The notes beneath the pieces are model-generated. The model was not told where the DNA came from. It saw only the letters and a program-made list of their open reading frames with translations, and ran no database searches. The position numbers were made by a program, and so were the translations under genes. From positions 10,580-74,579 of the forward strand of contig JAJTEN010000002.1 in the NCBI GenBank assembly GCA_021298155.1: a DNA stretch of 64,000 nucleotides. Reading direction: 5' to 3'. This document shows, in pieces, positions 1-64,000 of the stretch; within the stretch, counting starts at the first letter, position 1, and each line of letters begins with the position of its first letter. Source of the stretch: Sphingobacteriales bacterium. GTDB lineage: Bacteria; Bacteroidota; Bacteroidia; UKL13-3.

Positions 1-1708
1 CCGATGCATTTGGTCCAGATGCAGAAACACCCACATCTATTGGAGGCAATGGATCTACTTTACATTCCATCATTAATCTCGTAGTTGCCCAACCCAAAGG
101 TGCTGCATAAACATTGCCAACACCTAGCGAGGTAACTCCACCGGGAAAGGTTTGTGTCATAAAATAAAACTGCACATCGGGTCTAATTGGAACCTCTGTT
201 TGTGAAGTTCCTAAAAAATAATTTAAGCCATCTACCGATTGACCCCCAGCAATGCCCACAATAACAGATTGATTATTAACTACAGCAGGCATAGTCATAT
301 TAAAAATTAAGGTAGTACCCAAATCGGAGGCTTGTACAATATAATTGGGAGACCGAGCCAATACGCGTCCTGTAGAATCTAGTACAAGTCCGCACACCGT
401 ATCCCCTAAAGCCTCAGAATTAGAAGCTAAAAGTGAGCGCACTTGGGTTACCATACCGCCACCTTGGATGAAATACTTAGCACCCCAAAAATTAGGAATA
501 GTGGTTCCATTACCCCCGCTAGATGGCACCAATGTATCAACATAAGATTGAACATGCTGACCCACTGATAAACTATAAGACCTGTTATTATTGGCTGGGT
601 TATCATCTGAAGGAACAGAAACAGTAATTAAACTCGCCCCTAAAGAAGCAGGATAATAAGGGGCAAAAGCAACATTGGTATTGGCATTAGGTGCCAAACT
701 ACTAATGGTTGCAGTGGTAGTGAAAGTATTTGCCCCACTGATGGTTAAAGTAACCACCAAACCTGTTAGGGTATTAATGCCTGTATTAGCAATGTTTGCT
801 CTGATAGAATCTGGTCTGTAATACGGTAAGGCAACTTTCCCTTGGGCATAAACAGCCCTTACTGATGCATCATTTAACATGAGTGGGGTAAAAGTATATG
901 TTCTTCCAATACCAGGTGCTGGCCCAGCAGGAGTACTGGTAGGATTCCGGTAATTAACTGCATTGTTTAAATAAAAACCCGTATTCGCAACAGCACCGCT
1001 CCAAGCTACAGTTGAACCTTTTACCAAGTGCAAATTTTGATTGGCAACTGTCATACTATTTCCCACAAGTCCAACTGCCGAAAATCGCGCTGCATTTACA
1101 TTAGAGGTACTTGTCCACTTACCATAAACCACTTGAATGACATTGGTTCCCTCATATAATTTTACTTGGAAATTTACAGTATCCCATAAGCCCACAACGC
1201 CTCCTTGTAATTTATCTTTTACATTTTTCCACTGAATGGTACACACCTGTGTACCCGGAAAACCACTCACCTCATATCTAAATGCATCAGTGGGATTTAA
1301 CGGAATTAAATCTTGACCAAAAGCAAAGATAAAACTTGAGTCTCTGCCCAAAGGCGCAGGACTTGTGGCTGCGGTAAACGGACCATTGGCAGGTGGTTGA
1401 GCCATGGTGGTAAATAAAAACTGACGAGAAGCCGTATCTCTCCCCAATTTAATAAAGCCATTTGTGCTAAACGTAAAAGAATCGTAAGAGGCGCCATTGA
1501 AGTTAAAGGTAAAACCAATGGGTAATGGTAAAGAATAACCATCATCCGTATTACTTACACTAATAGCACTTCCATTTGACCCTAAATCAACATAAGAACC
1601 AAGAGAAGTTGTAAAACCACCTGGAAGGTAGTTTAACTGTGCTTTTACCTGAGCTGTAACAAGCAAAAACAAACACAGAAATAATAATTGAGTAAGGTGT
1701 TTTTTCAT
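1..1708 (-). CDS. Large secreted protein (probable T9SS cargo), N-terminal part only; runs off the window start
   Basis: Not in the ORF track because no stop lies in the window. ATG at 1708 opens MKKHLTQLLFLCLFLLVTAQVKAQ (signal peptide). The frame stays open to position 1 with LPIGFTFNFNG and Ig/CARDB-like beta-rich segments. Confidence 0.8.
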   Translation of the reverse strand, partial: MKKHLTQLLFLCLFLLVTAQVKAQLNYLPGGFTTSLGSYVDLGSNGSAISVSNTDDGYSLPLPIGFTFNFNGASYDSFTFSTNGFIKLGRDTASRQFLFTTMAQPPANGPFTAATSPAPLGRDSSFIFAFGQDLIPLNPTDAFRYEVSGFPGTQVCTIQWKNVKDKLQGGVVGLWDTVNFQVKLYEGTNVIQVVYGKWTSTSNVNAARFSAVGLVGNSMTVANQNLHLVKGSTVAWSGAVANTGFYLNNAVNYRNPTSTPAGPAPGIGRTYTFTPLMLNDASVRAVYAQGKVALPYYRPDSIRANIANTGINTLTGLVVTLTISGANTFTTTATISSLAPNANTNVAFAPYYPASLGASLITVSVPSDDNPANNNRSYSLSVGQHVQSYVDTLVPSSGGNGTTIPNFWGAKYFIQGGGMVTQVRSLLASNSEALGDTVCGLVLDSTGRVLARSPNYIVQASDLGTTLIFNMTMPAVVNNQSVIVGIAGGQSVDGLNYFLGTSQTEVPIRPDVQFYFMTQTFPGGVTSLGVGNVYAAPLGWATTRLMMECKVDPLPPIDVGVSASGPNAS

Positions 1709-1881
1709 ACATGTAAAAATTAATTGCTTACTCAATATTAGTAATTAATATCTGATTTTCAAATTATTATTGTTAAAAAGTAAGTAATGATACCCGCATA
1801 AAAAAACAAGAATTTCTACTTAAGCTAATAAAATCAGCCTATGAAAAGCATTTGAAAAAATGGGAATTGATAACTACCCGA

Positions 1882-4371
1882 TTAATATTTTGGACGCCCC
1901 TTTGCCACAGGTTTTTCAATCCATGGATCTTCTGGCCAAGCATGTTTGGGATACCTACGTTTAAGCTCTTTTTTAACTTCATGATAGGTACTATTCCAAA
2001 AACTTCTGAGGTCTGATGTAACCTGCACAGGTTTAAATCCGGGTGAAAGCAAATGCAAAACGACCGCCGTTTTACCTGCATTTATGTTGGGGGTATCTTG
2101 CAAACCAAATACCTCTTGTAAACGAACAGCAAGCACAGGCGTTTCGCCCCTTTCAAAATACATAAGCGCAATACCCGATCCACTTGGCACATGCATCTTT
2201 GCAGGGGCTAACCTATCTAGTTCAAGCTGTTTTTCGTAAGGTAACATGCTTAATATGGCCTGAACCAAATCTATTTTTTTCATATCATCAATGCGCTTTA
2301 CATCTTGTAAAAATGGAGTAAGCCATGAAGCCGGATTTTGTAATAGACTTTCTGTGCACACATTTGGCCAATTTTCTTCGGGGTTCCAAATGCCTAAACT
2401 CAATATCCTGTTTTGGAGTTGGGTTACCTGTTCATCAAAATCAAGTAATTGCTTGCCCTCATTTTGCAGGGCTTTACAAATCGCCTGCACTGCTACATTT
2501 TTATCTACCTGAGCCAATGGTTTAGATTGCAATACAATACTCCCAATACGCAAATCTGTACTGGCTATTAAGCCCCCTTTCCTAGTATCCCAAGTAACTA
2601 CCTCTACTGTTTTAACCAGGCTCCTTAAATCGATTGGGTTAAGCGGAGCAGCTAGAAAGATTTTACCCAAACCATCTCGCGTATCCATGTTAGCAACCGC
2701 CAACCAAGGCTCATGTGCCAAGTCGTCTTTGTGTCCAGCAGCAGCAATTTTACCATTGGCCAATTGAAATTGCGCATTATTGCCAAGCCTTGCACATGCA
2801 ATACGCTCTGGATAGGCATATGCAAGTAAGAGTCCTGTTTCAAAAGCATCATACGCCTCATTGTTTGCCTCAATTGCCAATAGCCTGCGATACGATTCTG
2901 CTACTTTTTCTATTCTACTAAATCCCTTACTAAGCATAGTATTTTGCCTAGCCCTGCGCAGCGCCTCCACCCGTAAATTAATATCTATACCCGCATCTCT
3001 TCCCAGCGGATCTCTTTCTTCGAGCACCGCAGCCACATCACAAGCCAATTGTTTGGCAGCTAAATTGGGTGCTAAAAGTAACATATGGGCAATACGCGGG
3101 TGACAAGCCAACTGGTGAATTTGTTTACCATGTGCGGTTAATTTCCCATTTTCTATGGCCCCAATTTGCACCAACACATCCATCGCCTGAGCAACATGCG
3201 CAGCAGGTGGCTGGCTGATCCAAAACAATTGATTAATATCTTGAATTCCCCATACGAATAAGTCTAATACAAGGGATGCCAAATCTGCTTCCAAAATTTC
3301 TGGCACCCGATGAGATTTTAATCGCGCTTGCGTAGCGGGTGTCCACATTCTATAGCACACACCAGCACTTAACCTACCTGCCCTTCCTGCGCGCTGGTCT
3401 GCAGAATCCTTGGCAATTTGAATGGTTTCTAATCGGCTCAAACCACTTTTAGGATCAAAGCGTTGCATTTTACTAAAGCCAGAGTCGACCACAATTTTCA
3501 CCCCTTCAATGGTTAAACTTGTTTCGGCAATGGAAGTAGCCAAAACAATTTTTCGTTTACCCCCTTTGTTGGGCATTATCGCGGCAAATTGTTGTGCTTG
3601 CGGCAACATGCCATAGAGTGGATGAATCGCAAATGTGTTGGCATCAGGCTTTAACAACTCTGCAGTCTTTCTTATTTCTCCTTCTCCTGGTAAAAAGACC
3701 AAAATATCACCTGCATGTTTTTTAGCAGATTCTAACACCAAACGTGCTGTAATCTCTGGCAACAAACGCTCATCTTGATCGCCTGCATAAAAAATATCTA
3801 CCGGATATTGTTTGCCCTCACTGGTTAAAACCGGGGCTTGTAATTGTTCATTAATAGCCTGCGCATTTAAGGTTGCGCTCATAATAAGAATGCGTAAATC
3901 TGGCCGCAAAACTTGCTGCGATTCTCTACATAATGCCAAAGATAAATCGGCATGAATGCTGCGCTCATGAAACTCATCAAAAATAACCAAGCCAATATCT
4001 TCAAGGGCGTTATCCGACTGAAGCATACGGGTTAGAATACCTTCAGTAACTACAATAATCTTATTGCTGGGCTTTACCCGATTCTCGAAGCGAATCTGAT
4101 ATCCAATACGTTCTCCAATTTCTTCACCTAAAAGCTCTGCCATTCGGTAAGCCACACTGCGTGTGGCTAATCTGCGTGGCTCTAAAACAATAATTTTTTT
4201 ACCTTGTAAATAGGGCTCATCCATTAATGCAAGCGGTAAGATAGTGCTCTTGCCGGCTCCTGGCGGGGCTTGAACCAAAAGGGTATTCTGTTTTAATAAC
4301 TGCAATTTTACATCAGGAATAATGGCAGTAATAGGCAAATTTACTTGGGCAGTATCAAATTTCAATTGCAA
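1882..4371 (-). CDS. hrpB: ATP-dependent helicase HrpB
   Basis: APPGAGKS Walker A, DEFHER, MSAT, QRAGRAGR, and the HrpB C-terminal LAVRLQEVFG...RYPKHAWPEDP. Confidence 0.95.
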   Translation of the reverse strand: MQLKFDTAQVNLPITAIIPDVKLQLLKQNTLLVQAPPGAGKSTILPLALMDEPYLQGKKIIVLEPRRLATRSVAYRMAELLGEEIGERIGYQIRFENRVKPSNKIIVVTEGILTRMLQSDNALEDIGLVIFDEFHERSIHADLSLALCRESQQVLRPDLRILIMSATLNAQAINEQLQAPVLTSEGKQYPVDIFYAGDQDERLLPEITARLVLESAKKHAGDILVFLPGEGEIRKTAELLKPDANTFAIHPLYGMLPQAQQFAAIMPNKGGKRKIVLATSIAETSLTIEGVKIVVDSGFSKMQRFDPKSGLSRLETIQIAKDSADQRAGRAGRLSAGVCYRMWTPATQARLKSHRVPEILEADLASLVLDLFVWGIQDINQLFWISQPPAAHVAQAMDVLVQIGAIENGKLTAHGKQIHQLACHPRIAHMLLLAPNLAAKQLACDVAAVLEERDPLGRDAGIDINLRVEALRRARQNTMLSKGFSRIEKVAESYRRLLAIEANNEAYDAFETGLLLAYAYPERIACARLGNNAQFQLANGKIAAAGHKDDLAHEPWLAVANMDTRDGLGKIFLAAPLNPIDLRSLVKTVEVVTWDTRKGGLIASTDLRIGSIVLQSKPLAQVDKNVAVQAICKALQNEGKQLLDFDEQVTQLQNRILSLGIWNPEENWPNVCTESLLQNPASWLTPFLQDVKRIDDMKKIDLVQAILSMLPYEKQLELDRLAPAKMHVPSGSGIALMYFERGETPVLAVRLQEVFGLQDTPNINAGKTAVVLHLLSPGFKPVQVTSDLRSFWNSTYHEVKKELKRRYPKHAWPEDPWIEKPVAKGRPKY

Positions 4372-4502
4372 TCTATTTTAGCTTACAAAGGTAAAGGGCT
4401 TAATCCTAATTACAACATTCAAGCCTATGCTGCGTATGCATTTTTATTTTCAATTGGTGATTTACAATGCAAAGATTACCTTGCTCCATATTTGGTTCTC
4501 AC

Positions 4503-6677
4503 ATGAATTCAGCAAATCATATTTGGCGTTTCGCCACCATTGGCGGAGTTAAGCGCGTTAATTTAGATTCGGGTGCAGATTTATTGGCATTGGATACCTT
4601 AGATCAAAAACTATGGACAGCATTAAGCTGCCCCGTGAATGGCTTAGAAATAGACCCTCGCACCCTTCAGTTAATAGATACCAACAAGGATCAAAAAATT
4701 AGAGTTCCTGAAATTTTAGCTGCTGTAAAATGGGTACTACAGTTATTAAAAAATCCAGATGATTTATTGGCTGGATCGAGCATACTGTATTTAGATGCGA
4801 TTAATACAGACACCAAAGAGGGGAAAGAAATTTATGCCAGTGCAAAAACCATTTTAAATAACCTAGGAAAAGGCAATCAAAATTTTATAGCTATTGAAGA
4901 TACCCTTGATACGGTTCAGATTTTTGCAGGCACCTCTTTTAATGGAGATGGTATTATTACAATAGACAGCACCGCCAACCATAGTCTAAAGCGCTTAATT
5001 GAAGAAATTTGCACGAACATTGGTTTTCGGCAAGACAGAGGAGGAAAAAACGGAATAGATAGAACGCTACTTGAAACGTTTTTTGATACCTGTACAAATT
5101 ATTATGCTTGGCAAATTGAAGCTGAAGAAAAGTCGACCGAGATATTACCATTTGGCCAAGATACCCCAACTGCCTACGCCGCTTATTTAGCAGTAAGAGC
5201 AAAAATAGATGATTACTTTTTAAGGTGCAGTTTAGCTGCATTCGACCCCAATACAACGGATATTTTAAATCAATTAAACGCACGCGTTGCCAGTATTGCT
5301 CATGAAGATTTAACAGATAAAGTGGATGAAATTCGCAATTATCCATTAGCAAAAATTGAAGCGGGTAAAGCACTAAACTTAAGGGTTGGCATTAATCCCA
5401 TTTGGCAACACGAAATGAAACAATTTTCGCAAATCATTTTTGGATCAAACCAAGAAACCCTAACAGAAACCGCTTGGAATGCACTCAAAATTACTTTTAC
5501 TGGCTACGAGCAATGGCGCAATAAAGAAACAGGAAATGAGGTGGCTTCATTAGGCATGGAGCGAATAAAGGAAATTCTGCATAGTAATTACAAAGCGGAT
5601 TTAGCGCAATTAATTATTGAAGATGAAGCCATTTGTCAGGAAGCCGAGAGTATCATGCTGGTTAATAAATTAGCTCAATATAACAGAGACTTATTTACTT
5701 TACTGAGAAACTTTGTAAGCTTCAATGATTTTTATATGCCAGGGAAAAAAGCCATTTTCCAATCTGGCACCTTATACATAGATCAACGCAGTTGCGATTT
5801 ATGTTTGCAAGTAAACGATTTAGAAAGACACAATAACTTGGTTAGCCATAGCGGAATGTTCTTAATTTATTGTACATGTGTTTGCCGATCTACCGCCAAA
5901 GAAATTATTATTGTTGCTGCGCTCACCAATGGCGATATAGACAATTTAATTGTTGGCCGAAATGCCTTGTTTTATGATAGAAGCGGGCAAGATTGGGATG
6001 CAACTGTGATAAAAATTATTGATAATCCCATTAGTATTAGACAAGCATTCTGGACACCATACAGAAAAATCTCCCAATTTGTTCGAACCCAAATCAATCA
6101 TTTTGCGGCAGCACAAGATAATAAGGCACAACTCCAAGCAGCGAGTACCATCCATAAAACAACTGAAAAAATAGACGAACAAGCTCCTGCCAATACAGGT
6201 AAACATGAGGTTAGTGCAGATAAAAACAGTTCTAATCCCACACCTTTTGATATTGGTAAGTTTGTTGGAATTTTTGCAGCCATAAGTTTGGCTTTAGGCG
6301 CTTTAGGAGGTGCACTAACCTCGATAGTTGGCGGTTTTATGTCGTTAATCTGGTGGAAAATGCCATTGGCTTTATTGGGTGTTGTGCTGCTCATTTCCGG
6401 ACCATCAATGTTAATGGCTTACCTTAAATTACGTAAACGAAACTTAGCACCACTGTTAGACGCAAATGGTTGGGCCATAAATGCACGCGCTACGGTAAAT
6501 ATAAGATTTGGAAATTTATTAACCCAAATTGCAAGTATACCATTGGATGCAGAGCTAAATTTAAATGATCCATTTAGTAAGCAAAGGGTGCCACTTTGGA
6601 AACTTGCAATAGTATTTGGTGTTGCAATTGCTTTAATTACTTACCTACTAATAAAATATTGGTTCAGGTTCTATTAA
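4503..6677 (+). CDS. Conserved hypothetical protein with an EF-hand-like loop and C-terminal transmembrane helices
   Basis: Long ORF; DTNKDQKIRVPE fits an EF-hand loop; hydrophobic segments near the C-terminus. Start set at the ATG of MNSANH. Confidence 0.75.
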   Translation: MNSANHIWRFATIGGVKRVNLDSGADLLALDTLDQKLWTALSCPVNGLEIDPRTLQLIDTNKDQKIRVPEILAAVKWVLQLLKNPDDLLAGSSILYLDAINTDTKEGKEIYASAKTILNNLGKGNQNFIAIEDTLDTVQIFAGTSFNGDGIITIDSTANHSLKRLIEEICTNIGFRQDRGGKNGIDRTLLETFFDTCTNYYAWQIEAEEKSTEILPFGQDTPTAYAAYLAVRAKIDDYFLRCSLAAFDPNTTDILNQLNARVASIAHEDLTDKVDEIRNYPLAKIEAGKALNLRVGINPIWQHEMKQFSQIIFGSNQETLTETAWNALKITFTGYEQWRNKETGNEVASLGMERIKEILHSNYKADLAQLIIEDEAICQEAESIMLVNKLAQYNRDLFTLLRNFVSFNDFYMPGKKAIFQSGTLYIDQRSCDLCLQVNDLERHNNLVSHSGMFLIYCTCVCRSTAKEIIIVAALTNGDIDNLIVGRNALFYDRSGQDWDATVIKIIDNPISIRQAFWTPYRKISQFVRTQINHFAAAQDNKAQLQAASTIHKTTEKIDEQAPANTGKHEVSADKNSSNPTPFDIGKFVGIFAAISLALGALGGALTSIVGGFMSLIWWKMPLALLGVVLLISGPSMLMAYLKLRKRNLAPLLDANGWAINARATVNIRFGNLLTQIASIPLDAELNLNDPFSKQRVPLWKLAIVFGVAIALITYLLIKYWFRFY

Positions 6678-6695
6678 TAAAAAATTAAATACGCA

Positions 6696-7946
6696 TCAAA
6701 ATGATTCTCCTAGGTTAATAAAAAAGCCTTGCGAACCATTTATGCCAAAACCATAATCGATGGCTAAATTGGTTGCAGATTTTTTATTCATTTTGATACG
6801 CAGACCTAAACCGCCAGCCGGCACCAATATTTGATCTGAGCGCATAGGATTTCCTGTAAAGTATTGCAAATTGCCAAATACCACCCCGCCAAGAATTCCG
6901 CTAGGTAAAATTCGATACCTAAATTCTCCTTCCAAATAAAACATATCGCTTCCTCTAAATCTGCTTTGAATGTATCCCCTACCCGTATTAAAATTATCAT
7001 CCCAACCCGTACTAGGCAGCATTAAATAATGTGGGTTGCCATTTAAGGTAAACCAATTGTGACTCCAAATGGCGAGTACATTTTTGGCCCTTCCAGGTAA
7101 GGTAAAAAACTTTCGAATTTCTATGAGTCCGCTCCTCCACCTGCTATCCCCTCCCAACAGCGGAGTGTTATCGCGCACCAATAAAGAGGCATATAATCCT
7201 TTCAGTGGGTTAATGAGTCTTGGTCTGCTATCATAGGTAATTTTTACTACCAATCCAGATGCTAAGGCCTCTTCATCTAAGTTTAAACCAATAAATGCTG
7301 GCGTTCCCCGGTGCCTGGTATTGCTTACTTCTCTAATTTTCCAGAACCTATCAAAGTAATATCCTAGTCCAACATACACATTAGGCCTTATCTTTCGCAT
7401 AATTGTTTCATGCATTTTCAAATACAAAAAATTAAGGGCTGAAGGAGGCGCATCTAATGCACGTTCGCCGATACCAAAAGTTAAAGAAGGATATTTAAGA
7501 AAGCGGTTATCAGACGTAATGTGATATTTATTTTTGGGAGTCCAAATACTCAACACCAAAGGAAGTAAAAGCTGTTTATATTGCGTATAAGAAATCAACG
7601 TATAAAAACTAGACGGGTTGGTAGAAGCACCTTTTGCAGTTTTAAATACCCCGTTTCCGGCAATAAAAGTTGAAAAACCGGTTTGCAGCGCATAGCCGAT
7701 ACCGGGTATTACAGCGAGGTGTAATTTTTTATGCATCAAAATAGAATCCCTATCGCGTTTTTTTAAAGGACTAGATTTACATAAACTCCAAACATCACTC
7801 AGGTCTTTCTCTATGCTATCGATAGCTTCTTCGGCATCAGGATTTGTTGGGTTGACAATAGGTTCAGCGATTGAATTAAATTCCTGGGCATGGGCATCAA
7901 CCATTACTAAAAAGAGCAGGAATAAGCTGAAAATTATGCGTTTCAT
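6696..7946 (-). CDS. BamA/TamA (Omp85) family outer-membrane barrel protein without POTRA domains
   Basis: Signal peptide; GRGYIQSRFRG (variant of the Omp85 RGY motif); C-terminal IDYGFG...FFINLGESF. Confidence 0.8.
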   Translation of the reverse strand: MKRIIFSLFLLFLVMVDAHAQEFNSIAEPIVNPTNPDAEEAIDSIEKDLSDVWSLCKSSPLKKRDRDSILMHKKLHLAVIPGIGYALQTGFSTFIAGNGVFKTAKGASTNPSSFYTLISYTQYKQLLLPLVLSIWTPKNKYHITSDNRFLKYPSLTFGIGERALDAPPSALNFLYLKMHETIMRKIRPNVYVGLGYYFDRFWKIREVSNTRHRGTPAFIGLNLDEEALASGLVVKITYDSRPRLINPLKGLYASLLVRDNTPLLGGDSRWRSGLIEIRKFFTLPGRAKNVLAIWSHNWFTLNGNPHYLMLPSTGWDDNFNTGRGYIQSRFRGSDMFYLEGEFRYRILPSGILGGVVFGNLQYFTGNPMRSDQILVPAGGLGLRIKMNKKSATNLAIDYGFGINGSQGFFINLGESF

Positions 7947-8051
7947 TACTTAGCGTGAGCTACAAATGTAAAAAAAAGATTGAAAAGCAATACTTTTGCC
8001 GCCCAGTTGATTGTACTGTTGTATGTTCAATCAATGAATTATTAAACCACC

Positions 8052-9574
8052 ATGAGTCTCAAAAAAGAAATAGATAAACGAAAAACTTTTGCCATTATCT
8101 CTCACCCCGATGCAGGTAAAACTACCTTAACCGAGAAGTTTTTATTATTTGGCGGTGCTATTCAGGTGGCAGGTGCTGTAAAAAGCAACAAAATAAAAAA
8201 AACCTCTACCTCAGATTTCATGGAAATTGAAAAACAACGTGGAATTTCTGTGGCAACTTCGGTAATGGCTTTTGAATACCAAGATAAACGCGTTAATATT
8301 TTAGATACACCTGGACATAAAGATTTTGCTGAAGACACTTATAGAACGCTAACAGCAGTAGACAGTGTAATATTGGTGATTGATTCTGTAAAAGGTGTTG
8401 AGGAACAAACTAAAAGATTGGTTGAAGTATGTAGGATGCGAAACACGCCCGTTATTATTTTTATTAATAAAATGGACAGAGAAGGTAAAGACCCATTTGA
8501 TTTAATAGAAGAAATAGACCAAACCCTACACATACAAACTAGGCCACTTACATGGCCAATTAACCAGGGAGCAACCTTTAAAGGGGTTTACAATTTATTT
8601 CGAAACAGCCTAAATTTATTTGAATCAAATAAAACGCAATTGGCAGATGAGGTAATTAATATAGCCGATTTAAATGGAGATGAAATAGTTGGATACGTAG
8701 GCGAAAAAGATACCCAAAAACTACGCGAAGATGTTGAGTTAATTAATGGCGTTTTTGAACCCTTTGATGTTGAATTATACCAAAGTGGCTTATTGGCACC
8801 TGTATTTTTTGGTTCAGCCATTAATAATTTTGGGATACAAGAATTACTAGAAACGTTTTTAGAAATTGCTCCTAGTCCGCGTAACCGCGAAGCACTAGAA
8901 CGCATGGTAGCAGCAGATGAACCCAAGTTAAGTGGCTTTATTTTTAAAATTCATGCCAACTTAGATCCCAACCATAGAGATCGCATTGCCTTTATGCGCA
9001 TTTGCTCTGGCAAGTTTGAACGCAATACGTTTTATTACCATACGCGTACCAACAAAAAGCTAAAATTCCGGGCGATGTAATTGGCTTATACGATAGCGGC
9101 AACTTTAAAATTGGCGATACCCTTACAGAAGGAGAAAATCTGCATTTTAAAGGTATACCTAGTTTTTCACCCGAAATTTTTAAGGAGCTAGAGAACCGAG
9201 ATCCAATGAAAACCAAACAGCTAGAAAAAGGCATTTCACAATTAAGTGAAGAGGGCGTTGCACAGTTGTTTATTCAAAATCCCGGTAATAGAAAAATTAT
9301 TGGTACGGTAGGCGAACTTCAATTTGAGGTAATCCAATTTAGGCTTGAACACGAATACGGCGCCAAATGTGCTTTTATTCCACTCAAGTTTTGGAAGGCA
9401 TTCTGGATTACCTGTAGCGATAAAAAAATGCTGGAAACCTTCATGCACCGCAAAGCCTACGCAATTGTACATGATAAAGAAGGTAATCCCGTTTTCTTGG
9501 CAGAAAGTGAATGGAATATTACCCTATCTAAGAACGATTTCCCGGATATTGAGTTTCATACCATTTCGGAGTAA
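8052..9574 (+). pseudogene. prfC: Peptide chain release factor 3, disrupted by an internal deletion and frameshift near 9068 (or an assembly error)
   Basis: [26 protein letters not shown], and later [12 protein letters not shown]. After KKLKF the conserved [19 protein letters not shown] continues in another frame, and the intervening residues are absent. Confidence 0.88.
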
Positions 9575-9712
9575 GAGTCCAGAATCCAGAGTCCAGATTT
9601 TAGATTTTTAGAAGCGAGAGACGAGAAGCGAGATATTTTTTATTCTCGTCTCTCGCCTCTCGCTTCTCGTCTCTAAAGAAGACTGGATTCTGGATTCTGG
9701 ACTCTGGACTCT
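9574..9712. repeat. Nested inverted repeat built of heptamer tandem units; likely a bidirectional terminator
   Basis: GA(G/A)TCCA x3, then GA(AG/GA)CGA x3, loop, TCG(TC/CC/CT)TC x4, then TGGA(T/C)TC x4, between convergent genes. Confidence 0.9.
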
Positions 9713-9724
9713 ATATTCTAAAAG

Positions 9725-10465
9725 CTACAATTTCGTTTGAGCCAGCAAATCAGCTTCACTAATCAAACCTTTATTGCTCCACACCAATTTGCCCTCTTTA
9801 TACAGTTCCAAATAAGGTATTCCTTCAATGCCTTTAGATTGAAGTAAATCTGGATTATCATCGGCATCAATTTTAATAAGAACCAATTTATCTTTTTTCT
9901 CTTCTGCTACCTTATCTAAAATAGGCGATAACTTTTTACATGGACCGCACCATACGGCATTAAAATCTATCAATACATACTTATCGCCATAAGATGCTAT
10001 CGTTTTTAAATAGTCGGCCTCCGTTAATCCTTTTACCATAGGCGCTCCATTTTCTGCTGAAGCTTGATTGGTAACAAGCGGTTTTTTGGCATTATTCCAA
10101 GCCATAATACCGGGCATTTCATAAATGGTTGCAAACCCACTTTTTTGCAAGGTAGCAACAGCACCTGCGCTTCTTCCGCCTGATAGGCAATAAACAAATA
10201 CCGCTTTTGTTTTGTCTAACGTAGCAATTTTTTGCTCAAAATCTGAAGCATTCACATCCATATTAATAGCATTGGCAACATGGCCAGATGCATATTCTTC
10301 AGCTGTACGCACATCAATAATCTGAGCACCCGCTGTATTTGTAATTAATTTTTCAAACTCATCGGGTGAAACCTTTCCGCCTTTGCTGCTTTGTTGCGAA
10401 CAAGCACTTACTAATACAACTGCCATAAAAAACAGTGCCCCTAATTTTTGATTTAATTGATTCAT
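9725..10465 (-). CDS. Lipoprotein, rhodanese plus thioredoxin fusion
   Basis: Lipobox VSAC; IIDVRTAEEYASGH...YCLSGGRS rhodanese; WCGPC thioredoxin. Confidence 0.9.
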   Translation of the reverse strand: MNQLNQKLGALFFMAVVLVSACSQQSSKGGKVSPDEFEKLITNTAGAQIIDVRTAEEYASGHVANAINMDVNASDFEQKIATLDKTKAVFVYCLSGGRSAGAVATLQKSGFATIYEMPGIMAWNNAKKPLVTNQASAENGAPMVKGLTEADYLKTIASYGDKYVLIDFNAVWCGPCKKLSPILDKVAEEKKDKLVLIKIDADDNPDLLQSKGIEGIPYLELYKEGKLVWSNKGLISEADLLAQTKL

Positions 10466-10466
10466 A

Positions 10467-10736
10467 TTAATTTTCCTTTTTTGTTGAAGTTAGCGCTGTA
10501 AAAGTAATGTCTTCTCTTGATTTTTCAATTTTATTTGTATGCGGAACTGCGCAACCAGATGGAGATCCACAACCAACATTGAATAGTGCCTGAGCCAAAA
10601 AGAACAAAGAGAATATTCCTAAATAAACTTCATTACTTGTTAAAGCTTGAACCAAAATCATAAGTGCTAAAACAACTTTAAAAATTTTAATAAAAGACCA
10701 ATGACTTTTTAAATTGTCAAAAGAAAATAATTTCAT
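10467..10736 (-). CDS. Small membrane protein with a Cys pair
   Basis: Two hydrophobic helices then GCGSPSGC; 1-bp gaps to both neighbours. Confidence 0.7.
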   Translation of the reverse strand: MKLFSFDNLKSHWSFIKIFKVVLALMILVQALTSNEVYLGIFSLFFLAQALFNVGCGSPSGCAVPHTNKIEKSREDITFTALTSTKKEN

Positions 10737-10737
10737 A

Positions 10738-11016
10738 TTAGGCGGTTAATTCAAAATTTACTTGTAACCAAGACCCACCATTCTCGCATTTTATTCCTTT
10801 ATTACGCAGATACGCTGTAGCTTGCAAGCTTCTTCCACCAGAAGCACAGCATAATAAAACATCTTGCATAGACTTAAACTCATCTAACCTATTAGGAAGC
10901 TCATTCAATGGAATATTGATACTTCCTGCTACATGTCCGCCCATATATTCTTGAGGCGTTCTTACATCTACAATTTTTAAATTGCCTGTGGCAAACTCTT
11001 TTGCTATATTTTGCAT
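10738..11016 (-). CDS. Single-domain rhodanese (sulfurtransferase)
   Basis: IVDVRTPQEYMGGHVAGSINIPL; CCASGGRS active-site loop. Confidence 0.92.
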   Translation of the reverse strand: MQNIAKEFATGNLKIVDVRTPQEYMGGHVAGSINIPLNELPNRLDEFKSMQDVLLCCASGGRSLQATAYLRNKGIKCENGGSWLQVNFELTA

Positions 11017-11038
11017 AGTACTATTGTTATTTTTACTG

Positions 11039-11083
11039 CAAATTTGATTCAGATTTTTGATCCACTGTGTAACAGATGTTGCA
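11039..11083 (-). promoter_or_regulatory. Putative Crp/Fnr-type site plus -7 promoter box for the rhodanese operon
   Basis: TGTAACAGATGTTGCA at 11068-11083, 21 bp from CAAATTTG (11039-11046); same geometry at 48652 and 49520. Confidence 0.7.
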
Positions 11084-11091
11084 TAAAAACA

Positions 11092-11604
11092 TCAAAATCT
11101 AAATACATATTCCTGCTCCGGACAATTTAATTTATAGCTTTTGCGTGACTCGTTATAGGTGCAATGAATTACATTACTTTGCGCTGAAACATAGGTGCAC
11201 AAAAATTTATTCATTACTTGAATAGTTGGACTACTACTTTTTGCTTTCCCCTCCAAATAAAACCAAACCGCTTCCTCCTTAATTTCATACCCTAAATAGG
11301 TAAGGGGTACTTCATTTTTTCCAATAAAAACCGCTAAATGCTTACCTGCAAAAACAGCTAATAAAGAATCATTGGCTTTAGATTTTATCTCAAGATTTAC
11401 TGGCTTTCCATACCAATTAAACAAGGCACCCTGCAAATCATCAGTAAAAATTTTACAGCTTGCCTGAACCAATTTCGTTTTTGTTTGAATGTTTAAGTCT
11501 GTTACGCTTAAATAAAATGGATGTTTGCTGTGTGTAAAACCCAAACAGAAAACAAGCGATAATAGGAACAGTATCAGATGTAAAGATTTTTTTATAGTTT
11601 GCAC
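11092..11604 (-). CDS. DUF6702-like exported protein
   Basis: Signal peptide then HPFYLSVTDL...KIFTDDL; lies next to HupE/UreJ and M1 peptidase genes. Confidence 0.75.
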   Translation of the reverse strand: MQTIKKSLHLILFLLSLVFCLGFTHSKHPFYLSVTDLNIQTKTKLVQASCKIFTDDLQGALFNWYGKPVNLEIKSKANDSLLAVFAGKHLAVFIGKNEVPLTYLGYEIKEEAVWFYLEGKAKSSSPTIQVMNKFLCTYVSAQSNVIHCTYNESRKSYKLNCPEQEYVFRF

Positions 11605-11622
11605 GTTTCAAATATACATAAG

Positions 11623-12216
11623 ATGCAGGATTTTATCATGTGGTTTGTAATTGGGTTAACCCACATAACTGATGTAAATGGGTTCGACCATATTGTGTTT
11701 TTAATGGTGCTTTGCGCGCCGTATACCTGGGCGCAAAAATGGCCCCTTTTTTGGCTGGTAAGTTTCTTTACTATTGGACATAGCTTGTCGCTTGCAGCAG
11801 CTGTTTTAGGTTGGTTCAAGCCAAATATTGAATGGGTAGAATTTTTAATTCCACTTACCATTTTGCTTACGGCATGTGCAAATTTCATACTGCAATTCAA
11901 GAAAAAAACCATTTCAAATCAGGTTAACTATTTATTTACCTTATTTTTTGGATGTGTACACGGACTAGGATTTTCATTTCTATTGCGTTCTTTGGTGGGT
12001 CAGGGAAACAACTTGGCATTCCCTTTATTTTCTTTTAATGTTGGACTAGAAGTAGGACAAATTTTGATTTTATTGGTATTATTGCTCATTACAACAGGAA
12101 TTTTAAAACTATTTCCCAATAAAGATCACATACGTATGCAAATATTTTCTGGCTTAGGTGCCATACTTAGTTTATGGCTATTAATAGAACGTTTTCAGGC
12201 AATTCAATCATTTTAA
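11623..12216 (+). CDS. HupE/UreJ family membrane protein
   Basis: GLTHI...GFDHIVF, FTIGHSLSL, FGCVHGLGF, FNVGLEVGQ. Confidence 0.9.
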   Translation: MQDFIMWFVIGLTHITDVNGFDHIVFLMVLCAPYTWAQKWPLFWLVSFFTIGHSLSLAAAVLGWFKPNIEWVEFLIPLTILLTACANFILQFKKKTISNQVNYLFTLFFGCVHGLGFSFLLRSLVGQGNNLAFPLFSFNVGLEVGQILILLVLLLITTGILKLFPNKDHIRMQIFSGLGAILSLWLLIERFQAIQSF

Positions 12217-12219
12217 TCT

Positions 12220-14598
12220 ATGCAAAAATATATACTTTCAGTATTTCTTTTCGGTTTAAACCTAAGCTTGGTTTCAGCACAAAATGTAAGGAATAATCCG
12301 AGTTCGAATCATGGTAATAAATTTGAACAGTTAAGCACCATTCTACCAGATGCCAATACATATAGAACCGCTTCTGGAGCGCCAGGTTCAGGGTATTGGC
12401 AACAACAAGCCGATTATAAAATTAATGCTTTTTTAGATGAAAAAGATTTGCGTTTACATGGTGATGAGGTAATTACATACCATAATAATTCACCAGATGT
12501 TCTAAGCTATTTGTGGTTGCAACTCGACGAAAATCAACATCAACCCAATGCAGAATCAAACTTTTTTGATGGGAATAAACTAAGCAAACCACTAACCACA
12601 AACCAATTGGAAGGATTAAATCCAGAGAAAAATTTAGCTGGCTATGGTGTAACAATTTTATCTGTTACAGATACAACAGGTAAACCGCTAAAATATACCA
12701 TTAATTACACGATGATGCGTATTGACTTACCGGTAGCACTGAAACCAAAGCAAAAAATTGCATTCAGAATTAAGTGGAATTATAAAATTCCAGAACGTAT
12801 GAAAATTGGCGGTAGAGGCGGTTACGAGCGATTTGGTTCAGACAGTAATTGCGTTTTTACCATTTCGCAATGGTACCCTAGAATGTGTGTATACAGCGAT
12901 TACCAAGGTTGGAACAATAAGCAATTTACAGGCAGAGGCGAGTTCTCTTTGGTGTTTGGAAATTTTGATGTAACCATGAAAGTGCCAGCCGATCATATTG
13001 TGGCTTCAACCGGAACATGCAGCAATTACCAAGAAGTACTTTCTCCTGCCCAGTTTGAGCGTTGGAAGTTGGCTCAAAAAACCATTGCTGATGATAAAAA
13101 TATTGCCATAGACCCAATAGAAATTGTGACACTTGAAGAAGCAAAGCAGAAAGAATTAAATCCTAAAACCGATTTATCTGCCTACAAAACTTGGAAATAC
13201 AAAGCGCAAAATGTACGCGATTTTGCATGGGGCAGCTCGCGCAAATTTGTTTGGGATGCACTAGCAGTTCCTATTGAAGGAAAGCAGGTAATGGCCATGA
13301 GCTATTACCCAAAAGAGGCCTATATTTTGTACAGAAGGTATTCTACAAAAACGGTGGCACACACGCTTAGAACCTATTCTAAATTTACTATTCCTTATCC
13401 TTACCCCGTTGCTATAAGTGTAGAGGCAGCAAGTGGAATGGAATACCCAATGATTTGCTTCAATTTTGGCCGAACCGATGAAGATGGCACTTACGCAGAA
13501 CGAACCAAATATGGCATGCTAGGCGTTATTATACATGAGGTGGGACATAATTTCTTTCCTATGATTATTAATAGTGATGAACGAAATTGGAGCTGGATGG
13601 ATGAGGGATTAAATACTTTTGTCCAATTTCTCACTGAACAAGAATTCGACAATAATTATCCAAGTAGCAGAGGCCCCGCGCATAAAATTGTTGATTACAT
13701 GAAACTGCCCAAAGAGCAACTTGAGCCAATTATGACAAATAGTGAAAATATTAACCAATTTGGCTCTAATGCATATGGTAAACCTGCTACTGCATTAAAT
13801 ATCCTGCGCGAAACCGTTATGGGAAGAGAATTATTTGATTATGCATTTAAAGAATACTGCAGAAGATGGGCATTTAAACATCCAGCTCCAGCAGATTTTT
13901 TTAGAACCATGGAAGATGCTTCTGGCGTAGATTTAGACTGGTTTTGGCGCGGCTGGTTTTACGACATAGAACCAGTTGATATTGCATTAGATAGTGTAGT
14001 GGTTTTGCAAGCAAGTAAAGCAGAAAAAGCCTTAGAAAAAAATGAGGTAGTGAAGCGTGGAGGTAAAAAAGAAAAACAAGAATATATTCACGTTTCAAGA
14101 ATTAAAAACAAAGAAAGTGGGATGACATTCTTAATCAACCAAGATACTAGTTTGCGCGATTTTTATTACTACTATAAACCAGAATTAGAGCCAGAAACAA
14201 GCAAAACAATTAATAGGTTTGAAAACATAACGCCTGCCTCAGAGGAAGAAGTAAATGCTTTTGCATCAAACTACTATTATGAACTTCATCTGCGAAATAA
14301 GGGTGGATTAGTAATGCCGCTAATTGTAGAATGGACCTTCGAAGATGGTTCAACTGAAGTAGATAAAATTAGCGCATATATCTGGCGAAAAGATGAAAAT
14401 AAAGTAATAAAGACCTTTGCTAAATCTAAAAAAGTTAAAAGTATTCTAATTGATCCTTTTAAAGAAACTGCAGATATAGATGAAGGGAATAATGCTTGGC
14501 CTACCTCTGTAGTACCAACCCAAATAGAACTCTTTAAGGCAAAAACTGCAGTTCGCGGACAAAGTACAGAAGATAATCCCATGAAGAAAAAGAAATAG
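12220..14598 (+). CDS. M1 family metallo-aminopeptidase
   Basis: Signal peptide; GMEYP; HEVGH-x18-E (WMDEG). Confidence 0.92.
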
Positions 14599-14605
14599 GG
14601 CTTAT

Positions 14606-14854
14606 ATGTCGGAACAAACTCAAAAAAACAATCCGCTTCATGGTGTTACTTTGCAAGCTATCCTTGAATATTTAGTAGCAAGCAAAGGCTGGGAATATTT
14701 GGGCGAAGAAGTAAATATTAATTGCTTTCAGAAAGACCCAAGTATTGCTTCTAGCCTTAAATTCTTAAGAAAAACACCATGGGCCAGAACCAAAGTGGAA
14801 AGTTTATACGTATATGTAAAACGCAAAGAAGCACAGAAACCCAATAATAATTAA
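14606..14854 (+). CDS. VF530/DUF2132 family small DNA-binding protein
   Basis: NPLHGVTL...[22 protein letters not shown]. Confidence 0.9.
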
Positions 14855-14859
14855 CCTAT

Positions 14860-15417
14860 ATGATTCAAACCTATTATACATTAATGCGATACATCATTCT
14901 ATTTTTCTCTTTCTTGTTTCTGGCCGAACCAAACGCTTGGGCTCAACATAAAGGAAGTAAAGGTCCTGATATTTCAGGTATCAAAACGCAATTTTTAGCC
15001 ATTGATGCCAAACGAAAATCTTATACTCAATATACCACTCCAACGCAAGAAGCGGGTATGGCATTTATTGGGTTTTATGAAGGCAAATCCCTTAAAATGT
15101 TAAACTGTAACTATTACCAAGATTTGGGTCAAACAGAAGCAGATCATTATTATAGTGGAAATACAGTAATATTGGTTTATTCGAAAGATTCTGAATACGA
15201 AGAATCTATTAAAACAAATCCGCGTACTAAGCTAAAAAATACAACAGAAAACTGGTACTATTTTAATAAAGAAACCTTAATAAAATGGGTTTCGGGAGCC
15301 AAAGTAATAGACAGCAGTAGTGAAGCATTTAAAGCAAAACAAGTAGCCTTTACCAAAGAATTTTCGGCCAACAAAAAACGTTTTGCAGACCAAAGTACTT
15401 TACTTAAAATTAAGTAA
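14860..15417 (+). CDS. Hypothetical exported protein
   Basis: Signal peptide (MRYIILFFSFLFLAEPNAWAQ; true start may be 14884); Tyr-rich beta strands. Confidence 0.7.
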   Translation: MIQTYYTLMRYIILFFSFLFLAEPNAWAQHKGSKGPDISGIKTQFLAIDAKRKSYTQYTTPTQEAGMAFIGFYEGKSLKMLNCNYYQDLGQTEADHYYSGNTVILVYSKDSEYEESIKTNPRTKLKNTTENWYYFNKETLIKWVSGAKVIDSSSEAFKAKQVAFTKEFSANKKRFADQSTLLKIK

Positions 15418-15439
15418 GCATAAAAACGATTGGTAGGTG

Positions 15440-18400
15440 TTAATCATAGTAATTATATGAATACGCACTCGTTTTTTCAGTAGCTCTTTTTCTATTTAAA
15501 ATAAGCAGTGATTTGATATGCTCTGCCATTAAATCATCTAACTTTTTACCTTTACTAATAGTTACTCCGTTCCTTTTATTGTCGAAACTTACTTTTAATT
15601 CGCTCACATTTACAGGTTGTAAACCTATATAATCTAGCGACCATTTTTCATCTTTTTCCTTTTTAGATTTAAAAAAGTAAACATAACCTGCTACTCCATT
15701 TATCGTTAGTAATTCTTTCTTAACAAACACACAACTATCTGTTTTAAAATTAAAATTATCTTTATAAAGTAGCGATTTGGCCATCTTTTCTTGATCAATC
15801 AGATCACTCGGAAATACATCTAATCTGCGAATTTGAGAGAGACGCTTATACACGTATGCATAATTGAGTGGGTCTTTTAATAAGCTTCGCCAAATTGCTT
15901 CATCCACCTTCATTTTATGCTTCAAAAACTCAACAGCAATATCAGTTCTTACAGTAAAGTCATTCACTAATTTTAACTTATTAAAATATACTTTTACATT
16001 TTTATCTTTAGAAAAAGGTATTAGCATTTTACTATACATCACTAAATCTGTATTTCCTCTGTTTAGATAACTGGTGAAATAATAATTAGAAACCGTTTTC
16101 GCTCCTTCAGATTGCTCATAACCAATCTGACTTTTTAAAACCATTTTGGCTTCTCGCAATAGCTGTTCAAAATTATTTTTAATGCGTTTACTGGAAATGG
16201 CATTGCTATCTAATGCCTCACTTAGTAATTGATAGATAGGTAATTTATAATCATTGATAAAAGTATAATCTAATAAGGCAGGAAATAGATACTTACACAA
16301 TTCCAAAGAATCAGAAAACGAGCTAAAAACACCCTTTAAAGCATCTTTACTAACACCAATTGGAATATCATGCGCTAACAATTGAATCATGGATAAAGTG
16401 GCAGCCTTAGATTTTTGATTGGCAAGCGCTCGTAAAATAGCAACTTGATACAAGGCCGTATCTTCCATCCCCATATATAAATTTTCTAAAAATGGCACAA
16501 TGCGATTGTCTTTTATCTGACCCAAATCTCGGATTAGTTGGGCCTTAGAATGGATATGCTCTCTTGGAAATGGATGTTTCTGAATCACATCCATTAGTGA
16601 ACTTGCATGTTTATCTTCAAACCTCAAGTGTGTTAATATAGATTTATATGCAATCTCTTTAGAAAGGCTATCTCCTTGTTTTAAAACACTAAAAAACAGT
16701 TCTGCTTTATCTGAAAAAACAGAAGCTTGCTTTTGGGTAAATGCCAATGGCCTAAAACTACTGAAGAATTCCTGTATAAATTTACTTTTTATACCTGATG
16801 TATCTAAACTAGCTGTTAGGGTATACATCTTATCATCAAACTGAATATACTTTTTATAAATACGCCTGCAACTATTTGTATCTATAAAACTAACTTCTAA
16901 GTAACTTGTATCTTGGTGTTGATAGCTTGTCTTACTCTTCACCAATACCGACTTCTTCTCCAGAAATGACCTAATTTGCTTGGCCCACAAACTATCTGGA
17001 TTAGCGTAATACGTATACTTGTGAAACTTTAAAAAATCAACCCTAACTTGCTCATAATTTTCTGAATAATAAATCTCATATTCATTTTTAGATAGGTATG
17101 ATTTATCTTCTTTATCTTTTTTATTTCTATTTTGATCACTTACTTTCTCATATAACTGACTATAATAATTAGGCGTTAAATAATTCGAATTCACGCTAAA
17201 TTGAAGGCTAGAATCTATCTTATGGGTATACGGGAAACCATAACCAAAATTTTGAAGCTGAAAGGAAGAATAAAATCTATTATCAAACCCTGAAATGGCC
17301 GAAACAGAGGCCAACACATAATAATAAGCCCCTCTAATAATTACCTTTATTTGTAAGTATTTTTTATTTTTAAGCTGAACCAATCCAGTAGCAGTAGGAT
17401 ATATGCTTTCAGGAAGTATGGTTTTTTTAACCGAATAATCTGCGTTAAATTGTTCTGCAAATTTATCAATGATTCTATACAACTCAAATGAATCTTCTTC
17501 TATGTAATTAAAATCATGCAAGGAGGCACGCCTAATAAAATAATAATCTTTTGTTTTACTGTCAAAGGCCTCTAACTCTGGATGTCCATACAATGAAGTA
17601 ATTTGCGTATTATTTTTAATATCAGAATAATCTGGAACTTCTACCTTAAAATCATTCTTATAAGAAGTTCTGGTAATCCAATTTCCGGTAGACTTATGCA
17701 AGGTAATTGCATTAAAAAAGGATTGCGAATTGTTTTTTACATATTCATCTTTCCCACCCATCTTAAAAATAAAAACCTTTAAAGGGGTAATGTAAATTTG
17801 ATGGCGTTGAAAATCACCAGATTTAGTTTTATTAATAATATCTAAGCCTTTATACCCATCTTTTATAATCTCAGATTTACTGATGATTTTACCAGGAATA
17901 TTTTCGAATAAAAGACTATCCATTTTGACTAAATAGTTTTCCTGTATATCTCCTCTAAAATAGTGGTAAGTGCTTAATTCATTTACAGAATAAAATGTGC
18001 CATTGGTAAGCTCTGGCGAAAAGAACTCGCGCTGAAAAGTAGCAGCGGGTGCCTCGTAAATTTTATTTGGCACACGCAAAGTAAACAAATCACTTTCAAA
18101 GGTATTAGCTAAAGGAATAGCAGATTTCATTAAACTTAATCTTTCTTTTTCAGACTTAGATTTATCGCTTATGGTAGGTAAAATAGCTCTTAATTCATAT
18201 CCCTTTTTACGTAATAAATTAATAACGCCTTCGGCATGCGGCAAATGTGCAGCACCAATTCCAGCAAACAAGCTAATATTCGATTGCATCAAGGAATCGA
18301 TTTTATTGGCCATCACATAATTTCTTTCATAGATAAGGTACTTTAAATTATTGTATGAAGAACTTTCTCTATTTATAGAATCTAAAAAATCTAAATCTTG

Positions 18401-19063
18401 ATTTCTGTATGCTTCTTGGATTAAATCAAATACTCTTTTTTCTTTGGTTAATTCTGTAAACCAAGAAGCCATTTCCTTGGTCTCTGTATCTGGTATCTTC
18501 GCCAAATTAGAAAAAACAACCGACTGATTAAAATCTTCTAAACTATACACTGGCTTATTGTTTTTTCTTCCAATTTGATAGATAAACAAATCTAAAAATG
18601 TTTCTTCTTCAAAATCTTTTCTGGCGCTATTTTCCCTATACAGCATCCAATTAGTAAGGTAATGATTAGATGCCAATTGATTTGCCCAATCCTTGTTATC
18701 TAGCAATTCTAACTTAAAAGACTCTTCATAGAAACCTTGATAAACCTGAGATGCTATCTGGTATTTCCCTAAATAATCATCTGCACCTTCCGAATTAAAA
18801 ATTTCATCAAGCCATATTATAGGATTAGATTCTAATGCAATCGCATCTACTTGGTTAATGGCTGTAAAAAATTCTTCTCCTAAATGATAGGCTATTTTAC
18901 CGCTAACATGCATTGTACCGTATAAATACGACTTTTTAGTAGACCCTTTTTTTGATATTTCCCAAAGCAACCCTTTTTGCGCAAATACTTGGGTAGAACA
19001 AAAAATACACAATAAAAATACCCAAATATACGGTAAGTAAAAAGATGAACAGGTTTTTTTCAT
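15440..19063 (-). CDS. TraB/GumN (TIKI) family protein with a long C-terminal extension
   Basis: LLWEIS...SYLYGTMH, ERNYVMA, GIGAAHL in the N-terminal ~300 aa; ~900 further residues. Confidence 0.85.
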   Translation of the reverse strand: MKKTCSSFYLPYIWVFLLCIFCSTQVFAQKGLLWEISKKGSTKKSYLYGTMHVSGKIAYHLGEEFFTAINQVDAIALESNPIIWLDEIFNSEGADDYLGKYQIASQVYQGFYEESFKLELLDNKDWANQLASNHYLTNWMLYRENSARKDFEEETFLDLFIYQIGRKNNKPVYSLEDFNQSVVFSNLAKIPDTETKEMASWFTELTKEKRVFDLIQEAYRNQDLDFLDSINRESSSYNNLKYLIYERNYVMANKIDSLMQSNISLFAGIGAAHLPHAEGVINLLRKKGYELRAILPTISDKSKSEKERLSLMKSAIPLANTFESDLFTLRVPNKIYEAPAATFQREFFSPELTNGTFYSVNELSTYHYFRGDIQENYLVKMDSLLFENIPGKIISKSEIIKDGYKGLDIINKTKSGDFQRHQIYITPLKVFIFKMGGKDEYVKNNSQSFFNAITLHKSTGNWITRTSYKNDFKVEVPDYSDIKNNTQITSLYGHPELEAFDSKTKDYYFIRRASLHDFNYIEEDSFELYRIIDKFAEQFNADYSVKKTILPESIYPTATGLVQLKNKKYLQIKVIIRGAYYYVLASVSAISGFDNRFYSSFQLQNFGYGFPYTHKIDSSLQFSVNSNYLTPNYYSQLYEKVSDQNRNKKDKEDKSYLSKNEYEIYYSENYEQVRVDFLKFHKYTYYANPDSLWAKQIRSFLEKKSVLVKSKTSYQHQDTSYLEVSFIDTNSCRRIYKKYIQFDDKMYTLTASLDTSGIKSKFIQEFFSSFRPLAFTQKQASVFSDKAELFFSVLKQGDSLSKEIAYKSILTHLRFEDKHASSLMDVIQKHPFPREHIHSKAQLIRDLGQIKDNRIVPFLENLYMGMEDTALYQVAILRALANQKSKAATLSMIQLLAHDIPIGVSKDALKGVFSSFSDSLELCKYLFPALLDYTFINDYKLPIYQLLSEALDSNAISSKRIKNNFEQLLREAKMVLKSQIGYEQSEGAKTVSNYYFTSYLNRGNTDLVMYSKMLIPFSKDKNVKVYFNKLKLVNDFTVRTDIAVEFLKHKMKVDEAIWRSLLKDPLNYAYVYKRLSQIRRLDVFPSDLIDQEKMAKSLLYKDNFNFKTDSCVFVKKELLTINGVAGYVYFFKSKKEKDEKWSLDYIGLQPVNVSELKVSFDNKRNGVTISKGKKLDDLMAEHIKSLLILNRKRATEKTSAYSYNYYD

Positions 19064-19170
19064 AGATAATAGGCGTATAAAAAGCACAATTAGTTTGTAA
19101 TCAATCAAAGGAAACAAAACTAATAAATTATGCCTATTTACCTAAATAATATAGGACTAATCAACAGACA

Positions 19171-19207
19171 AAAAAGGGGAATAACTCATTAAGTTATTCC
19201 CCTTTTT
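19171..19207 (-). terminator. Rho-independent terminator
   Basis: AAAAAGGGGAATAACT-catta-AGTTATTCCCCTTTTT, just after the stop at 19228. Confidence 0.85.
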
Positions 19208-19227
19208 AACTAAATGCTAAAATAGGG

Positions 19228-22200
19228 CTACTGTTTGATTATTTTTTTACAGATGGTTTCTTCCTCATAGGTAATTTTTAAAACGTATACCCCTGTTTGA
19301 ATTCCATGTAAAGAAATTTCATCACCTGTATAGGTTCCCTGCAATACCTGTTTACCATCTAAGGTTACAATTTCAAAATGAGCACCATTTAAAGGTAAAC
19401 CTGAATAGATGTGTAAATAGTTCTCTGTTGGATTAGGATAAAGAACTACTCTATCTGAAAAATCTATCTTATTTAAACCTACCGTTTTCTGTCTAACAAT
19501 TTTTATACTAAATGGTAAATTAGCGAACAAGGAGTCGGTTCCTTCATAAGCCTTAACAGTCCATTTTAAAACAATACTATCTCCTTCTGCAACTCCAGCA
19601 GACTCGGCTACAGCATCAACAGCACCGCTAGTTAAGCTAAGTTTATTTTGGATCCCGCTACTATCTGAATTAAGCTTTACAATTGGATTAGTAAAATTAG
19701 CACTTGGTAAATCTAAATACCAAGCATAACGTGTTGCTGTTGTAGAACCTTCCCAATTAATAATAATTGGATCAGTACTCGCTTTTTTAACCTCTATCCT
19801 AGCGTTATTTGTTGGACCTACTAAATTAAAACTTGTTAGGGTTCTATTTCTTCCTAAAGTAATAAAATACTCTTGGTTTGCCTTCAATGAGTCTGCGCCA
19901 TTGTATGCGTAAACTGTCCACTTTAAGTTTACAGAATCTCCTTTTCTTAATCCCAAGGAAGCCAATATTCCATCTATATTACCTGATAACAAAGTTAAAC
20001 TGGTATCAGCACCATTTCCGTTGCTATTTAGGGTTAATATTGGCAAATTTAAACTTCCCGATGCTAATGCTGCTTTCCACTTATATCTGGCAGCAGGCAA
20101 TTTGGCCGAACCAAAGGTGATTTGAATTGGCGTGGTGGTTCCAGCTGTTACAAAAACACTGGCATTATTGTTTGGTGAAATTAAATTGAACGGTTTTAAA
20201 GTTGGAGTAAAAATTATATCCGATTTTCTAACTCCGTACAATTGGTATCCATTTCCGCAATTACTTGCCGGACTCGCACAAAACTGAGCCACTATTCCTT
20301 CAAAAGTAAAAGTATCTGTTGGAATAGCTAGTGCAGGTGCATCTTCTATTTCTGTGTCTGCCGCGGCAATTACCCTTAAAATGGTAGTATCACCTGTTGT
20401 TGTGCCGTCCCAAATGGTATAGTTTGTACTCGCAGCAAAATTTCCAACAGCAGAAGTGCGTAATCCACTAATTCTAACCAATACACTTTCATATTTTTCT
20501 GGATCTGCCAATATCTGTTTGATACTTAAAGAAACGGGCACAATACTTTTTCCTGAACCTAATTTGATGATGGTATTTGTACTTGTATAAACACCAGAAT
20601 TTAACTGTATCTGTGCATAATTGTTAAACTCATTTCGTAAACCAATTACTTCTACGCTATCTCCCTTTACCAACATTCCTGCGGTAATGGCATCAACCAT
20701 TGCACCACTGCTTTGTCTTACACCAATGCCTCCAGTAGCATCTTGGATATATATAAACCTTCCCCACGCTCTGCTAATTACACCACGAACTCTTACCATT
20801 TGGTTTGCTGAGGTATTTCTGGCAGATAATATGCTTATTGCCGGATTAGTTTCTGGGAAAATTGCATCAGGTCTTGCATTTAACAACTGTATTCTTCTAT
20901 CGCCAATTAAATTGGTATCTCTCACTGAATAGGCAGTTTGTGCGGTAGCATGACGCGCTTGCAAATATTCTGCAAAAGCATCTTGCTCACTACCAATTGC
21001 TGTAAAGTTAGAGGTTCCTGTACTTTTAAGGGCTGTATCTAGGTCTACACGATTAAATGTATTCGATGGAAATGGATACCCATCTCCTCCTATCGGAGAA
21101 CCAGCACCCGAAGGATTGGCCAAGAAATTTAAAGTTACCAATCTAAACACCCTATTGGTATCTCCATATAATTGGCCATTTCTTACTAATGTATCTAAAC
21201 GATTACCATTTCCATCTATGGTAACCAATGAACGTATTTTTGAACCAGCAGTTAATGCGCTATCATAACTAAAAGATAGTCCACCAATTTGCGGGAATTG
21301 ACCCGGTGTAGCACCAGGCCTGGTTGCAGAGATTCCATGTTCAACCAATCTTCTTATACCGGCTACATTAGCGCTTAAAATAACTAATCTATTATTAAAA
21401 CGTAATGAGTTTTCTACATCCAACTGCGAGATATCACCAGCCAATTTACCTGCCCCAACATTAGCTTGATTTGGTTCCAAATCAACATTATTTCCTACCG
21501 CATTTACATAGCCAATTGCAGAACGTATGCCTCCACCATTTTTAATTGAAATCTTTACAGTTGGATCGTACTGTTGTGCATACCATAAGTTTGCATCAGA
21601 AGATAGGTTTCCTAAATTGGTTTCTTCGGTTCGAACCAAATTGCGACGGCCCTCTAAGAATACTTTTGATTTACCCAATACATTTCCATCTTTTGAATTG
21701 ATAACATTCGCCACTGCCGAACAAATGTTTCTTACCATTTGTCCTTTACTTCCTGCAGTAAAACCTGCAGCATAGCTTCCATATAATTGAGTTACCATCG
21801 CAGTATCTGAGGCATAAACACCATTTATATTTGGATCTAAAGAGGATACAATTATTTTACCATTCGCATCAAAATCTACTACCAATCTATTTACATATTT
21901 CCATTCAGCGCTTGAATTAATTAATAATAATGGCTCGTTATCAAAATTATTTAGAACCATTGGATACGTTCCATAAACACTCTGGCCACCTCTTAATCTA
22001 TCTGTTCCATCGGCCAATAACTCGTGATTTCCGCCAGCAATAATAATATCAACACCTTTCAATAAAGGGGCTAAACTCATCTCTAAATTTATTTGCTGTA
22101 AATGAGATAATACAATAATCTTGTTTATACCTTCTTTAAACCTAAGTGAATCAATAAATGGCTGCATAATTTGAGCTAGAGCTGGCATATTATTCTGTTT

Positions 22201-24468
22201 AGGTCCGATTACACTGGTAGCGCCCGGTGAACTAATCTGGGCCAAAATCTGAGTAGTAATTCCCACAATACCAATTTTTTGGCCACCACGCTCAATAATT
22301 ACAGATGGAGCAATTCCTTTTTTCTGGTTATTGTTGGTAATATTTGCTGCTGCTTTAAAAGCTGTATCTCTTAATATTTGATTCGTAAATAAATAGCTTA
22401 GGTTAATATCCTGACTATAATCTAAATTACAACTAACAAATGGGAACTGTGCACCAACCCATCTTTTATCGGCACCATTATTCCTGATATCAACACCAAT
22501 TTGTCCGTTCAATTCTGAGGTGCCTAAATCAAACTCATGATTGCCCATTGCAGAGGCATTATAACCCATTATATTCATCATGGCGATATCTGCTCTTCCA
22601 ATTGCCGCGCGCAATTGATTGCCATTTCCGGCATAATAGGATACCGCTGTATTTCTCAGGGGAGTCTGCAAGGATGGATCTTCACCAGATGACAAAAACG
22701 GTCCCGGTAATACATTGTCGCCCGATGATAGTAATAGGGTATTCGGATACTCATCTTCTAATTTATCTACAATGGCTGCAAAATTTGGCGCATCTTGGGT
22801 AGCGCTCACACTGCTTTCCATATCTGATGAATGCAAAACTTGCATTTGAAAATCGCTTCTGCTGTTTATCTCAAACAATGAAACCGTTCCGCTAATTTCA
22901 TAAGATACAACTAGCATTGGTTTACCTGTGGGACTTTGATTAGCTGGAATAAATACTATGCCTTCTGGTCCTAAATCGCCACCACTATTCAAAGCTGGGG
23001 TTTGAGCAAAATTTCGAGTAGAAACATATTGAACAAAATATGGATTAGCAGGATTAGTAATATTATAAATCATAATACCACTCATACGCTCTAAACCAAT
23101 AAATGCATAAGTAGAGTCTAGTATCTTACCAATAGTAATGGCTTCTGGCTCTGGACCCTTATCATCACTTCTATTTTTTAAGGTATTATTCGTACTACTC
23201 GCATTAAAATTACTTGGAAATAAAGTATTTAATCTTTGTTCAAATTCATCTTTGCTATCCCAAACCAATTGACCAGTTGTACCATTCCAAACAGAAAATG
23301 ATCTTGCTCCGTAACAAAACACACTATCAAATAAACCATCATTATTAAAATCGCCAAATCGGTTGGTTACATTTAACCTCCCCAATGCAGTATTTACTTT
23401 TAAAGCTGCAACCGCTGCTGCACCTCCAAATTTATTTGTGTCTAATAAATAAGTACTGCTACCAAATCTAATTTCTTCGGTATTTGCAGCACCCCAATCT
23501 GCGCGCGCATCGCCTTCATTAGCGGTAACTAAAAAAGTAGTATTACCAACTTTATAACTAGCAATTGCATCTGGCTGATACATGCCAAAAACAGGACGAT
23601 TAAGAATATTCACTGTTCCTCCTTGGTCTGAAGCATCTAAAGCATTCCCCGGAAAATTGTGATTTTTAAACCCAAGTGGAATTAATCGCGTAATGGTGGC
23701 TGTAGCAATATTTAATTCTGCCAAACAATTGTTTTCTTGGCAGGTAATCCATGCTGTATTTCCATCATCAGAAACAGCTATATACTCTGGTTCTAAATCT
23801 TCAGCAATGGTAGAATTTCTCAGAAAAACACCAGCAGATTGTATTCTTCCAGTTATCTTTATTCGAGAATCTAAGGGAATAGAATTAAACTGAGTAAAGC
23901 CTGCATGTATTACATGCGATTGGTTCAAACCAGCTATTCCACCCGAAACATCTATAATAGAAACAGAGCCTTCAGGATCTATGGTGTAACCAACATTTGG
24001 CTCACCCTCATTGGCTACTAGAATCTTTTTTCCATTAGGCGTGAAGGTAAGCATATCTGGGTTCGGACCTACATCAACTTGGTTCAAATAATTACCATTA
24101 ATGTCTAGAAATACTACTTTCCCATTTTCTGTTTTACCCAAAGAATCAATAACTGCAATGGCTACAACACCATTTCTTACAGCAATAGATGTTAAATCTA
24201 TACCATATGGCTTTATGCTAATTGAGCTAATTAAAACGGGTGAAGATGGATTACTAACATTTACGATTTTCATACTGGTATCAGGACCATTAGTAATGAA
24301 AATTCGCTTACTTTGCGCATCGTAAGCGGTTATTTCTGCTCCAGCTTTATCATAAAAACCAGTAGCATAGCGGCCAACAAATTGCATGTTTATTTGGGCA
24401 TGCAAAAAGCAAGTAAAAACCAGTGCTGCCGCCAGCAACAGTGATTTTTTGTGTATTAAATTCATCAT
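19228..24468 (-). CDS. T9SS-secreted phosphatase fusion: choice-of-anchor I (atypical PhoA-like propeller), 5'-nucleotidase/metallophosphoesterase, OB-fold-like and SusE-like domains, CTD
   Basis: ANEGEP, DLEPEY, GMYQPDAIA, RSDDKGPEPE, GDLGPEG; then SSGD, GNHEFD, ETNLGNL, NGGGIR, FPQIGG; C-terminal LYPNP...GVYVLKI. Confidence 0.88.
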   Translation of the reverse strand: MMNLIHKKSLLLAAALVFTCFLHAQINMQFVGRYATGFYDKAGAEITAYDAQSKRIFITNGPDTSMKIVNVSNPSSPVLISSISIKPYGIDLTSIAVRNGVVAIAVIDSLGKTENGKVVFLDINGNYLNQVDVGPNPDMLTFTPNGKKILVANEGEPNVGYTIDPEGSVSIIDVSGGIAGLNQSHVIHAGFTQFNSIPLDSRIKITGRIQSAGVFLRNSTIAEDLEPEYIAVSDDGNTAWITCQENNCLAELNIATATITRLIPLGFKNHNFPGNALDASDQGGTVNILNRPVFGMYQPDAIASYKVGNTTFLVTANEGDARADWGAANTEEIRFGSSTYLLDTNKFGGAAAVAALKVNTALGRLNVTNRFGDFNNDGLFDSVFCYGARSFSVWNGTTGQLVWDSKDEFEQRLNTLFPSNFNASSTNNTLKNRSDDKGPEPEAITIGKILDSTYAFIGLERMSGIMIYNITNPANPYFVQYVSTRNFAQTPALNSGGDLGPEGIVFIPANQSPTGKPMLVVSYEISGTVSLFEINSRSDFQMQVLHSSDMESSVSATQDAPNFAAIVDKLEDEYPNTLLLSSGDNVLPGPFLSSGEDPSLQTPLRNTAVSYYAGNGNQLRAAIGRADIAMMNIMGYNASAMGNHEFDLGTSELNGQIGVDIRNNGADKRWVGAQFPFVSCNLDYSQDINLSYLFTNQILRDTAFKAAANITNNNQKKGIAPSVIIERGGQKIGIVGITTQILAQISSPGATSVIGPKQNNMPALAQIMQPFIDSLRFKEGINKIIVLSHLQQINLEMSLAPLLKGVDIIIAGGNHELLADGTDRLRGGQSVYGTYPMVLNNFDNEPLLLINSSAEWKYVNRLVVDFDANGKIIVSSLDPNINGVYASDTAMVTQLYGSYAAGFTAGSKGQMVRNICSAVANVINSKDGNVLGKSKVFLEGRRNLVRTEETNLGNLSSDANLWYAQQYDPTVKISIKNGGGIRSAIGYVNAVGNNVDLEPNQANVGAGKLAGDISQLDVENSLRFNNRLVILSANVAGIRRLVEHGISATRPGATPGQFPQIGGLSFSYDSALTAGSKIRSLVTIDGNGNRLDTLVRNGQLYGDTNRVFRLVTLNFLANPSGAGSPIGGDGYPFPSNTFNRVDLDTALKSTGTSNFTAIGSEQDAFAEYLQARHATAQTAYSVRDTNLIGDRRIQLLNARPDAIFPETNPAISILSARNTSANQMVRVRGVISRAWGRFIYIQDATGGIGVRQSSGAMVDAITAGMLVKGDSVEVIGLRNEFNNYAQIQLNSGVYTSTNTIIKLGSGKSIVPVSLSIKQILADPEKYESVLVRISGLRTSAVGNFAASTNYTIWDGTTTGDTTILRVIAAADTEIEDAPALAIPTDTFTFEGIVAQFCASPASNCGNGYQLYGVRKSDIIFTPTLKPFNLISPNNNASVFVTAGTTTPIQITFGSAKLPAARYKWKAALASGSLNLPILTLNSNGNGADTSLTLLSGNIDGILASLGLRKGDSVNLKWTVYAYNGADSLKANQEYFITLGRNRTLTSFNLVGPTNNARIEVKKASTDPIIINWEGSTTATRYAWYLDLPSANFTNPIVKLNSDSSGIQNKLSLTSGAVDAVAESAGVAEGDSIVLKWTVKAYEGTDSLFANLPFSIKIVRQKTVGLNKIDFSDRVVLYPNPTENYLHIYSGLPLNGAHFEIVTLDGKQVLQGTYTGDEISLHGIQTGVYVLKITYEEETICKKIIKQ

Positions 24469-24590
24469 AATTGATTGGGAATAAATGTTTAACATTGTTT
24501 TCCCTCGCAAATTGATGTTGCTATGCTACTACAAAGTAAATTTTAGATTACTAAAATAACACCTGATTGTAAAGAATACGTTAAGTAAGC

Positions 24591-25856
24591 TTACTTCACA
24601 TAAAACGGGAAATTGCCATAGGCAATTTGATTTTGATGATCGGTGATATATACAAAGAGTCTGTAAGCCCCATTTTGCATGGGAGCTTTAAAACTAAAAG
24701 CATCTCCAGTTTTAACTATATGAATAGGCAAGGCATCTGGTTTACGTTCAGCATCTCCACCAGATAAGGTAAATTCACTTTCAGGCATAAGTTCCCATTT
24801 ATATTGTAAACCTCCTTTGGTGCTATGCTCAATATCCAATTGAACCAATACTTGGGCGCGTTTGCTTACCTTTACACTAGCTGCAGCTTCCATCCCATTT
24901 AAAGTGTATTGCTTAATTCTTGGAGCCACCAGCTCAAGCGGTTTATTGCTCCATTCTTGTTGCAATACCTGCACACATTCACCATATTTATTATCAACAA
25001 AAACACCATACCAAGTAGGGGTTGTTTCTTGTTTTTGTCCCCATAAAAACACATAAGAACCCAAACAAATGGCACTATCTGCCAATATATGTTCCCGGTA
25101 CCGTTTTTGGTAAGTAATCGCCTTCTCTGTAGATGTTTGTTCTATGGGAGCTAACCAACTCGTTTTAGCAACCTCCCAATGGCCATTCGGACCCCATTCT
25201 GTTACCATATAGGGTTTATTCCAACCATACAAACGAATTTTTTGTGCCAAAGCTGGCAAATCTCCGTATGTATTTACACCCAAAATATCTATGTCCTTAC
25301 ACTTCTCTTTTATTAATGAAACTTCTGGCGCATCAATACCAGCTGTTACAACACAAGTAGGGTGATTCTTATCTTCTGCATGAATCATTGCTGCTATGTT
25401 TTGTACGGCATCCCAAACCGCAAAATCTGTATAAAACAAATCAACCTCATTACCCACACCCCATAATAATAATGCTGGATGGTCTTTGTAACGCTTCACG
25501 ATACTTTTAAATTGATTTAATTGATCCAAGCAGGCCAACTTATCACTATAATCAAAACCATGCCTCTCTGGTGGCATCCATAAACCAAGCATTACCGTTA
25601 ACCCACGCTTATGCGCTTCATCTAAAACCTCTTTTGCATTCTCTGCTCCCCACAACCTAACAGAATTAGCACCAGAAGCAAGTGCAATATCCATGTATAC
25701 ATGTCCGCCTACACCCTTTACATAATAAGGTGTATTATTTCTGAGCATTGTAAAATTACCTGCTTCATCTGTTTTAATGGTAACAGGCACTGGCTGCGCA
25801 TATACCCCACAAGTGAATAAAAGAAAGAGAAAACAAATTACTAGCACTTGTTTCAT
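24591..25856 (-). CDS. Glycoside hydrolase, GH2-like TIM barrel (clan GH-A)
   Basis: GANSVRLW, YKDHPALLLWGVGNE (acid/base), KPYMVTEWG (nucleophile). Confidence 0.85.
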   Translation of the reverse strand: MKQVLVICFLFLLFTCGVYAQPVPVTIKTDEAGNFTMLRNNTPYYVKGVGGHVYMDIALASGANSVRLWGAENAKEVLDEAHKRGLTVMLGLWMPPERHGFDYSDKLACLDQLNQFKSIVKRYKDHPALLLWGVGNEVDLFYTDFAVWDAVQNIAAMIHAEDKNHPTCVVTAGIDAPEVSLIKEKCKDIDILGVNTYGDLPALAQKIRLYGWNKPYMVTEWGPNGHWEVAKTSWLAPIEQTSTEKAITYQKRYREHILADSAICLGSYVFLWGQKQETTPTWYGVFVDNKYGECVQVLQQEWSNKPLELVAPRIKQYTLNGMEAAASVKVSKRAQVLVQLDIEHSTKGGLQYKWELMPESEFTLSGGDAERKPDALPIHIVKTGDAFSFKAPMQNGAYRLFVYITDHQNQIAYGNFPFYVK

Positions 25857-25860
25857 AAAC

Positions 25861-27675
25861 CTATTGTGTTTTTACTAATTTAACTCGCCCTTGTGTAATG
25901 CCATTTCCTACTTGCAACCAATATATGCCGCTTGAAATGCCTGGTAATTGCTTGTTTAAATCTGTTAAATTACCAACAGAAATGATAGATTTTCCATGAA
26001 TATCAAATAACTCAAAGGCATTGGGTACAAATGGTAAATCCAATTGTAGTTCATCCAAAATCGGATTGGGATAAACCTTAATCCCCCAGTTACTTTGCTC
26101 TAAATCTAGTAAGGCACTTTGAATATCCTTACATGGCTTTTCTTCAATGGCAAAATCATCAAAAAAATACACATCATTTGTATTTGTATTTGGTGCCAAC
26201 AACATCACCAATTGATCTATGCTGCCGTCTAAAGTATTTGGATCGGGCCTAAGAATTAATTTAAAGGTAAGCTCTTCCCACGACCTAGATTTGGTGGTTT
26301 TAGCCTGCAAAACACAACGCCTTCCAATAGGATAATCTTGCCCAGCACGGAGCCTGTTTTCAAAATTGATATTTATCTCTGTACCTACAGGAGCAGTAGT
26401 ATATAACTTCATTTTTAAAATCAAATTTCCACGCTCAAAATCACTCGCATTTTTTATTGGCATCGCCTTTAACCACAATGCATCATAGGAAACAGCCGAA
26501 TTTCTATAATACCTATTTACACCGTTACTAGCGTTTACACTGTCTTTTGCCGGATTGGTTATACTCCCAGCAAAGGTTCCTGTGCTACCCACCCAATATA
26601 TACTTCTTTGTTTTTCCAAATTATCTATTACTCCTTCGCAGGTATCTGGAAGGGCCCGAACCCATTTTGCTATCTTCTTAGATTTTCCATTATGGGTTAT
26701 CGTAACAAAAATAGAATCACTTTTTAATCCCCAATCTATTTTAGCCTGATCCAAACTAGCGCCGCTTCTAATACTTGCGCCTGCAGGCACCTCCCATAAA
26801 TAAGTGGCGCCTGGCAATTTTTGTGTGTAAAATATTTGGTTGGTGTCTTTTCGTAAAATAGCATCCGGACCACTAATAAAAATATGTGAAAGATCTTGAT
26901 ATACGCGAATATAATCTACCTGTAAAGTAGCCGTATCAGGAGTAGTAGCATCAGGATAACCTAAAAAATTACCACCAACTGCTAAGTTCATAATAACATG
27001 AAAATTTCTATCAAAAGGCCACCAAAAAGGATTGGTATTCACGCGCGTTTTAGTGCTATACAAAATAGTATCTACGTACCACTCAATGGTATTTTCATTC
27101 CATTGTAAAGTATACACATGAAAATCATTTGCAAAACTTCCATTGCTCAGGGTATAGGTAGTACCCGTGTATCTATTGTTAGGCACATAGGCGCCATAAT
27201 GAATCGTCCCATGCGTTGTTTGCGGTTCTTGACCCTTCGCTTCCATTAAATCTATTTCTCCACTTAATGGCCAAATACCATAATGATTCTCCGAAGGTAG
27301 AAACCACACCGCTGGCCAATATCCTCGTCCAACAGGAATGCGTGCACGTACTTCAATTCTACCAGAGGCAAAATCAACTTTATTTAATGTTCTAATGCGG
27401 GCAGAGGTATAGGTGTTTGAACCCACCGTTTCTTTTTTAGCAGAAATAGTCAACATACCATTCTGAACCTTCACATTTTCTTGCTTGTAAAATTGGAGTT
27501 CATTATTACCCCAACCGCATAAGTTAGGACATCCATTCCCTATTTGGTAACTCCAAAAATTGGTATCTAAGTTGTTCCCATTAAACTCATCACTCCAACG
27601 CAAAAACGCTTGTGCTTGGCTAAAAATTGGGTTCAAACCAACTATTAAAAATATATATGCTTTTAGGTATTTCAT
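25861..27675 (-). CDS. GH16 endo-beta-1,3-glucanase (laminarinase-type) with PKD-like linker, CBM-like domain and T9SS CTD
   Basis: WSDEF, GWGNNELQ, YTSARI, WPAVW, WPLSGEIDLME, NLAVGG; CTD VYPNP. Confidence 0.93.
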   Translation of the reverse strand: MKYLKAYIFLIVGLNPIFSQAQAFLRWSDEFNGNNLDTNFWSYQIGNGCPNLCGWGNNELQFYKQENVKVQNGMLTISAKKETVGSNTYTSARIRTLNKVDFASGRIEVRARIPVGRGYWPAVWFLPSENHYGIWPLSGEIDLMEAKGQEPQTTHGTIHYGAYVPNNRYTGTTYTLSNGSFANDFHVYTLQWNENTIEWYVDTILYSTKTRVNTNPFWWPFDRNFHVIMNLAVGGNFLGYPDATTPDTATLQVDYIRVYQDLSHIFISGPDAILRKDTNQIFYTQKLPGATYLWEVPAGASIRSGASLDQAKIDWGLKSDSIFVTITHNGKSKKIAKWVRALPDTCEGVIDNLEKQRSIYWVGSTGTFAGSITNPAKDSVNASNGVNRYYRNSAVSYDALWLKAMPIKNASDFERGNLILKMKLYTTAPVGTEININFENRLRAGQDYPIGRRCVLQAKTTKSRSWEELTFKLILRPDPNTLDGSIDQLVMLLAPNTNTNDVYFFDDFAIEEKPCKDIQSALLDLEQSNWGIKVYPNPILDELQLDLPFVPNAFELFDIHGKSIISVGNLTDLNKQLPGISSGIYWLQVGNGITQGRVKLVKTQ

Positions 27676-29957
27676 TGGTTTGTAATAGTTATGTTTTGAC
27701 TTAAGGTATCTACTGAAAGTTTAAATGAACCGGGTTCAACGCCCCATTTGTTTGATAGTCCAACAAATGCTAAATGTTGCACAGGTAATTCTATTGAAAC
27801 AATTTCACTTGCTCCCGGCCTCAAAAAAATCTTTCGAAATGCCCGCAATTTTTTTACCGAAGGTGTAATACTTGCCACCTCATCTTTACTGTAAAACAAT
27901 GCGGTATGCAAACCCTCCATGTTACCTATATTGCTTATGGTAACATTCATTTTAATGGTATCTGAAAGTGTATAACTTTCTTTATCACAAGTAAAATTGC
28001 TGTAAACATACCCTGTATAACTAAGGCCTGAACCAAACTCAAACAATGGATTAAAGCCCAATGGTTTAAAATCTTTGTTCAACACCTCCGTATATTTACA
28101 ATCGTATGTTAGATGAAAACTCGAATATCTTGGATAGGTAAAGGGTAATTTACCTGAAGGATTAGATAAGCCACATAATACATTTGCTATAGCAGTTCCA
28201 CCGGCATCTCCAGGTAAACCTGCAAAAATAATAGCATCACATAAAGACTCGGTGTTAGCAAAGGTTCTAGGCCTTCCTTCCAATAAAACTACAATCACCT
28301 TTTTCCCTGCTTGCTTATATACTTTAATCAGGTGTTGTTGAGCTGCAGAAAGTTCTAAATCCAATATATCTCCAGGTTTTTCTGTGTAGGTATCTTCGCC
28401 TAAAAATAATACCACTGAAGCTATATTTTTTGCCGCTGCAAGTAATGCTTCATCAGACAAATTGGTATCATAAGTATTACCCGGCAAATAAACCACTTTA
28501 TCCATCCCATGTATGTTTTGCAATGCCTCCAAACATGTTGGAACCTCAGAATTATAAGTGGTATCTCTACCTTGCCAAGTATGTGTCCAACCTCCATTTA
28601 ACGCATTTATATAATGCGCATTGGCACCTGTAACTAAAATCTTTTCAGTTGGAGATAATGGTAAAGCTTGATTTGAATTCTTTAATAAAACTAAACTTTG
28701 TGTAGCCAATGCCAAGGATAACTCTTTACTTTGGTCTGAACCAATTGAATCATATTTACTGCTATTTGCAGGTGAGTGTTCAAATAAACCAAGTTTAAAT
28801 TTAAGGGTTAATATCCGCAAAACAGATTGATTTATGCGCGTCATTGAAATGTTTCCTTCCTTTACATTTTCAATTAGGTAATGCGTAAATAAAGTATCTA
28901 AGGGAACCATAGCCATATCAATTCCAGCATTAATAGCCACGGCTACCGCTTCTTTATAGGTGGATACTATTTTATGTCGCTCATACAAATTTTTGATGTC
29001 TTCCCAGTCTGTTACCGTTATCCCTTTAAACTTTAATTCTTCGCGCAAAATAGTTTGTAATAAAAACTTACTGGCATGAACAGGCTCGCCATTTACTTCA
29101 CCAGAGTTTATCATGATAGTTTGTGCGCCAGCCTCAATAGCTTGAGCAAAGGGCGGTAAAAAAATTTCACGCAATTGCCTTTCTGGGATATAAGCAGGAG
29201 TTCTATCCATTCCACTGCGGGCATCTCCATAACCAACATAGTGTTTTAAACAAGCTGCTACTCCAGGTAGTCCATTTTTTGAAGGCATTTGATAGGCTTT
29301 AACCATACTCGAACCTAAGCATGAGGCCACCATTGGATCTTCACCAAATGTTTCCCAGAACCTAGGCCATCTTGGATTTCTAGCTACATCTAAAACTGGA
29401 GAAAAATTCCAAGCCAAACCACTTGCACGTACATCATTGGCAGTATTGGTAGCCATATCTGCTATCATATCTGTATTAAAACTAGCTGCTAAATTGATTT
29501 GCTGCGGGTACAGGGTTGCACCTACAGTATAGTTGGCGCCATGTATCGCATCTATCCCATACAAAACGGGTATTTGAAGTCGCGTTTGCATCCGATACGC
29601 ATGCAAAGCTTCGCTCACTTCTTTCCACTGAGCCAATGTAAAAGTATTACCAGGTACATTTAATATAGAACCTACACCCATTTCTACCAATACTTTTCTG
29701 AGCCTAACAGTATCTAAAGCATGCGGCTTTGTTAAATTAAATTGGTCTTTACCCTGCAAAATCATCTCAATACTAAGCTGTGTCATTTGCCCTGCTTTCT
29801 CTTCCAAACTCATCTCATTTAGAATAGCTTGGGCGCGCTCCTCTGGCAATTTATCTTTGGCCGACTTACACGATGAGATAGCCAATAATAAAGTAAATAC
29901 ACCCCAAATAATTTGGTTCGAACCTAATTTTTTTCTAATTGTATATGATCTATCCAT
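27672..29957 (-). CDS. GH3 beta-glucosidase (lipoprotein)
   Basis: SLEEKAGQM, DAIHG, ETFGEDP, KHY, VTDW, NPSGKLP, Fn3-like tail; lipobox ISSC. Confidence 0.93.
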   Translation of the reverse strand: MDRSYTIRKKLGSNQIIWGVFTLLLAISSCKSAKDKLPEERAQAILNEMSLEEKAGQMTQLSIEMILQGKDQFNLTKPHALDTVRLRKVLVEMGVGSILNVPGNTFTLAQWKEVSEALHAYRMQTRLQIPVLYGIDAIHGANYTVGATLYPQQINLAASFNTDMIADMATNTANDVRASGLAWNFSPVLDVARNPRWPRFWETFGEDPMVASCLGSSMVKAYQMPSKNGLPGVAACLKHYVGYGDARSGMDRTPAYIPERQLREIFLPPFAQAIEAGAQTIMINSGEVNGEPVHASKFLLQTILREELKFKGITVTDWEDIKNLYERHKIVSTYKEAVAVAINAGIDMAMVPLDTLFTHYLIENVKEGNISMTRINQSVLRILTLKFKLGLFEHSPANSSKYDSIGSDQSKELSLALATQSLVLLKNSNQALPLSPTEKILVTGANAHYINALNGGWTHTWQGRDTTYNSEVPTCLEALQNIHGMDKVVYLPGNTYDTNLSDEALLAAAKNIASVVLFLGEDTYTEKPGDILDLELSAAQQHLIKVYKQAGKKVIVVLLEGRPRTFANTESLCDAIIFAGLPGDAGGTAIANVLCGLSNPSGKLPFTYPRYSSFHLTYDCKYTEVLNKDFKPLGFNPLFEFGSGLSYTGYVYSNFTCDKESYTLSDTIKMNVTISNIGNMEGLHTALFYSKDEVASITPSVKKLRAFRKIFLRPGASEIVSIELPVQHLAFVGLSNKWGVEPGSFKLSVDTLSQNITITNQ

Positions 29958-31111
29958 AATTCTCCTTCTTGCAAAAATGTTATCAATAGTTGTTTAAAAT
30001 TCTGGGTATTAAATTTAGCCTTATTCCAGTCGAATGCCGACAATGGAATCCGCACTTTTTGCCATTTTTTACCTTGCCTATCTATTTGTTGTAGTTCACT
30101 TAAAAACGACTGATTTAATCCAATATTTACCTGCTCACCTGAATACGATTCAAAACCAATTTGTATCTTATTGAGCTCAGATAAATTAGGCGTATAAACA
30201 AAAAAACTTAGGCTATACGCATCTATAGAATCTGGCAAAGCAATGGCTTGCCAACGTTCCCAATTAAAGCCTATTTGGTTATTAACATGGCTATTTTTTA
30301 TAAGATCCCATGATAGGTGTAAGGCAGAAGTCCCCATTAAATAAATTTGGGAATCTAGCTGTATTGTTCTGCCTAAATATGTGCCCAATCCCCATGCATA
30401 TTGCATATTGTCTTCAAAAATCAATGCCGGAAATGTTTGGGTAGTGGTTTGGCCAAATTTTTGATTCTTTTTAGCCTTCGCTTTATTTCCTTCTTCAATA
30501 AATATTTCATCTATCAAAATAGCTCCCTCACCCTGACACTCTATATTTAAACTCTTAATATTGCTAAAATCACTTTTTGGTCCAGCAGCCTCTAAAAACG
30601 CAGATAATGGAATAATTACTTTTTGCCATGCTTCATCTATTGGATATCGCTCTAAGTATTTCGCTTTAAACAAGGCAGCAGTTTGTATGCCACTATAATC
30701 TTCTAATAAAAATATTAAAGTAGGCACAAATTGAGTGCCTTTAATAGCTCGGATATAAAAAGTAATATTTCCATTTTGCATTACCGGTGTAAGGTCTTTC
30801 GCAGCATACCCATTCCACCCAATTCCAAATCCTAACCAGGCACATGATCCAGTTTTATTCCATTGCAATTTAATGCTCGATTTACCTTTATAGGCAAGCG
30901 TATCAATCCTACTAAAATGTTTGCAATCTGTTTTTTCTAAGCCCCAAATATCTGCTGTTTGGTTACTAAAAATTTCCTTATCCGTAAATACTTGTTGCTT
31001 CTCTAGATCATAGGTATTTCCCCACTCATCCACTAAGTTTTGTGTTTGCATATGGATACCACATGCAGACAGAAAAATTAAACACCAAGTGAGATAACTG
31101 ATCCGCTTCAT
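29924..31111 (-). CDS. Lipoprotein with two tandem CBM-like beta-sandwich domains
   Basis: Lipobox LSAC; internal repeat WQKV(I/R)IPLSAF...G-x-x-x-ID(E/H)I twice. Confidence 0.7.
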   Translation of the reverse strand: MKRISYLTWCLIFLSACGIHMQTQNLVDEWGNTYDLEKQQVFTDKEIFSNQTADIWGLEKTDCKHFSRIDTLAYKGKSSIKLQWNKTGSCAWLGFGIGWNGYAAKDLTPVMQNGNITFYIRAIKGTQFVPTLIFLLEDYSGIQTAALFKAKYLERYPIDEAWQKVIIPLSAFLEAAGPKSDFSNIKSLNIECQGEGAILIDEIFIEEGNKAKAKKNQKFGQTTTQTFPALIFEDNMQYAWGLGTYLGRTIQLDSQIYLMGTSALHLSWDLIKNSHVNNQIGFNWERWQAIALPDSIDAYSLSFFVYTPNLSELNKIQIGFESYSGEQVNIGLNQSFLSELQQIDRQGKKWQKVRIPLSAFDWNKAKFNTQNFKQLLITFLQEGELWIDHIQLEKN

Positions 31112-32145
31112 TAGGGTTGAAAGGGTTTATAATAGGTGAAATTTGCAAAATCAATGCCCACTCGCGTAATACCACTTGTACCCGGCTGAGATAATAACAA
31201 GAATTGAGTAGCAATAATTCTGTCGGGATCCTTCTTGCCTGTTCTATCTACATTACCAAAGCCGCCAGAAGTAGAAATTCGGGTATCTCCGTAAGAGAAG
31301 CTAACCAATTTCCAACCTTGCCAATTAACAGGTAAGCGAAAGTTATACGCGCCCTCTTCCGCAGGCTGATAAATACCATCTTTATTGTCGTCTTCTTGAA
31401 ACTCAATACTCAACTCCGCCTTATTATCGCCCCAACCATACACATATGCATTAAAAAAAATATTATTCGGATTTTCAGTGGCAAATGAAAAATAATTAGA
31501 TCCTAAACCCTGACTTACGCGCGCACTCAAGTTCATACCGCATAAAAATAAACTGGCCGTTGGACCTCTATTACCCGCTAATACATAGAATCTTGTTTTT
31601 TCTGTTGGCGAAACTCCTTGGTAATTTACCGATGTTCCATTAAAGGTTTGCTGACCTTCAGTAAAAGTATTGTAAGGCCTTTGCGGACTCTCAAAATCGT
31701 CTATTAATATATCTACTTTAGGTGTTGGCCGAACATCTGTAATCGTTAGCGTATCAGAATAAATGGTATCGGGATAATTCTCAAATCGCAAGCGAGCAAC
31801 ACAGGGTTCATTTTTTCTAAAAAAAGGGGCAAAAGTAATGGTACCATCCCAACTAATGGGAAAGGCATTAAAGTCTTTTTCATTGCCAGTAAACGTTTTT
31901 TTAGCACCGCTATTTAAGCCTATTACCTCCATTGTCCATTGTGTTCGAATACTTAATTTACCCTTAAATAGCACCTGTTCTTGGTTCGCAAAATTCACCG
32001 TTTTTACAGAGGCACGAATAGGTTCAAGCAAAGCAAATTGGCCAAATAAATCAACTAATTCTGGCCCTTCAATTGCTGTATCTTTTTTGCAGCCCATGAA
32101 AAGAATTAAATAAACCCCAATAAAAATTAACAAAAGCTTTTTCAT
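31111..32145 (-). CDS. Surface lipoprotein with an Ig-like domain and a CBM11-like domain
   Basis: Lipobox FMGC-KKD; LIDDFE...VNWQGWKLVSFSY. Confidence 0.7.
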   Translation of the reverse strand: MKKLLLIFIGVYLILFMGCKKDTAIEGPELVDLFGQFALLEPIRASVKTVNFANQEQVLFKGKLSIRTQWTMEVIGLNSGAKKTFTGNEKDFNAFPISWDGTITFAPFFRKNEPCVARLRFENYPDTIYSDTLTITDVRPTPKVDILIDDFESPQRPYNTFTEGQQTFNGTSVNYQGVSPTEKTRFYVLAGNRGPTASLFLCGMNLSARVSQGLGSNYFSFATENPNNIFFNAYVYGWGDNKAELSIEFQEDDNKDGIYQPAEEGAYNFRLPVNWQGWKLVSFSYGDTRISTSGGFGNVDRTGKKDPDRIIATQFLLLSQPGTSGITRVGIDFANFTYYKPFQP

Positions 32146-32149
32146 AGTT

Positions 32150-33871
32150 CTAGAAAAATAAATTATAAAGTACCGAAAGCCTATTTATTCCATATTGGTT
32201 TTGTGGCATTAGCTCATTGTTCCAATTTACCTGTTGCCACTGAATTTTAAGGCAATTATGCTTACTAAATTGATAGTTTAATCCACTTAAAAATAGGGTT
32301 TCTTTTAAATCGTAATTACTTCTTTCATAAAATACAATTTGATTAAACGCATTTCTAGTAGGCATAAATTCATTCCCTTTTGCTTGAACCAATAACAAGC
32401 CCATTTGTAAATGTAATTTTGGAACTAATTCATAAGATACACCAAGCTTTATCTGACTTGCATTCAATTCTATTTCCTCAATATTTTTTATTCCCTCACG
32501 TTGGGTATTTTGAAGGCGATAAAACACGCTTAGGTTCAGCCTACGTTTGCCATTGTAAAAATGGTTGATATTGCTGTTTGCATCCCATTGAATCTCTGAA
32601 AAATTTCGCAAATTTAGCGTGCCTTGTCCGCTTATTTCATTATAGCGCGCCACACGGATATTGCTTACAAATAAACCTAGTTGTACTTTAGATCTAAATC
32701 CAATTTCTCCTTGTATACCTTGTCTATTTGGCGTTGCATGGCCATAAGGCAAAATATTTTCATAAACAGGATTAAACCCTTGAAGATTGGGAGTTAAAAA
32801 TAGGTTATAATAATTTCCATCTGTTAGTATATCTAACATATTGGCAGGTCGCACACTTTCTCTATTGGTATAATATGCGTATTCACTGGCAACTGCATTA
32901 AAATCTACCCTTCTACTTTGTGCACCCATACTTCTAAAATGGGTTTCTACTCTATTGGCATGCAACTTTACATGCCATACTTTAGACGGATTAAACGTTA
33001 AACTTGCAGTGGCAAAATTGCCCCTTGGAATATTGGGAGCAGCTAGCATATTTTCATAAGCCACTTTGGAAAAACCAGCCTCGCCACTCAATTTAAATTG
33101 AAATTGTTTGATAGAAAAACTTTCTGTAAGTCCGAAACTATGCACCGTATTACTAAACCTAGCATCAGAAAACATCGCAGATTCTCTAACATCAAAAATA
33201 TGGGCCAAATTATACTGTAATCCCAGATTCTTAAACAGCGTGATGTCGGCACTAGCGCCAGAAAATAGCCGATCTGGCGTACTAAAATAATCGGTTTGGC
33301 GATTTTTGGCAATCATTCCTTTTATTTTCATGGAATTAAATACCTCATTAAACTTAAATCCAAAATCTATCTGCGCACCTTGCTGTCGCCAAGAATTTTC
33401 TCCATAAAATTTATCATAGGCAATCACTTCCGAAAAAGTGTTTAATGCCTCTGGATTGTGATGCGATAATTCACCTTCAGAATTGTACAAGGTAAAAGGT
33501 GTCATACGGGTATTTAAATCTCCAACTTGGTATTTAAACTTTTTTAACAACAAGCCACGTAAATACAATTCACGCACATTCATTACAATACCTCCTCCCC
33601 AAAACCCATTAATATCATTGGTAACACGCGTTATGGCCTTAATTTCAGTTTCGGCGCTAGGCTTAATATGAAAACCCAAATCAAACAGGGTACTGCCGCG
33701 CATCTGCTTTCTTGGTGTAACCGAATCGGTGTTTAATAAGGCTCCATGTATACTGCCATTATTTAAAGCAAAACGGCCCGATCCAAAAAAATCTATTTTC
33801 TTTTCTTGGGCCACCAATAGATTGGGTAGCATAAGAAGTATATAGATAAAATAGGTAATGTGTCTTTTCAT
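32150..33871 (-). CDS. Uncharacterised outer-membrane beta-barrel-like protein B
   Basis: Signal peptide, amphipathic strands, C-terminal LSVLYNLFF; no TonB plug or TPR signature recognisable. Confidence 0.7.
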   Translation of the reverse strand: MKRHITYFIYILLMLPNLLVAQEKKIDFFGSGRFALNNGSIHGALLNTDSVTPRKQMRGSTLFDLGFHIKPSAETEIKAITRVTNDINGFWGGGIVMNVRELYLRGLLLKKFKYQVGDLNTRMTPFTLYNSEGELSHHNPEALNTFSEVIAYDKFYGENSWRQQGAQIDFGFKFNEVFNSMKIKGMIAKNRQTDYFSTPDRLFSGASADITLFKNLGLQYNLAHIFDVRESAMFSDARFSNTVHSFGLTESFSIKQFQFKLSGEAGFSKVAYENMLAAPNIPRGNFATASLTFNPSKVWHVKLHANRVETHFRSMGAQSRRVDFNAVASEYAYYTNRESVRPANMLDILTDGNYYNLFLTPNLQGFNPVYENILPYGHATPNRQGIQGEIGFRSKVQLGLFVSNIRVARYNEISGQGTLNLRNFSEIQWDANSNINHFYNGKRRLNLSVFYRLQNTQREGIKNIEEIELNASQIKLGVSYELVPKLHLQMGLLLVQAKGNEFMPTRNAFNQIVFYERSNYDLKETLFLSGLNYQFSKHNCLKIQWQQVNWNNELMPQNQYGINRLSVLYNLFF

Positions 33872-33872
33872 A

Positions 33873-35798
33873 CTAAAAAAATACTTTAAGTTCTATGGTG
33901 GTTTCTGTTCCCTTTATCTGGTCTTTTACAAAGCTCTTATCTTGCTGATTAAACCACCTTCTTCGAGCATATAAATAGGTATTGTTGCTTATTCTATAAT
34001 CCATTCCCAATCCAAATAAAGTTCCTTCTTGATTAACCGGATCATTAGCCAAACTCCCCAATATTCCATCCACATTATCACCTCTATTTAGCTGATTATT
34101 TCCTTTAATATATTCTTTACCATAAGTACTTACCAAACTTAAAGAATTACTCAGTTTAAATATAGCATCTAACTCATGATAATGCGTTCTTAATAGCGCT
34201 TTATTTCCATTTATAGGTATCAGGCTAAAGCCTTCCTGAGCCGAACCAAATGAACCCACGTAGAGCAAATAAAACGGAAGAAATGAATTGTTAATATACT
34301 GCTTTATTTGAACCTGAAGCATGGTAAAGCCTAATAAAGATTTTGGTAATCCTATACTGTTGGTATCAGTAATAAACATACTTTGAGAGAATCCTCTGAA
34401 ATAACTAGTCCAATTGCCATAAGCACCAATATTATTGGTAAACGGACTAAACCTAGAAAAGGGTAAAGCATTTATTTTATGCCCAAACGCAAGCTCATTT
34501 CCCAAACTTCGTATTTCGGTTGCACACATGTTACCAATGTTTATTTTGCTGGTTTTTGTTATATCAAACCATGCATTTACACTAAATCCTTTTCGATTAC
34601 TACTAACCTGTCCAACGTCGGTAATAGAACCCGCAAAGTTGCTGATACCGCCGCTTCCTCCTAAGGTAGAACCGCTTTGGTTCACGGCAGCAGAACTTAC
34701 AATATTGGTATTGCCGCTTAAAAAATTGCCATAATAATTTATAAACTCCGGACTCACATAAAATCCTTCAAGCTCTATCGGAACAAAGGTATACTTCTTA
34801 GGTGAACGAATACTTAATCGCGCTGCATTCCCCCATCCAGCCTCTTGTACCTCAGAATATAACCTTCCCCTTCCAAATTCTGTAGTTATTTTAAAATCCT
34901 TAATGGTGCCATCATAGCTTAAGGTGTGCAACTGTATTCCAGCTTCCTCTTTTGCTATAGAATCTGGATACAACCTGTAATCTATAAATTGTGCGCCAAA
35001 AGTATGGTCTCCTAGCTTTTTCCTGATTCTACCTCCCATTGTATAAGAAGGAATTTGATTGGTAAGAAAGGCTTGAGCTGGAGTGGTTCCATATAACAAG
35101 CGAAGTTCAATATTCCCCGGCAATTCCTGACCATCTACCATCAAACCTCTGAACGGCTGCATACCAAATCGCATGTCTCTGCTAATGTTGCCGTAGTTAT
35201 AATAGTTAGAGGCTCGGTCAAATGAAACTTCATTACCTTCCCAAGGCCAACGTTCATAAATACTAAATCTTTGATAGCCAACAAAACTACTAAATACCAT
35301 TCCGCTTAATTCAATCCAATTAATACCGCCCATGTGCGCAGTAAACTTCCCAATATCTGTTTGTATGCTGCCCGTAAGGTTTATTCCCAAATTCAAATTC
35401 ATTGGACTCTCACCTGGCCTACCCGAAAAATTATGGTAGAGGGCGTAATCCATACCAATGTATGTTTTTGAAGTTGGCTGAACCGAAACATTAAGTAACA
35501 TCAGCGGAGGATCACGGTATACGTCGCCTGTGCCCAACACAAAAGCTGGCGCACTTGCGTAGGGATTTCCCGGAATAACGATAAACGCTTGTTCTAAACT
35601 TCGATTAATTCCGAAAAAGCGATAGTAGCCCCCAACGCTTAATTTTTTCAATGGTAATATATCTGCCTTGCCCGAGGAAATTGGGCGGTCTTGCATACTC
35701 GTATCTTGCTCCTGTGCAGCTACAAAACATGGACCCATCAGGCAAAAAATCACCTGAATGATGTAAAAATAAATGCGCAGCCTGGCTTTCAATGACAT
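33873..35798 (-). CDS. Uncharacterised outer-membrane beta-barrel-like protein A
   Basis: Signal peptide, amphipathic strands, C-terminal TTIELKVFF; distantly similar to the next gene. Confidence 0.7.
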   Translation of the reverse strand: MSLKARLRIYFYIIQVIFCLMGPCFVAAQEQDTSMQDRPISSGKADILPLKKLSVGGYYRFFGINRSLEQAFIVIPGNPYASAPAFVLGTGDVYRDPPLMLLNVSVQPTSKTYIGMDYALYHNFSGRPGESPMNLNLGINLTGSIQTDIGKFTAHMGGINWIELSGMVFSSFVGYQRFSIYERWPWEGNEVSFDRASNYYNYGNISRDMRFGMQPFRGLMVDGQELPGNIELRLLYGTTPAQAFLTNQIPSYTMGGRIRKKLGDHTFGAQFIDYRLYPDSIAKEEAGIQLHTLSYDGTIKDFKITTEFGRGRLYSEVQEAGWGNAARLSIRSPKKYTFVPIELEGFYVSPEFINYYGNFLSGNTNIVSSAAVNQSGSTLGGSGGISNFAGSITDVGQVSSNRKGFSVNAWFDITKTSKINIGNMCATEIRSLGNELAFGHKINALPFSRFSPFTNNIGAYGNWTSYFRGFSQSMFITDTNSIGLPKSLLGFTMLQVQIKQYINNSFLPFYLLYVGSFGSAQEGFSLIPINGNKALLRTHYHELDAIFKLSNSLSLVSTYGKEYIKGNNQLNRGDNVDGILGSLANDPVNQEGTLFGLGMDYRISNNTYLYARRRWFNQQDKSFVKDQIKGTETTIELKVFF

Positions 35799-35881
35799 TG
35801 AATTATGCTGCTAACTTCATCATAATAATTCGAAAAACATTTTTTTTAAACCCTACTCACTTACATCAATCAAATATTATT

Positions 35882-35900
35882 CTACTACATTGCTACTACA
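35882..35900 (-). promoter_or_regulatory. Direct-repeat operator CTACTACA-N3-CTACTACA
   Basis: Perfect 8-mer repeat at 11-bp period between the regulator and the operon; identical site at 41768-41786. Confidence 0.75.
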
Positions 35901-35966
35901 AAATTTGCCAAATTACTGATTGTAAAATATTTATTACTTGACAAGGACGCTCAATTTTCATACCTT

Positions 35967-38849
35967 ATGCCACTAATTGATCACCACCAAATGCCAAAAA
36001 AAGGGATATATTTACTATTTTATTGTTTCGTGCTTGGCATACTAAAACTGGCATCACAACCCATCAATACAGCTCCCTTGGTTAAAAACTATACCAAACA
36101 AATGTATCAAGGTGGAACACAAACTTGGGACATTTGTGAAGATCATAAAGGGCTAGTTTTCTTTGCAAATAATAATGGACTACTCCTTTTCGATGGACGA
36201 GCATTTACTAATTTTCCATTACCCGGTAAAACCATTCTTCGTTCTATTTTATATGATTCTATCTCTCACAGAATTTATGCTGGTGGGCAAAATGAAATAG
36301 GATATTATGGATATACCGAAAGTGGCAACTTACATTTCGTTTCCCTCGCTCATTTACTCCCCAAAGAATATAAAGGTTTTGAAGATGTTTGGACCATTTT
36401 ACAGAAAAATGGAATCATCTACTTTCAAACCAGTAAAACCATTTTTGCATTTCAAAATAATAAAATGAGTTTGCTAAAACCTAGCGAACAATCGCTAGAA
36501 AAAATGCAAATAGCCAATCAAAAACTATACGTTTATGATGCTGCTGGCGCCGTTTTTGAACTTGAAAATATCGCTTTTAAACAAATTATTCCAGCTAGCA
36601 ACTTAGACATATCCGCAATCGTTGATTTAAATAGCCAAACCCTACTTATTTGTACCTATAAAAATGGCTTGTTTGTTTACAAAAACAATATCCTGAGTAA
36701 AGCACCTTTCAATGATGAAGAATTGAAAAATTTTAGGATATATAGGGCCTGTAAATATGGTAATAAAATTGTAATCGGAACAAGCAGATCTGGTATTTTC
36801 TTTCTAGATGAAAATGGCAACATAATCTCTAAAATGAATATTCAAACCGGACTCCAAAACAACAATGTGCTGAGTTTATTCGCAGATAAAAATAATAATC
36901 TTTGGCTCGGCCTAGATAATGGAATTGATTTACTACGACTTAATTATCCTTTTGCATACATTTACCCCGACGGCATTTTAAAGGGTACTGGCTACTCTAT
37001 GACCAATTTCCAAGGTAAAGATTACTTTGGAACAAATAACGGACTATATGAACACCTGGCAGGCGAAAATTTTAAACTGATAAAAAATACAGAAGGTCAA
37101 GTCTGGAGCGTTCAACAAATTCAACAAAAACTATTTGTTTCACACCATGAAGGCTTGTTTGAAGTAATCGCAAATGAAGCCATCAAAATTGCAGACATTA
37201 GGGGCTGTTGGAAAATTTTAGAATTAAAAAATAAGCCTGGCTACTTTATAGTTGGTACCTATAATGGTATTAGTGTCTACAAATGGACTAACAATAGCTT
37301 ATCATTTGTAGCTAAGCCTTCAAACTTCAAAGAATCTAGCCGCTTTATTGAGGAAGATGAAAACGGAAATATTTGGGTAGGTCACCCCTATAAAGGCCTC
37401 TACAAACTAACATTAAATTCAAATTTTACGCAAATTCTAGAAGCTAAGCGGTATGGAAAAGCCCAAAAACTACCGGCTGAAACAGAGAATTTAGTATTTA
37501 ACTTAGGTAATGGCATTTGCTTTACCAGTAATGAGGGTGTATTTCAATACAATTCGGCTTTAGATGGCTTTGAACCCATTAAAATATTTGGGGGGATATT
37601 TAATAAAAATCAAAACTATAAGCGAATCATTCCGGGTAAAAACGGCAAGTTATGGGTTATTCAAAATCAAGAAATTTCATTTATTAAACAATCCTACAAT
37701 GGGGTAGATTATTCTTATGAGAAAAAAGCTATCCCAAAAATGGATCAAAATTTAGTTGGTGGTTTCGAATTCTTGCAAGAATGCGAAGGAGATAATCTTT
37801 TTCTTGGAGTAGAAACTGGTTTTATGAAACTCAATTTGAAGCAAATGGAAACATTTGTCTTAGACCCGCCAAAGGTTATTATAACTCAAATAAACGGACT
37901 CACCTTGGCAGATAGTTCGTACTTTAAATGGATTGATAATACAACACCAAAATATAGCATTCCAGATCGGTCTATCGAATTTTGGTTCAGCTCAACGAAT
38001 GGAAACTTTTATAATGATTTAAGCTTTTCAACCTATTTAGCCGGATGGGATAAAACCTGGACGCCTTATAAAACAAGCAACAGCAGAGAGTTTAGCAGGC
38101 TATCATACGGAGATTATACGCTTCATGTAAAAGCGAAATGTATGGGTGTAGAGGGCCCGCCATTATTGCTAAAATTTAGTATTCCCGCTCCTTGGTATTG
38201 GAGCACTATAGCGAAAGTATTTTATGCTCTTTTTGCTATTCTTAGTATTTTACTGATTGGTTTTTACCCGCAGCGACTTGTTCGAAAAAAAGCTAGCCGA
38301 ATTATAGCCGAGAAGCAAGACCAATTTAACAAACAACGTGCAGATTTATTGCTGGAAAAAGAACATAAAGAAAAAGAATTAATTGCCCTCAAAAACCAAC
38401 AATTGCAAATTGAATTGGAACATCAAGGCAGAGAATTGGCTTCTTCCACTATGCACATCGTTCAAAAGAGTGAAATGCTCTTGAGCATCAAGGAAAAACT
38501 CAAAAAAATCAATAACCTCAGCAACGACCCAAAGATAAAACCAGAAATGAGTGAGCTCATTAAAACCATTGAGAAAGACACCCTCATTGATAAAGACTGG
38601 GAAAAGTTTGAACTCTACTTTAATCAAGTTCATAATAGTTTTACCCAAAGTTTAAAATTACGTTTCCCGAGTTTATCTGCAAACGACATCAAAATGTGCT
38701 CTTATTTGCGGATGAATTTATCTACCAAAGAAATCGCGTCTATACTCAATATTACCACGCGAGGGGTAGAAGTAAGCAGATATCGCCTGAGAAAGAAAAT
38801 GGGCTTAGAAAATGGGGCAAATATTGGCGACTTTCTGAGCCAATTATAA
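35967..38849 (+). CDS. Membrane-spanning one-component sugar sensor/regulator (beta-propeller, Y_Y_Y, TM, LuxR-type HTH)
   Basis: Propeller repeats (LWLGLDNGI), YGDYTLHVKA, PWYWS plus TM, C-terminal LSTKEIASILNITTRGVEVSRYRLRKK. Confidence 0.9.
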   Translation: MPLIDHHQMPKKGIYLLFYCFVLGILKLASQPINTAPLVKNYTKQMYQGGTQTWDICEDHKGLVFFANNNGLLLFDGRAFTNFPLPGKTILRSILYDSISHRIYAGGQNEIGYYGYTESGNLHFVSLAHLLPKEYKGFEDVWTILQKNGIIYFQTSKTIFAFQNNKMSLLKPSEQSLEKMQIANQKLYVYDAAGAVFELENIAFKQIIPASNLDISAIVDLNSQTLLICTYKNGLFVYKNNILSKAPFNDEELKNFRIYRACKYGNKIVIGTSRSGIFFLDENGNIISKMNIQTGLQNNNVLSLFADKNNNLWLGLDNGIDLLRLNYPFAYIYPDGILKGTGYSMTNFQGKDYFGTNNGLYEHLAGENFKLIKNTEGQVWSVQQIQQKLFVSHHEGLFEVIANEAIKIADIRGCWKILELKNKPGYFIVGTYNGISVYKWTNNSLSFVAKPSNFKESSRFIEEDENGNIWVGHPYKGLYKLTLNSNFTQILEAKRYGKAQKLPAETENLVFNLGNGICFTSNEGVFQYNSALDGFEPIKIFGGIFNKNQNYKRIIPGKNGKLWVIQNQEISFIKQSYNGVDYSYEKKAIPKMDQNLVGGFEFLQECEGDNLFLGVETGFMKLNLKQMETFVLDPPKVIITQINGLTLADSSYFKWIDNTTPKYSIPDRSIEFWFSSTNGNFYNDLSFSTYLAGWDKTWTPYKTSNSREFSRLSYGDYTLHVKAKCMGVEGPPLLLKFSIPAPWYWSTIAKVFYALFAILSILLIGFYPQRLVRKKASRIIAEKQDQFNKQRADLLLEKEHKEKELIALKNQQLQIELEHQGRELASSTMHIVQKSEMLLSIKEKLKKINNLSNDPKIKPEMSELIKTIEKDTLIDKDWEKFELYFNQVHNSFTQSLKLRFPSLSANDIKMCSYLRMNLSTKEIASILNITTRGVEVSRYRLRKKMGLENGANIGDFLSQL

Positions 38850-38890
38850 AAAACAATGCGGCCACCTTTTTCAAGATGGCCGCACGTTTT
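38850..38890. terminator. Bidirectional terminator between convergent genes
   Basis: AAAAC..TGCGGCCA...TGGCCGCA..GTTTT hairpin. Confidence 0.7.
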
Positions 38891-38918
38891 ACAATTACCA
38901 AAACAAATTTTAGTTCTG

Positions 38919-41666
38919 TTATTCTACTACCAATTTTACTGTTTTAACAGATTGGTTCATAGAAACCTTAACAAGGTAAATTCCTTTTTCTAAGCCTTCA
39001 ATTGGCAATGCATATTCAAGTTTACCCGCAGCTAAATTACTTTGCTTAGTTACACTTGATCCAAGTAAATTGAAAATTTCAATGCTTAACGGCATGTTAG
39101 ATTCTTTTGGTAAACTCAATGTAAACATGCCAGAAGCTGGATTTGGATAAATAGACAATCCACCCAATACTTGCTCTTCCATACCAATTACCTCACAAAT
39201 TGTACAGGTATTCCAGCAATACGCACCCACCTTTACAGCAGAAGAATCACTGATTCTAACAAAACGATTGGTAAATGTGCCTGTAGTTCTTGTACATGGA
39301 TCGCCAGGGTTGAACTTCTCATCATCCACCCAATTGCCTATCGTATATTTAAACTCATAGCTACCAGTATCTAATCTTAATTTTACTTCATAAATATTAT
39401 TCCCTACCAATGTCATTGGCGTGCAATCTCCACACCAGCCATTAAATGAGCCATTTAGTGTTACACCTTTGCTCAAATCTCCCACGTAATCTTTCATGTT
39501 AACCCTGAAAGTTACCATTGATCTTGGTGCGGTCTTATCACAAGTTACACAGCTTTCCCAACAAACAAGTGGTAAGGTATCCTGCGGCTTGTTAGCTACT
39601 TTAAAAGTACGATTGGTGAAACCAAAAGCAGTTCTTGTACATGAACTTCCCTCAACTAAAATTTCTTGTGCCTTCCAGTTGCCAATTGCATATTTAAAAT
39701 CATAGCTAGAATCTTTGTCTAATAATACTGTAGCCATCCAAATATTGCTTGATCCTTGCTTTGTCATTGGTGTACAATTGCCACACCAGCCATTAAAGGT
39801 TCCATTAAGCGTTACGGTATCTGTTGCAGATAAATTATATTTAGACATATCTACTTGGAAACTTACATTAGATTTAGTAACAGCGCCACCCGAACAAGCA
39901 GAACAAGATTCCCAACAAACTGGTGCTAAATTGATATCACTATTCAAAGTATTTAAAACCCTGTTGGTATTAACTCCTGTAGTTTTTGTACATGGTAATG
40001 TGGTAGCCAAAGATTCCTGACTTACCCAATTGCCAATCGTATACTTGTATTCATACTCGGTGTTTTTATCCAAAGGAATGGTAATCGTCCATGATGAGGT
40101 GCCTGGTATTTTTGTCATTTTTGCACATGCACCACACCAGCCATTAAAAGTTCCGTTTATAGTAACTGTATCGCTTGCTGTTAAGGGTAGGTTCTTAACA
40201 TCTACCGTAAAGGTTACATTTACTTTAACAGGCGGTGGCGGTGTAATGCCTGAACCAAACTTCACGTCGTCAAAATAATAAGTCTTCTCTCCAGCTGTTT
40301 GGCCAGTTGTTCCGAAATTAAAGAAGATAGACAACATCTTGTAGGTATAGGTAAAATTGATAGGTGCAGTAGCTGTAACTTGATTTGCAAAATCAAAATC
40401 TAAAACTTCCCAAGAACCAGCTGTCTTAGTTCTAGCCTCTGTTTCTACACTTTTTGTTGGATCAGTAGGATCTTCTGCCTTCAATCTCACTGCAATTCCA
40501 CTGTCTGGCGACCAAACTCTAACATTTAATTTAGTAGACCCACTTACAAATGGAATAGCTTCTGCCAAACCAGTACTTGGGTTCATAGTAGTTCCTGCCC
40601 ATAACTGAGCAGTATTGGTTTTTATTACTTTAACTACTTTGTTCAGACTATTGGTTGGATCAGTAACAATACTGCTTGCATTGCCTCCAAAATCAGCCAA
40701 TACGTAATTCACATTACTTGAATCAAAGGTAATCGGTAATTTAACAGTTTGAAGCACAGGTGCACTCGGTGGCAACATTCTTACATTATCAAAATAATAT
40801 GTTTTTTCACCCGCAATGGCACCGGTTGTACCAAAATTAAAAAATACAGACAATTTGTTGTAAGCAAAAGTAAAGTTAATAGCAGGAGTTCCACTTGATT
40901 GATTTGTAAAGTCAAACTCTAAATCTTGCCAAACATTTGCCGCTGTTGTGCGTGTATCTGTTTCTACACTTTTGTTGGCATCGCTCGACATTTCAGCCTT
41001 AAGCTTCACCACTATTCCGCTATCTGGCGACCAAACACGAATTTTCATCTTGGTGGCATTACTTGCAAAAGGAATTGAGTTGTTAAACCCTGAACCTAAG
41101 CTTGTTCCAGCCCACGCTTGGGCAGAATTGGTTTTAATAACCTTGGCAACTTTGTTGCTTGAATCAGTTGGATCAACCACAACTGAACTTGCATTACCTC
41201 CAAAATCCAACAAATTGTAATTTACATTACTGCTATCAAAATTAATGGGTAAGGTCATAGCCTGCAAGGTTGGACAAGCTGAACAAGAGTTCCAACATAC
41301 CAATGACATGGTTGTATCTGCAGTAACAGTAACTTTACGGTTAGTAAATGTGCCTGAAGTTACTGTACAAGGAGAGCCACTTGCGAGCGACTCTTGTGCA
41401 TTCCAACCGCCAATTGTGTATTTAAATTCATGATTTCCAGAAGGAATTGAAAAGGTGCCCTGCCAAACATTGGTAGTCCCTTGCTTTACCAAAGGATTAC
41501 ATCTTCCACACCACGAATTCCAAGTTCCATTCACATAAACTGTATCATTTAAGTTTTGATACTGAGACATGTCTACCCTAAAGGTAACATTGAAGCTTTG
41601 TGCTTTTACTGCCCCGTAGGTTAGCAATAAAAGCATAAACATCGTCCATTTTGTAAAATTTCGCAT
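38919..41666 (-). CDS. Non-catalytic T9SS-secreted repeat protein (4 Cys-rich Ig/CBM-like repeats, 2 CBM-like repeats)
   Basis: V(T/S)FxV(D/N)...NG(T/S)(W/F)N(S/G)WCGxC...CWxxC four times; LPIxFDSSNVNY...GEKTYYFD twice; CTD IYPNP...GIYLVKV. Confidence 0.85.
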   Translation of the reverse strand: MRNFTKWTMFMLLLLTYGAVKAQSFNVTFRVDMSQYQNLNDTVYVNGTWNSWCGRCNPLVKQGTTNVWQGTFSIPSGNHEFKYTIGGWNAQESLASGSPCTVTSGTFTNRKVTVTADTTMSLVCWNSCSACPTLQAMTLPINFDSSNVNYNLLDFGGNASSVVVDPTDSSNKVAKVIKTNSAQAWAGTSLGSGFNNSIPFASNATKMKIRVWSPDSGIVVKLKAEMSSDANKSVETDTRTTAANVWQDLEFDFTNQSSGTPAINFTFAYNKLSVFFNFGTTGAIAGEKTYYFDNVRMLPPSAPVLQTVKLPITFDSSNVNYVLADFGGNASSIVTDPTNSLNKVVKVIKTNTAQLWAGTTMNPSTGLAEAIPFVSGSTKLNVRVWSPDSGIAVRLKAEDPTDPTKSVETEARTKTAGSWEVLDFDFANQVTATAPINFTYTYKMLSIFFNFGTTGQTAGEKTYYFDDVKFGSGITPPPPVKVNVTFTVDVKNLPLTASDTVTINGTFNGWCGACAKMTKIPGTSSWTITIPLDKNTEYEYKYTIGNWVSQESLATTLPCTKTTGVNTNRVLNTLNSDINLAPVCWESCSACSGGAVTKSNVSFQVDMSKYNLSATDTVTLNGTFNGWCGNCTPMTKQGSSNIWMATVLLDKDSSYDFKYAIGNWKAQEILVEGSSCTRTAFGFTNRTFKVANKPQDTLPLVCWESCVTCDKTAPRSMVTFRVNMKDYVGDLSKGVTLNGSFNGWCGDCTPMTLVGNNIYEVKLRLDTGSYEFKYTIGNWVDDEKFNPGDPCTRTTGTFTNRFVRISDSSAVKVGAYCWNTCTICEVIGMEEQVLGGLSIYPNPASGMFTLSLPKESNMPLSIEIFNLLGSSVTKQSNLAAGKLEYALPIEGLEKGIYLVKVSMNQSVKTVKLVVE

Positions 41667-41767
41667 AGTTTTTTTAATTATTGGTGTAAAAATAACCCCG
41701 AACCAAGCCTCACACAAATTTACCAACCCTACAATACTTTCACTTAATAACTATACGAAAAAACAAA

Positions 41768-41786
41768 CTACTACAATACTACTACA
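41768..41786 (-). promoter_or_regulatory. Direct-repeat operator CTACTACA-N3-CTACTACA
   Basis: Same as 35882; upstream of the TAAATTTG -7 box (41715-41722, minus strand). Confidence 0.75.
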
Positions 41787-41931
41787 TGTTTATGCAAAAT
41801 ATTGATTGATTGAGTTTTAGATTAAAATAATTGGGACAAAAAAATGGGCCAAAAGAATAGAAAAAGATGTCAAAATTAGTAACAAAATCAAAAAGATGGA
41901 TTAAAAGTAATCCCAAATTGATCTGTAAACT

Positions 41932-42423
41932 TTAATAGGCTTGTACCTCATTATGAAAAAATTCCAAACTTACGCCAGCTATTTTAAGCATTTCTTCGCT
42001 TTCTCCACCTGCATGGTATTTTCTTTCACAAACTACGCGCTTAATTCCGCAGTTAATAATCAGCATGGCACAAACCCTGCATGGTGTCATCCTACAATAT
42101 AAAGTAGAGCCTTCTAAAGCTACTCCATTTTTTGCAGCTTGACATATCGCATTCTGCTCTGCATGAACAGTTCTCACACAATGTTGGGTAATACTGTCGT
42201 CTTCGTGAATCATTTTTTTCATTTGATGACCTACCTCATCACAATGAGGCAAACCAATTGGCGAACCAACATAACCTGTTACCAATAATTGGTTGTCTTT
42301 GGCTATTACACAGCCACTTCTTCCTCTTCCACAGGTGGCTCTTTTGCTTATTGCCTCCATCACCTCCATAAAATATTCATCCCAAGTTGGACGAATATAT
42401 TTTTCATCAATGCTTTTTTCCAT
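41932..42423 (-). CDS. Deoxycytidylate (dCMP) deaminase family protein
   Basis: RPTWDEYFM, HAEQNAI, PCRVC zinc motifs. Confidence 0.92.
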   Translation of the reverse strand: MEKSIDEKYIRPTWDEYFMEVMEAISKRATCGRGRSGCVIAKDNQLLVTGYVGSPIGLPHCDEVGHQMKKMIHEDDSITQHCVRTVHAEQNAICQAAKNGVALEGSTLYCRMTPCRVCAMLIINCGIKRVVCERKYHAGGESEEMLKIAGVSLEFFHNEVQAY

Positions 42424-42427
42424 TCTA

Positions 42428-42979
42428 CTAAAATGTATGTATAATTTGATCTATTTGATGGTATAAATCTTGAAATGTACCATTGTTTAAAAAATGAAAA
42501 TCTGCTAAGGCCATGCACCCGGAGAGATTCTGCTTGTTTGGATCTGCAGATTGTAGCTCCCTATCTTCATTATTAGAAAAGGTTTCAAAGGATACCTGAT
42601 CCGTTTCTGAACCCCTAAGTAAAATACGCTCGTATCGTATACGCCTGTCTGTATCTACCGAAAATAAGGTGAAATTTCCTTTCGATTTGAGCGCTTGTAC
42701 CTCGCCAATTGTTCTAATACTTTCAATAATGCAATCAGATCCACTCAATTGCGCTTGTTTCCACAACTGTTCTGCAATATAACTCGGACCAAATTCTGCC
42801 CGCAACGCATTAGCCGTGAATGTCAAAGAATCACGATTAACCACTTCTCCCCGCTGTTCAATTTGTTCTTTCAAAAAACCACGAACAGAAAAATGCTGAA
42901 ACCCATGATTTTTGGTGAGGTAATCAACAATTGTTCCTTTGCCCGCACCTAAGGTACCTGTAATGCCAATAATTTTCAC
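42428..42979 (-). CDS. P-loop nucleotide kinase-like protein
   Basis: IIGITGTLGAGKGT Walker A; IIESIR..GEV; RYERILLRG; ADFHFLNNG; GTG start. Confidence 0.85.
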   Translation of the reverse strand: MKIIGITGTLGAGKGTIVDYLTKNHGFQHFSVRGFLKEQIEQRGEVVNRDSLTFTANALRAEFGPSYIAEQLWKQAQLSGSDCIIESIRTIGEVQALKSKGNFTLFSVDTDRRIRYERILLRGSETDQVSFETFSNNEDRELQSADPNKQNLSGCMALADFHFLNNGTFQDLYHQIDQIIHTF

Positions 42980-43054
42980 TGATTTATTTTTTATGAAAGT
43001 AATAAATCAAAGGTAAAAATACTAATTCAATAATTTTTTTATTTATTGAATCTA

Positions 43055-44014
43055 TTAAAACTTATAGGAAAAGCCTACATATGGAATTACTACATTGATT
43101 AGAGCAAAATCAAAATTAACCTTCTCACCAAATACCCGGCAACCAAAACCAACAAGTGGTATACCTTCTAAATCAAGAATTTCGTTGCTTTCCAAAAACC
43201 AATTTTCAGAAATTAACGCAACGTTCTTATTTAACTTAAGATACCCAGATACATTCAAAGAAAAGCTGGAACCAGCATTTATTCCCGACCCTAAATTTAC
43301 AGAAATATTTTTGTTATTGTTCCCCCAAGTAAGTGTTCCATATAAGGCATTAATTATGGTATTATCCGTGTTCACTATTGCGCCATAAAAATATCCGCCA
43401 CCCAAATAAAGTTGATCACCCACTGGCACGCCAATATGAGGTGAAAACAAAAGGATAGGTTGTCCCATTAATGAAGTAATAAGCTCAGCTCCACCAGTTA
43501 AACTTAAATAATCGGAAGCGCTATAACTTAATGAATTAATAAAACCATATGAATTATCATACACAAAGGTTCCCTTTTTGTGCTTTATGGCTGAAGGCGC
43601 AAATAAATATCGTGAAAATATCGCTGAGTTCTCTTTGGCCTTTTCGGATGCCGCAATCCTTGCAGCGTATGACGAACTGCTTTGTTGATTGGCGCTACTA
43701 TACTCCGTTTTCTTTTTGTTCTCTGTTCCGTTTTCAGATGCATATTTTTTCTTTCCAGCAGGTGCAGAGAGAACGGTTATTTCAGCTATTCTATTAGTAT
43801 AAAATAAACTTGACGTTTTTTGGTTCTCTACAAAAACCAATAGGCTAGTATCAGTTTTGAATTGAAATATGCCATAATTATATAGTCCGCTTTTTGTAAT
43901 AATTCTTACAGAATCACCTCGGGTAAGACCTGATATAACATCAGGTACTTGCCCATAGGATAGTGTTGCCGTTAGCAATAGGCTTGCCAAGGCCAATAAT
44001 TTCAGGTATTTCAT
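43055..44014 (-). CDS. Hypothetical exported/outer-membrane protein
   Basis: Signal peptide; RYLFAPSA; beta-rich C-terminus ending PYVGFSYKF. Confidence 0.7.
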   Translation of the reverse strand: MKYLKLLALASLLLTATLSYGQVPDVISGLTRGDSVRIITKSGLYNYGIFQFKTDTSLLVFVENQKTSSLFYTNRIAEITVLSAPAGKKKYASENGTENKKKTEYSSANQQSSSSYAARIAASEKAKENSAIFSRYLFAPSAIKHKKGTFVYDNSYGFINSLSYSASDYLSLTGGAELITSLMGQPILLFSPHIGVPVGDQLYLGGGYFYGAIVNTDNTIINALYGTLTWGNNNKNISVNLGSGINAGSSFSLNVSGYLKLNKNVALISENWFLESNEILDLEGIPLVGFGCRVFGEKVNFDFALINVVIPYVGFSYKF

Positions 44015-44025
44015 CTGATAATTAT

Positions 44026-45156
44026 TTAGCGCTTGGCATTGTATCCCAAGGATACTCCTACTCTAAAACCATCTTTGGTTGGGATGGTTGTCCAAACATT
44101 TAGGGGTATGTTTAATTTGCCAGACTTAAAGGATTTTCCAAAAGCAATAACTAAGGCCGTTGCAATAGATGTTTCTCCATCTCTATCCATCACTTCTTGA
44201 TATTTCAAATTTTCAGCAGTAACTCTATTCGACAAAATGGTGCTCTTTTTTATTTGTTCCTCAGAGTAAAAATTACCATCAATATTTACTCTACTTGCCA
44301 TTCTTGAAAACCCAAAACTTGGCCCAATAGCAATTTCCCAACCAGAAACGTTATTCCTAAAACCATTTAAAAAGGTAAAACTCGGAATAAACATCTCTTG
44401 CTCTATCCCACTAATCATAGGAAGAAACTCAAACAAAGCCTGAAATTTGCCTTCATTTAAATACTGTTTTTCAAATTGATAGCCAAATTGAAATAAGGTT
44501 GGATTTGCCTCATAACCTCCAAATTCAGAGCTAGCTCTCATGCGTTCTGCCATATGCCCAACCACAACAGCATAACCAAACCTCGCACCTTGCAAGTTCA
44601 AATACGTCTTATTGGGGTTATTGATGCTATTCTCATAATCAAATTTCTTGGTTAAACGGGTTAGCAACTCTTGATTAACCGGTTTTTTAAACATTTTGAA
44701 AATGGTACTCTCTGTCATGGCCGGAAGCTCTAGAGGTAAATTTAAAAACTCCATTACCTCTGTTAATTCAACCGCATCTGTTTGAACGTTTATTAATTTA
44801 AATGTAAGCAAAATGGTTTGGCCAATTAATTCAGCACTTCCCGTGTACATGTAATCTGCTTTTAAAGATTTACCCAACTCTACCAAACAAGATTTACCAT
44901 AACAGTTGGCCACATTCAAATTAGATTTTTCAATGATATTAATCACCTCATATCTATCCATTACCTCAAAACGATCAAGCTTTTCTAAAGAAACACGAAC
45001 CAAATTACTCATTTGGTTTGGATCTAAAGGCAAACCTTTAGTATCTATATTTAAAACCGCAATAGATGGCTTTTTTGTTGGGTTCTGCGCACTCAAATTA
45101 CTAGTGATACAAACTGAAATGTAAAATACGAGCGCTAAAATGATTGCTTTTTTCAT
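44026..45156 (-). CDS. Hypothetical exported protein: CsgG/TolB-N-like alpha/beta domain plus beta-rich C-domain
   Basis: Signal peptide; SIAVLNID...FEVMDR...CLVELGKSLKADYMYTGS; ends RVGVSLGYNAKR. Confidence 0.65.
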   Translation of the reverse strand: MKKAIILALVFYISVCITSNLSAQNPTKKPSIAVLNIDTKGLPLDPNQMSNLVRVSLEKLDRFEVMDRYEVINIIEKSNLNVANCYGKSCLVELGKSLKADYMYTGSAELIGQTILLTFKLINVQTDAVELTEVMEFLNLPLELPAMTESTIFKMFKKPVNQELLTRLTKKFDYENSINNPNKTYLNLQGARFGYAVVVGHMAERMRASSEFGGYEANPTLFQFGYQFEKQYLNEGKFQALFEFLPMISGIEQEMFIPSFTFLNGFRNNVSGWEIAIGPSFGFSRMASRVNIDGNFYSEEQIKKSTILSNRVTAENLKYQEVMDRDGETSIATALVIAFGKSFKSGKLNIPLNVWTTIPTKDGFRVGVSLGYNAKR

Positions 45157-45409
45157 GTGAATAAATTTTGATACAATAGTATGGTTAATGTTACACGATT
45201 ATAAGACTATTTTTCTACTATTCAGACAAAAATCTAATTATTTATACTAATCCTCACCTGAAAATTTGCAAAAAATACAAAACCTGAGAAAAATCAGTTT
45301 AAATACTGCAAATTATTGCATTTTGTCATAATCCAGTAAAATGGCTAATACAAGTGTAAAGAGAATATAACTCTGCTGTTTCTTTGTGCCAACAAAACAA
45401 TATTTCAGT

Positions 45410-47698
45410 ATGAAGAAATTTTTATTAATCGTATCATTAACTTGGATGTATGCCATAAGCGTGGCTCAAACTGTGGTAAAAGACTCTATTTCTTTAGGAG
45501 CACCTATTACCCAGCAAAATGCCCGACCATTTATCTCAGATACAATCTCTCTTGGAGCACCAGCAGCAGGATTCTCCTATCCTAATGATGTATTTTACAA
45601 TATGCAAAATGGAAGTAAAACTGCTGTAATTGGTTATAACTGGCATATCGCTTTTGCGATAAGAAAAGCAACGCCACCTAGTAATTTCCTTCAATCTGCC
45701 ACAATTCTTGCCAATGAAGGTAGAGGTGTTAGTGTATACCAAAGTAATTTAAGTTGGGAAGGTTTTGATACAACGGGCTATACCTCTTGGGCAAACCCAC
45801 ACAACAGCGATAGCTCATGGGATATTGGCGCTTTAAACGCAAATAGAAGTTTAAGTAATCCGCTAGATTTTGGTTGGGGAACCTATGATATGGTAAGCCA
45901 TAATATCACTGGCAATAAAGTTTATTTGGTCAGAGTAACTATTGGTAGCGGACAAACAGCCGTTCAGCATTTTAAAAAATTATGGGTTAGAGAACTAATG
46001 AAAGACTCTATCTATACATTCACCTACGCCAATATTAACAATACAGACAGTGTAACTCTTCAAATTAATAAGGCCAATTACCCAAATAAATTGTTTGCTT
46101 ACCACAATTTATTAAACGACACCACATACAACAGAGAGCCTAATGGGAAATGGGACCTCGTTTTTACGCGTTACGGAGCTTTTGCAACGCAATTTAACCA
46201 AACGATATTCTCAAGCAATACTGGGGTTTTATCGCATCCATCTATATTGTCATCTATGGTTTCAAAAACCCCCGTTGAATCATCCACTCCAGGATTTTAT
46301 ACCAACAAAATTACAGGAATAGGAACAGATTGGAAGAAAAACCCAGGTCCGGGTCAACCCAATTTCTTAATCATAGATTCACTCAGCTACTTTACCAAAG
46401 ACGCAAACAACCTTGAACATAAATTAATTTTTACTGGTTTTACAGGTTCATCTACGGGTTTAATTAGTTTCAAGAGAGCAAATACAGCGCCTTTAGTGGT
46501 AACCTTAGAAACCTATCCAAATGATGTTTTTTATAATATGGAAAAGGGAACAGTAAGTTCAGTACGAGGTTCAAATTGGCACTTGGCATTTGCTATTAGA
46601 AATGCTGCACCTCCGCTCAATGTGATGCGCAGCACAAGCATATTAGCAAATGAAGGAAGGGGCGTAAGTGTTTTTGTTTCGCCTAATGATCTAAAAGATT
46701 TTGGCACTTTTGATACCACCGGATATAGGTCGTGGATAAACCCACATAATAGCGAAAATAGCTGGGATGTTGGTGCACTCAATGCCTACAGAGATTCAAC
46801 CAATGCCTTTGATTTTGGTTGGGGTGAATATTCACAGGTAACGCATGATCTAGAGGCAACTAAAATGTTCCTAGTAAGAATAACTCAAGGCAGCGGACAA
46901 AACATGACTACAAGTTTTAAAAAGTTGAAAATAGATAAATTGGCTTTTGATACTTCATGGATATTTACTTACGCTAATATTGATGGAAGCAATAGCAAAA
47001 CAATTATCATCAATAAACCAAGATATGCAGGCAAACTTTTTGCATACCATAACTTATTAAACGATAGCACCATAGACAGAGAACCTGCCGCTAAATGGGA
47101 TTTATTATTTACCCGATATGGCGCCTTTTACACCCAGTTCGGACAAACCATTTTTTCAACCAATACAGGAGTATTATCACATCCGCTTACCCTCACATCA
47201 CGCGTACAAGGTGTTGATACCAGCGTATCAGTTCCTGGAATATACACAAATAACCTGACCGGTATTGGTACAGATTGGAAACAAAATCCAGGACCAGGAC
47301 AACCCAATTTTAGGGTTTATGATTCACTCAGTTTTTTCACAAAAACAGCTAGTTTAAGAGAAGATAAATTGGTGTTTGTAGCTTTTCAAGGTTCTAGCAC
47401 TGGCCGAATTATTTTTAATAAAACCAATATTAAATTAGGCACAGGATTAGCTAAAATAAAAGACCAAAGTGTGATAGAAATGTACCCAAATCCAGCATTT
47501 GATAACATTTATTTTCACGTTCAAAAAAATCAATCTTACCAAGTACACATTTTTGATTTAAATGGTAAACAATTGGTTCAGCAAGAAATAAATGAACAGC
47601 TAAACAGTGTCCCTGTTTCAGAACTTCAAAAAGGCATTTATCTGGTTCAAATTAAAAATGATGACATCCAAAAAACTGTAAGACTGGTAATAGAATAG
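45410..47698 (+). CDS. T9SS-secreted protein with a duplicated HmuY-like module
   Basis: YPNDVFY...WHxAF...WDL(V/L)FTRY...IGTDWK twice; CTD MYPNP...GIYLVQI. Confidence 0.75.
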   Translation: MKKFLLIVSLTWMYAISVAQTVVKDSISLGAPITQQNARPFISDTISLGAPAAGFSYPNDVFYNMQNGSKTAVIGYNWHIAFAIRKATPPSNFLQSATILANEGRGVSVYQSNLSWEGFDTTGYTSWANPHNSDSSWDIGALNANRSLSNPLDFGWGTYDMVSHNITGNKVYLVRVTIGSGQTAVQHFKKLWVRELMKDSIYTFTYANINNTDSVTLQINKANYPNKLFAYHNLLNDTTYNREPNGKWDLVFTRYGAFATQFNQTIFSSNTGVLSHPSILSSMVSKTPVESSTPGFYTNKITGIGTDWKKNPGPGQPNFLIIDSLSYFTKDANNLEHKLIFTGFTGSSTGLISFKRANTAPLVVTLETYPNDVFYNMEKGTVSSVRGSNWHLAFAIRNAAPPLNVMRSTSILANEGRGVSVFVSPNDLKDFGTFDTTGYRSWINPHNSENSWDVGALNAYRDSTNAFDFGWGEYSQVTHDLEATKMFLVRITQGSGQNMTTSFKKLKIDKLAFDTSWIFTYANIDGSNSKTIIINKPRYAGKLFAYHNLLNDSTIDREPAAKWDLLFTRYGAFYTQFGQTIFSTNTGVLSHPLTLTSRVQGVDTSVSVPGIYTNNLTGIGTDWKQNPGPGQPNFRVYDSLSFFTKTASLREDKLVFVAFQGSSTGRIIFNKTNIKLGTGLAKIKDQSVIEMYPNPAFDNIYFHVQKNQSYQVHIFDLNGKQLVQQEINEQLNSVPVSELQKGIYLVQIKNDDIQKTVRLVIE

Positions 47699-47711
47699 AA
47701 ATGCAACAGTA

Positions 47712-47753
47712 CATAAAAAAAGCAGCCTCTTAACCGAGGCTGCTTTTTTTATG
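47712..47753 (+). terminator. Rho-independent terminator
   Basis: CATAAAAAAAGCAGCCTC-ttaacc-GAGGCTGCTTTTTTTATG. Confidence 0.9.
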
Positions 47754-48009
47754 CGCTAGGGGTAATGGAAACAAAGTGTATTATTTATTTCCAATTTACA
47801 GCTAGAGCTAGCACTAAAAATGTAAATTGATTCCCTTTACATTCAAATAAATACGGAAATGATTGGGGGTTTTTGAAATACCTTGGCAATTTTCACAGTC
47901 ATTCCCTATTTAAAAAAAGCTTTAAAACCAACTAACATAGCATATAAAAAGAATTGCCTCGTTAAATCTTTTATAAGAAATTTTTTTTATTTATATATGT
48001 AGGTAAAAT

Positions 48010-48642
48010 ATGGAACTTATAAAGCAAAATTTAAATACTTATTACCCGCAATTCGACGAAGATCTTAAGCATATAATTGCCACAAATGGGCGAATCCAAA
48101 AATTCAAAGTTGGAGAAACAATTATGCAGCAGGGTCAATTTCTAAAGCATACCATGCTTATAACAAGGGGTCGTGTAAAGCTACTTTCTGAAGGCGAGGA
48201 TGGAGAAGAATTCTTCATGTATTATTTGGAAGCAGGACAAGCTTGCGCGTTAAGCTTTGTTTGTGCTCAAAAAAATAAAAAAAGCGATTTAGATGCAACT
48301 ATCATTGAGGATACAGAAGCAATATTAATTCCTATTGAACTTATGGATGAATTAATGATTAAAAATAAATCTTGGTATTATTTTGTTTTGGATACTTACA
48401 GATCAAGATTTAGAGAGCTTTTAGATGTTATAAAAAGTGTTGCATTTCACAGCATGGACGAAAGACTATCATACTATTTAGTAAAGCAAAAAAATGCATA
48501 TAAAAGTAATCTCATTACCCTAACTCATGAACAAATTGCAAACGACTTAAACTCATCACGTGTTGTTATTTCAAGATTGCTAAAACAAATGGAAACACAG
48601 AAAAAGGTTAAACTACATCGAAATGCAGTAGAAATACTTTAA
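48010..48642 (+). CDS. Crp/Fnr family transcriptional regulator
   Basis: cNMP-binding-like N-domain; HTH LTHEQIANDLNSSRVVISRLLK. Confidence 0.92.
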   Translation: MELIKQNLNTYYPQFDEDLKHIIATNGRIQKFKVGETIMQQGQFLKHTMLITRGRVKLLSEGEDGEEFFMYYLEAGQACALSFVCAQKNKKSDLDATIIEDTEAILIPIELMDELMIKNKSWYYFVLDTYRSRFRELLDVIKSVAFHSMDERLSYYLVKQKNAYKSNLITLTHEQIANDLNSSRVVISRLLKQMETQKKVKLHRNAVEIL

Positions 48643-48651
48643 TAAAAGGTA

Positions 48652-48696
48652 TGTAACATTTGTAACGCAATGAATTATTCAACAATTATACATTTG
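48652..48696 (+). promoter_or_regulatory. Putative Crp/Fnr site plus -7 box
   Basis: TGTAACATTTGTAACG (48652-48667), 21 bp, TACATTTG (48689-48696). Confidence 0.7.
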
Positions 48697-48718
48697 TACA
48701 AAAGTTAATATTGTACTT

Positions 48719-49513
48719 ATGGAAATTATTGGATATTTAGCCTCTGCTCTAATAGGAATATCTCTTGGGTTAATTGGTGGTGGTGGCTCAATTTTAACCG
48801 TACCTGTTTTGGTTTATTTATTGGATGTAAATGCCGTTGAAGCCACCGCATATTCCCTTTTCATAGTTGGTTCAACAGCTCTAGTTGGTGCCTACCCGAA
48901 ATATAAACAAGGCCTTGTTAATATTAAAACGGCAATTATTTTTGGTATACCATCTATCATCGCGGTATACATAACCAGAAAATTTTTAGTTCCAGCCATT
49001 CCTTCCGATCTAATTACAATAGATGGGTTCATAATAACAAAAAGTATCTTAATGATGCTCATTTTTGCAGCACTAATGGTATTTGCATCTGCAAGTATGA
49101 TTAAAGACCAAAAAGTTGTTTCGAATCCAAAAAATACTGAACAAAAATTTAACTATCCTATGATTTTATTAGAAGGGACAATAGTTGGCATGTTAACTGG
49201 TTTAGTTGGTGCAGGAGGTGGATTTTTAATTATTCCCGCACTTGTAATTTTTACAGGGCTACCCATGAAAGAAGCAGTAGGCACTTCCTTATTGATAATC
49301 GCAGCAAAATCACTTATCGGGTTTACTGGTGATTTAGGGCATTTCAACATGAATTGGAAGCTATTACTAATCGTTTCAAGTATTGCAATTGCTGGAATTT
49401 TTATTGGTAATTACCTGTCGTTGAAAATTGATGGTGCAAAACTCAAAAAAGGATTTGGCTGGTTCGTACTAATAATGGGGCTATATATTATCGTTAAAGA
49501 ACTATTTTTATAA
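48719..49513 (+). CDS. TauE/SafE (TSUP) sulfite exporter family protein
   Basis: GLIGGGGSILTVP and GLVGAGGGFLIIP repeats; multiple TM helices. Confidence 0.92.
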   Translation: MEIIGYLASALIGISLGLIGGGGSILTVPVLVYLLDVNAVEATAYSLFIVGSTALVGAYPKYKQGLVNIKTAIIFGIPSIIAVYITRKFLVPAIPSDLITIDGFIITKSILMMLIFAALMVFASASMIKDQKVVSNPKNTEQKFNYPMILLEGTIVGMLTGLVGAGGGFLIIPALVIFTGLPMKEAVGTSLLIIAAKSLIGFTGDLGHFNMNWKLLLIVSSIAIAGIFIGNYLSLKIDGAKLKKGFGWFVLIMGLYIIVKELFL

Positions 49514-49519
49514 GGCCTT

Positions 49520-49564
49520 TGTAATAAATGTAACACAGGTTTTAAAATTAAAACCTCAATATTG
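49520..49564 (+). promoter_or_regulatory. Putative Crp/Fnr site plus -7-like box
   Basis: TGTAATAAATGTAACA (49520-49535), 21 bp, CAATATTG (49557-49564). Confidence 0.6.
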
Positions 49565-49594
49565 TAATCAACATAACAATACATATTTCATCAA

Positions 49595-51019
49595 ATGAAA
49601 ATAGAACAAATTTATACAGGATGTTTGGCACAAGGTGCCTATTACATCGAATCAAATGGCGAAGCAGTAGTGATAGATCCACTGCGAGAAACCACGCCAT
49701 ACATAGAGCGAGCAGCTGCAAGCGGAGCAAAAATTAAATACGTTTTCGAAACACATTTCCATGCAGATTTTGTTTCAGGTCACATAGATTTAGCAAAAGC
49801 CACTGGTGCTCAAATTGTATACGGACCCACAGAAATGAAATTAGGTTTTGATGCCATTATTGCTTCCGATAAACAAGAATTTAAGGTTGGCAATATTACT
49901 TTTACCTTATTACATACACCCGGTCATACGCTTGAAAGCTCATGCTATTTACTAAGCGATGAAAATGGTAAACAAATCGCCATTTTTACAGGAGATACCT
50001 TGTTTATAGGTGATGTTGGAAGACCAGATTTGGCCCAAAAAGTAGTGGCAAATTTAACCCAAGACATGCTTGCTTCTTATTTATTTGATTCTTTGCGCAA
50101 TAAAATTATGCCTTTAAACAATGACTTAATTGTTTATCCTGCCCATGGCGCAGGTTCTGCTTGCGGGAAAAATATGAGTAAAGAAACTTTTGATACCCTT
50201 GGCAACCAAAAAGAAACAAATTATGCCTTGCGTGCCAACATGACTAAAGAAGAATTCATTAAAGAAGTGATTACTGGTTTAATGCCACCACCTGCCTATT
50301 TCCCTAAAAATGTTTTAATGAATATTGAAGGGTACGATAACATTGAAGAAGTATTGTCTAGAGGAACCCAAGCCTTAACACCAAACGGATTTGAAGCAGC
50401 TGCTAACGAAACAGGAGCGCTAATTTTAGATACACGCAAACCTCAAGATTTTGCCAAAGGTTTTATCCCAAACGCTATTAATATTGGTATTGATGGAGGT
50501 TTTGCTCCTTGGGTTGGAACTTTAATTCCAGATATTAAACAAAACATACTTATTGTAGCAGAGCTTGGAAGAGAAATGGAAATTGTAACGCGTTTGGCAC
50601 GTGTAGGTTACGACCACGCTATTGGCTATTTAGCAGGTGGTTTTGAAGCTTGGGCAAATGCTGGCAAAGAAATAGATAACATCACATCTATAAGTGTAGA
50701 AGAATTTGCAGCGGCAGAACAAGCCGATCCAACAATCCATATTTTAGATGTTAGAAAAATCAGCGAATACCAATCAGAACACCTAATTAACGCCATAAAC
50801 GCTCCTTTAGATTACATAAATGAGAGCATGCTTAAAGTGGATAAATCTAAAACTTATTTTGTGCATTGCGCAGGTGGTTACCGCTCTATGATTTTTGCTT
50901 CTATATTAAAAGCAAGAGGATACACAAATTTAATTGACGTAGCTGGTGGGTTTAAAGCCATAAAAGATTCCCAAAAGTTTAAGGTTTCAGAATACGTTTG
51001 TCCTTCCACTTTATTGTAA
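49595..51019 (+). CDS. MBL-fold persulfide dioxygenase with two rhodanese domains (CstB-like)
   Basis: ETHFHADFVSG, HTPGHT, FTGDTLF, PAHGAGSACG; HCAGGYRS. Confidence 0.9.
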   Translation: MKIEQIYTGCLAQGAYYIESNGEAVVIDPLRETTPYIERAAASGAKIKYVFETHFHADFVSGHIDLAKATGAQIVYGPTEMKLGFDAIIASDKQEFKVGNITFTLLHTPGHTLESSCYLLSDENGKQIAIFTGDTLFIGDVGRPDLAQKVVANLTQDMLASYLFDSLRNKIMPLNNDLIVYPAHGAGSACGKNMSKETFDTLGNQKETNYALRANMTKEEFIKEVITGLMPPPAYFPKNVLMNIEGYDNIEEVLSRGTQALTPNGFEAAANETGALILDTRKPQDFAKGFIPNAINIGIDGGFAPWVGTLIPDIKQNILIVAELGREMEIVTRLARVGYDHAIGYLAGGFEAWANAGKEIDNITSISVEEFAAAEQADPTIHILDVRKISEYQSEHLINAINAPLDYINESMLKVDKSKTYFVHCAGGYRSMIFASILKARGYTNLIDVAGGFKAIKDSQKFKVSEYVCPSTLL

Positions 51020-51054
51020 AATATTTCAGTAAAAAAATAAATGTGATAAATAAT

Positions 51055-51618
51055 ATGTTAGAACTTTTAAAACAACCATGGCCATGGTATATAAGTGGTC
51101 CAATCATCGGAATTTCTATTCCACTATTATTGATATTTGGAAACAAAATACTGGGCATTTCTTCCTCCTTTAGGCATACCTGTGCAGCCGTAGCTCCATT
51201 TAATATCCAATTTTTGAAATATAATTGGAAATCTGAAATATGGAATATGTTTTTTGTGCTTGGAATTTTTATTGGCGGTTTTGTTGGCGGAGTATTACTA
51301 AATAATGGCGAAGCAGTTAAGATATCAGAAGCAACTATTTCAGATATAAAAAGTTTAGGCATAAACTCATTTGATGGACTAATTCCTTCCGATGTATTCA
51401 ATTGGAATACTTTACTATCTGTCAAAGGAGTATTTATAATGGTATTTGGTGGGATAATGATAGGTTTTGGATCTCGCTATGCAGGAGGTTGTACTTCCGG
51501 ACACGCAATTATGGGTATTTCTAATCTTCAATGGCCTTCATTAATTGCAGTCATATTCTTCTTTATCGGTGGTCTTCTCATGACACATTTTATTGCTCCA
51601 TTTATTTATCAACTATAA
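51055..51618 (+). CDS. YeeE/YedE family sulfur-compound transporter subunit
   Basis: PWPWY..G, GFGSRYAGGCTSGH. Confidence 0.9.
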   Translation: MLELLKQPWPWYISGPIIGISIPLLLIFGNKILGISSSFRHTCAAVAPFNIQFLKYNWKSEIWNMFFVLGIFIGGFVGGVLLNNGEAVKISEATISDIKSLGINSFDGLIPSDVFNWNTLLSVKGVFIMVFGGIMIGFGSRYAGGCTSGHAIMGISNLQWPSLIAVIFFFIGGLLMTHFIAPFIYQL

Positions 51619-51632
51619 TTATCCTGAAACAA

Positions 51633-52043
51633 ATGAAAAATATTAGATTTTTATTAATAGGTATTCTTTTTGGAACTGTACTTACAAAATCAGAGGCTGT
51701 TTCATGGTTTAGAATTCAAGAAATGTTTCGCTTTCAAAGTTTTCATATGTATGGTATCATTGGGTCAGCCATTGCTGTAGGTATGCTATCTATTTGGCTC
51801 ATAAAAAAGTTCAAAATAAAGGCTGTTAATGGAGAAGAAATTAAAATAGCAGATAAAGAATTTAATAAAGGACAAATAATTGGTGGAACAATATTTGGAA
51901 TGGGCTGGGCCTTATCTGGGGCATGTCCAGGACCACTCTATTCCTTAGTTGGATCAGGATATTATTTAATATTTGTTGTTATTATAAGTGCCATTTTTGG
52001 TACTTGGTTATATAGTTATTTTAAACCAAAACTGCCACATTAA
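51633..52043 (+). CDS. YeeE/YedE family partner subunit
   Basis: SWFRIQEMF, FGMGWALSGACPGP. Confidence 0.88.
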   Translation: MKNIRFLLIGILFGTVLTKSEAVSWFRIQEMFRFQSFHMYGIIGSAIAVGMLSIWLIKKFKIKAVNGEEIKIADKEFNKGQIIGGTIFGMGWALSGACPGPLYSLVGSGYYLIFVVIISAIFGTWLYSYFKPKLPH

Positions 52044-52078
52044 TTCAAATTTATTTTTAGTACCTAACTCAAATTATA

Positions 52079-53080
52079 ATGCGCTCTTTAAAGATATTTT
52101 TGCTCATTGTTCTTGGCGTTGCAATGGCTATCGTATTACTCTTTAATCGCCAATTTAACTCCAAAAATATAGAAGAAAAATCTGGTAGAACTGAAACAAT
52201 AACGTCTAATACATTATGGCAGGCGCCTGTTGAATCTCTATTACACAAGGAGCCTAATGCTGAAGAAATTTTATATGGTAAAGAGCTTATCAAAAACACC
52301 TCCTTATATCTAGGTAAAAAGGGAAGTGTTAAAGCCATTAGCAATGGCATGAATTGTCAAAATTGCCATTTAGAGGCAGGAACTAAAGCCTGGGGCAATA
52401 ATTATGCAGCAGTTTATAGTACTTATCCAAAATTTAGAGAACGCTCTGGCGCCATAGAAACAATCTCTAAAAGAGTAAACGACTGCATTGAACGCAGCCT
52501 AAATGGTGAAGCCTTAGATACAAACAGCAAGGAAATGCTGGCCATAATAAGTTATATCAAATGGCTCGGCTCAGGACTAAAAAAGGGTGAAAAGCCCAAT
52601 GGAAGTGGTATTATAGAATTACCCTTTTTAGACCGGGAAGCCAGCCCCAAAAAAGGAAAAATTGTGTACGAATCTAAATGCCAAAGTTGTCACCAACCCA
52701 ATGGCGAAGGCATACTCAATTCCGACCAAAAGAGTTATACATTTCCACCTTTATGGGGCGCTCATAGTTATAATTCTGGTGCTGGATTATATAGGTTATC
52801 TAGGTTTGCTGGATATGTAAAAGCAAATATGCCTTTAGGTGCAAGTTATAGCGCGCCTCTACTAACAGATGAAGAAGCTTGGGATGTAGCCGCATTTGTT
52901 AATACACAGAAAAGACCGAGCAAAAATATAAATAAAGACTGGCCAAATCTTGCTGGCAAGCCAATTGATCACCCTTTCGGACCTTTTACAGATGGTTTCT
53001 CAGAAAAACAACACAAGCTTGGTCCGTTTGAACCCATTAAAATCAAAAGAGCTGAAATGAAAAAAAATAAAACAACGTGA
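52079..53080 (+). CDS. tsdA: Diheme c-type cytochrome, thiosulfate dehydrogenase/tetrathionate reductase TsdA
   Basis: CQNCH and CQSCH; catalytic Cys in RVNDCIERSLNG; FPPLWG.HSYNSGAG; ANMP. Confidence 0.85.
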   Translation: MRSLKIFLLIVLGVAMAIVLLFNRQFNSKNIEEKSGRTETITSNTLWQAPVESLLHKEPNAEEILYGKELIKNTSLYLGKKGSVKAISNGMNCQNCHLEAGTKAWGNNYAAVYSTYPKFRERSGAIETISKRVNDCIERSLNGEALDTNSKEMLAIISYIKWLGSGLKKGEKPNGSGIIELPFLDREASPKKGKIVYESKCQSCHQPNGEGILNSDQKSYTFPPLWGAHSYNSGAGLYRLSRFAGYVKANMPLGASYSAPLLTDEEAWDVAAFVNTQKRPSKNINKDWPNLAGKPIDHPFGPFTDGFSEKQHKLGPFEPIKIKRAEMKKNKTT

Positions 53081-54495
53081 AAAATCTATTAATTCTCATT
53101 TCATTTTTATTAATTGGTTTCTCTAAATTAAAAGCCCAAGTTGCCCAACCATATATTCATCATACAGAGCGCGATAAGAATAAAAAAGATACAAATACAC
53201 TGCAAGCATTCTTTAGAAATGGAGAGTTTTACGGACATGCCAGATACTACTTTATGGCAACAGATAACGACCATGATTTAAAGGATTTTTATGCCAATGC
53301 TTTTGGAATGGGAATTGGATACGAAACTGGAAAATTTAAAGGTTTTCAAATTGGCATAAGTGGTTTTTTTATTTATAATCTATTTTCATCAGATTTCAGT
53401 ATAACAGACGCAAAAACAGGAGTAGGTAGTCGATACGAACTTGGGCAATTTGATATGACAAATCCGCGAAATAAAACGGATATGGACAGATTGGAAGATT
53501 TGTATTTGAAATATTCCTCCAACAACTCATATCTTAAATTTGGGAAACAACATATTAGAAGTCCTTTTATAAACCCTCAAGATGGACGCATGCGACCAAC
53601 TTTAATAGAAGGTGCACTTTTTGAATGTAATGAAGTGAAAAACTTAAAACTAGAGGGCGGATGGATTTTTGGAATATCACCGCGCAGCACGGTGAGTTAT
53701 TTTGGCATTGGCGAGTCTATGTCAATTTTCCCACCAGGGATAGGGTTAGATGGTAAGAAATCTCAATATCCAGGAAATATAAGCAGTAATGCGATTTATT
53801 TAGGCAGTGCAACCTTTCAACTTCCAATCAACGCCAAATTACAACTATTAAATCAACACATTGATCAAGTTTTAAATAGCTCTTTTGCCCAATTAAATGG
53901 AGATTTTAAATGGAAAAAAAATAAAAATATCTTTTATGGCGCCCAATATATTCAGCAACATGCGATTGGAAATGGGGGCAATGTTAACCAAAACCTAAGT
54001 TATGTTAGAAAAGGAAATGTAGCTCGAACCTTTGGTTTTAGGTTAGGCATAGAAGAAAAAAAGAACTGGCAAATACTGCTAAATTATAATCGCATTACGA
54101 AAGATGGAAGGTATCTCATGCCACGCGAATGGGGGAGAGATCCTTTCTTTACCTTTATGGCCAGAGAGCGGAATGAGGGGTATGCAGATGTACATGCAAT
54201 AAATGTTGTAGCAAATAAAATTTTAGGCTCAAGTGGTTTTAAAATTGAAGCTGCTTATGGGCACTTTTATCTCCCAGATATAAACAATGTTGCATTAAAC
54301 AAATATGCTATGCCATCCTATTTTCAAGGGAATGTAGATTTACGATATACCTTCAGAGGATTCTATAGTGGTTTAGAAGCCCAATTTTTATATGTTTATA
54401 AAGGTCAATTAGGCAATGTATACGAAAATGATAAAAATGTTATTAATAAAGTAAATATGTCTTTGTACAACTTTATATTGAATTACCATTTTTAA
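53077..54495 (+). CDS. OprD-like outer-membrane porin
   Basis: Signal peptide, PFINPQDGRMRP, terminal ILNYHF; 4-bp overlap with tsdA. Confidence 0.75.
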   Translation: MKNLLILISFLLIGFSKLKAQVAQPYIHHTERDKNKKDTNTLQAFFRNGEFYGHARYYFMATDNDHDLKDFYANAFGMGIGYETGKFKGFQIGISGFFIYNLFSSDFSITDAKTGVGSRYELGQFDMTNPRNKTDMDRLEDLYLKYSSNNSYLKFGKQHIRSPFINPQDGRMRPTLIEGALFECNEVKNLKLEGGWIFGISPRSTVSYFGIGESMSIFPPGIGLDGKKSQYPGNISSNAIYLGSATFQLPINAKLQLLNQHIDQVLNSSFAQLNGDFKWKKNKNIFYGAQYIQQHAIGNGGNVNQNLSYVRKGNVARTFGFRLGIEEKKNWQILLNYNRITKDGRYLMPREWGRDPFFTFMARERNEGYADVHAINVVANKILGSSGFKIEAAYGHFYLPDINNVALNKYAMPSYFQGNVDLRYTFRGFYSGLEAQFLYVYKGQLGNVYENDKNVINKVNMSLYNFILNYHF

Positions 54496-54513
54496 TGGCT
54501 AAAATTACAGATT

Positions 54514-56226
54514 ATGAATAAGGATAATAAATCGACCGAAAAAAGTAGAAGAACTTTTTTAAAAAAATTAGGGATCCTAGGCGCAGGTAGCAGCCTTTTA
54601 GCTGGCTCAGGAGAATTGGCTCAAGCTAAAACGCCACATTCATTTGAAAGCAATAAGACTAAAAATAATACGCCACAGACGGTTTCTATCATACAGTCTA
54701 CCGATGTTCATTGTCAAGTGCATCCTCATGACGAATTATTCTGGGAAAATGATAAGGCAGTTTTCAGAAAAACTGGAGGATATGCACAATTAGCAAGCTA
54801 TATTAAGAATCAGAGAAAAAAGAACCCAAATACCTTTTTTATAGATACAGGCGATATGTTTCAAGGGAGTGAGCTTTCAGTTAAAACTACAGGAAAAGCA
54901 ATAGTACCAATATTAAATGAACTTACTTATGACCTTTACCTTCCTGGGAATTGGGAAGTGATTTATTACAAGAAAGCAATGCAAACATTATTAGGCTCAC
55001 TAAATGCACCTAAAGTTTGCGCTAATATGTATCACGATTTAGGCGATGGTAAAAAGGGTGAACTTATCTTTCATCCCTATCATATTTGGCATGTAGCTGG
55101 CATTAAAATTGGTTTCCTTGGGTACACAGACCCTTTAGTTCCTTTAAGGCAATCACCTAATTACAGTAAAGGAATTATCTATACCAAACCAGAGGAAAAT
55201 ATAGAACATTATGTAGATGTATTGCGCAATGACGAAAAATGTGCATTTGTTATAGTACTATCACACCTAGGTTTATCGCAACAAATTGCTTTAGCTAATT
55301 CGCCAGAATGCAATGGTGTAGACTTTATATTGGGTGGTGATACCCACGAAAGAGTGCGCGTACCCATAGAATGTAAATACGCTAAAGTAGTTGAACCTGG
55401 TGCTTTTGGCTCATTCGTAGGCAGACTAGACTTAACCGTAAACAATGGTAAAATTACTGAAGTTAATTATCACTTAGATGAAATTGATGCATCCAAAATA
55501 AAAGCTGATAAGGAAATGCTTGCTTTAATTGCCGAAAACGAAAAGCCATTTGCAGATGATATATATAAAGTTATTGGATATAGCACTGTGCCATTATATC
55601 GCTATTTTGTAGTTGAAAATACAATAGATACACTTGTACTAGATGCATTAAAATGGCAAATGAAAGATATTGATATTGTACTTAGCAACGGATTCAGATT
55701 TTGCCCACCTAGAACTACTCCAGACCAAAGTGGAAATATTCCTATTACCAATGGTTACCTTTTTGATATGTTACCTGTAGATAGTACAGTTAGAATTGGA
55801 AAAGTAAGCGGAAAACAAATACATGATTGGCTAGAAAAAGAATTAAACAATGTTTTTGCCAAAGATGCCTCTAAACGTTTTGGTGGTTGGGTCATTAAAT
55901 TCAAAGGTATGAAAATTACTTTTAAAGCATATGAAGAAATGGGTAAACGGATTCAAAGTGTTGAAGTAGCAGGAAAGGCGCTAGAGTTAGATAGACAGTA
56001 TAGCATTTGTGCTTGCGAACGCGATGGAGATCCTTCAGACATGCTTTGCAGAATGCGCAATGTAAATGAAGCCAAAAATACGGAACATACGCTGCATTCT
56101 GTGATGCTAAATTATTTAAAATCTAACTCACCTGTTAGTCCAATTTTACCTAATGCAGCAATCATTTTAGATGCACCACAAACTTTATTAACTCAAGTTT
56201 ATGGTGTTAACTATGAATTTAAGTGA
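54514..56226 (+). CDS. Tat-exported SoxB-like thiosulfohydrolase (5'-nucleotidase superfamily)
   Basis: SRRTFLKK Tat motif; TDVH, DTGD..QGS, GNWE, LSHLG, GGDTHE, GSFVGRLDL, SNGFRF. Confidence 0.78.
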   Translation: MNKDNKSTEKSRRTFLKKLGILGAGSSLLAGSGELAQAKTPHSFESNKTKNNTPQTVSIIQSTDVHCQVHPHDELFWENDKAVFRKTGGYAQLASYIKNQRKKNPNTFFIDTGDMFQGSELSVKTTGKAIVPILNELTYDLYLPGNWEVIYYKKAMQTLLGSLNAPKVCANMYHDLGDGKKGELIFHPYHIWHVAGIKIGFLGYTDPLVPLRQSPNYSKGIIYTKPEENIEHYVDVLRNDEKCAFVIVLSHLGLSQQIALANSPECNGVDFILGGDTHERVRVPIECKYAKVVEPGAFGSFVGRLDLTVNNGKITEVNYHLDEIDASKIKADKEMLALIAENEKPFADDIYKVIGYSTVPLYRYFVVENTIDTLVLDALKWQMKDIDIVLSNGFRFCPPRTTPDQSGNIPITNGYLFDMLPVDSTVRIGKVSGKQIHDWLEKELNNVFAKDASKRFGGWVIKFKGMKITFKAYEEMGKRIQSVEVAGKALELDRQYSICACERDGDPSDMLCRMRNVNEAKNTEHTLHSVMLNYLKSNSPVSPILPNAAIILDAPQTLLTQVYGVNYEFK

Positions 56227-56248
56227 AAAAGAGGTTTCTCCATACAGT

Positions 56249-56278
56249 AAAACCCGCTCTAGACAGAGCGGGTTTTTT
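56249..56278 (+). terminator. Rho-independent terminator ending the sulfur operon
   Basis: AAAACCCGCTCT-agac-AGAGCGGGTTTTTT. Confidence 0.9.
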
Positions 56279-56335
56279 GTTTAGGTGAAGTTTAATAATA
56301 TTGCACAACTCAAAGGAAAATTAACTTAACTCATT

Positions 56336-56983
56336 ATGAAAACTAAACCCTCAAAATCGTACGATAAACTCATTGAAAATAATAAAGAATGGGCCGCTTC
56401 AGTAGTTAAAGACGATCCTGAATTTTTTTCTCGCTTGTCTAATGTACAAAAACCCGAATTTTTATGGATTGGTTGCAGCGATAGCAGAGTTCCGGCAGAT
56501 AGAATTACGGGAACCCAACCTGGAGAAATTTTTGTTCATAGAAATATTGCCAATATGGTTATTCATACCGACATGAATTTACTTGCGGTATTAGAATATG
56601 CCGTTGATCACTTAGAAGTAAGTCATATTCTGGTTTGCGGCCATTATGGTTGCGGAGGTGTTAAGGCTGCCATGTCGCGCCACAACTTTGATTTAATTAA
56701 TAAATGGATCAGAAATATCAAAGATGTATACAGAATGCACAGAGAAACCATAGATTTTCAAACTAAACCTGAGGAGAGGCTGAATAAATTAATTGAACTT
56801 AATGTAGAGGAACAGGTGATGAACCTTGCCAAAACAAGTATCATTCAAAAGTCTTGGAAAAATAAAAAAAGCCCCGAAATACATGGTTGGGTTTATAGTT
56901 TAGAAGACGGACTAATTAAAGAAGTTTGCCGAATGACCTATCAAGATCATTTAGATCCATTATATGAATTTGATGATTTATAG
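56336..56983 (+). CDS. can: Beta-class carbonic anhydrase
   Basis: WIGCSDSRV, GEIFVHRNIAN, CGHYGCGG. Confidence 0.92.
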   Translation: MKTKPSKSYDKLIENNKEWAASVVKDDPEFFSRLSNVQKPEFLWIGCSDSRVPADRITGTQPGEIFVHRNIANMVIHTDMNLLAVLEYAVDHLEVSHILVCGHYGCGGVKAAMSRHNFDLINKWIRNIKDVYRMHRETIDFQTKPEERLNKLIELNVEEQVMNLAKTSIIQKSWKNKKSPEIHGWVYSLEDGLIKEVCRMTYQDHLDPLYEFDDL

Positions 56984-57013
56984 TTAACAAAAAATCATTT
57001 TATTTGCTAAGCT

Positions 57014-57628
57014 ATGGTATACGAAAAATTATATGCATTAATTGGCAACTTTAATGCAAATCTTATGGCAGATGAGCGAAAAGAAACGCTTCAACCTCTC
57101 ATACAATATATTCAAGAAAAACAAAATAAGGGAGCACCAACGAATTTAAATTTTATTTGCACACACAATTCTCGAAGAAGTCATTTGTCTCAAATATGGG
57201 CGCAAACCATGGCATATCATTTTGGTATAAAAAATATATATTGTTATTCTGGCGGAACCGAAGCTACTGCAATGTTTCCAAAAGTTGTAGAAACCTTGTC
57301 TGGTCAGGGATTTCAAGTGCATATGCTCTCTGAATCAGAAAACCCCATATATGCGGTAAAGTTTGCACAAAACGAACAGCCAATTATTTGCTTTTCTAAA
57401 GTATATCAACACGATTTTAATCCTAAAAATAATTTTGGTGCGGTGGTAACCTGCAATAACGCTGATGAAGCTTGCCCAATGGTTTTAGGTGCAGAAGCAA
57501 GGTTTCCTGTGAAATACAGCGACCCAAAAGCATTTGATAATACGCCACAACAAACAGAAAAATACTTGGAACGAAGCTTAGAAATTGCGCAAGAAATGTG
57601 GTGGTTATTTTCGCATATTAACCATTAG
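57014..57628 (+). CDS. LMW-PTP/arsenate reductase (ArsC-like) family protein
   Basis: FICTHNSRRS P-loop, ADEACP, DPK. Confidence 0.88.
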   Translation: MVYEKLYALIGNFNANLMADERKETLQPLIQYIQEKQNKGAPTNLNFICTHNSRRSHLSQIWAQTMAYHFGIKNIYCYSGGTEATAMFPKVVETLSGQGFQVHMLSESENPIYAVKFAQNEQPIICFSKVYQHDFNPKNNFGAVVTCNNADEACPMVLGAEARFPVKYSDPKAFDNTPQQTEKYLERSLEIAQEMWWLFSHINH

Positions 57629-57678
57629 TTATTTTAACTGCAGCTTAAGCTGTTTTTTTATTTTTATATCGTCTACGG

Positions 57679-60483
57679 TTAACTTTTAGGCGATGCTTTA
57701 AACTTCCTAATATTATAGGTAAAGGTTAACATATAATATCTGTTTAATACATTGGAGCGGGTATCTTCAATATAGGTCTCCGTTACCGTTCTATTGATAT
57801 TATTGTTTTGGTTCAGTAAATCGAATACAGACAATTTTACCTCTGCCATACGCTTCATAAACTTATAGGCTATGCCTGCATTCCACAAGAAAAAGTTTTG
57901 GTTAAAATCGCTTCCTAAACCAGAAAAATTAGTATAGTTGATATCCGATTGAATTACCCAAGATGAAGTAGGCATCACATTCAATTTTACATTACTGGTA
58001 TTAATAAAGAAATTACTGTTTTGGGCAGACAAAACGGTGTTTTCTACAAAGTTAATATTGCTGGTATGACTAATCGTAAAATCTACCTGCTCACTTATAT
58101 TACTGCCTATCACAATGCCTGTATTAATATTAAATGTATTGGCAAAGTTTTGCAATTGATTTACCAAACCAGGAACCTTACTGTAATTCACACCTAGGTT
58201 CATGTTAACATTGCTTTTTAAGGCCTTAACTGGAATACCATAGGTAATAAAGCTACGCGCATTTACATTGCCATTTAAGTTAACAGGGCGGGCAATTTGA
58301 GAGCCTCTGCTCAATAACATACCATTGTCTAATACAGAATCTCGGGTAGCGGTAAATGTACTATTGGCAATATAATCATCTGTAAAAGTAACCATAGCAA
58401 AAACAAAAAAGCTTTGAGAGTTATGCCAATTATTACTTCCGTATCTGCTTAGTAAGGTCTGAGAAAACTCTTGCCTCAAATTTGGATTACCCGCAGATAA
58501 CATAACCGGGTTAGTATTGTCTATTACATTTTGTAATTGAGTTACGCCCGGATTATTGGTATTGGTTCGATAAAAAAATCTAAATGTATTGGCATTACTA
58601 AAATTGTAAGTGAAATTAAGATTTGGCAAAAGATTTTGAAAACTCTTTTCAAAAGTTCTATTTTCTGGAAAGGTTTGTAAACTAGCAATCGTTAAGAATT
58701 GTTGAGTTACACCCGCACTAAACTTCCACTTATTTTTGTTTATATTAATGCTTACATTAGCCCTGTGCGTGGTAATCGTATTATCAAAATTATTACTCAA
58801 TAAGGTATCTATTCTACTATACGCTCCATTGGCGGTATCAAATCTATTGGTGGCGCGCTCTGCCAAGTTGTGATTGAGAATTGGATTATAACTCAATTGT
58901 AACTGCGTGCTATCTGTAAGGTTCTCTGTATAGGTAAGATTTGCATTGTAATTATTGCTATTACTATTACTTAAACTCTGCTGCCTTAGCAGGGTATTAA
59001 CGTAACTTCCAGTTTTAACTAATGCCGTAATATCTGAAATCTGTTTGGTATCATTATTCCTTCTGTTTAAATCATGAATTAGGTTTAAACTTATTGTTCT
59101 TCCTGGCTTTTCAAACTTATATCTATACAATACATTATTATTTACATTAAACCCTGTATTAATAGGTTTCTTATAGGTAGAGTTACTATTTAAAAGGGTA
59201 TCATTTACTGTATTTAATGCCAATTGGTTACTCGTATTTTCATTGCTTTGAAAACTAAATTTTGGCGTGTAAATAATAGCATGTGAAGAATCAAAAGTAT
59301 GTTCTAATCTTAGGTTAAACCTATTGTTGTAATTATTAGTCTCACTTCCTGTGCTATCCACATAAAACTGTTTTGTTTCTTGGTCTATTAAATACGTTCT
59401 ATTCGATAGCTGATTAGTAATAGTACTGCTATTGTTAAAAAAATAACTACCACTCACATTGGTTTTAATTCCCCATTTATCAGAATAATTTAATCCAATA
59501 GACTGGGTAGTACTTACCCCATTTTGCTGCCCCACCATAAAATCACTCATGGGTCCACCCATGCCACCACCACCTCTTGGTCCACCTCTACCACCCATTG
59601 GCATTCTTCCGGCACTACCCGAACCACCAAATAAATCCTGCATCGAAAAATTTTGTTGATTTACATTATTCGATAAACCCAATACAGTAATTCTTCTATC
59701 ACCCTTAAAAAAATTCATATTACCACCTGCTTGGTACCTATCATTGGTTCCATAGCCTGCATACAACTTACCAAAAGTTCCGTTATTTCTACCCGATTTA
59801 GTTGTAATATTCATGGTTTTATCTGTATTCCCATCATTAAAACCAGTAAACTGAGCCTGATCGCTTGCCCTATTAAAAATCTGCACCTTATCAATTATTT
59901 CGGCCGGTAAATTTTTGAGCGCCATATTGGCATCGTCGCCAAAAAACTCTTTGCCATCTACCAATATTTTCTTTACATCTTCCCCTTGTGCTTTTACTGT
60001 TCCATTTTCAATGGTAATTCCTGGCATTTTTTTCACTAAATCTTCTGCCGTGGCATCTTGGTTTACCTTATAGGCAGCCGCATTAATACTGGTAGTATCC
60101 CCTTTTTGCTCTACCCTAATTTGCGTGGCTTCAATCTTTAATTCTTCTAAGGCATTGGTGTTTTTCTCTAATACCACCGCACCCATATATCGGTCTGAAC
60201 CAACTATCACCTGCTGGGTTTTTGTTTTAAGTCCAACATAGCTAAAACTTATCTGATAGGTATCTGCGGGAAGCCTCTTTACTTGGAAAAAACCTTTTTC
60301 ATCACTGGCCGAACCAGCTAGTATTTTTCCATCTTTTTTAACAGCTATACTAGCCCCAATAATTGGTTGAAGATTCTCTTTCTCAAAAACTTTTCCTGAA
60401 AGGTCAAAAGTTTGGGCCGAACCCAAATAGGGTAGAAAAAGGAATAAGCCAATGGCAAAAGAAAATATCGTTTTCAAATTCAT
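57679..60483 (-). CDS. TonB-dependent receptor-like outer-membrane barrel with an N-terminal carboxypeptidase-regulatory-like domain
   Basis: KGDT..INAAAYK, EDLVKKMPG, VDGKEFFG, GNPNL, DLLNQ, RYYMLTFTYN. Confidence 0.85.
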   Translation of the reverse strand: MNLKTIFSFAIGLFLFLPYLGSAQTFDLSGKVFEKENLQPIIGASIAVKKDGKILAGSASDEKGFFQVKRLPADTYQISFSYVGLKTKTQQVIVGSDRYMGAVVLEKNTNALEELKIEATQIRVEQKGDTTSINAAAYKVNQDATAEDLVKKMPGITIENGTVKAQGEDVKKILVDGKEFFGDDANMALKNLPAEIIDKVQIFNRASDQAQFTGFNDGNTDKTMNITTKSGRNNGTFGKLYAGYGTNDRYQAGGNMNFFKGDRRITVLGLSNNVNQQNFSMQDLFGGSGSAGRMPMGGRGGPRGGGGMGGPMSDFMVGQQNGVSTTQSIGLNYSDKWGIKTNVSGSYFFNNSSTITNQLSNRTYLIDQETKQFYVDSTGSETNNYNNRFNLRLEHTFDSSHAIIYTPKFSFQSNENTSNQLALNTVNDTLLNSNSTYKKPINTGFNVNNNVLYRYKFEKPGRTISLNLIHDLNRRNNDTKQISDITALVKTGSYVNTLLRQQSLSNSNSNNYNANLTYTENLTDSTQLQLSYNPILNHNLAERATNRFDTANGAYSRIDTLLSNNFDNTITTHRANVSININKNKWKFSAGVTQQFLTIASLQTFPENRTFEKSFQNLLPNLNFTYNFSNANTFRFFYRTNTNNPGVTQLQNVIDNTNPVMLSAGNPNLRQEFSQTLLSRYGSNNWHNSQSFFVFAMVTFTDDYIANSTFTATRDSVLDNGMLLSRGSQIARPVNLNGNVNARSFITYGIPVKALKSNVNMNLGVNYSKVPGLVNQLQNFANTFNINTGIVIGSNISEQVDFTISHTSNINFVENTVLSAQNSNFFINTSNVKLNVMPTSSWVIQSDINYTNFSGLGSDFNQNFFLWNAGIAYKFMKRMAEVKLSVFDLLNQNNNINRTVTETYIEDTRSNVLNRYYMLTFTYNIRKFKASPKS

Positions 60484-60594
60484 GTAAATAAATAGCGTTC
60501 AAAGGTGCAATTTGTTTCGATGATTTCTATACAAAAAGGTTTAAGGATGAAATTTGACCTTGCATTTCAAAAAACTTCTTTAAGTTTGCAATGT

Positions 60595-60685
60595 CTTTAG
60601 GGGTGCCTACTTTGTAAAAACAAAGAAAGCTGAGATCAAACCCTCGGAACCTGAACAGGATAATGCCTGCGAAGGAAAAAGAAAG
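60595..60685 (+). ncRNA. TPP (thiamine pyrophosphate) riboswitch
   Basis: GGGGTGC...GCTGAGA...AACCC...AACCTGA.CAGG.TAATGCCTGCG.AGG; TAAGTTTG -7 box at 60581-60588. Confidence 0.95.
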
Positions 60686-60823
60686 CTACTTTAGCTAAAC
60701 AGCGCTGTCACTTTACAAAGGGCTTTAGTAGCACATTTTTGGGTGTATGCCTTTCCGGGTAAAACAACATTGATCAACAAGCCACCTCTGCTTGTTGTTT
60801 TTGTTTAACATTATCCGAAAAAA

Positions 60824-63034
60824 ATGAAAAAACACTTTTTAGTATTAGCCTCTTTTGCTTGTCTCTCAAGCATTACTTGGGCTCAAACCGACACCATTTC
60901 TAGTAAAAGAAATTTACAAGATGTAGTAATTTCTGCTATTCAGGCTAAACAAAGTACGCCAGTTACTTTTACTACGCTCGATAAAAAGCGTATCCAACAG
61001 TTGTATTATGGTGCAGATATGCCCACACTTCTGCAAGTTACACCTTCTGTAAATGCCTACAGCGATAACGGAACTGGTATTGGATACAGTTTCTTTCGCC
61101 TCCGTGGTATGGATCAAACTCGTATCAACACAACCATAAATGGTATTCCAGTAAACGATCCCGAAAACCAAGGGGTATTCTTTAATAACTTTGCCGATTT
61201 GGCCAGTAGCGCAGAGCAAATACAAGTTCAACGTGGTATTGGTACTTCTACCAACGGAACCTCAGCTTTTGGCGGTAGCATAAACATCCAAACCAAACAC
61301 TTATCTGCCAAGCCAAGCGCACAGGTTTCTTTAGGCATGGGTTCTTTTGGTTCAAGCCGATTAACAGCCGAAGTGCAAACCGGATTATTAGGTAAACATT
61401 GGATGTTCTACGGTAGAATTGGCCAGGTAAAAACCAATGGGTTCAGGCAGAATTCGGGTGCGCAAGTGCAATCGTATCATTTTAGTTTGGGATACGTTAA
61501 AAATAGGTCGGTACTCAAATTTAATTTCTTTGGCGGCAACGCGCAAAGCCAATTGGCATACCTGGGATTAAATAAAAAAATCTTTGACGAAAATCCAGTT
61601 GCCAATACTTTTACCCACGGAGAAAGCGATGCTTTCAACCAATACTTTAACCAAATACAATACAGCTACGATTTGGGTCGCGGTCAAACCCTTAGTGCTT
61701 CCGCCTATTTAGTAAATGGTGCGGCACCTAAATTTCAATTTTTGGCCGAAGGTTGGTATACCTTTAATACCCTAAACATGGCCAATACAACATACTATGT
61801 TAATGCACCCGGAGACACAATATTTAGTCCAGGAAATGTGATGACTTCTTACCGTTTAAAACAACAGTTTATGGGTGCTTTTGCCAATTACCAGCTTACT
61901 CGTGGTAAATTAGATTTGGTTGCGGGCGTTCACGTAAACCAGTTTCAAGCCGACCATTTTATGGAAGTAAATTGGGCAACCACGATTCCTGCAGCTTTTA
62001 AACAAAACCATCAAGTTTATTTTAATACGGGTTTCAAAAACGAGTTAAGTGTTTTTGCTAAACTTAATTATGCCTTCACAGACAGGCTATCTGTTTTTTC
62101 TGATGTGCAAGTGAGGCAAACAAGCTTTACATATAAGGGTAAAGACATGGAATTTAGAAAAGAATATGGCAAGGTGGAAGACATGCAGTGGCAATTCGTT
62201 AACCCTAGAGCGGGCGCTAGGTTCGGCCTGAACCGATATGTTTCTTTATATGCCATGGCAGGTATGAGCATGCGTGAACCTACGCGTTTTGATTACTTTC
62301 AAGACGATTTTGCGCCACGTGATATCAAGCAAAACGAAATTAAACCAGAGCAAGTTGTAAATGTTGAGTTTGGGACCGAGTTAAGTGGATTTGTTAACGG
62401 TAAAATTAACGTGTATGCTATGGAGTTTCAAAACCAAATTGTAGGTACAGGTGCAGTAAATAATTTTGGATATAATATAACCGGAAATGTAGGCAGAAGT
62501 TATCGCCGTGGAGTAGAAATTGACCTCAGAAAACAAGTTACCAGTTTTTTGACTATTTGGATGAGCTCTGCATTAAGTAGTAATAAAATTGAGCAATTTA
62601 CACAAACCTATACAGATGAAATTAGCGGCACACCAATTACCCAAACCTATGCAAACACAAACCTAGCTTTTAGTCCGAATCAAATACACAATATTGGCCT
62701 AGAAAGCGCTGTTTGGAAAAAACGAATTAACGCTGGTTTATCTTTTAGGCACGTAGGCATGCAGTATCTAGACAATACCAGTAACAAAGATTTGTCGCTG
62801 CCATCGTTTAATGTATTAGACTTTCAGCTTGGCTTAAATCCATCATCATTTAGAATAAAAGGCTTGCCACAGGTAAGTCTTCGTGTAAATAATTTGCTAA
62901 ATGCTAAGTACGCACCATCTGGCAGTTTGGGTGGATTTAATACCATAAGCAGTGAAGGAATTAGAGGCCAATTCCCTCTGTTTTTACCCAACGCTGGTGT
63001 AAATTATTTTTGCACGGCAACTTGGGTATTTTAG
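60824..63034 (+). CDS. TonB-dependent receptor, probable thiamine uptake
   Basis: Plug motifs SDNGTGIGYS..RLRG, INGIPVND, IQVQRGIG; downstream of the TPP riboswitch; terminal F. Confidence 0.9.
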   Translation: MKKHFLVLASFACLSSITWAQTDTISSKRNLQDVVISAIQAKQSTPVTFTTLDKKRIQQLYYGADMPTLLQVTPSVNAYSDNGTGIGYSFFRLRGMDQTRINTTINGIPVNDPENQGVFFNNFADLASSAEQIQVQRGIGTSTNGTSAFGGSINIQTKHLSAKPSAQVSLGMGSFGSSRLTAEVQTGLLGKHWMFYGRIGQVKTNGFRQNSGAQVQSYHFSLGYVKNRSVLKFNFFGGNAQSQLAYLGLNKKIFDENPVANTFTHGESDAFNQYFNQIQYSYDLGRGQTLSASAYLVNGAAPKFQFLAEGWYTFNTLNMANTTYYVNAPGDTIFSPGNVMTSYRLKQQFMGAFANYQLTRGKLDLVAGVHVNQFQADHFMEVNWATTIPAAFKQNHQVYFNTGFKNELSVFAKLNYAFTDRLSVFSDVQVRQTSFTYKGKDMEFRKEYGKVEDMQWQFVNPRAGARFGLNRYVSLYAMAGMSMREPTRFDYFQDDFAPRDIKQNEIKPEQVVNVEFGTELSGFVNGKINVYAMEFQNQIVGTGAVNNFGYNITGNVGRSYRRGVEIDLRKQVTSFLTIWMSSALSSNKIEQFTQTYTDEISGTPITQTYANTNLAFSPNQIHNIGLESAVWKKRINAGLSFRHVGMQYLDNTSNKDLSLPSFNVLDFQLGLNPSSFRIKGLPQVSLRVNNLLNAKYAPSGSLGGFNTISSEGIRGQFPLFLPNAGVNYFCTATWVF

Positions 63035-63041
63035 TATGACT

Positions 63042-63081
63042 AATTTTAAGAGACAAGTAATAAAACTTGTCTCTTAAAATT
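63042..63081. terminator. Bidirectional terminator, 17-bp perfect inverted repeat
   Basis: AATTTTAAGAGACAAGT-aataaa-ACTTGTCTCTTAAAATT between convergent genes. Confidence 0.8.
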
Positions 63082-63090
63082 TTAAATAAA

Positions 63091-63654
63091 TTATAACCCC
63101 AACAATAATTGTAAACTCTTGATCGGATTATTTGAAACATCAATTTGTTTCAGAATATCAATAGCCGCATATCGCTGCGGTGCATTGATCTCAATTATAC
63201 CTTTTAGCGTTTGAACGGCATTTTCTTTGTCGCCTTTATTCAAATAAGCCATAGCCAAATACCACCTACTCAGTTGAATCAAATCAAACTTTTTAAATGT
63301 ATTTGCTGATTCTTCAAAATGCAAAATTGCCAAATTTGTAAATCCCGTTTTTAAATAACTATAACCTAGGTACAAATTGTACATCGCCTCATCCTTTTCT
63401 TGCGGCTCAAAATGTTGAAATGCTTCAATAGCCAGGTTATAATCGCCCTTATTAAATAATTGCATAGCCTGCGCCTCTAAACTAATGGTGTCTTTGAACG
63501 CAGTATCCGTGGTCCAATAATCCATGCAGGGTTTAGCATGCGCATTACATAGTTCTATCATCTCATCTTCTGGAGATTTCACAGATTCTGTAATAATCCA
63601 TGACCCCAAAAAGGAGGTAATAACCATTGTTAATATGCTAATTATTTTGATCAA
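63091..63654 (-). CDS. Tetratricopeptide-repeat protein
   Basis: AMQLFNKGDYNLAI, YLGYSYL, WYLAMAYL; start codon uncertain. Confidence 0.75.
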   Translation of the reverse strand: MIKIISILTMVITSFLGSWIITESVKSPEDEMIELCNAHAKPCMDYWTTDTAFKDTISLEAQAMQLFNKGDYNLAIEAFQHFEPQEKDEAMYNLYLGYSYLKTGFTNLAILHFEESANTFKKFDLIQLSRWYLAMAYLNKGDKENAVQTLKGIIEINAPQRYAAIDILKQIDVSNNPIKSLQLLLGL

Positions 63655-63935
63655 GTGTCAATTTTTGGAACATCGAAAATAAGCTACTAAAAAATAGTGT
63701 TCTTGAAAATTACACCAATTAACCCATTTTCAAGTTTAATGGAGGATTTAGCATGTTTTGCGACAAATAAGCGCTTAAATGCGACATTTTTGTAAAAACG
63801 CTACTTGAACAGCAAAAACCGCCATCGATTTTAAATTAAATTTATTCACAAATTTACGTATCTGTTAAATCAACTTGTTTGATAGGTGTAAATGCACCTA
63901 CATTTGCATAATTTATACCAACAACAAATAATCTC

Positions 63936-64000
63936 ATGCCAAAAGATAGTAGCATTCACTCGGTTCTCATCATTGGGAGCGGCCCAATTGTAATTGGTCA
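63936..64000 (+). CDS. carB: Carbamoyl-phosphate synthase large subunit, 5' end only
   Basis: ATG opens MPKDSSIHSVLIIGSGPIVIG, the conserved CarB N-terminus; TACATTTG -7 box at 63899-63906. Confidence 0.92.
   Translation, partial: MPKDSSIHSVLIIGSGPIVIG

Follow-up and report, generated by a model that had tools for sequence, protein, structure and literature searches.

Operators at a conserved 21-nt distance from the -7 box mark a candidate Crp/Fnr-type activator of reactive-sulfur genes in a Sphingobacteriales bacterium

The analysed stretch of DNA (the window; 64,000 nucleotides, positions 10,580 to 74,579 of contig JAJTEN010000002.1 in the Sphingobacteriales bacterium assembly GCA_021298155.1) carries three 16-mer sites that resemble Crp/Fnr-type operators. 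The first, TGCAACATCTGTTACA, lies on the minus strand (11068..11083, read directly from 11083 to 11068) and is followed 21 nt downstream by CAAATTTG (11039..11046, minus), which agrees with the Bacteroidota -7 box TAnnTTTG at 5 of the 6 fixed positions. The second, TGTAACATTTGTAACG (48652..48667, plus), starts 10 nt past the stop codon of a Crp/Fnr-family regulator gene (48010..48642, plus) and has a perfect TAnnTTTG box, TACATTTG (48689..48696, plus), 21 nt downstream; the third, TGTAATAAATGTAACA (49520..49535, plus), stands at the same distance from a weak box, CAATATTG (49557..49564, plus), that retains 4 of the 6 fixed positions. Direct reading confirmed that the three 16-mers, each 21 nt from a Bacteroidota -7 box, are where the preliminary description had placed them.

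Behind the first site, a minus-strand operon opens with a 92-aa single-domain rhodanese (10738..11016, ATG at 11016; Pfam Rhodanese, E 7.4e-14), followed by a predicted membrane protein of 89 aa that contains the motif CGSPSGC (10467..10736) and a 246-aa rhodanese-thioredoxin fusion (9725..10465; Pfam Rhodanese and Thioredoxin). Pfam and NCBIfam searches returned no match for this membrane protein, whose gene separates the two rhodanese genes; a YgaP-like transmembrane protein occupies a similar position in other genomes. On the plus strand, the second site precedes a 264-aa predicted anion exporter of the TauE/SafE family (48719..49513, ATG at 48719; Pfam TauE, E 5.5e-43), and the third precedes a 474-aa protein in which an MBL-fold dioxygenase-like domain is joined to rhodanese (49595..51019, ATG at 49595; Pfam Lactamase_B and two Rhodanese stretches). 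This MBL-rhodanese protein is a candidate CstB/Blh-like persulfide dioxygenase, with a partial match to NCBIfam Blh that stays below the cut-off. The same-strand run continues with two YeeE/YedE-type sulfur-transport half-proteins (50998..52043; open reading frames 50998-51618 and 51531-52043, starts uncertain; Pfam Sulf_transp and DUF6691), whose matches to NCBIfam TsuA are weak and below cut-off, and with a 333-aa SoxA/TsdA-type dihaem cytochrome c (52079..53080; Pfam SoxA-TsdA_cyt-c and Cytochrom_C), and it ends at a 472-aa OprD-like porin (53077..54495; Pfam OprD, E 3.7e-12). The Pfam families of the three first genes (Rhodanese, TauE, and Lactamase_B with Rhodanese) agree with the earlier claim that each site precedes a rhodanese or sulfur-transport gene.

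In a metatranscriptome run, 6% of the sampled words were present and 25 of 33 contigs were just 90-95% alike; two short near-identical pieces both fell in the YeeE region, and such contigs cannot show starts. Elsewhere in the window, prfC (RF3; 8052-9574, plus) is broken: a 342-aa open reading frame stops at 9080, and the sequence for the C-terminal domain is picked up in a different frame at 9206-9574. The stretch normally found between both parts seems to be missing, through either an assembly error or a real pseudogene.

The sites had been described as approximations of the palindrome TGTAAC-N4-GTTACA. They are operator-like and conserved, but sites 2 and 3 carry GTAAC, not GTTAC, in the promoter-proximal half, so that the consensus becomes TGTWAC-N4-GTWACA. 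Because GTWAC is its own near-complement, a direct repeat (TGTAAC-N3-TGTAAC) is indistinguishable from a dyad; we set the direct-repeat reading aside and prefer the dyad, since symmetry holds at operator positions 1-2/15-16 and 7/10.

The TAnnTTTG box used by sigma-A of Flavobacterium psychrophilum spans -12 to -5, according to the accessible part of the published report (PMC9723704). Taking this position, which was measured in another genus, together with the 21-nt spacer, the spacer would cover -33 to -13 and the operator -49 to -34, with its centre at -41.5, as in class II promoters; leaders of 18, 18 and 26 nt are predicted. By reading, a TTTG -33 element is absent from all three promoters, and the proximal half GTWACN lies at about -39 to -34. 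In relatives, the -7 box of the MBL-rhodanese promoter is GAATATTG or GATAATTG. The missing -33 element and the weak MBL-rhodanese -7 box fit activator dependence of these putative promoters.

A search of the window with the pattern TGYAAY-N4-GTWAC-N23-ANNWTTG gave 3 matches, where 100 shuffles averaged 0.01; this comparison is circular because the pattern was derived from the same three sites. Across the 2.50-Mb assembly (G000), the same pattern matched 5 times at spacing 21 and 0-1 times at each other spacing from 12 to 32 (3 in total over 20 spacings). The two additional 21-nt matches lie at C22:26058, ahead of genes for an MFS transporter and a cytochrome c peroxidase, and at C53:38926, which is intragenic; the latter and its G002 counterpart, both within a coding region, were taken as chance and rejected as operators. 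When up to one mismatch to TGTWAC-N4-GTWACA was permitted, the genome contained 84 oriented instances; a loose -7 box follows 7 of them at 21 nt, whereas the 23 spacings outside 20-22 average ~1.9. Allowing 2 mismatches in G000 left no spacing peak (13 at 21 nt, 11-41 at others), and therefore only strong sites are recognisable. In the genome-wide scan with spacing constraint that had been proposed as a check, the strict pattern peaks at 21 nt, and a PWM at a loose threshold of 8 bits returned 685 matches with the spacing peak absent. One further instance, C48:5114 (TGTAACAAATGCAACA), was discarded as a regulated site: a -7 box is absent at 20-22 nt, and the next gene start is 27 nt downstream.

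Of the 24 genomes sampled from the genus, 10 encode orthologues of the regulator that are 59-88% identical, and more distant relatives are present elsewhere in the class. In the orthologous loci, the tauE and MBL-rhodanese promoters retain the 16-mer, again precisely 21 nt ahead of an xAxxTTTG box, and the 21 spacer bases diverge in sequence while the spacer length stays. Sites were also counted in relatives' loci (both counts take in a few duplicate loci from the same genomes). When a good -7 box was required and up to 2 mismatches were allowed, 47 sites had a spacing of 21 nt and 8 a spacing of 22 nt, and no other spacing between 12 and 31 had more than 4; with the limit at 1 mismatch, 20 sites had 21 nt and none had 16-20 or 22-24 nt. 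These comparisons support strong constraint on the distance from operator to -7 box.

This exactness of spacing also bears on whether the regulator might bind the same sites as a repressor, occluding the -33 region until a signal releases it, in the manner of CstR, SqrR and BigR. Most known RSS sensors repress, as far as the consulted sections of a recent review go (PMC13467558), and an operator spanning about -49 to -34 could block polymerase. For repression, however, overlap would suffice and base-exact spacing would be needless, yet 47 sites stand at 21 nt and no more than 8 at each other spacing. Moreover, in all three promoters the TTTG -33 element is absent in place of the operator's proximal half, the weak MBL-rhodanese -7 box is as expected of activator-dependent promoters, and NtcA and CRP class II sites share the -41.5 position. 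We consider repression quite improbable, and class II activation remains our preferred reading.

The rhodanese-operon site is aligned and retained in G001, G005, G008 and G009, and it also occurs with 21-nt spacing in G002, G003 and G019; in G004, G015 and G017, a paralogous regulator (36-37% identical) adjoins the rhodanese-thioredoxin genes and has sites of its own at 21 nt. An unbiased pattern scan of five whole related genomes produced 12 matches, compared to 0 with the reversed pattern: five belong to tauE, one to MBL-rhodanese and one to rhodanese (both in G005), one to DsbD and one to a Pyr_redox_2-rhodanese fusion of the CoA-disulfide/persulfide-reductase type (both in G002), two to orthologous T9SS-tail proteins, and one is intragenic. 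The sites in relatives' loci precede 53 distinct first genes, of which 49 encode TauE (19), rhodanese (15), MBL (9), YgaP-like transmembrane (5) or YeeE (1) proteins and the rest a methyltransferase (1), a DUF6132 protein (1) or proteins of no family (2). This tally is biased, because the regulator or the rhodanese-thioredoxin gene was the anchor for retrieving most of the loci. The regulon had been described as split over loci 37 kb apart; the window sites bear this out, and G005 shows the same split, its rhodanese site lying 35 kb from the regulator. G008, with sites before rhodanese, DsbD and oxidase genes, was considered as a case of sites without a regulator and then dropped as neither support nor counter-example; its regulator region is unassembled, because a contig end cuts the MBL-rhodanese gene at residue 4. 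G006, G010 and G007 have an additional TGTAAC-N4-GTTRCA in the promoter of the MBL-rhodanese gene, 28 bp upstream of the -41.5 site (L005 about 3025-3068, minus; L006 3014-3057, plus; L009 3017-3060, plus), which would make a tandem operator near -69.5.

Beyond the window, the regulon probably takes in DsbD and a CueO-like multicopper oxidase encoded on other contigs, judging from sites retained in relatives. The DsbD gene is preceded by TGTAACCTGAGTTACT at C22:299, with 21 nt to TAAATTCG; the full site is retained in G005, G008 and G002, and just its proximal half in G001 and G009. In the last two genomes (L107, L108), tandem GACCAAAGACAAAC-like repeats replace the distal operator half and GTTACT remains. 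The oxidase, which has a T9SS tail, has TGTAACAAAAGTTACA at C4:89842, with 20 nt to TATATTCG, and this site is retained in G001, G002, G008 and G009. The site of the MFS-cytochrome c peroxidase pair was not conserved in G001, G002 and G009 and is a candidate only. The MFS orthologues of these three genomes (L103, L104, L106) have a different 16-mer, TTATCAWWTGTWAAA, exactly 21 nt before an xxxxTTTG box; these promoters adjoin a different Crp-like gene, and Crp-type activators of the group may follow the 21-nt rule in general. The regulon had been described as one of sulfur genes: the three window promoters do precede such genes, but the conserved DsbD and oxidase sites mean that it is not purely so.

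The regulator is a 210-aa protein of the Crp/Fnr family, whose only cysteines are C79 and C85. It matches the N-terminal cNMP-binding-type beta-barrel PF00027 with 36.6 bits (cut-off 27.5) and the C-terminal HTH_Crp_2 domain PF13545 with 33.7 bits (cut-off 27), and 2853 homologues were found at E <= 1e-10 in the protein collection. Its AlphaFold2 model (mean pLDDT 86) has a long central helix at residues 120-164, and Foldseek aligned it with 4ev0_D (TM 0.76) and HcpR (9day_B, TM 0.73), as well as with CRP/CAP, NtcA and 3dv8. The recognition helix, S-S-R-V-V-I-S-R, places Arg, Val and Arg (R184, V185 and R189) at CRP positions 180, 181 and 185, which contact DNA, according to the portion consulted of a published comparison (PMC1274295). 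At the position of CRP E181, 107 of 120 homologues have Val and 13 have Glu. Site sequence follows the helix: at the variable position, regulators with R-V have G in 0 of 48 half-sites (A, T or C instead), and those with S-R-E-V/A have G in 20 of 24 (TGTGAC...GTCAC), with one exception, the T-H-R-E-A subgroup, which has A in 14 of 14.

The genome encodes only two further Crp-like proteins, on contigs C35 and C26. The C35 protein (L034 1036-1746) resembles FNR, has cysteines clustered towards its N terminus (C8, C11, C22 and C36), and is probably the oxygen sensor of the genome. Either of these, or an alternative sigma factor using GTAAC as its -35 element, might be the true reader of the 16-mers. 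Other branches of the Crp/Fnr superfamily do use GTAAC-type half-sites, HcpR2 being an example in the consulted portion of its description (PMC1274295), and the different 16-mer that stands at the same 21 nt in the relatives' MFS promoter, beside a different Crp-like gene, makes the architecture generic. Against such readers, the C35 helix is of the FNR type, E-T-V-I-R, the C26 HTH differs from that of the window regulator, the sites adjoin orthologues of the window regulator in every orthologous locus, and the site sequence covaries with its helix. An alternative sigma factor has the dyad symmetry of the element against it, and the 22 nt from the GTAAC core to the -7 box are unlike the spacing of ECF sigma factors, which is 16-17 nt. 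A reader other than the adjacent regulator appears highly improbable, and the 48010-48642 protein is the best candidate for, and the likely binder of, the three operators.

Of the earlier proposal that the 48010 regulator is an activator acting on split loci, the part concerning binding is favoured indirectly by adjacency and helix-site covariation, and the activating role is read from the -41.5 position. Taking the evidence together, we think it probable that the 48010-48642 protein is a class II activator of a reactive-sulfur gene set through the three operators, with sulfane sulfur as the inferred signal. In this model, a regulator dimer would bind TGTWAC-N4-GTWACA, take at -41.5 the place otherwise held by a -33 element, contact RNA polymerase and switch the promoter on. 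Promoter 1 would drive the rhodanese, the membrane protein and the rhodanese-thioredoxin fusion, promoter 2 would drive TauE, and promoter 3 would drive the persulfide-dioxygenase-like MBL-rhodanese protein, YeeE/YedE, the TsdA-like cytochrome and the porin. The signal would be reactive (sulfane) sulfur acting on the only two cysteines of the regulator, and modification of C79/C85 would act as a ligand would, at the site where CRP holds cAMP.

The cysteine motif that prompted the sulfur interpretation in the preliminary description, CxxxxxC (CALSFVC), corresponds to C79 and C85 and proved to be an invariant pair: among 120 homologues that are at least 56% identical, all 120 have both residues and 106 have no other cysteine. 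In a wider set of 37 more distant relatives, C79 is present in all 37 and C85 in 32, and the five without C85 still carry sites before sulfur genes. The pair aligns with the ligand-pocket segment of CRP and NtcA, and the sole stretch of the model with pLDDT below 50, residues 82-86 (window 48253-48267), is located between both cysteines. In the consulted sections of the review (PMC13467558), the known dedicated RSS sensors (CsoR, ArsR and Fis families) work through a pair of cysteines and target SQR, PDO, CoA persulfide reductase and sulfurtransferases, and Acinetobacter Crp is said to become persulfidated. A literature search for a Crp/Fnr-type RSS sensor, limited to partial texts, found none in print. 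Sulfane-sulfur sensing by the regulator is plausible.

The regulator was not found in the same-genus genome G016, which is 81% complete. There, in the locus L118 1072-4313, an ArsR-type regulator of 97 aa is encoded upstream of PDO-rhodanese, thioredoxin, rhodanese and OsmC genes; it has a cysteine at position 47 and a C-terminal KCIEKCDC. The system is likely of the BigR/SqrR type, and it suggests that ArsR-type and Crp/Fnr-type regulators fill the same role in the genus.

The same regulator and operators could instead serve another signal, either general thiol-oxidative or disulfide stress that closes a C79-C85 disulfide, or a small molecule, sulfide or another, bound by a haem or metal that the cysteines hold. 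With conserved sites before the genes for DsbD and the CueO-like oxidase, and one before the MFS-cytochrome c peroxidase pair in G000 alone, the signal could be a broader thiol or oxidative stress. Haem is bound by the Bacteroidota Crp/Fnr proteins HcpR and PgRsp, according to published abstracts, and the regulator model resembles the HcpR structure 9day_B. However, TauE, MBL-rhodanese, rhodanese, YgaP-like and YeeE proteins make up the regulon core in all genomes examined, joined in G002 by the CoA-disulfide-reductase-rhodanese fusion, a gene set equal to that of known persulfide sensors in the review's consulted sections (PMC13467558). Furthermore, no catalase, peroxiredoxin or hcp gene turned up downstream of a site in the scans made. 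We regard a different signal as unlikely, though less so than either repression or a different reader, and sulfane sulfur remains the preferred signal.

A bolder extension is that these proteins form a fourth structural class of dedicated RSS sensor, the first for Bacteroidota, in the form of a Crp/Fnr-fold activator with a cysteine-switch pocket; we hold this to be a tentative possibility, somewhat short of an even chance. Here, sulfane sulfur would persulfidate or bridge the pocket cysteines, replacing the nucleotide ligand, and the covalent change would set the DNA-binding helices, so that the dimer at -41.5 would recruit polymerase to promoters without a -33 element. If true, activation by a CRP-fold protein through a covalent cysteine switch would be a new sensing mechanism. 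Bacteroidota are abundant in lakes, soils and guts. The consulted sections of the review, which assign the dedicated sensors of hydrogen sulfide-derived reactive sulfur to three families (CsoR, ArsR, Fis), do not deal with this phylum (PMC13467558). The 21-nt rule offers a clear comparative example of class II activation, if such it is, at the unusual -7/-33 promoters of Bacteroidota, and a simple regulon predictor for the phylum.

Among known systems, NtcA shares the Crp/Fnr fold, and in the alignment its helix R-V-T-V-T-R matches R-V-V-I-S-R of the window regulator. NtcA binds GTA-N8-TAC centred near -41.5, according to the accessible part of the source (PMC3898017); the operator described here, TGTA-N8-TACA, is a subset of that motif with the same inferred centre. 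The regulator is not NtcA, scoring 45.1 bits on TIGR03697 against a cut-off of 244.95, and unlike NtcA it holds two invariant cysteines in its ligand pocket and has sulfur rather than nitrogen genes as its putative targets. Moreover, the core promoter here is the Bacteroidota -7 box TAnnTTTG, in contrast to the -10 hexamer of class II CRP, FNR and NtcA promoters.

The HcpR2 branch of Bacteroides and Clostridia is similar in operator type (predicted motif GTAAC-N4-GTTAC), superfamily and occurrence in Bacteroidota. In the consulted portion of Rodionov et al. 2005 (PMC1274295), the residue of HcpR2 at the position of CRP E181 is Pro, and HcpR2 controls hcp. The window regulator carries Val at that position and its sites stand before tauE, MBL-rhodanese and rhodanese genes; it is not HcpR2. 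Among solved structures, the best sequence match is PDB 3dv8 (E 1.4e-18), an uncharacterised Crp/Fnr protein of Eubacterium rectale that has both cysteines at aligned positions but is about 25% identical and carries the helix H-R-E-V-I-T-R.

In function, the closest parallels are CstR (CsoR family), SqrR/BigR (ArsR family) and FisR (a sigma-54 activator), which likewise have a conserved cysteine pair. Their regulons resemble the present one in persulfide-dioxygenase-rhodanese, sulfurtransferase and TauE genes and, in a relative, the CoA-disulfide-reductase-rhodanese fusion; tauE also adjoins cstR in S. aureus. The window regulator differs from all four in its Crp/Fnr fold, outside the CsoR, ArsR and Fis families, and from CstR, SqrR and BigR in being a probable activator, as its -41.5 site implies, and in its phylum, Bacteroidota; it may nevertheless work in the same way.

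Follow-up and report, generated by a model that had tools for sequence, protein, structure and literature searches.

How does a bacterium with predicted laminarin-degrading enzymes bring oligosaccharides across its outer membrane when the operon encoding these enzymes has neither susC nor susD? The question is raised by a locus in the window analysed here, that is, the whole 64,000-nucleotide stretch of Sphingobacteriales DNA. The open reading frame list and domain searches show seven genes in order on the minus strand, from 35798 to 24591, separated by gaps of 1 to 4 nt or overlapping. The regulator gene R (960 aa) diverges from them across an intergenic region of 168 nt. The features are the following.

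33873..35798, minus strand: barrel A, 641 aa; signal peptide, modelled as a plug-less outer membrane beta-barrel
32150..33871, minus strand: barrel B, 573 aa; placed in the CHU_1277 family by BLASTP and hhalign
31111..32145, minus strand: lipoprotein C, 344 aa; lipobox Cys19, two beta-rich regions
29924..31111, minus strand: lipoprotein D, 395 aa; lipobox Cys17, two CBM30-like beta-sandwich modules, SGBP-B-like
27672..29957, minus strand: predicted GH3 beta-glucosidase, 761 aa (Pfam); lipoprotein, lipobox Cys30
25861..27675, minus strand: predicted GH16 endo-beta-glucanase, 604 aa; Pfam GH16, PKD and T9SS C-terminal domain
24591..25856, minus strand: predicted GH158 endo-beta-1,3-glucanase, 421 aa (PDB sequence search); type I signal peptide
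35967..38849, plus strand: R, predicted BguR-type one-component regulator; Reg_prop, Y_Y_Y and GerE (Pfam)
38919..41726, minus strand: gene S, predicted secreted multi-CBM protein; CBM48/AMPK1_CBM/CBM20/X25-like modules and T9SS C-terminal domain
35883..35900, minus strand: operator copy 1, TGTAGTAGCAATGTAGTA, inside the R/A intergenic region
41769..41786, minus strand: operator copy 2, TGTAGTAG-N3-TGTAGTA, upstream of gene S, read from the sequence
35851..35868, minus strand: second element conserved in the promoter region, TGATGTAAGTGAGTAGGG, some 15 nt downstream of the double box

The initial annotation had described a tightly coupled operon of barrels, lipoproteins and glycoside hydrolases, divergent from a Y_Y_Y/LuxR regulator, and the reading frames and Pfam matches agree with this. 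It had also treated 24591..41786 as a single finding, which holds for the operon but not for positions 38919-41786, where a separate and apparently co-regulated gene, S, has its own operator.

The two genes heading the operon, of 641 and 573 aa, had been described as lacking plug/TonB and SusD features, with the expectation that SusC, SusD and TBDR profiles would find nothing in them. Profile searches bore this out. Both barrels carry a signal peptide and an aromatic C-terminus (...FF), and neither matched Plug (PF07715), TonB_dep_Rec (PF00593), TIGR04056 or any SusC/SusD model, even at E≤10. No Pfam family (E≤10) and no NCBIfam family (E≤1) was matched by A, B or lipoprotein C; for the two barrels, NCBIfam gave nothing at E≤10 either. 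In the same genome the Plug model gave 24 matches, TIGR04056 found the two SusC genes and the SusD models found real SusDs. Models PF07980, PF14322, PF12741 and PF12771 for SusD had no match in C (no Pfam family at E≤10) or in D, where CBM30 was the only match (E 1.4e-15, two stretches).

The enzymes point to a beta-1,3-glucan. The GH3 protein has Pfam N-terminal, C-terminal and Fn3-like domains. The GH16 gene is the sole PF00722 match in the genome, and the T9SS sorting domain at the C-terminus of its product suggests a surface or secreted location. The 421-aa protein had been called GH2-like, and it does have a weak Pfam match to the GH2 TIM barrel, but it is a GH158 protein instead: searched against PDB sequences, it matched 9oro_A ('Glycoside hydrolase family 158') at E 4e-95 over residues 16-420, and 6pal_A at E 3.8e-68. 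Its type I signal peptide suggests that it is periplasmic. The GH16/GH3/GH158 combination is also reported for Bacteroides 1,3-beta-glucan loci (PMC7157763). Taken with the Pfam and NCBIfam searches, this enzyme set supports the earlier view of the locus as a beta-1,3-glucan (laminarin) utilisation operon free of susC and susD.

The regulator R is made of a signal/anchor, Reg_prop beta-propellers, Y_Y_Y, one transmembrane segment near residues 747-767 (within a hydrophobic stretch at 745-769) and a GerE/LuxR HTH; no kinase (HisKA, HATPase) or receiver domain was matched with Pfam. Judged by this architecture and its place beside a beta-glucan locus, R fits the definition of a BguR-type regulator, described as a membrane-spanning one-component protein and reported to be needed for growth on laminarin (bioRxiv 10.64898/2026.01.10.698779). 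The locus resembles canonical SusCD laminarin PULs with BguR in the position of its parts, in regulator type and in enzyme set. SusC stood beside the regulator in 9 of 20 sampled BguR-homologue neighbourhoods, and barrel A in 2 of 20.

The operator is a direct repeat, TGTAGTAG-N3-TGTAGTAG. When both strands of the 2,504,146-base genome were searched for TGTAGTA-N4-TGTAGTA, exactly 2 matches were found, upstream of A and of S, and by eye the motif is kept in the R-proximal intergenic regions of 33 related loci. By this motif, the operon and S belong to one regulon. The second promoter-region element is conserved across related loci as (G/T)AAGTAGGTGAGTTGGG, and a similar one lies upstream of S; it is probably functional.

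Could the sugar enter by a route encoded elsewhere? Two susCD pairs are all that the genome contains: the first lies in a starch-type locus with GH13/GH31/CBM20 (contig C10), the second has no adjoining CAZyme (C51:2225-6502). Any of the 24 Plug-domain matches is a possible oligosaccharide importer. Such candidates lend some weight to an alternative in which A to D are no channel but a surface platform, placing glycan-binding proteins and enzymes (the GH3 lipoprotein, GH16 and S), with entry through a TBDT of the genome, the CAZyme-less susCD pair or general porins. We regard this as unlikely. The initial annotation had allowed that a susCD pair elsewhere might carry the same operator, but a strict motif search of the whole genome found it at neither pair and at no TBDT gene, only upstream of A and S, which argues against the platform.

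Predicted structures were then compared with known barrels. The AF2 model of B (pLDDT 88) has 22 strand segments and long loops at 123-159 and 309-382; that of A (pLDDT 74) contains several segments below 50, and its strand count is uncertain. In a VIA fold search, the top six matches of A were TBDT barrels, with alignments starting after their plug. The best was 5t3r_D (SusC-like BT1762; top Z 14.4, 392 residues aligned, rmsd 4.5), and a porin and an usher, at ranks 7-8, came within 1.4 Z. For B, the Z scores of TBDT barrels, porins and ushers were tied within about 1 unit, 5t3r_D reaching 14.9 (at most 0.2 below the top; 388 aligned, rmsd 4.1). Both barrels gave their longest and lowest-rmsd superpositions with 22-stranded TBDT/SusC barrels minus the plug. 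A 22-stranded geometry is suggested by the 22 segments of the B model, but Z for B is tied with porins, and geometry does not show descent.

These superpositions, BT1762 among them, could mean that A and B derive from SusC-like TBDTs and that uptake through them is still energised and active, the plug being formed by loops of the barrels themselves or by another protein. The association of a barrel with a surface lipoprotein, which recalls SusCD, BtuB-BtuG and XusAB, would fit, and the predicted structure of CHU_1276, a Cytophaga hutchinsonii protein discussed below, is reported to have 'retrieved several hits to TBDTs' (PMC12016534). Yet an equal strand number is no proof of descent, and any Plug, TonB_dep_Rec or TIGR04056 signal is absent at E≤10. 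When profiles of A and B were run against 1873 ORFs of their own genome at E≤10, no ORF from a Plug locus, and none with DUF6029, was seen by eye. Finally, in B, strand 1 begins 4 residues past the signal peptide according to the model and the signal-peptide call, and in A only about 24 disordered, poorly conserved residues separate the signal peptide from the barrel; there is therefore no place for a TonB box ahead of strand 1 in either protein. Such degenerate TBDTs thus appear quite improbable, and we favour A and B being distantly paralogous plug-less barrels. The best non-self match of the B profile among the 1873 ORFs was A (E 0.0011), and hhalign of A against B gave a collinear alignment of 488 columns, though a weak one (probability 7%, E 0.005).

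The term porin-like, applied earlier to this system, is right in that the barrels are plug-less, but the closest superpositions in length and rmsd are TBDT barrels rather than porins, and B is predicted to hold C. The proposed role, TonB-independent passage of oligosaccharides freed by surface enzymes, is that of LamB, ScrY and ChiP in Proteobacteria. The top rows for B include chitoporin (7vtz, Z 15.1) and ScrY (1a0s, Z 15.0); matched chains of such substrate-specific porins have 320-435 residues, of which 274-301 aligned at rmsd 6.2-6.8. LamB/ScrY/ChiP-type porins have 16-18 strands and are mostly trimers without lipoprotein partners. No sequence relation of the barrels to porins was detected with Pfam at E≤10.

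Lipoprotein C carries a conserved KKD..IEGPELxDLFG peptide after Cys19, and is predicted to be a partner of B. The B+C complex was predicted with an ipSAE of 0.66 (0.66, 0.70 and 0.63 in the three runs), compared with 0.00 for the best control. Because our own alignments were fed into the prediction, the benchmark, in which 116 of the 157 solved complexes reached the mark, as did 2 of the 215 mismatched pairs, applies only approximately. The runs share at least 62% of contacts, with a partner pLDDT of at least 81. At the interface, residues 23-35 of C lie on extracellular loops of B, and both this contacting peptide and loop 8 of B (E412, G415, G417) belong to the invariant alignment columns. 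The prediction is confident for the N-terminal peptide of C only, which suits a tether better than a lid and in this respect favours the surface platform. Lipoprotein D has in this clade no obvious acidic surface-export signal right after Cys17, relative to the consensus for such signals; its homologue in one related locus (L053) has an additional weak SGBP_B_XBD match.

As modelled, B with C is closer to a plug-less SusCD analogue than to a classical trimeric porin. Like SusC/SusD, it would combine a large barrel (22 segments in the B model) with a surface lipoprotein on extracellular loops. Unlike SusC, A and B have no plug, TonB box, carboxypeptidase-like N-terminal domain or sequence similarity to TBDTs; C and D are beta-sandwich/CBM-like proteins, unlike the helical TPR-like SusD; and there are two different barrels here, compared with one in SusC/SusD.

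The arrangement is found again at 57 loci in other genomes, and is not due to chance. Counting only those loci whose contig reaches far enough past the downstream side of A, B was present in 49/49, C in 45/45 and D in 43/43, accompanied by GH158 (37/37), GH16 (36/37) and GH3 (31/37); the survey of barrel synteny with GH16 and GH3 proposed earlier thus came out in favour of a conserved module. R lies at most 4 kb upstream of A in 43 of 47 loci. Among the genes recognised in the 57 loci there was no TBDT or susCD, and in relatives the barrels directly adjoin an inner-membrane sugar symporter; both facts speak against the platform. The symporter, outside the present operon, is inside that of marine relatives as an SSF protein (directly upstream of A in L053) and of other relatives as an MFS protein (L064, L068 and L076). 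Moreover, two barrels of about 600 aa, whose loop motifs are invariant and whose identity is kept at 35-92%, would be costly as mere anchors. The A-B-C module is also found beside GH9 and GH18 genes, the GH9-linked form (L089, L090 and L092) consisting of A, B, C, a 380-aa protein and GH9.

The neighbours also bear on export. A protein language model gave DUF6029 (PF19494) as the nearest named family to both barrels (score 0.96), a family that one paper, using HHpred, relates to plug-less Wzi-like barrels encoded near genes for polysaccharide export (PMC9603273), and the DUF6029 barrel gene of the same genome is also followed by a lipoprotein gene. The barrels might then secrete or expose polysaccharide, or lipoproteins C and D. 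We disfavour this idea as very improbable. DUF6029 was not matched in A or B by hmmscan (Pfam, E≤10), and hhalign of B with the DUF6029 protein gave a probability of 6%, so that membership was rejected; the conserved neighbours are all catabolic or importer genes (GH16, GH3, GH158, GH9, GH18, NagB, SSF, MFS), with no glycosyltransferase, Wzx/Wzy or OPX gene among them.

The system had been proposed as a candidate new one, which is not the case. Barrel B is clearly homologous to CHU_1277 (P0405, named by NCBI 'CHU_1277 family cellulose-binding protein [Cytophaga hutchinsonii]'), judging from BLASTP (30% identity over 566 aa, E 2e-65) and hhalign (probability 100%, E 1.6e-85, 544 columns), and the layout is that of the chu_1276-1280 'atypical PUL' (PMC12016534), in which two outer membrane barrels and two bimodular beta-sandwich (SGBP-B-like) proteins are likewise reported to precede the glycoside hydrolase(s). 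The GH9-linked loci appear to bridge the two: in L089 the barrel shares 52% identity with CHU_1277 and is found by the B profile at E 8e-143, and the nearest CHU_1277 relative among the genomes searched has at most 53% identity. By gene order, A would correspond to CHU_1276, C to CHU_1278 and D to CHU_1279. In both organisms SusC/SusD is absent from the locus and encoded elsewhere; C. hutchinsonii has two SusC/SusD homologues, both reported to have no part in cellulose use (PMC12016534). The two loci differ in enzymes and substrate (GH16/GH3/GH158 and soluble beta-1,3-glucan here, endoglucanase and crystalline cellulose there), in regulator (BguR-type one-component here, an ECF sigma factor reported for chu_1276) and in host, which here is a planktonic freshwater (lake) bacterium with a 2.5-Mb genome. 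The proteins of cellulose uptake in C. hutchinsonii are still poorly understood.

What is reported for the Cytophaga proteins cuts both ways. Genes chu_1276, chu_1277 and chu_1279 are reported to be needed or important for the use of cellulose (PMC12016534). Cell-associated beta-glucosidase activity falls when CHU_1276 or CHU_1277 is lost (PMC5553014), and CHU_1279 variants damaged in cellulose binding still rescue growth, from which their authors propose stabilisation of a complex (PMC12016534); both would suit a platform. Against it, Ji et al. 2014, who were the first to study CHU_1277 (cited in PMC12016534 and PMC5553014), tied this protein to assimilation of cello-oligosaccharides, and it is called critical to the use of cellulose 'via participation in cellooligosaccharide assimilation' (PMC5553014).

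We therefore propose, with a probability of roughly 0.6, that the locus is a laminarin version of the Cytophaga-type atypical PUL, in which an outer membrane module A-B-C-D takes the place of SusC/SusD. T9SS-exported S and the T9SS GH16, as their domains suggest, would bind and cut laminarin at the surface. C would be tethered by its N-terminal peptide to extracellular loops 8-10 of B, following the predicted contact, and D presumably in like manner to A or B, both holding oligosaccharides at the barrel mouths. A and/or B would let these pass the outer membrane with no energy from TonB, since both barrels lack a plug domain and leave no space for a TonB box, and the long conserved loops of B may constrict or gate a pore otherwise very wide. 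Periplasmic GH158 and the GH3 lipoprotein would then yield glucose, taken in by a sugar symporter encoded outside the operon. R would sense periplasmic beta-glucan fragments and, by analogy with BguR of Formosa agariphila, activate the operon and S via the TGTAGTAG direct repeats.

More tentatively, and with slightly less than even chances, A-B-C(-D) may be a second general, TonB-independent glycan importer of Bacteroidota: paired paralogous barrels of TBDT size, each gated or fed by a beta-sandwich lipoprotein whose short conserved N-terminal peptide is tethered to the extracellular loops of the barrel, re-used with swapped enzymes. If so, the cassette would serve laminarin, cellulose or cellodextrin (GH9) and chitin (GH18), and in streamlined planktonic lineages such as the present one the major algal storage glucan would be taken up by way of this cassette rather than SusCD.

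Gene S adjoins R in most related loci, and in relatives S-type modules are fused to GH16 and CBM56; its product is probably a beta-glucan-binding surface protein. Contigs from RNA libraries, in which DNA carry-over is possible, cover gene S in 4 runs (4 studies) and, in one run, also parts of A, B, C, GH3 and GH16. In two runs, gene S is covered by contigs of 2729 and 2778 nt. The likelier start of S is the Met at 41669, and in four runs a contig ends close by, at 41659-41702.

The operon consists of seven minus-strand genes, with gaps of 1–4 nt or overlaps at the junctions. It is listed here with the divergent regulator R and the multi-CBM gene S.

33873–35798, minus strand: barrel A, 641 aa
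32150–33871, minus strand: barrel B, 573 aa
31111–32145, minus strand: lipoprotein C, 344 aa
29924–31111, minus strand: lipoprotein D, 395 aa, with CBM30-like modules (Pfam)
27672–29957, minus strand: GH3 enzyme (Pfam), a lipoprotein
25861–27675, minus strand: GH16 enzyme, a T9SS cargo (Pfam: GH16, PKD-like and T9SS C-terminal domains)
24591–25856, minus strand: GH158 enzyme, 421 aa, assigned by PDB match, with a plain signal peptide
35967–38849, plus strand: regulator R, 960 aa, divergent (Pfam: Reg_prop, Y_Y_Y, GerE)
38919–41726, minus strand: gene S, 935 aa, with CBM48/AMPK1_CBM/CBM20/X25-like modules and a T9SS C-terminal domain (Pfam)

Gene layout, Pfam assignments and the conserved cassette confirmed the locus as the initial annotation had observed it, with one correction: the 421-aa protein labelled "GH2-like" is a GH158 enzyme (PDB 9oro, E = 4e-95; 6pal, E = 3.8e-68). 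C and D carry lipobox cysteines; a signal peptide precedes both A and B, and each terminates in ...FF. Sequence and profile searches of the PDB with C, D and S gave no informative match, the best for D being CBM30-type chains at E = 0.3. On the same strand, 80 nt downstream of GH158, lies the gene of a 1760-aa T9SS cargo protein (19228–24510, minus strand) with choice-of-anchor I, metallophosphatase/5′-nucleotidase and SusE-like domains. A homologue also follows the operon in one related locus (L027), and no copy of the operator described below was found at the gene in the window.

Profile searches of the two barrels, for which no hit had been expected, indeed returned none: A and B matched 0 Pfam and NCBIfam families at E ≤ 10, and C matched none in Pfam at E ≤ 10 or in NCBIfam at E ≤ 1. 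AlphaFold2 models built on alignments of homologues predicted beta-barrels for both, B with a pLDDT of 88 and 22 strand segments, A with a pLDDT of 74 and several low-confidence loops. Strand 1 of B starts four residues past the signal peptide, and in A about 24 disordered, poorly conserved residues precede strand 1, which leaves neither protein space for a plug or TonB box. Foldseek against the PDB returned only generic outer-membrane barrels at TM 0.2–0.45, which is not discriminating. In an exhaustive structural comparison, the top six rows for A were TBDT barrels, aligned from just past their plug, the best being the SusC-like BT1762 (5t3r_D; Z 14.4, 392 residues aligned, rmsd 4.5), followed by a porin (Z 13.1) and an usher (Z 13.0). 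For B, sugar porins and TBDT barrels were tied in Z (chitoporin: Z 15.1, 301 aligned, rmsd 6.2; 5t3r_D: Z 14.9, 388 aligned, rmsd 4.1), and the superpositions on TBDT barrels were clearly longer and tighter. The models thus describe A and B as TBDT-sized barrels without a plug, a statement on geometry and not on descent. It appears improbable that A or B is a cryptically TonB-dependent transporter.

Neither an ORF of a Plug locus nor the DUF6029 barrel was found, on checking by eye, when the A and B profiles were run against the 1873 ORFs of the genome at E ≤ 10. The best non-self match of the B profile was A (E = 0.0011). Profile-profile comparison aligned the two collinearly over 488 columns with a common ..NRQG.. 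loop motif, if weakly (probability 7%, E = 0.005), and we consider with moderate confidence that A and B are distant paralogues. The third-best match of the B profile was a 502-aa ORF on another contig (C47:1921-3429, E = 0.032). A protein language model placed DUF6029 nearest to A and B, a lead that neither hmmscan nor hhalign supported. The genome does encode a DUF6029 barrel (C2:89653-92245, or L061:9654-12246; E = 6e-128), followed by an Omp28-family lipoprotein and a DUF1684 protein; the context of this barrel-lipoprotein pair is unrelated to the operon, and it shows no profile relation to A or B.

The relatives of B led to a known system. A search with the barrel of L092, a related locus where it is linked to GH9, retrieved at 44% identity a protein (P0405) that NCBI names [quoted passage not shown], although no model of NCBIfam release 20.0 matches it. 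B itself is 30% identical to P0405 over 566 residues (E = 2e-65), the B profile matches it with 100% probability (E = 1.6e-85), and the loop motif ..NP.Y.NI.PYG.AT.NR.G.. is kept between them. In the genomes searched, the best match to CHU_1277 was 53% identical. The closest known system is the chu_1276-chu_1280 "atypical PUL" of C. hutchinsonii, with barrel B the homologue of CHU_1277; going by gene order alone, A would correspond to CHU_1276, C to CHU_1278 and D to CHU_1279. In the published study, the predicted barrel of CHU_1276 "retrieved several hits to TBDTs". The study describes CHU_1278 and CHU_1279 as bimodular beta-sandwich SGBP-B-like proteins, chu_1280 as an endoglucanase, and the two SusC/SusD homologues of the organism as not involved (PMC12016534). 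CHU_1279 is reported there to be needed for growth on cellulose, through its presence more than through binding (PMC12016534). Another report has CHU_1277, called an "outer membrane porin", act "via participation in cellooligosaccharide assimilation" (PMC5553014). A cassette that serves as a scaffold only seems rather unlikely, though it is the alternative we take most seriously. For cellulose, genetic work has already described the system of which this locus is a member. The initial proposal of a new TonB-independent uptake system accordingly stands for the SusCD-free arrangement, with plug-less barrels in the transporter slot, and falls for its novelty.

In open-access papers and bioRxiv main texts, the cassette was found only as this Cytophaga cellulose cluster. 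The same sources yielded neither a laminarin form with a BguR-type regulator and operator, nor the spread of the cassette in aquatic Bacteroidota beside laminarin-, cellulose- and chitin-type enzymes, nor the predicted peptide tether between C and B.

This tether came from complex prediction with B residues 22–573 and C residues 19–344. The ipSAE values were 0.66, 0.70 and 0.63 in three runs, against 0.00 for the best of three controls, with contact agreement of at least 62% and partner pLDDT of at least 81. Among solved complexes 116 of 157 score this high, and among mismatched pairs 2 of 215; these counts calibrate only roughly, since our own alignments were used for B-C. The confident interface comprises, on C, residues 23–35, close behind the lipidated Cys19, which is followed by KKDTAIEGPELVDLFG; G27, P28, L30, D32 and G35 do not vary among 21 sequences. 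On B it comprises residues 310, 382, 414–419, 461, 463–465, 502, 504, 511–515 and 517, that is the base of extracellular loop 7 and loops 8–10 (strands counted from the periplasmic N-terminus), with E412, G415 and G417 of loop 8 invariant. A pass through model memory is unlikely, as the family has no Pfam or NCBIfam model and no specific PDB match. The body of C was placed without confidence; the prediction supports the N-terminal peptide of C as a tether to B, not necessarily as a lid.

Other genomes, all of them metagenome-assembled, contain barrel A in 57 loci; they carry the labels Bacteroidia, Flavobacteriales, Cryomorphaceae or Chitinophagales. Where the contig extends far enough past A, this barrel is followed by B in 49 of 49 loci, C in 45 of 45, D in 43 of 43, GH158 in 37 of 37, GH16 in 36 of 37 and GH3 in 31 of 37. 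A regulator lay within 4 kb upstream of A on the opposite strand in 43 of 47. Several more distant, mostly Flavobacteriales-labelled loci leave about 1.7 kb between A and an additional T9SS gene; in one (L053) this interval is occupied by a gene for a sodium:solute symporter (PF00474, E = 7e-91) that lies immediately upstream of A, and other relatives have an MFS sugar transporter within the locus. The sodium:solute symporter homologues of our genome are distant (29% and 23% identity) and both lie away from the operon.

In 1.84 billion clusters at 50% identity, the B family has 755 representatives at E ≤ 0.001. It is present in 43 of 401 genomes sampled from the class and, at E ≤ 1e-10, in 4 of 401 sampled across the phylum. 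Fourteen further B-family loci from 10 genomes were compared with the A, B and C profiles. Each of the 14 has both B and a C-like lipoprotein (for one B, in L090, this is known from separate B-family searches), and 13 have A, no A-like ORF being called in L096. The A profile matched with E-values from 2e-74 to 1.6e-139 and the B profile with 3e-105 to 6e-213; the best C-like ORF in each locus gave 2e-29 to 4e-96. The neighbouring enzymes varied: a GH9 endoglucanase (L089, L090), GH9 with GH5 and GH3 (L092), a GH18 chitinase with NagB-type isomerases and a deacetylase domain (L093, L097, and the same layout, partly annotated, in L098), or GH16 with GH3 (L087, L088). Some members of one small order (G563, G711 and relatives) have up to five CHU_1277-family barrels per genome. 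The copies examined, in G563 and G435, form separate cassettes adjoining GH9, GH18 or GH16 and GH3 (L087-L093), which suggests that the multi-copy genomes represent a lineage relying largely on the A-B-C module. A high-GC genome of another class also has A, B and a C-like lipoprotein (L064, G344:C1:1266000-1285999), with two GH158-containing proteins and an MFS sugar transporter as neighbours. No D homologue was recognised in this locus, which suggests that the D slot is where the cassette varies. An apparent 917-aa fused B in the same locus was rejected as a high-GC artefact ORF; the true start has its own signal peptide, and A lies in another frame.

Regulator R has a beta-propeller and Y_Y_Y sensor, one transmembrane helix and a GerE domain, and lacks phosphorelay domains. 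This is the architecture of BguR, reported to be an activator needed for laminarin growth in Formosa agariphila (bioRxiv 10.64898/2026.01.10.698779). The 168-nt R/A intergenic region holds a direct repeat, TGTAGTAG-N3-TGTAGTAG, here called the operator, and a second element; by eye, both are conserved in 33 related intergenic regions.

35883–35900: operator copy 1, TGTAGTAGCAATGTAGTA, in the R/A intergenic region
35851–35868: second element, after operator copy 1
41769–41786: operator copy 2, upstream of S

The pattern TGTAGTA-N4-TGTAGTA has exactly 2 matches in the 2,504,146-base genome. Judged by the copy upstream of it, S is a member of the regulon. Relaxing the pattern added 5 matches, of which 3 fall inside ORFs; one, just downstream of a TBDR ORF on contig C4, reads AGTAGTAAGAAGAGAAGTA, a poor match.

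The initial annotation would have given way to a susCD pair elsewhere under the same operator, and none was found by strict or loose search. Two susCD pairs are present in the genome, which is 98.7% complete; neither has an operator, strict or loose. One, on contig 10, lies in a GH13/GH31/CBM20 starch-type locus. The other (C51:2225-6502, in L001), about 29 kb upstream of the operon, has no CAZyme neighbours and is flanked by a T9SS protein and a small outer-membrane barrel; its susC-like product (954 aa) has a plug and no carboxypeptidase-like domain, and its partner is SusD-like_2. Uptake by one of the 24 Plug-domain genes without an operator is possible. Among 20 neighbourhoods of full-length BguR homologues in 18 other genomes, SusC stood beside the regulator in 9 and barrel A in 2, and neither occurred within the stretch fetched in the other 9; a BguR-type regulator can therefore stand beside either type of outer-membrane module.

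We put at roughly 60% the reading of the locus as an import system, from capture through TonB-free passage and periplasmic breakdown to sensing. Capture and cleavage of laminarin outside the cell would fall to S and GH16, C and D would hold the oligosaccharides at the barrels, and these would pass through A and/or B without TonB energy. The long loops 123–159 and 309–382 of B, confidently modelled (pLDDT about 77–96), may constrict an otherwise very wide pore. GH158 and GH3 would complete the breakdown in the periplasm, and BguR would sense the products. It is hardly credible that A and B serve export.

SusC/SusD pairs are the accepted hallmark of Bacteroidota PULs. Published sources show them used for finding PULs in genomes and as markers in bloom metaproteomics (PMC13543919; 10.1101/2023.09.07.556657). 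The locus would be a complete, regulated laminarin system without SusCD, in a genome whose sole GH16 match is that of the operon. Because of the spread of the module, its copies and its range of enzymes, part of the glycan-uptake capacity of aquatic Bacteroidota would escape SusCD-based PUL counts. Cassettes for soluble substrates may also offer an easier way into the mechanism of the long-puzzling Cytophaga cellulose system, since laminari-oligosaccharides are handier than crystalline cellulose in transport assays.

Contigs from RNA libraries, in four runs of four studies, matched the locus at 95% identity or more. In two runs single contigs (2729 and 2778 nt) spanned the whole of S, and in the remaining two it was covered by several contigs; GH16, GH3, C, B and A also had contigs in one run. 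Being contigs, these data do not rank genes by depth and may include DNA from the libraries, and the stretch of R without cover (36020–37221) carries no meaning. Contigs on S ended at 41659–41702 in all four runs; with the signal peptide that follows Met 41669, this fits a start there rather than at the upstream TTG.

Two other features of the window were recorded. A release-factor-3-type GTPase is seemingly split into two plus-strand ORFs 125 nt apart, either through a frameshift or an assembly error or because the gene is truly divided. A sulfur-handling cluster encodes a CRP-type regulator, a TauE exporter, a rhodanese/metallo-beta-lactamase-fold protein, Sulf_transp, a SoxA/TsdA-type dihaem cytochrome c, an OprD-like porin and a SoxB-like protein of the 5′-nucleotidase family.

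8052–9080, plus strand: first RF3 ORF, 342 aa, EF-Tu GTP-binding domain and EF-G domain 2
9206–9574, plus strand: second RF3 ORF, 122 aa, RF3_C
48010–56226, plus strand: sulfur-handling cluster

Follow-up and report, generated by a model that had tools for sequence, protein, structure and literature searches.

Two predicted, distantly paralogous outer-membrane barrels of the CHU_1276/CHU_1277 type in a putative laminarin operon of a freshwater Sphingobacteriales bacterium

Introduction

The prediction of PULs and much of the glycan ecology of Bacteroidota depend on SusC/SusD pairs. The barrels of TonB-dependent transporters have 22 strands, and those of sugar-specific porins 16-18. In the Bacteroides loci for beta(1,3)-glucan, which Dejean and colleagues are said to have described in 2020, GH16, GH3 and GH158 enzymes are reportedly combined with CBM-like surface glycan-binding proteins and, again reportedly, with SusC/SusD.

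A cluster of a different kind, chu_1276-1280 of Cytophaga hutchinsonii, has been published as an 'atypical PUL' with two outer-membrane proteins, two glycan-binding lipoproteins and one glycosidase (PMC12016534). In this account CHU_1278 is predicted to bind glycans, CHU_1279 is an essential SGBP-B-like protein and CHU_1280 an endoglucanase. Loss of either chu_1276 or chu_1277 markedly impairs cellulose use, hence the two genes are not redundant, and the chu_1276 mutant grows poorly at low glucose (PMC12016534). According to the same source, an ECF sigma factor targets chu_1276, and upstream of chu_1277 lies a 123-bp stretch that may serve as a weak promoter for chu_1277-1279, an arrangement that suggests two expression units. 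A separate report assigns CHU_1277 a role in cello-oligosaccharide assimilation and describes a lower cell-associated beta-glucosidase activity in strains that lack CHU_1276 or CHU_1277 (PMC5553014). The cluster has been reported in three cellulolytic species (PMC12016534; Zhang et al. 2025).

The locus considered here was found in a window of 64,000 nucleotides (the whole stretch of DNA that was analysed) from the 2.5-Mb genome of a freshwater planktonic Sphingobacteriales bacterium. Its first gene, A (33873-35798, minus strand), encodes a 641-aa outer-membrane beta-barrel of the CHU_1276 family, with a signal peptide at about residues 1-28, a disordered stretch at 29-46 and the barrel at 53-641. 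Gene B (32150-33871, minus strand) encodes a paralogous barrel of 573 aa that occupies the CHU_1277 position by synteny. Two lipoproteins and the glycosidases follow, such that the order barrel, barrel, lipoprotein, bimodular CBM-like lipoprotein, glycosidase is that of chu_1276-1280, and both clusters are devoid of a SusC/SusD pair. The two differ in their enzymes (GH16, GH3 and GH158, directed at beta-1,3-glucan, here; a GH9 cellulase there), in their regulators (BguR-type here; the ECF sigma factor for chu_1276 there, PMC12016534) and in their hosts, the present one being planktonic in fresh water and having a genome of 2.5 Mb.

Relationship of genes A and B

By sequence, A is a full-length homologue of CHU_1276 (ABG58548.1; BLASTP E 1e-51, 27% identity, A 53-641 against 77-747), albeit about 100 residues shorter. 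For B, the comparison was made with L104, a close CHU-type cluster that carries a 77%-identical orthologue of CHU_1276. B matches the gene directly after this orthologue (29% identity, E 3e-56), and the L104 cluster has homologues of B and of the adjacent lipoprotein U344 as its second and third genes. As a predicted outer-membrane barrel encoded directly after a CHU_1276-type gene, B is assigned to the CHU_1277 type by synteny and by its homology to the L104 gene. An earlier note on this DNA had proposed a single new outer-membrane family; this is not supported, since A belongs with CHU_1276 and B with the gene that follows the CHU_1276 orthologue, and the layout of five genes is that of chu_1276-1280. 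The second lipoprotein (29924-31111) is not detectably similar in sequence to its positional counterpart in L104, the fourth gene there, which sets the fourth position of the present locus apart.

That A and B are distant paralogues, as the note had also suggested, is borne out by profile comparison. With deep profiles (94 sequences for A, 118 for B) hhalign returns a probability of 98.7% and an E-value of 3.8e-16 (score 138.8, 484 columns, A 53-617 against B 27-564). A separate run with deep profiles scored 124.3, and the reversed A-versus-B controls stayed at 17.6 and 20.6. Shallow profiles (31 and 36 sequences) give a probability of 62% and an E-value of 7.5e-5 over 511 columns with a score of 46.0; the corresponding reversed controls reach 19.2 and 16.4, and block shuffles at most 28.5 in 20 of 20 cases. 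As single sequences the proteins are not significantly similar (best BLASTP E 0.13), and cross-family hmmsearch is weak (best E 4.9e-5, 200-sequence set). Judged by their profiles, A and B are anciently duplicated paralogues, a relationship that appears to be previously unreported.

The six shared motif pairs listed in the note are all present and lie in the same register in the profile alignments: KKLSVGGYYRF (A 51-61) and KKIDFFGSGRF (B 24-34), LNVSVQPTSKTYI (A 102-114) and LGFHIKPSAETEI (B 65-77), TEFG..GNA and GEAG..GNF, YVSPEF and RVETHF, GQVSSNRKG (A 396-404) and GHATPNRQG (B 377-385), and TLFGLGMDYRIS and TLFLSGLNYQFS, with the A motif given first in each case. Within these, five aligned positions are invariant in the family alignments of 31 A and 36 B sequences (G57/G30, R60/R33, G396/G377, N401/N382 and G404/G385). 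In the deeper alignments (94 and 118 sequences) G57 and N401 of A and G30, R33, N382 and G385 of B are still invariant, while R60 and G404 of A are more than 90% conserved. Both proteins carry a signal peptide (ending in ..AAQ and ..VAQ, respectively) and, as noted before, both terminate in FF. The close spacing of the genes is likewise confirmed: the junction reads TAG-T-ATG, hence a single nucleotide (33872, minus strand) separates the stop codon of A from the start of B.

Searches of Pfam and NCBIfam place A, B and U344 in no family, CHU_1276 itself is matched by no NCBIfam model, and the profiles of A and B find nothing meaningful among PDB sequences. The Pfam model OMP_b-brl matches 5 of the 36 B-family members, and some A-family members contain an N-terminal CBM_4_9 domain. 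DUF6029 (PF19494) was considered as a possible identity and rejected: hhalign against 23 DUF6029 proteins yields probabilities of 4.7% for A and 11.4% for B (E 0.0086 and 0.0026), and in this genome PF19494, at E-values up to 10, has a single match, which is another gene (C2:89668-91335).

Predicted folds and conserved loops

AlphaFold2 models both monomers confidently as beta-barrels (pLDDT 89.4 and pTM 0.86 for A, 92.5 and 0.87 for B), in agreement with the fold that the note had assumed. In the predicted model of B, 22 strands are counted in the DSSP list, and the segments that join them measure 2-10 residues on one face, compared with 5-74 on the opposite face. By its hhalign alignment to B, the predicted model of A has the same 22 strands with extra elements in one loop. 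The predicted barrels start at residue 53 (A) and 26 (B); the disordered mature N-terminus of A (29-46) includes Asp32, which is near-invariant in close relatives.

Structural searches (Foldseek, VIA-align) with A and B return outer-membrane barrels only. Because the list of matches is flat (TMq at most 0.40, Z 12-16) with no outstanding family, no family was assigned from structure. The longest VIA-align alignments cover the barrel of TonB-dependent transporters, beginning after the plug; the SusC-like BT1762 aligns with A at Z 13.9 (404 residues at 4.7 A) and with B at Z 14.1 (385 residues at 4.3 A). Together with the signal peptide and the C-terminal FF, the modelled barrel and these matches predict an outer-membrane location for A.

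The models contain long non-strand segments that are well predicted, and those of B bear some of the most conserved motifs. The longest in B is loop L7 (residues 309-382, 74 aa, 32726-32947, minus strand; DSSP, block pLDDT 92-96), which contains the motifs FRSxGAQSRR and PYGxATPNRQG and, in the 36-sequence alignment, the invariant residues Q318, R341, L363, P375, G377 and N382. Loop L3 of B (residues 122-160, 33392-33508, minus strand), assigned by DSSP with a helix at 141-154 and invariant T127 and Y152, is a candidate for a lumen-constricting loop. Loop L8 (residues 412-419, EISGQGT, 32615-32638, minus strand) is the predicted site of lipoprotein contact, and its E412, G415 and G417 are invariant in 118 sequences. 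In A, DSSP places a long loop between strands 13 and 14 (residues 349-401, 34596-34754, minus strand), flanked by YVSPEF and GQVSSNRKG, with one low-confidence stretch at 374-384; F352, N354, F359, F388, G390, S391, G396, N401 and G404 in this region are invariant among 31 sequences. A second segment of A, approximately residues 436-480 (FGHKINALPFSRF...YFRG; 34359-34493, minus strand) in the loop between strands 15 and 16, is a conserved insertion that has no counterpart in B and is left unaligned by hhalign. Its invariant residues in the 31-sequence alignment are H440, S448, R449, F453, G458, Y460, W463, R468 and G469, and the AlphaFold2 model shows short strands and a helix. A mid-protein segment might act as an internal plug, as the note had speculated.

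The comparison with SusC/SusD (BT1762-1763, PDB 5t3r/5t4y) shows several parallels. In both cases the genes would be the first of a glycan-induced operon, the barrel is large (22 strands counted here in the predicted models), a surface lipoprotein is predicted to sit on extracellular loops, and the barrel parts superpose over about 385-411 residues. In contrast to SusC/SusD, the present locus has two paralogous barrels instead of one, no SusD-family partner and no Plug match, and the N-terminal extension before the barrel comprises only about 25 disordered residues. Pfam finds no Plug domain (PF07715) in A or B at E-values up to 0.01; a genome-wide search with the same model yields 24 matches, all located away from these two genes. 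With the sugar-specific porins (LamB, ScrY, chitoporin, OprB; Occ/OprD), to which A and B compare at structural Z of 14-16, they share a plugless outer-membrane barrel and long extracellular loops, but there is no sequence relationship and the strand number here is 22.

Operon, regulator and substrate

The third gene encodes the lipoprotein U344 (344 aa, lipobox ..FMGC19; 31111-32145, minus strand), which holds the CHU_1278 position and, in addition to the family searches, has no sequence match in the PDB. The second lipoprotein (395 aa, lipobox ..LSAC17) contains a CBM30-like domain matched by Pfam CBM30 in two stretches (E 1.4e-15). Downstream on the same strand lie a GH3 beta-glucosidase with a lipoprotein signal (N-terminus ..AISSC; 27672-29957, Pfam E 1.1e-74), a GH16 enzyme of the endo-beta-1,3-glucanase type that has a PKD-like domain and a tail for type IX secretion (25861-27675, Pfam), and a GH158 glycoside hydrolase (24591-25856). 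The latter was identified by phmmer against the PDB, with 9oro (E 4e-95, 'Glycoside hydrolase family 158') and 6pal (E 3.8e-68) as matches. These enzymes support the link to beta-1,3-glucan that the note had drawn. The set GH16, GH3 and GH158 with CBM-like surface glycan-binding proteins is shared with the Bacteroides beta(1,3)-glucan loci, where SusC/SusD reportedly stand in place of the A/B barrels. Pfam finds no SusD-family lipoprotein in the operon, and the one SusD match of the genome is located on another contig.

Divergent from A, a gene on the plus strand (35967-38849) encodes a signal peptide, Reg_prop and Y_Y_Y domains, one transmembrane helix (read from a hydrophobic segment near residues 748-766) and a GerE helix-turn-helix, with no Pfam match for HisKA, HATPase or a response regulator. 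The same succession of domains has been described for BguR (10.64898/2026.01.10.698779), and suggests a one-component regulator of the BguR type. A homologue is found upstream of A on the opposite strand in most related loci. In marine relatives, a gene for a sodium:solute symporter is located directly upstream of A.

Contigs from RNA libraries (four runs from four studies) match A, B, U344, GH3, GH16 and GH158 with an identity of at least 95%. They hint at expression of the operon, with carry-over of DNA being possible; none of the listed contigs bridges the A/B junction.

A complex model of B and U344 reaches a score of 0.68, compared with 0.01 for the best of three controls. Of 157 solved complexes 116 reach this mark, and of 215 mismatched pairs 2 do so, counts that apply here only roughly, as alignments of our own were used. 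Three runs share at least 68% of the contacts, with a partner pLDDT of at least 81. The predicted interface combines the invariant loop residues 414-419 of B with the conserved N-terminus of U344 straight after the lipidated cysteine (residues 23-35, 32041-32079, minus strand; family consensus EGPELxDIFG), which is placed against loops L8-L10 of B. The score, which expresses model confidence rather than a measurement, supports binding of U344 to B.

Distribution and gene order

Among loci with room, B is the next gene after A in all 52 genome loci and all 15 divergent metagenome loci (67 of 67), and U344 is the next after B in all 46 of the former and in 12 of 13 of the latter. The A/B junction measures -1 to +2 nt in 50 of 52 related loci, and the adjacency spans subfamilies of only about 27% identity. 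In a phylum-wide sample of 301 genomes, A and B each occur in the same three genomes and are adjacent in all three. No TonB-dependent transporter gene is found in the operon or in 56 related genome loci.

Compared with the three cellulolytic species of the published account (PMC12016534), the module of A, B and lipoprotein is found here in at least 56 genome loci and 17 metagenome loci. It is present in many Bacteroidota of fresh water and the sea, and its enzyme sets vary. Elsewhere GH9, GH10/GH43, GH97 or GH26 enzymes take the place that GH16, GH3 and GH158 have here. A literature search found no description of such a locus, and the wide spread of the module beside different enzyme sets appears to be unreported.

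Proposed function and alternatives

We consider it probable that A (CHU_1276 type), B (CHU_1277 type by synteny) and the two lipoproteins together make up the outer-membrane module for capture and entry in an 'atypical' PUL, in which they replace SusC/SusD. The operon would be switched on by the BguR-type regulator. GH16, exported by type IX secretion, would cut beta-1,3-glucan (laminarin) at the cell surface, and the lipoproteins would hold the glycan, with at least U344 sitting on the extracellular loops of B. Oligosaccharides would then pass the outer membrane through A and/or B, and GH3 and GH158 would complete their breakdown. Passage through the barrels would presumably be independent of TonB. 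A may be required for the use of its cognate glycan, a trait known from the genetics of C. hutchinsonii alone (PMC12016534).

The two barrels might also be separate paralogous channels, operating in parallel or according to oligosaccharide size, each with a lipoprotein of its own and without contact, so that their pairing reflects co-expression only. We regard this as somewhat unlikely, though it draws on several observations: in the complex model B has a lipoprotein partner to itself, the conserved loop-8 insertion of A, absent from B, points to diverged roles, and the possible weak promoter upstream of chu_1277 together with the ECF control of chu_1276 (PMC12016534) allows for separate expression. 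The constant adjacency in 67 of 67 loci, across subfamilies as divergent as those above, and the impaired use of cellulose on loss of either gene (PMC12016534) argue against it, neither being proof of contact. Physical contact between A and B, as in the heterodimer that the note had envisaged, is conjectural.

It is improbable, in our estimate, that the barrels mainly anchor or scaffold surface enzymes and lipoproteins while oligosaccharides enter elsewhere, for example through a TonB-dependent transporter. The lowered cell-associated beta-glucosidase activity seen in chu_1276 and chu_1277 mutants (PMC5553014) would fit a scaffold as well as a channel, and the genome offers 24 Plug-domain matches. 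However, the operon and the related genome loci are free of TonB-dependent transporter genes, the poor growth of the chu_1276 mutant at low glucose (PMC12016534) fits a channel better, and a large barrel is a costly anchor. An export or binding of cell-surface polysaccharide by DUF6029/Wzi-like barrels is very improbable: DUF6029 is the nearest named family of A and B in a protein-language-model search (score 0.96) and has been tied to the Wzi barrel by HHpred (PMC9603273), but the hhalign and PF19494 searches are not significant and the neighbouring genes encode degradative enzymes, with none for synthesis or export.

If the capture-and-entry reading holds, the locus is a laminarin operon, complete and conserved, in a planktonic genome that is streamlined and has a single SusD match. 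We note that it would be missed by a detection of PULs that relies on SusC/SusD pairs. The link to chu_1276-1280 makes a genetically tractable model relevant to uncultured freshwater and marine lineages. A paired-barrel importer may be a general answer to a question that has long been open, namely by what route the products of cellulose enter C. hutchinsonii. The models raise structural hypotheses, namely 22 strands, the absence of a plug, two long conserved loops and docking of a lipoprotein on loops 8-10 of B. A further-reaching possibility, which we put forward tentatively and think doubtful at present, is a second, general glycan importer of Bacteroidota that acts in parallel to SusCD: a plugless, TonB-free A-B hetero-oligomer of 22-stranded, lipoprotein-capped barrels, adapted in abundant lineages of fresh water and the sea to laminarin, cellulose, xylan and further glycans.

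Organization of the operon

The minus strand of the window carries a run of eight consecutive ORFs, beginning with the paired genes A (33873-35798, 641 aa) and B (32150-33871, 573 aa). Both products have a signal peptide and a C-terminal FF, and the junction reads TAG-T-ATG, with a single base between the stop of A and the start of B. The run continues with U344 (31111-32145), a 344-aa lipoprotein with the signal ..FMGC, and a 395-aa lipoprotein (29924-31111, signal ..LSAC) with a CBM30-like domain. These are followed by a GH3 enzyme (27672-29957), a lipoprotein by its signal; a GH16 enzyme (25861-27675) with a PKD-like domain and a type IX secretion tail; and a GH158 enzyme (24591-25856, 421 aa; phmmer match to PDB 9oro, 'Glycoside hydrolase family 158', E 4e-95). 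The eighth ORF (19228-24510) encodes a 1760-aa secreted protein. On the plus strand a divergent gene, starting at 35967, encodes a 960-aa regulator whose domains are arranged as reported for BguR, the activator of a laminarin PUL in marine Bacteroidota (preprint 10.64898/2026.01.10.698779). The barrel module is combined here with a complete laminarin enzyme set and a BguR-type regulator. Pfam and NCBIfam models gave no match for A, B or U344. Contigs from four RNA libraries map to the operon, which is not proof of transcription. We note that the 1760-aa protein, a possible further member of the operon, is encoded about 80 nt downstream of GH158 on the same strand and combines a choice-of-anchor I domain, parts of a 5'-nucleotidase/metallophosphatase, a SusE-like domain and a type IX secretion tail.

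Homology of A and B

A single-sequence BLASTP comparison of A with B gave no significant alignment (best E 0.13); evidence for homology must therefore come from the families. A word-indexed search returned 78 relatives of A and 204 of B, all of them hypothetical proteins of Bacteroidota, and a profile search with the A family retrieved 283 clusters at E up to 0.001 among 1.84 billion representatives. Aligning profiles of 31 and 36 sequences with hhalign gave a probability of 62% (E 7.5e-5, 511 colinear columns) and a score of 46.0, compared to 19.2 and 16.4 for reversed controls and at most 28.5 for each of 20 block shuffles. Deeper profiles (94 and 118 sequences) raised the probability to 98.7% (E 3.8e-16, score 138.8, 484 columns), with reversed controls at 17.6 and 20.6; the alignment spans residues 53-617 of A and 27-564 of B. 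Judged by these family profiles, A and B are homologous, which bears out the distant paralogy proposed in the earlier note from six shared motif pairs, all of which are present and are paired in the deep alignment. Superposed residues that are invariant in both smaller alignments are G57/G30, R60/R33, G396/G377, N401/N382 and G404/G385 (A/B). An assignment of A and B to DUF6029 was also considered and failed the profile test. The source genome does encode a true, single-copy DUF6029 protein elsewhere (L068, contig C2:89668-91335, E 2.6e-128), and a sample of 151 genomes from the phylum contained such proteins in 31.

Conservation of the module

The module was followed at 56 loci in species-representative genomes; their record titles identify all of these as MAGs, mostly under the labels Bacteroidota, Flavobacteriales or Chitinophagales. 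The genes come in the order regulator (on the opposite strand), A, B, U344, the CBM30-like protein, GH3 and/or GH16, and sometimes GH158. B directly follows A in all 52 genome loci with at least 300 bases past A, and in 50 of these the gap measures -1 to +2 nt; U344 is the next gene after B in 46 of 46. Among 301 genomes sampled from the phylum, A and B were each detected in the same three, adjacent every time, and the same module was seen at two of these loci. A divergent A subfamily, used to scan metagenome contigs, yielded 17 further loci. The gene after A is B in all 15 of these that have room for it, and 12 of 13 continue with a U344 homologue. The neighbouring enzymes vary: GH9 with CelD_N (L102, L104 and L107); two GH10, one GH43 and an MFS sugar transporter (L112); GH97 with CBM9 proteins (L110); GH3 (L116); and a CBM30-GH26-CBM9 protein with GH16 (L114).

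Immediately upstream of A, marine Flavobacteriales-type loci carry a gene for a sodium:solute symporter, for example at 15821-17512 of L099 and 747-2354 of L100, which is likely to provide the inner-membrane step; no such gene adjoins the operon in the window. A similar N-terminal extension follows the signal peptide in all of four A-family proteins that are each about 800 aa long (P0226, P0232, P0239 and P0285). Among the three scanned, P0226 and P0232 have an N-terminal CBM_4_9 match and P0285 has no Pfam hit; given standard barrel topology, the CBM_4_9 domain would start in the periplasm.

Predicted barrel structure

AlphaFold2 models built on the family alignments are confident for A (mean pLDDT 89.4, pTM 0.86) and B (mean pLDDT 92.5, pTM 0.87), and Foldseek with VIA-align returned a flat list of outer-membrane barrels only, in agreement with the barrel fold assumed before. 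By our count from the DSSP list of the model, B has 22 strands, connected by segments of 2-10 residues on one face and 5 to 74 on the other; these lengths are consistent with a barrel whose N- and C-terminus are both periplasmic. Two long, well predicted loops of the B model are extracellular, namely L3 (122-160), which holds a helix, and L7 (309-382), with the family motifs FRSxGAQSRR and PYGxATPNRQG. The same 22 strands map onto A via the deep alignment, and in the loop between strands 15 and 16 A has a conserved insertion (436-480, about 45 residues) without counterpart in B. Disorder is predicted for the mature N-terminus of A (residues 29-46, window ~35661-35714; pLDDT under 50), where Asp32 is nevertheless nearly invariant among close relatives.

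The structural matches include ushers (Z 15-16.5), Occ porins (Z 14-16) and TonB-dependent transporters (Z 12-14), the last with the longest alignments of the list; with the SusC-like BT1762, the alignment covers 404 residues for A and 385 for B. The transporter alignments start past the transporter's plug, and Pfam detected no Plug domain in A or B; the Plug family has 24 matches in the source genome. A wide barrel needs closure of some kind, so it is a reasonable hypothesis that a non-strand segment could act as a lumen plug.

Relationship to Cytophaga hutchinsonii

At 77% identity, the A-type protein of L104 matches a Cytophaga hutchinsonii ATCC 33406 protein whose 90% cluster includes ABG58548.1 ('hypothetical protein CHU_1276'), for which NCBI gives the second name 'CHU_1276 family cellulose-binding protein'. 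A aligns end to end with CHU_1276 (E 1e-51, 27% identity), and B matches the gene following the CHU_1276 orthologue in L104 (29% identity, E 3e-56). The proposal of a new outer-membrane family is therefore not upheld, and the kind of system is already known from one model organism. The cluster chu_1276-chu_1280 has been described as an atypical PUL (Zhang et al. 2025, PMC12016534), consisting of the outer-membrane proteins CHU_1276 and CHU_1277, important for cellulose use; CHU_1278, predicted to bind glycans; the essential, SGBP-B-like CHU_1279 with two CBM-like domains; and the endoglucanase CHU_1280. According to the same source, the predicted structure of CHU_1276 is barrel-like and retrieves TonB-dependent transporters, and the cluster also occurs in two further cellulolytic species. 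CHU_1277 has been termed a porin with a role in the assimilation of cello-oligosaccharides (PMC5553014). The fourth gene of the Cytophaga-type locus L104 has no detectable sequence similarity to the fourth gene in the window.

In the literature searched, which comprised sources other than the primary CHU_1276/CHU_1277 papers, we found no description of the paralogy of the two barrels with a common 22-strand architecture, of the wide spread of the module in planktonic Bacteroidota, or of its association with enzyme sets for several glycans. The source genome (2.5 Mb) has a single SusD match, and the module is of clear interest for PUL prediction based on SusC/SusD pairs.

Putative mechanism and predicted association of B with U344

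Homology, predicted folds, gene order and enzyme families of the module are established by the analyses described here; genomic context and Cytophaga genetics suggest how the parts most likely act together. The regulator would sense beta-glucan fragments and switch on the operon, and the type-IX-secreted GH16 would cleave laminarin at the surface. U344 and the 395-aa lipoprotein would keep the glycan at the barrels, oligosaccharides would cross the outer membrane via A and/or B, and GH3 and GH158 would finish the breakdown. The same two lines of evidence suggest that passage through the barrels would proceed without TonB coupling, and that A and B may be in physical contact. The two proteins are not redundant, because they stay adjacent across deep divergence and loss of either CHU_1276 or CHU_1277 is reported to markedly impair cellulose use in Cytophaga; this fits a hetero-complex and two channels with different tasks equally well.

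Complex prediction for B (22-573) and U344 (19-344), each with its own family alignment, gave a score of 0.68, compared to 0.01 for the best of three controls. Of 157 solved complexes, 116 attain this mark, as do 2 of 215 mismatched pairs; these counts apply only approximately because we supplied our own alignments. At least 68% of the contacts are common to the runs, with a partner pLDDT of at least 81. The confident contacts involve residues 23-35 of U344, just past the lipid-bearing Cys and conserved as EGPELxDIFG, and residues 310, 382, 414-419, 461, 463-465 and 502-517 of B, which by our strand count fall at the ends of L7 and within loops L8 to L10, all on the extracellular face. These loops include E412, G415 and G417, which are invariant in the 118-sequence B alignment; in A, loop 8 is the place of the A-specific insertion. 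The model supports binding of U344 to B.

Further genes in the window

A 935-aa type-IX-secreted protein (38919-41726, minus strand) carries the starch-binding modules CBM48, CBM20, CBM53 and X25, with no catalytic domain detected; a smaller, similar protein adjoins the module at L098. A sulfur-related run (48719-56226, plus strand) consists of a TauE exporter, a metallo-beta-lactamase-rhodanese fusion, a SoxA/TsdA-type cytochrome c, an OprD-like porin and a possibly SoxB-like member of the 5'-nucleotidase family. The regions 53077-54495 (plus strand) and 57679-63034 encode an OprD-family porin, a CarboxypepD_reg/OMP_b-brl_3 receptor and a Plug-domain receptor.

Follow-up and report, generated by a model that had tools for sequence, protein, structure and literature searches.

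A predicted SoxYZ-independent gene cluster for thiosulfate and tetrathionate processing in a freshwater Bacteroidota heterotroph

Eight clustered genes in the 98.7%-complete genome of a freshwater Bacteroidota heterotroph appear to encode a self-contained module that spans three cell compartments and would process thiosulfate and tetrathionate without a SoxYZ carrier. In this reading, to which we assign a probability of roughly 55%, a TsdA and SoxB route of the Erythrobacter flavus type would operate together with import of sulfur, its oxidation in the cytoplasm and export of sulfite. What was observed is the gene content, the predicted locations, the conservation of catalytic residues and of synteny, and a lack of Sox genes; every activity, with the direction of each step, is deduced from homology and synteny. 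Sulfur anions would enter through an OprD-like porin, and a periplasmic TsdA would couple two thiosulfates to tetrathionate, passing the electrons to the respiratory chain, where the two haem-copper oxidases encoded in the genome are a possible sink. A Tat-exported SoxB-like hydrolase would cleave tetrathionate to release sulfate, with sulfane sulfur and possibly thiosulfate as the remainder. Either of the two, sulfane sulfur or thiosulfate, may then be imported by a PmpA/PmpB heterodimer, and in the cytoplasm a PDO-rhodanese fusion would oxidize it to sulfite or thiosulfate; this product would be exported by TauE and could re-enter the cycle.

Gene content, boundaries and sulfur genes of the genome

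The initial annotation had described a co-oriented set of Crp/Fnr, TauE, PDO-rhodanese, a YeeE/YedE pair, TsdA, a porin and a Tat-exported SoxB-like gene, closed by one terminator. Each component was verified by family assignment, using Pfam and NCBIfam profile matches together with PDB sequence matches. The eight genes lie at positions 48010–56278 of the window (the whole 64-kb stretch of DNA analyzed), all on the + strand and at the coordinates first annotated (Table 1). The closing hairpin is followed by a T run. When the stretch around it (56227–56295) was folded, the minimum free energy was −25.7 kcal/mol (z = −4.71), and none of 200 shuffled sequences was as stable. At the left boundary, the hairpin of the upstream gene has 18-nt arms that are 100% complementary and is also followed by a T run. 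Intergenic gaps from pdo to soxB range from −4 to 35 nt, and the conserved boxes 5′ of tauE and pdo suggest that the cluster has not a single promoter but two or three at least.

Table 1. Features of the predicted sulfur cluster and its boundaries (positions in the window).
Feature	Position	Strand	Family or signal
Hairpin terminator of upstream T9SS-cargo gene; left boundary of module	47712..47753	+	
Crp/Fnr-family regulator (crp), 210 aa, C79-x5-C85 pair	48010..48642	+	PF00027, PF13545
Conserved box GTAACATTTGTAAC, candidate operator, 53–66 nt 5′ of tauE start	48653..48666	+	
TauE/SafE-family membrane protein (tauE), 264 aa	48719..49513	+	PF01925, 147.8 bits, E = 5.5e-43
Conserved box GTAATAAATGTAAC, candidate operator and promoter region of six-gene operon, 61–74 nt 5′ of pdo start	49521..49534	+	
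Persulfide dioxygenase with two rhodanese domains (pdo), 474 aa, CstB-like, predicted cytoplasmic	49595..51019	+	PF00753, 2x PF00581
PmpA-type half-size YeeE/YedE membrane protein (yeeA), 187 aa	51055..51618	+	PF04143 C-terminal half
PmpB-type half-size YeeE/YedE membrane protein (yeeB), 136 aa	51633..52043	+	PF04143 N-terminal half; DUF6691 (PF20398)
TsdA-type dihaem cytochrome c, 333 aa, N-terminal signal or anchor	52079..53080	+	PF21342, PF00034
OprD-like outer-membrane porin, 472 aa, signal peptide	53077..54495	+	PF03573, 46.4 bits
SoxB-like dinuclear metallophosphoesterase, 570 aa, predicted Tat export	54514..56226	+	PF00149, PF02872
Intrinsic terminator, operon 3′ end	56249..56276	+	12-bp stem, 6 GC pairs, T run

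No soxYZ, soxAX or soxCD genes had been noted in the window, and profile searches likewise found none. The genome-wide search for sox and sqr genes proposed at that stage gave the same picture: SoxY, SoxZ and Oxidored_molyb (SoxC/SorA) had 0 profile matches in the window and in the whole genome, tblastn of the genome with Paracoccus SoxA and SoxC and Methylosinus SoxZ returned nothing, and no SQR candidate was found in the genome. Independence from SoxYZ extends to relatives: when 17 Bacteroidota genomes carrying the SoxB-like gene were sampled, SoxY was found in 0 of them. Across the phylum sample it turned up solely in two families of another class.

Searches for a sulfite reductase domain found none in this genome and none in 18/18 other species of the genus, the only PAPS-reductase-family match in the genome is TilS, and TusA was not found in the genome. 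These absences would fit a module for acquiring reduced sulfur for biosynthetic use, in a lineage unable to reduce sulfate, which we nevertheless consider quite improbable. Loss of sulfite reductase is genus-wide, whereas the cluster is carried by only 10 of 18 species, and 10 of the 17 carriers elsewhere in the phylum have a sulfite reductase. Furthermore, no protein of the genome reaches the CysK or MetY model cut-off, so that a route from sulfide to amino acids is not evident, and an exporter and an oxidizing dioxygenase are a poor fit to assimilation.

Periplasmic TsdA-type cytochrome and SoxB-like hydrolase

The TsdA-type cytochrome aligns to Allochromatium vinosum TsdA (4WQ7) over residues 53–280 (E = 7e-45) and matches PF21342 with a score of 47.8 (cut-off 27). 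It has the residues expected of a TsdA, namely two CxxCH motifs (C93/C96/H97 and C201/C204/H205), C136 as the axial Cys of haem 1 and M251 as the Met ligating haem 2, each present in 65/65 sequences. At haem 2 the motif is K248-x-N250-M251 (N250 and M251 in 65/65, K248 in 62/65), an environment of the Campylobacter jejuni type (K-x-N-M) and not that of A. vinosum (K208-M209). The C. jejuni enzyme, with K252-x-N254-M255, is described as bidirectional with a bias to tetrathionate reduction (PMC5146829). TsdA could accordingly serve here as a tetrathionate reductase, using tetrathionate admitted by the porin as an electron acceptor at low oxygen and leaving the resulting thiosulfate to the other genes; the cbb3-type oxidase in the genome, with an Fnr-like paralogue nearby, suggests a low-oxygen lifestyle. 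We regard this as improbable. The haem-2 residues are reported to modulate TsdA direction without fixing it (PMC5146829), the cluster encodes no electron-donating partner, and an operon that pairs a hydrolase releasing sulfate with a dioxygenase requiring oxygen is better suited to oxidation. From homology and operon context, the cluster TsdA would instead run from thiosulfate to tetrathionate.

The best NCBIfam match of the SoxB-like protein is SoxB (TIGR04486), with 263.6 bits (255.4 in the genome search) against an equivalog cut-off of 550. SoxB proper acts on the SoxYZ carrier and is encoded in genomes with soxYZ, a setting lacking both here and in the sampled carriers. The top PDB match is Thermus thermophilus SoxB 2WDC (E = 9e-30), and identity to Paracoccus SoxB is only ~28%. 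A twin-arginine leader, SRRTFLKKLG, carries R12-R13 in 79/79 orthologues, and the metal motifs D64-x-H66, G113-D114, G145-N146, H251 and G275-D276-x-H278 are each conserved in all 79. In a 17-row tree with weak deep forks, the SoxB-like proteins formed, with 100/100 support, a Bacteroidota clade of their own; the canonical SoxB sequences of Paracoccus, Rhodobacter and Methylosinus fell in another clade, and the Bacteroidota proteins grouped neither with these nor with alphaproteobacterial SoxB-like proteins.

By analogy with E. flavus, the substrate of this enzyme may be tetrathionate. In that organism, deletion of tsdA or of a SoxB-like ‘metallophosphatase/5′-nucleotidase’ gene (D0Y83_01365) nearly abolishes sulfur-globule formation from thiosulfate, and a PDO-rhodanese belongs to the same induced cluster (PMC7608252). 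The E. flavus tsdA mutant is reported to still convert tetrathionate to zero-valent sulfur (PMC9426585), and genetics and stoichiometry are the basis given for tetrathionate hydrolysis.

Public annotation mostly names the Bacteroidota proteins ‘bifunctional metallophosphatase/5′-nucleotidase’, and the only Pfam domains on the SoxB-like protein are the generic PF00149 and PF02872, as in an ordinary periplasmic 5′-nucleotidase whose sulfur-gene neighborhood is incidental. That reading is scarcely credible given that TsdA is linked in 46 of the 47 related loci flanked by 5 kb or more on each side (hereafter fully flanked loci), in several families, and given that both NCBIfam and PDB place SoxB at the top of the matches. 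In addition, at a locus where TsdA is missing (L014), the SoxB-like gene sits with a thioredoxin and a rhodanese. Some JGI records label such proteins ‘sulfur-oxidizing protein SoxB’ or ‘S-sulfosulfanyl-L-cysteine sulfohydrolase’. Because the labeled genomes hold no SoxYZ, counts based on pipeline soxB labels would exaggerate the potential for classical Sox and overlook a route distinct from it.

Sulfur transport, cytoplasmic oxidation and regulation

The PDO-rhodanese matches PDB entries 3TP9 (E = 1e-64) and 3R2U (E = 6e-60), both over its full length. It combines an MBL-fold metal motif with a C-terminal rhodanese bearing an active-site Cys, as in CstB-like proteins, and H54-x-H56-x-D58, H111, D134 and rhodanese C425 are conserved in 36/36 orthologues. 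No signal peptide was found on the protein, and it scored 47 bits against the 625 of the Blh equivalog NF040641. The yeeA product matches TsuA positions 168–327; PF04143 is matched over profile ranges 248–309 (yeeA) and 10–103 (yeeB), and neither product reaches the TsuA equivalog cut-offs in NCBIfam. C147 (GGCTSGH) of the former and C98 (GACPGP) of the latter are each conserved in 64/64 orthologues. The two genes thus correspond to PmpA/PmpB as defined in PMC11582611, i.e., adjacent proteins of ~130–190 aa that match the C- and N-terminal halves of YeeE and have one conserved Cys each, which are proposed there to form a heterodimer equivalent to YeeE. Thiosulfate import by YeeE/TsuA, taken as background in the initial annotation, is in print in the same source, and in Cupriavidus yeeE, yedE and pdo are reported to be induced upon accumulation of periplasmic sulfane sulfur (PMC9959259). 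TauE scores far above the PF01925 gathering score of 32.6 (Table 1) and would export sulfite or another anion. PDB matches of the porin, to OpdO and OpdH, were weak.

The regulator consists of a cNMP-binding-like domain (PF00027, 36.6 bits) and a C-terminal Crp-type HTH (PF13545, 33.7 bits). It falls below every equivalog cut-off (CRP, FNR, NtcA) in NCBIfam, and an FNR-kind N-terminal Cys cluster was not found in its sequence. C79 and C85 are invariant in 46/46 cluster-linked orthologues, at identities down to 34%; the C-x5-C motif is also present in the top PDB match, 3DV8, and is missing from the only other Crp paralogue of the genome. The pair lies in the region where CRP binds the phosphate of cAMP. 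The exact box pattern occurs only twice in the window, and the boxes occupy the same place in the loci of relatives. A relaxed GTAAC-type motif was present 5′ of tauE in 24/36 loci, compared with 42/3000 random windows, and 5′ of pdo in 17/45; it was found in 0/63 loci 5′ of yeeA and rarely 5′ of tsdA (2/71) and soxB (2/77). We infer that regulator and boxes form a pair, through which this dedicated Crp/Fnr-family protein probably controls tauE and the pdo-to-soxB operon.

Boxes placed 5′ of tauE and pdo, and not of the periplasmic genes, would also suit a module that disposes mainly of the cell’s own reactive sulfur. Flow would then be outward: cysteine and methionine catabolism would yield persulfides, the PDO-rhodanese would convert these to sulfite and thiosulfate for export by TauE and PmpAB, and the periplasmic TsdA and SoxB-like enzyme would finish the oxidation to sulfate. 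Genes for PDO-rhodanese, TauE and PmpAB-type proteins make up persulfide-responsive sets elsewhere (for example on a Novosphingobium plasmid, with an ArsR-type regulator), and the genome encodes cystathionine beta-synthase-like and gamma-synthase/lyase-type enzymes. Moreover, as the search for SQR yielded no candidate, there is no obvious way in for external sulfide. However, a dedicated outer-membrane porin, present in 37/47 fully flanked loci, suggests exchange with the outside, and pdo and tauE lie outside the invariant core of the cluster, occurring within ~6.8 kb in only 22/47 and 11/47 loci. The published YeeE-family cases also point to import, not export (PMC11582611, PMC9959259). We consider outward disposal possible but rather unlikely, and favor import followed by cytoplasmic oxidation.

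Distribution and relation to known systems

Relatives were found in at least 589 species-level genomes, and 17 of 400 sampled phylum genomes were carriers. The survey of conservation in Bacteroidota that the initial annotation had called for bears out the cluster: alongside TsdA, yeeA was linked to the SoxB-like gene in 45 and yeeB in 46 of the 47 fully flanked loci, and PmpAB-TsdA-SoxB-like emerges as the invariant core. In the 63 loci whose sequence extended far enough upstream, TsdA preceded the SoxB-like gene on the same strand in 60. Of the sampled carriers, 15 possess TsdA, with the two genes lying far apart in 4 of these; the other 2 of the 17 lack a TsdA match. The cluster is plasmid-borne in Runella (Runella slithyformis) and Pontibacter. 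Because it is this common, within the genus and phylum and on plasmids, freshwater and soil Bacteroidota may contribute more to thiosulfate and tetrathionate turnover than assumed.

In about two-thirds of related loci, the SoxB-like gene is adjoined by a DsrE-like protein with a signal peptide and an invariant Cys (C-E-N/F-S motif), a gene missing from the window’s own cluster. A broader reading, speculative and rather doubtful as a whole, would make the Bacteroidota cluster a complete Sox-free sulfur oxidation cycle. The regulator would act as a thiol-based sensor of reactive sulfur through its C-x5-C pair, binding GTAAC/GTTAC boxes of 5-N4-5 form at the promoters of tauE and pdo, and the periplasmic DsrE-like protein would be a carrier replacing SoxYZ, reacting with tetrathionate to give a Cys-thiosulfonate that the SoxB-like enzyme hydrolyzes; the window’s variant would be a carrier-free minimal form. 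Neither such a sensor nor such a carrier is described in the literature as far as searched. Within the same limits, the PmpAB-TsdA-SoxB-like core, the combination of a C-x5-C regulator with GTAAC-type boxes 5′ of tauE and pdo, and the periplasmic DsrE-like protein are new. Carriage by cultured type strains (Runella slithyformis DSM 19594 and Daejeonella rubra DSM 24536) makes testable the substrate of SoxB-like enzymes outside Sox, the possible role of a DsrE-type carrier and that of a putative Crp-family sulfur sensor.

Taken as a whole, the cluster is a well-documented variant of a route known from another bacterium, not a new kind of system. Of the compact SoxYZ-independent pathway with its own porin that was originally put forward, the gene set, the porin and the absence of Sox stand; by the NCBIfam cut-off the SoxB-like protein is not a SoxB, and the novelty is less than implied, since Supplementary Table S5 of PMC7608252 already includes two strains of Bacteroidetes in which TsdA and SoxB have homologues and soxYZ is entered as ‘NO MATCH’.

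The closest counterpart is E. flavus 21-3 with TsdA, SoxB and SdoA/B (PMC7608252, PMC9426585), a route cited as background from the outset and published as such. As described there, the gene for TsdA accompanies those for a SoxB-like hydrolase and a PDO-rhodanese, and the route does not rely on SoxYZ, which is also the arrangement here; a TsdA-type cytochrome of ~36 kDa and a SoxB-like protein publicly annotated as metallophosphatase/5′-nucleotidase are further likenesses. The comparison covers gene content and published description. A search that started from alphaproteobacterial SoxB-like proteins had no locus of Erythrobacter among the 80 best. E. flavus has three SoxB-like genes, compared with a single one here, whose product bears a Tat leader and falls in a clade specific to Bacteroidota; in the present cluster, linkage to PmpAB is invariable, and the set also includes a porin and a Crp/Fnr regulator.

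Canonical Sox (SoxXA, SoxYZ, SoxB, SoxCD) shares a periplasmic, Tat-exported dinuclear metallohydrolase related to SoxB, and the expected net chemistry, thiosulfate to sulfate plus sulfane sulfur, would equal that of Sox without SoxCD; it differs in the Sox components not found here and in the divergence of SoxB itself. The S4-intermediate pathway of acidophiles (DoxDA/TQO and TetH) also proceeds from thiosulfate to tetrathionate and then by hydrolysis to sulfate, sulfur and thiosulfate (PMC9426585), but with unrelated enzymes: here a cytochrome c TsdA stands against a quinone oxidoreductase and a metallophosphoesterase against TetH, in a neutral freshwater host. Persulfide-responsive cst-/bigR-type operons (Novosphingobium pSA3) have in common the CstB-like PDO-rhodanese fusion, TauE and a half-size YeeE pair, whereas the present cluster is without SQR and an ArsR/CsoR-type sensor, has a Crp/Fnr-type regulator instead, and adds the periplasmic TsdA and Tat-exported SoxB-like enzyme. 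Finally, the Sox–SoxT–sHdr system of Hyphomicrobium denitrificans, as presented in PMC11582611, likewise joins partial periplasmic oxidation to YeeE-family import and cytoplasmic oxidation to sulfite, with a full-length YeeE (SoxT) and sHdr as oxidizer in place of the split PmpAB and oxygen-dependent dioxygenase predicted here.

Gene content of the cluster and its genomic setting

The eight genes at window positions 48010-56278, assigned by Pfam and NCBIfam, all lie in the same orientation, and the gene inventory of the initial annotation, including the closing hairpin, proved correct in every item. From the dioxygenase gene (pdo) to the last gene, intergenic distances range from -4 to 35 nt, and the region around the terminator-like hairpin had a folding energy of -25.7 kcal/mol (z = -4.71). 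A scan for sigma-70-type promoters, using a model that does not cover Bacteroidota promoters, gave 36 sites vs 43.9 expected. The carbonic anhydrase and ArsC-like genes were rejected as module members, being located beyond the terminator and syntenic only in the closest relatives. Elsewhere in the window, release factor 3 (prfC) is apparently split into two ORFs approximately 125 nt apart, which could reflect a frameshift, an assembly error or a pseudogene, and a rhodanese-thioredoxin fusion was observed 38 kb from the cluster, adjoined by further rhodanese-like tblastn matches. The window also encodes glycoside hydrolases and T9SS cargo proteins, which fit a polysaccharide-degrading heterotroph.

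Features of the window and of related loci elsewhere (L004, L009, L026, L106); the eight cluster genes were assigned by Pfam/NCBIfam
Feature	Position	Strand	Remark
prfC, first ORF	8052-9080	+	342 aa; GTP_EFTU and EF-G domain 2
prfC, second ORF	9206-9574	+	122 aa; RF3_C
Rhodanese-thioredoxin fusion	9725-10465	-	246 aa
Rhodanese-like tblastn matches	about 10079-11040		adjoin the fusion
Separate hairpin	47712-47753		end of upstream gene
Crp/Fnr-family regulator (crp)	48010-48642		
TauE/SafE membrane protein (tauE)	48719-49513		
Metallo-beta-lactamase-fold protein (pdo)	49595-51019		474 aa; two rhodanese stretches
Half-size YeeE/YedE protein	51055-51618		C-terminal half of Sulf_transp profile
Half-size YeeE/YedE protein	51633-52043		N-terminal half of Sulf_transp profile
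Dihaem cytochrome (tsdA)	52079-53080		SoxA/TsdA domain
OprD-like porin	53077-54495		
Metallophosphoesterase/5'-nucleotidase-fold protein (soxB)	54514-56226		570 aa; twin-arginine leader SRRTFLKKLG
Terminator-like hairpin	56249-56276		after last gene; 12-bp GC-rich stem and T run
Beta-carbonic anhydrase and ArsC/low-molecular-weight-phosphatase-like protein	56336-57628	+	past terminator; NF007756, 261.6 bits; 204 aa
Tandem universal-stress protein in relatives	L004:5266-6105; L026:7057-7893		between pdo and yeeA
DsrE-like gene in relatives	L004:8119-8559; L009:8115-8555; L026:11697-12134; L106:11567-11983		beside SoxB-like gene

The proposal that this module is independent of SoxYZ was borne out by a search of the source genome (2.50 Mb, 71 contigs, 98.7% complete), which contained no match to SoxY (TIGR04488), no SoxZ and no Oxidored_molyb domain (SoxC, SorA or YedY). 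Genome-wide tblastn with queries from plasmid records likewise gave no match to SoxA, SoxC, SoxZ, an SQR-like flavoprotein, sulfite oxidase or DsrE, and TusA was not found in the genome. Pyr_redox_2 gave 13 matches, of which two share a 415-aa frame; these included two dihydrolipoyl dehydrogenases and one thioredoxin reductase, with MnmG, CrtD, CrtI, geranylgeranyl-reductase-type proteins, an aminoacetone-oxidase-type flavoprotein and alanine dehydrogenase among the remainder, in addition to an unassigned 519-aa protein with weak matches only. No SQR or FCSD candidate was seen among the genome's Pyr_redox_2 matches, with one weak match below the cut-off (L094, 19.5 bits) left unclassified.

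A sulfite reductase domain was also absent from the genome, the sole PAPS-reductase family match was TilS, and no genome protein reached the models for CysK/M and MetY, where the top matches were a cystathionine beta-synthase-like protein and a cystathionine gamma-synthase/lyase-type protein. Sulfite reductase was found in none of the 18 other species of the genus, whose members probably rely on sulfur in reduced or organic form. Sulfur scavenging is accordingly one rival explanation for the cluster's function; this assimilation reading was down-weighted because sulfite reductase has been lost across the genus, without regard to the presence of the SoxB-like gene, which 10 of these 18 species have.

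Cluster proteins and a proposed thiosulfate cycle

Residues 53-280 of the TsdA-like protein align with TsdA of Allochromatium vinosum (4WQ7, E = 7e-45), and both CxxCH motifs, haem-1 C136 and haem-2 M251 are kept in all orthologues (65/65). At haem 2 the Met is preceded by Asn within K-x-N-M, the arrangement of Campylobacter jejuni TsdA, described as bidirectional with a bias to tetrathionate reduction, while A. vinosum TsdA has Lys-Met at this site (PMC5146829). Because the haem-2 motif is of the C. jejuni type, the direction of the TsdA-like enzyme is not readable from its sequence, and tetrathionate respiration, in which the enzyme would work as a reductase, is a rival to thiosulfate oxidation.

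Among NCBIfam models the hydrolase matches SoxB best, scoring 263.6 bits where the cut-off is 550. Of solved structures, Thermus SoxB comes closest (E = 9e-30), ahead of nucleotidases, and all 79 orthologues keep the twin-arginine pair and five metal-binding motifs. In a maximum-likelihood tree of 17 rows, whose deep forks are weak, the canonical SoxB of Paracoccus, Rhodobacter and Methylosinus formed one group, signal-less proteins of ~480 aa from Alphaproteobacteria (Novosphingobium, Bradyrhizobium, Bosea) with one Pontibacter paralogue a second, and the window protein fell within a third, a Tat-type Bacteroidota clade with 100/100 support and a long stem. By these sequence comparisons the protein is named SoxB-like here, not SoxB. 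A further scan seeded with four of the ~480-aa proteins (three alphaproteobacterial and the Pontibacter paralogue) indicated that this signal-less family (L116-L195) is very widespread, with many methanogen and Asgard-archaeon bins, and no Erythrobacter locus was among the best 80. On Bradyrhizobium and Novosphingobium plasmids its genes were observed beside those for c-type cytochromes, YeeE/DUF6691, TauE, DsbA/TlpA and DsrE.

The dioxygenase has no signal peptide and gave full-length matches to 3TP9 and 3R2U, the two solved MBL-rhodanese fusions; its metal motif and rhodanese cysteine are kept in 36/36 orthologues. The two YeeE halves, judged by sequence, fit the published description of PmpA and PmpB, each ~130 aa long with four helices and a single conserved cysteine, for which a heterodimer was proposed (PMC11582611); these cysteines are kept in 64/64.

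The predicted protein locations fit a chain of compartments, with a porin in the outer membrane, TsdA and the SoxB-like protein in the periplasm, PmpAB and TauE in the inner membrane and the dioxygenase-rhodanese in the cytoplasm. In the cycle we consider most likely, TsdA would produce tetrathionate and two electrons, hydrolysis of one sulfonate would release sulfate and disulfane monosulfonate, and the latter would decay to sulfur and thiosulfate. The sulfur would be taken into the cytoplasm and oxidized to sulfite, which could be exported or combined with sulfane sulfur by the rhodanese domain, returning thiosulfate to the cycle. Such a cycle would therefore allow full oxidation without sulfite oxidase or SoxCD. 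Outward-flow detoxification, in which traffic along the chain would run out of the cell, is a further rival explanation.

Conservation in Bacteroidota and candidate regulation

A scan in which each species was represented by one genome recovered SoxB-like relatives in at least 589 stretches. The best 80 of these share 67-87% identity and by record title are nearly all Bacteroidota, including Chitinophagaceae, Sphingobacteriales (among them Daejeonella rubra DSM 24536), Flavobacteriales, Saprospiraceae and Cytophagales, with a few metagenome bins titled as other groups. Linkage was counted by tblastn within ~6.8 kb at those loci, 47 in all, that had 5 kb or more of flanking sequence on each side. 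TsdA and yeeB were each found near the SoxB-like gene at 46 loci and yeeA at 45, followed by the porin (37), crp (27), pdo (22) and tauE (11). Of 63 loci with sufficient upstream DNA, 60 had tsdA on the same strand and ahead of the SoxB-like gene. The conserved core is therefore PmpAB-TsdA-SoxB-like, and the survey of Bacteroidota suggested in the initial annotation showed the cluster to be widely shared. One locus (L014) had none of the seven genes; its SoxB-like gene follows a thioredoxin and a rhodanese. Among relatives, the porin and regulator are located either upstream of the hydrolase gene, as in the window, or downstream.

An evenly drawn sample of 400 further genomes from the phylum included 17 with a SoxB-like orthologue (E <= 1e-80). 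None of these 17 carriers had SoxY, 15 had a TsdA-like gene and 10 a sulfite reductase domain. SoxY occurred in 46 of the 400 genomes, all from two families of another class. The cluster was also observed on plasmids of two cultured Cytophagales: Runella slithyformis DSM 19594 pRUNSL04 (44.7 kb; L106) carries the whole set, under generic names throughout, and the mobilisable Pontibacter akesuensis plasmid Paks1 (L108) carries a TsdA/SoxB-like/DsrE set adjoining relaxase and conjugative-transposon genes. The patchy distribution and plasmid copies suggest horizontal spread. The locus was detected in 20 DNA sequencing runs from 11 studies, mostly labelled as freshwater, lake, aquatic or plankton metagenomes, with no RNA run among those listed.

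Two genes common in relatives are missing from the window cluster. Of the 47 fully flanked loci, 31 have a gene for a tandem universal-stress protein (usp, ~279 aa) separating pdo from yeeA, and the rest of the window's genome gave only weak, distant matches to this protein (22-31% identity). The second, a DsrE-like protein of ~146 aa with a signal peptide, was found in 32 of the 47 loci, and tblastn gave no match to it in the genome of the window. Its single invariant cysteine, C100, lies in the motif C-E-N/F-S (30 sequences), its solved relatives are MTH1491 and ST0148, and on plasmids of Methylosinus, Novosphingobium and Pontibacter, genes for SoxB or SoxB-like proteins also have DsrE-family neighbours. 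Because Metallosphaera DsrE3 reportedly reacts with tetrathionate to form a cysteine-bound thiosulfonate, this analogy suggests that the DsrE-like protein may act as a carrier. A complex prediction for the L004 pair (SoxB-like residues 45-574, DsrE-like residues 21-143), run without controls, scored 0.00 against a mark of 0.32, which speaks neither for binding nor against it.

The regulator's cysteines C79 and C85 are kept in all 46 cluster-linked orthologues, including those at 34-40% identity, and this C-x5-C is shared by the nearest solved relative, 3DV8, an uncharacterised regulator of the Crp/Fnr family. The one other Crp/Fnr paralogue in the genome does not have the motif and is encoded on contig C35, a few kb from the second of two haem-copper oxidase genes. 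An exact search for GTAAYANNNGTAAC gave two sites in the 64-kb window, one 53-66 nt upstream of tauE and the other 61-74 nt upstream of pdo. In relatives the pattern stands at equivalent sites, ~27 nt before a TTTG-containing element, taken here as the Bacteroidota -7 box. Some relatives have the full palindrome GTAAC-N4-GTTAC, and the 5-N4-5 geometry is that of FNR-type boxes. Within 160 nt upstream of each gene, a relaxed pattern was found at 24/36 loci for tauE and 17/45 for pdo, compared with 0/63 for yeeA, 0/41 for usp, 2/71 for tsdA, 2/77 for soxB, 2/56 for the porin, 2/47 for crp and 42/3000 random 163-nt windows. We infer that the boxes act with the cluster's Crp/Fnr regulator; one topic search of the literature returned no report of a Crp/Fnr-type sulfane-sulfur sensor. 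At two loci where the SoxB-like gene occurs without TsdA (L010, at about 9940, and L017), the perfect palindrome GTAACATTAGTTAC was observed just upstream of it.

Relation to described systems

Searches on TsdA, SoxB, Bacteroidota and thiosulfate, including thiosulfate dehydrogenase in Bacteroidetes, returned survey papers only, and one on persulfide dioxygenase, YeeE, TauE and Bacteroidetes revealed no account of this cluster in titles, the starts of abstracts and excerpts of PMC9959259. Within the literature searched, we did not find descriptions of the hydrolase's separate Tat-type clade in Bacteroidota, the almost constant association of its gene with PmpAB and TsdA (the Erythrobacter flavus gene map may already show YeeE/TauE), the porin dedicated to the cluster, the regulator with C-x5-C and its boxes, or the periplasmic DsrE-like partner.

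The route itself is already in print. TsdA plus SoxB has been invoked in community surveys (PMC12345210), and a soda-lake study described Bacteroidetes (Cecembia) that encode TsdA, together with transcripts (PMC6704655). According to the E. flavus paper, sets with both tsdA and soxB are present in Bacteroidetes; two strains in its Table S5, Hymenobacter sp. PAMC 26554 and Maribacter sp. T28, have soxYZ entered as 'NO MATCH' (PMC7608252). The likeness of our cluster to that of E. flavus is drawn from the published description of its genes. There, a thiosulfate-induced cluster encodes TsdA, three SoxB-like 'metallophosphatase/5'-nucleotidase' proteins and a PDO-rhodanese, and sulfur-globule formation was nearly lost on deletion of tsdA or one SoxB-like gene (PMC7608252). 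The tsdA mutant still formed sulfur from tetrathionate (PMC9426585), and in Cupriavidus without SoxCD, yeeE, yedE and pdo were induced (PMC9959259).
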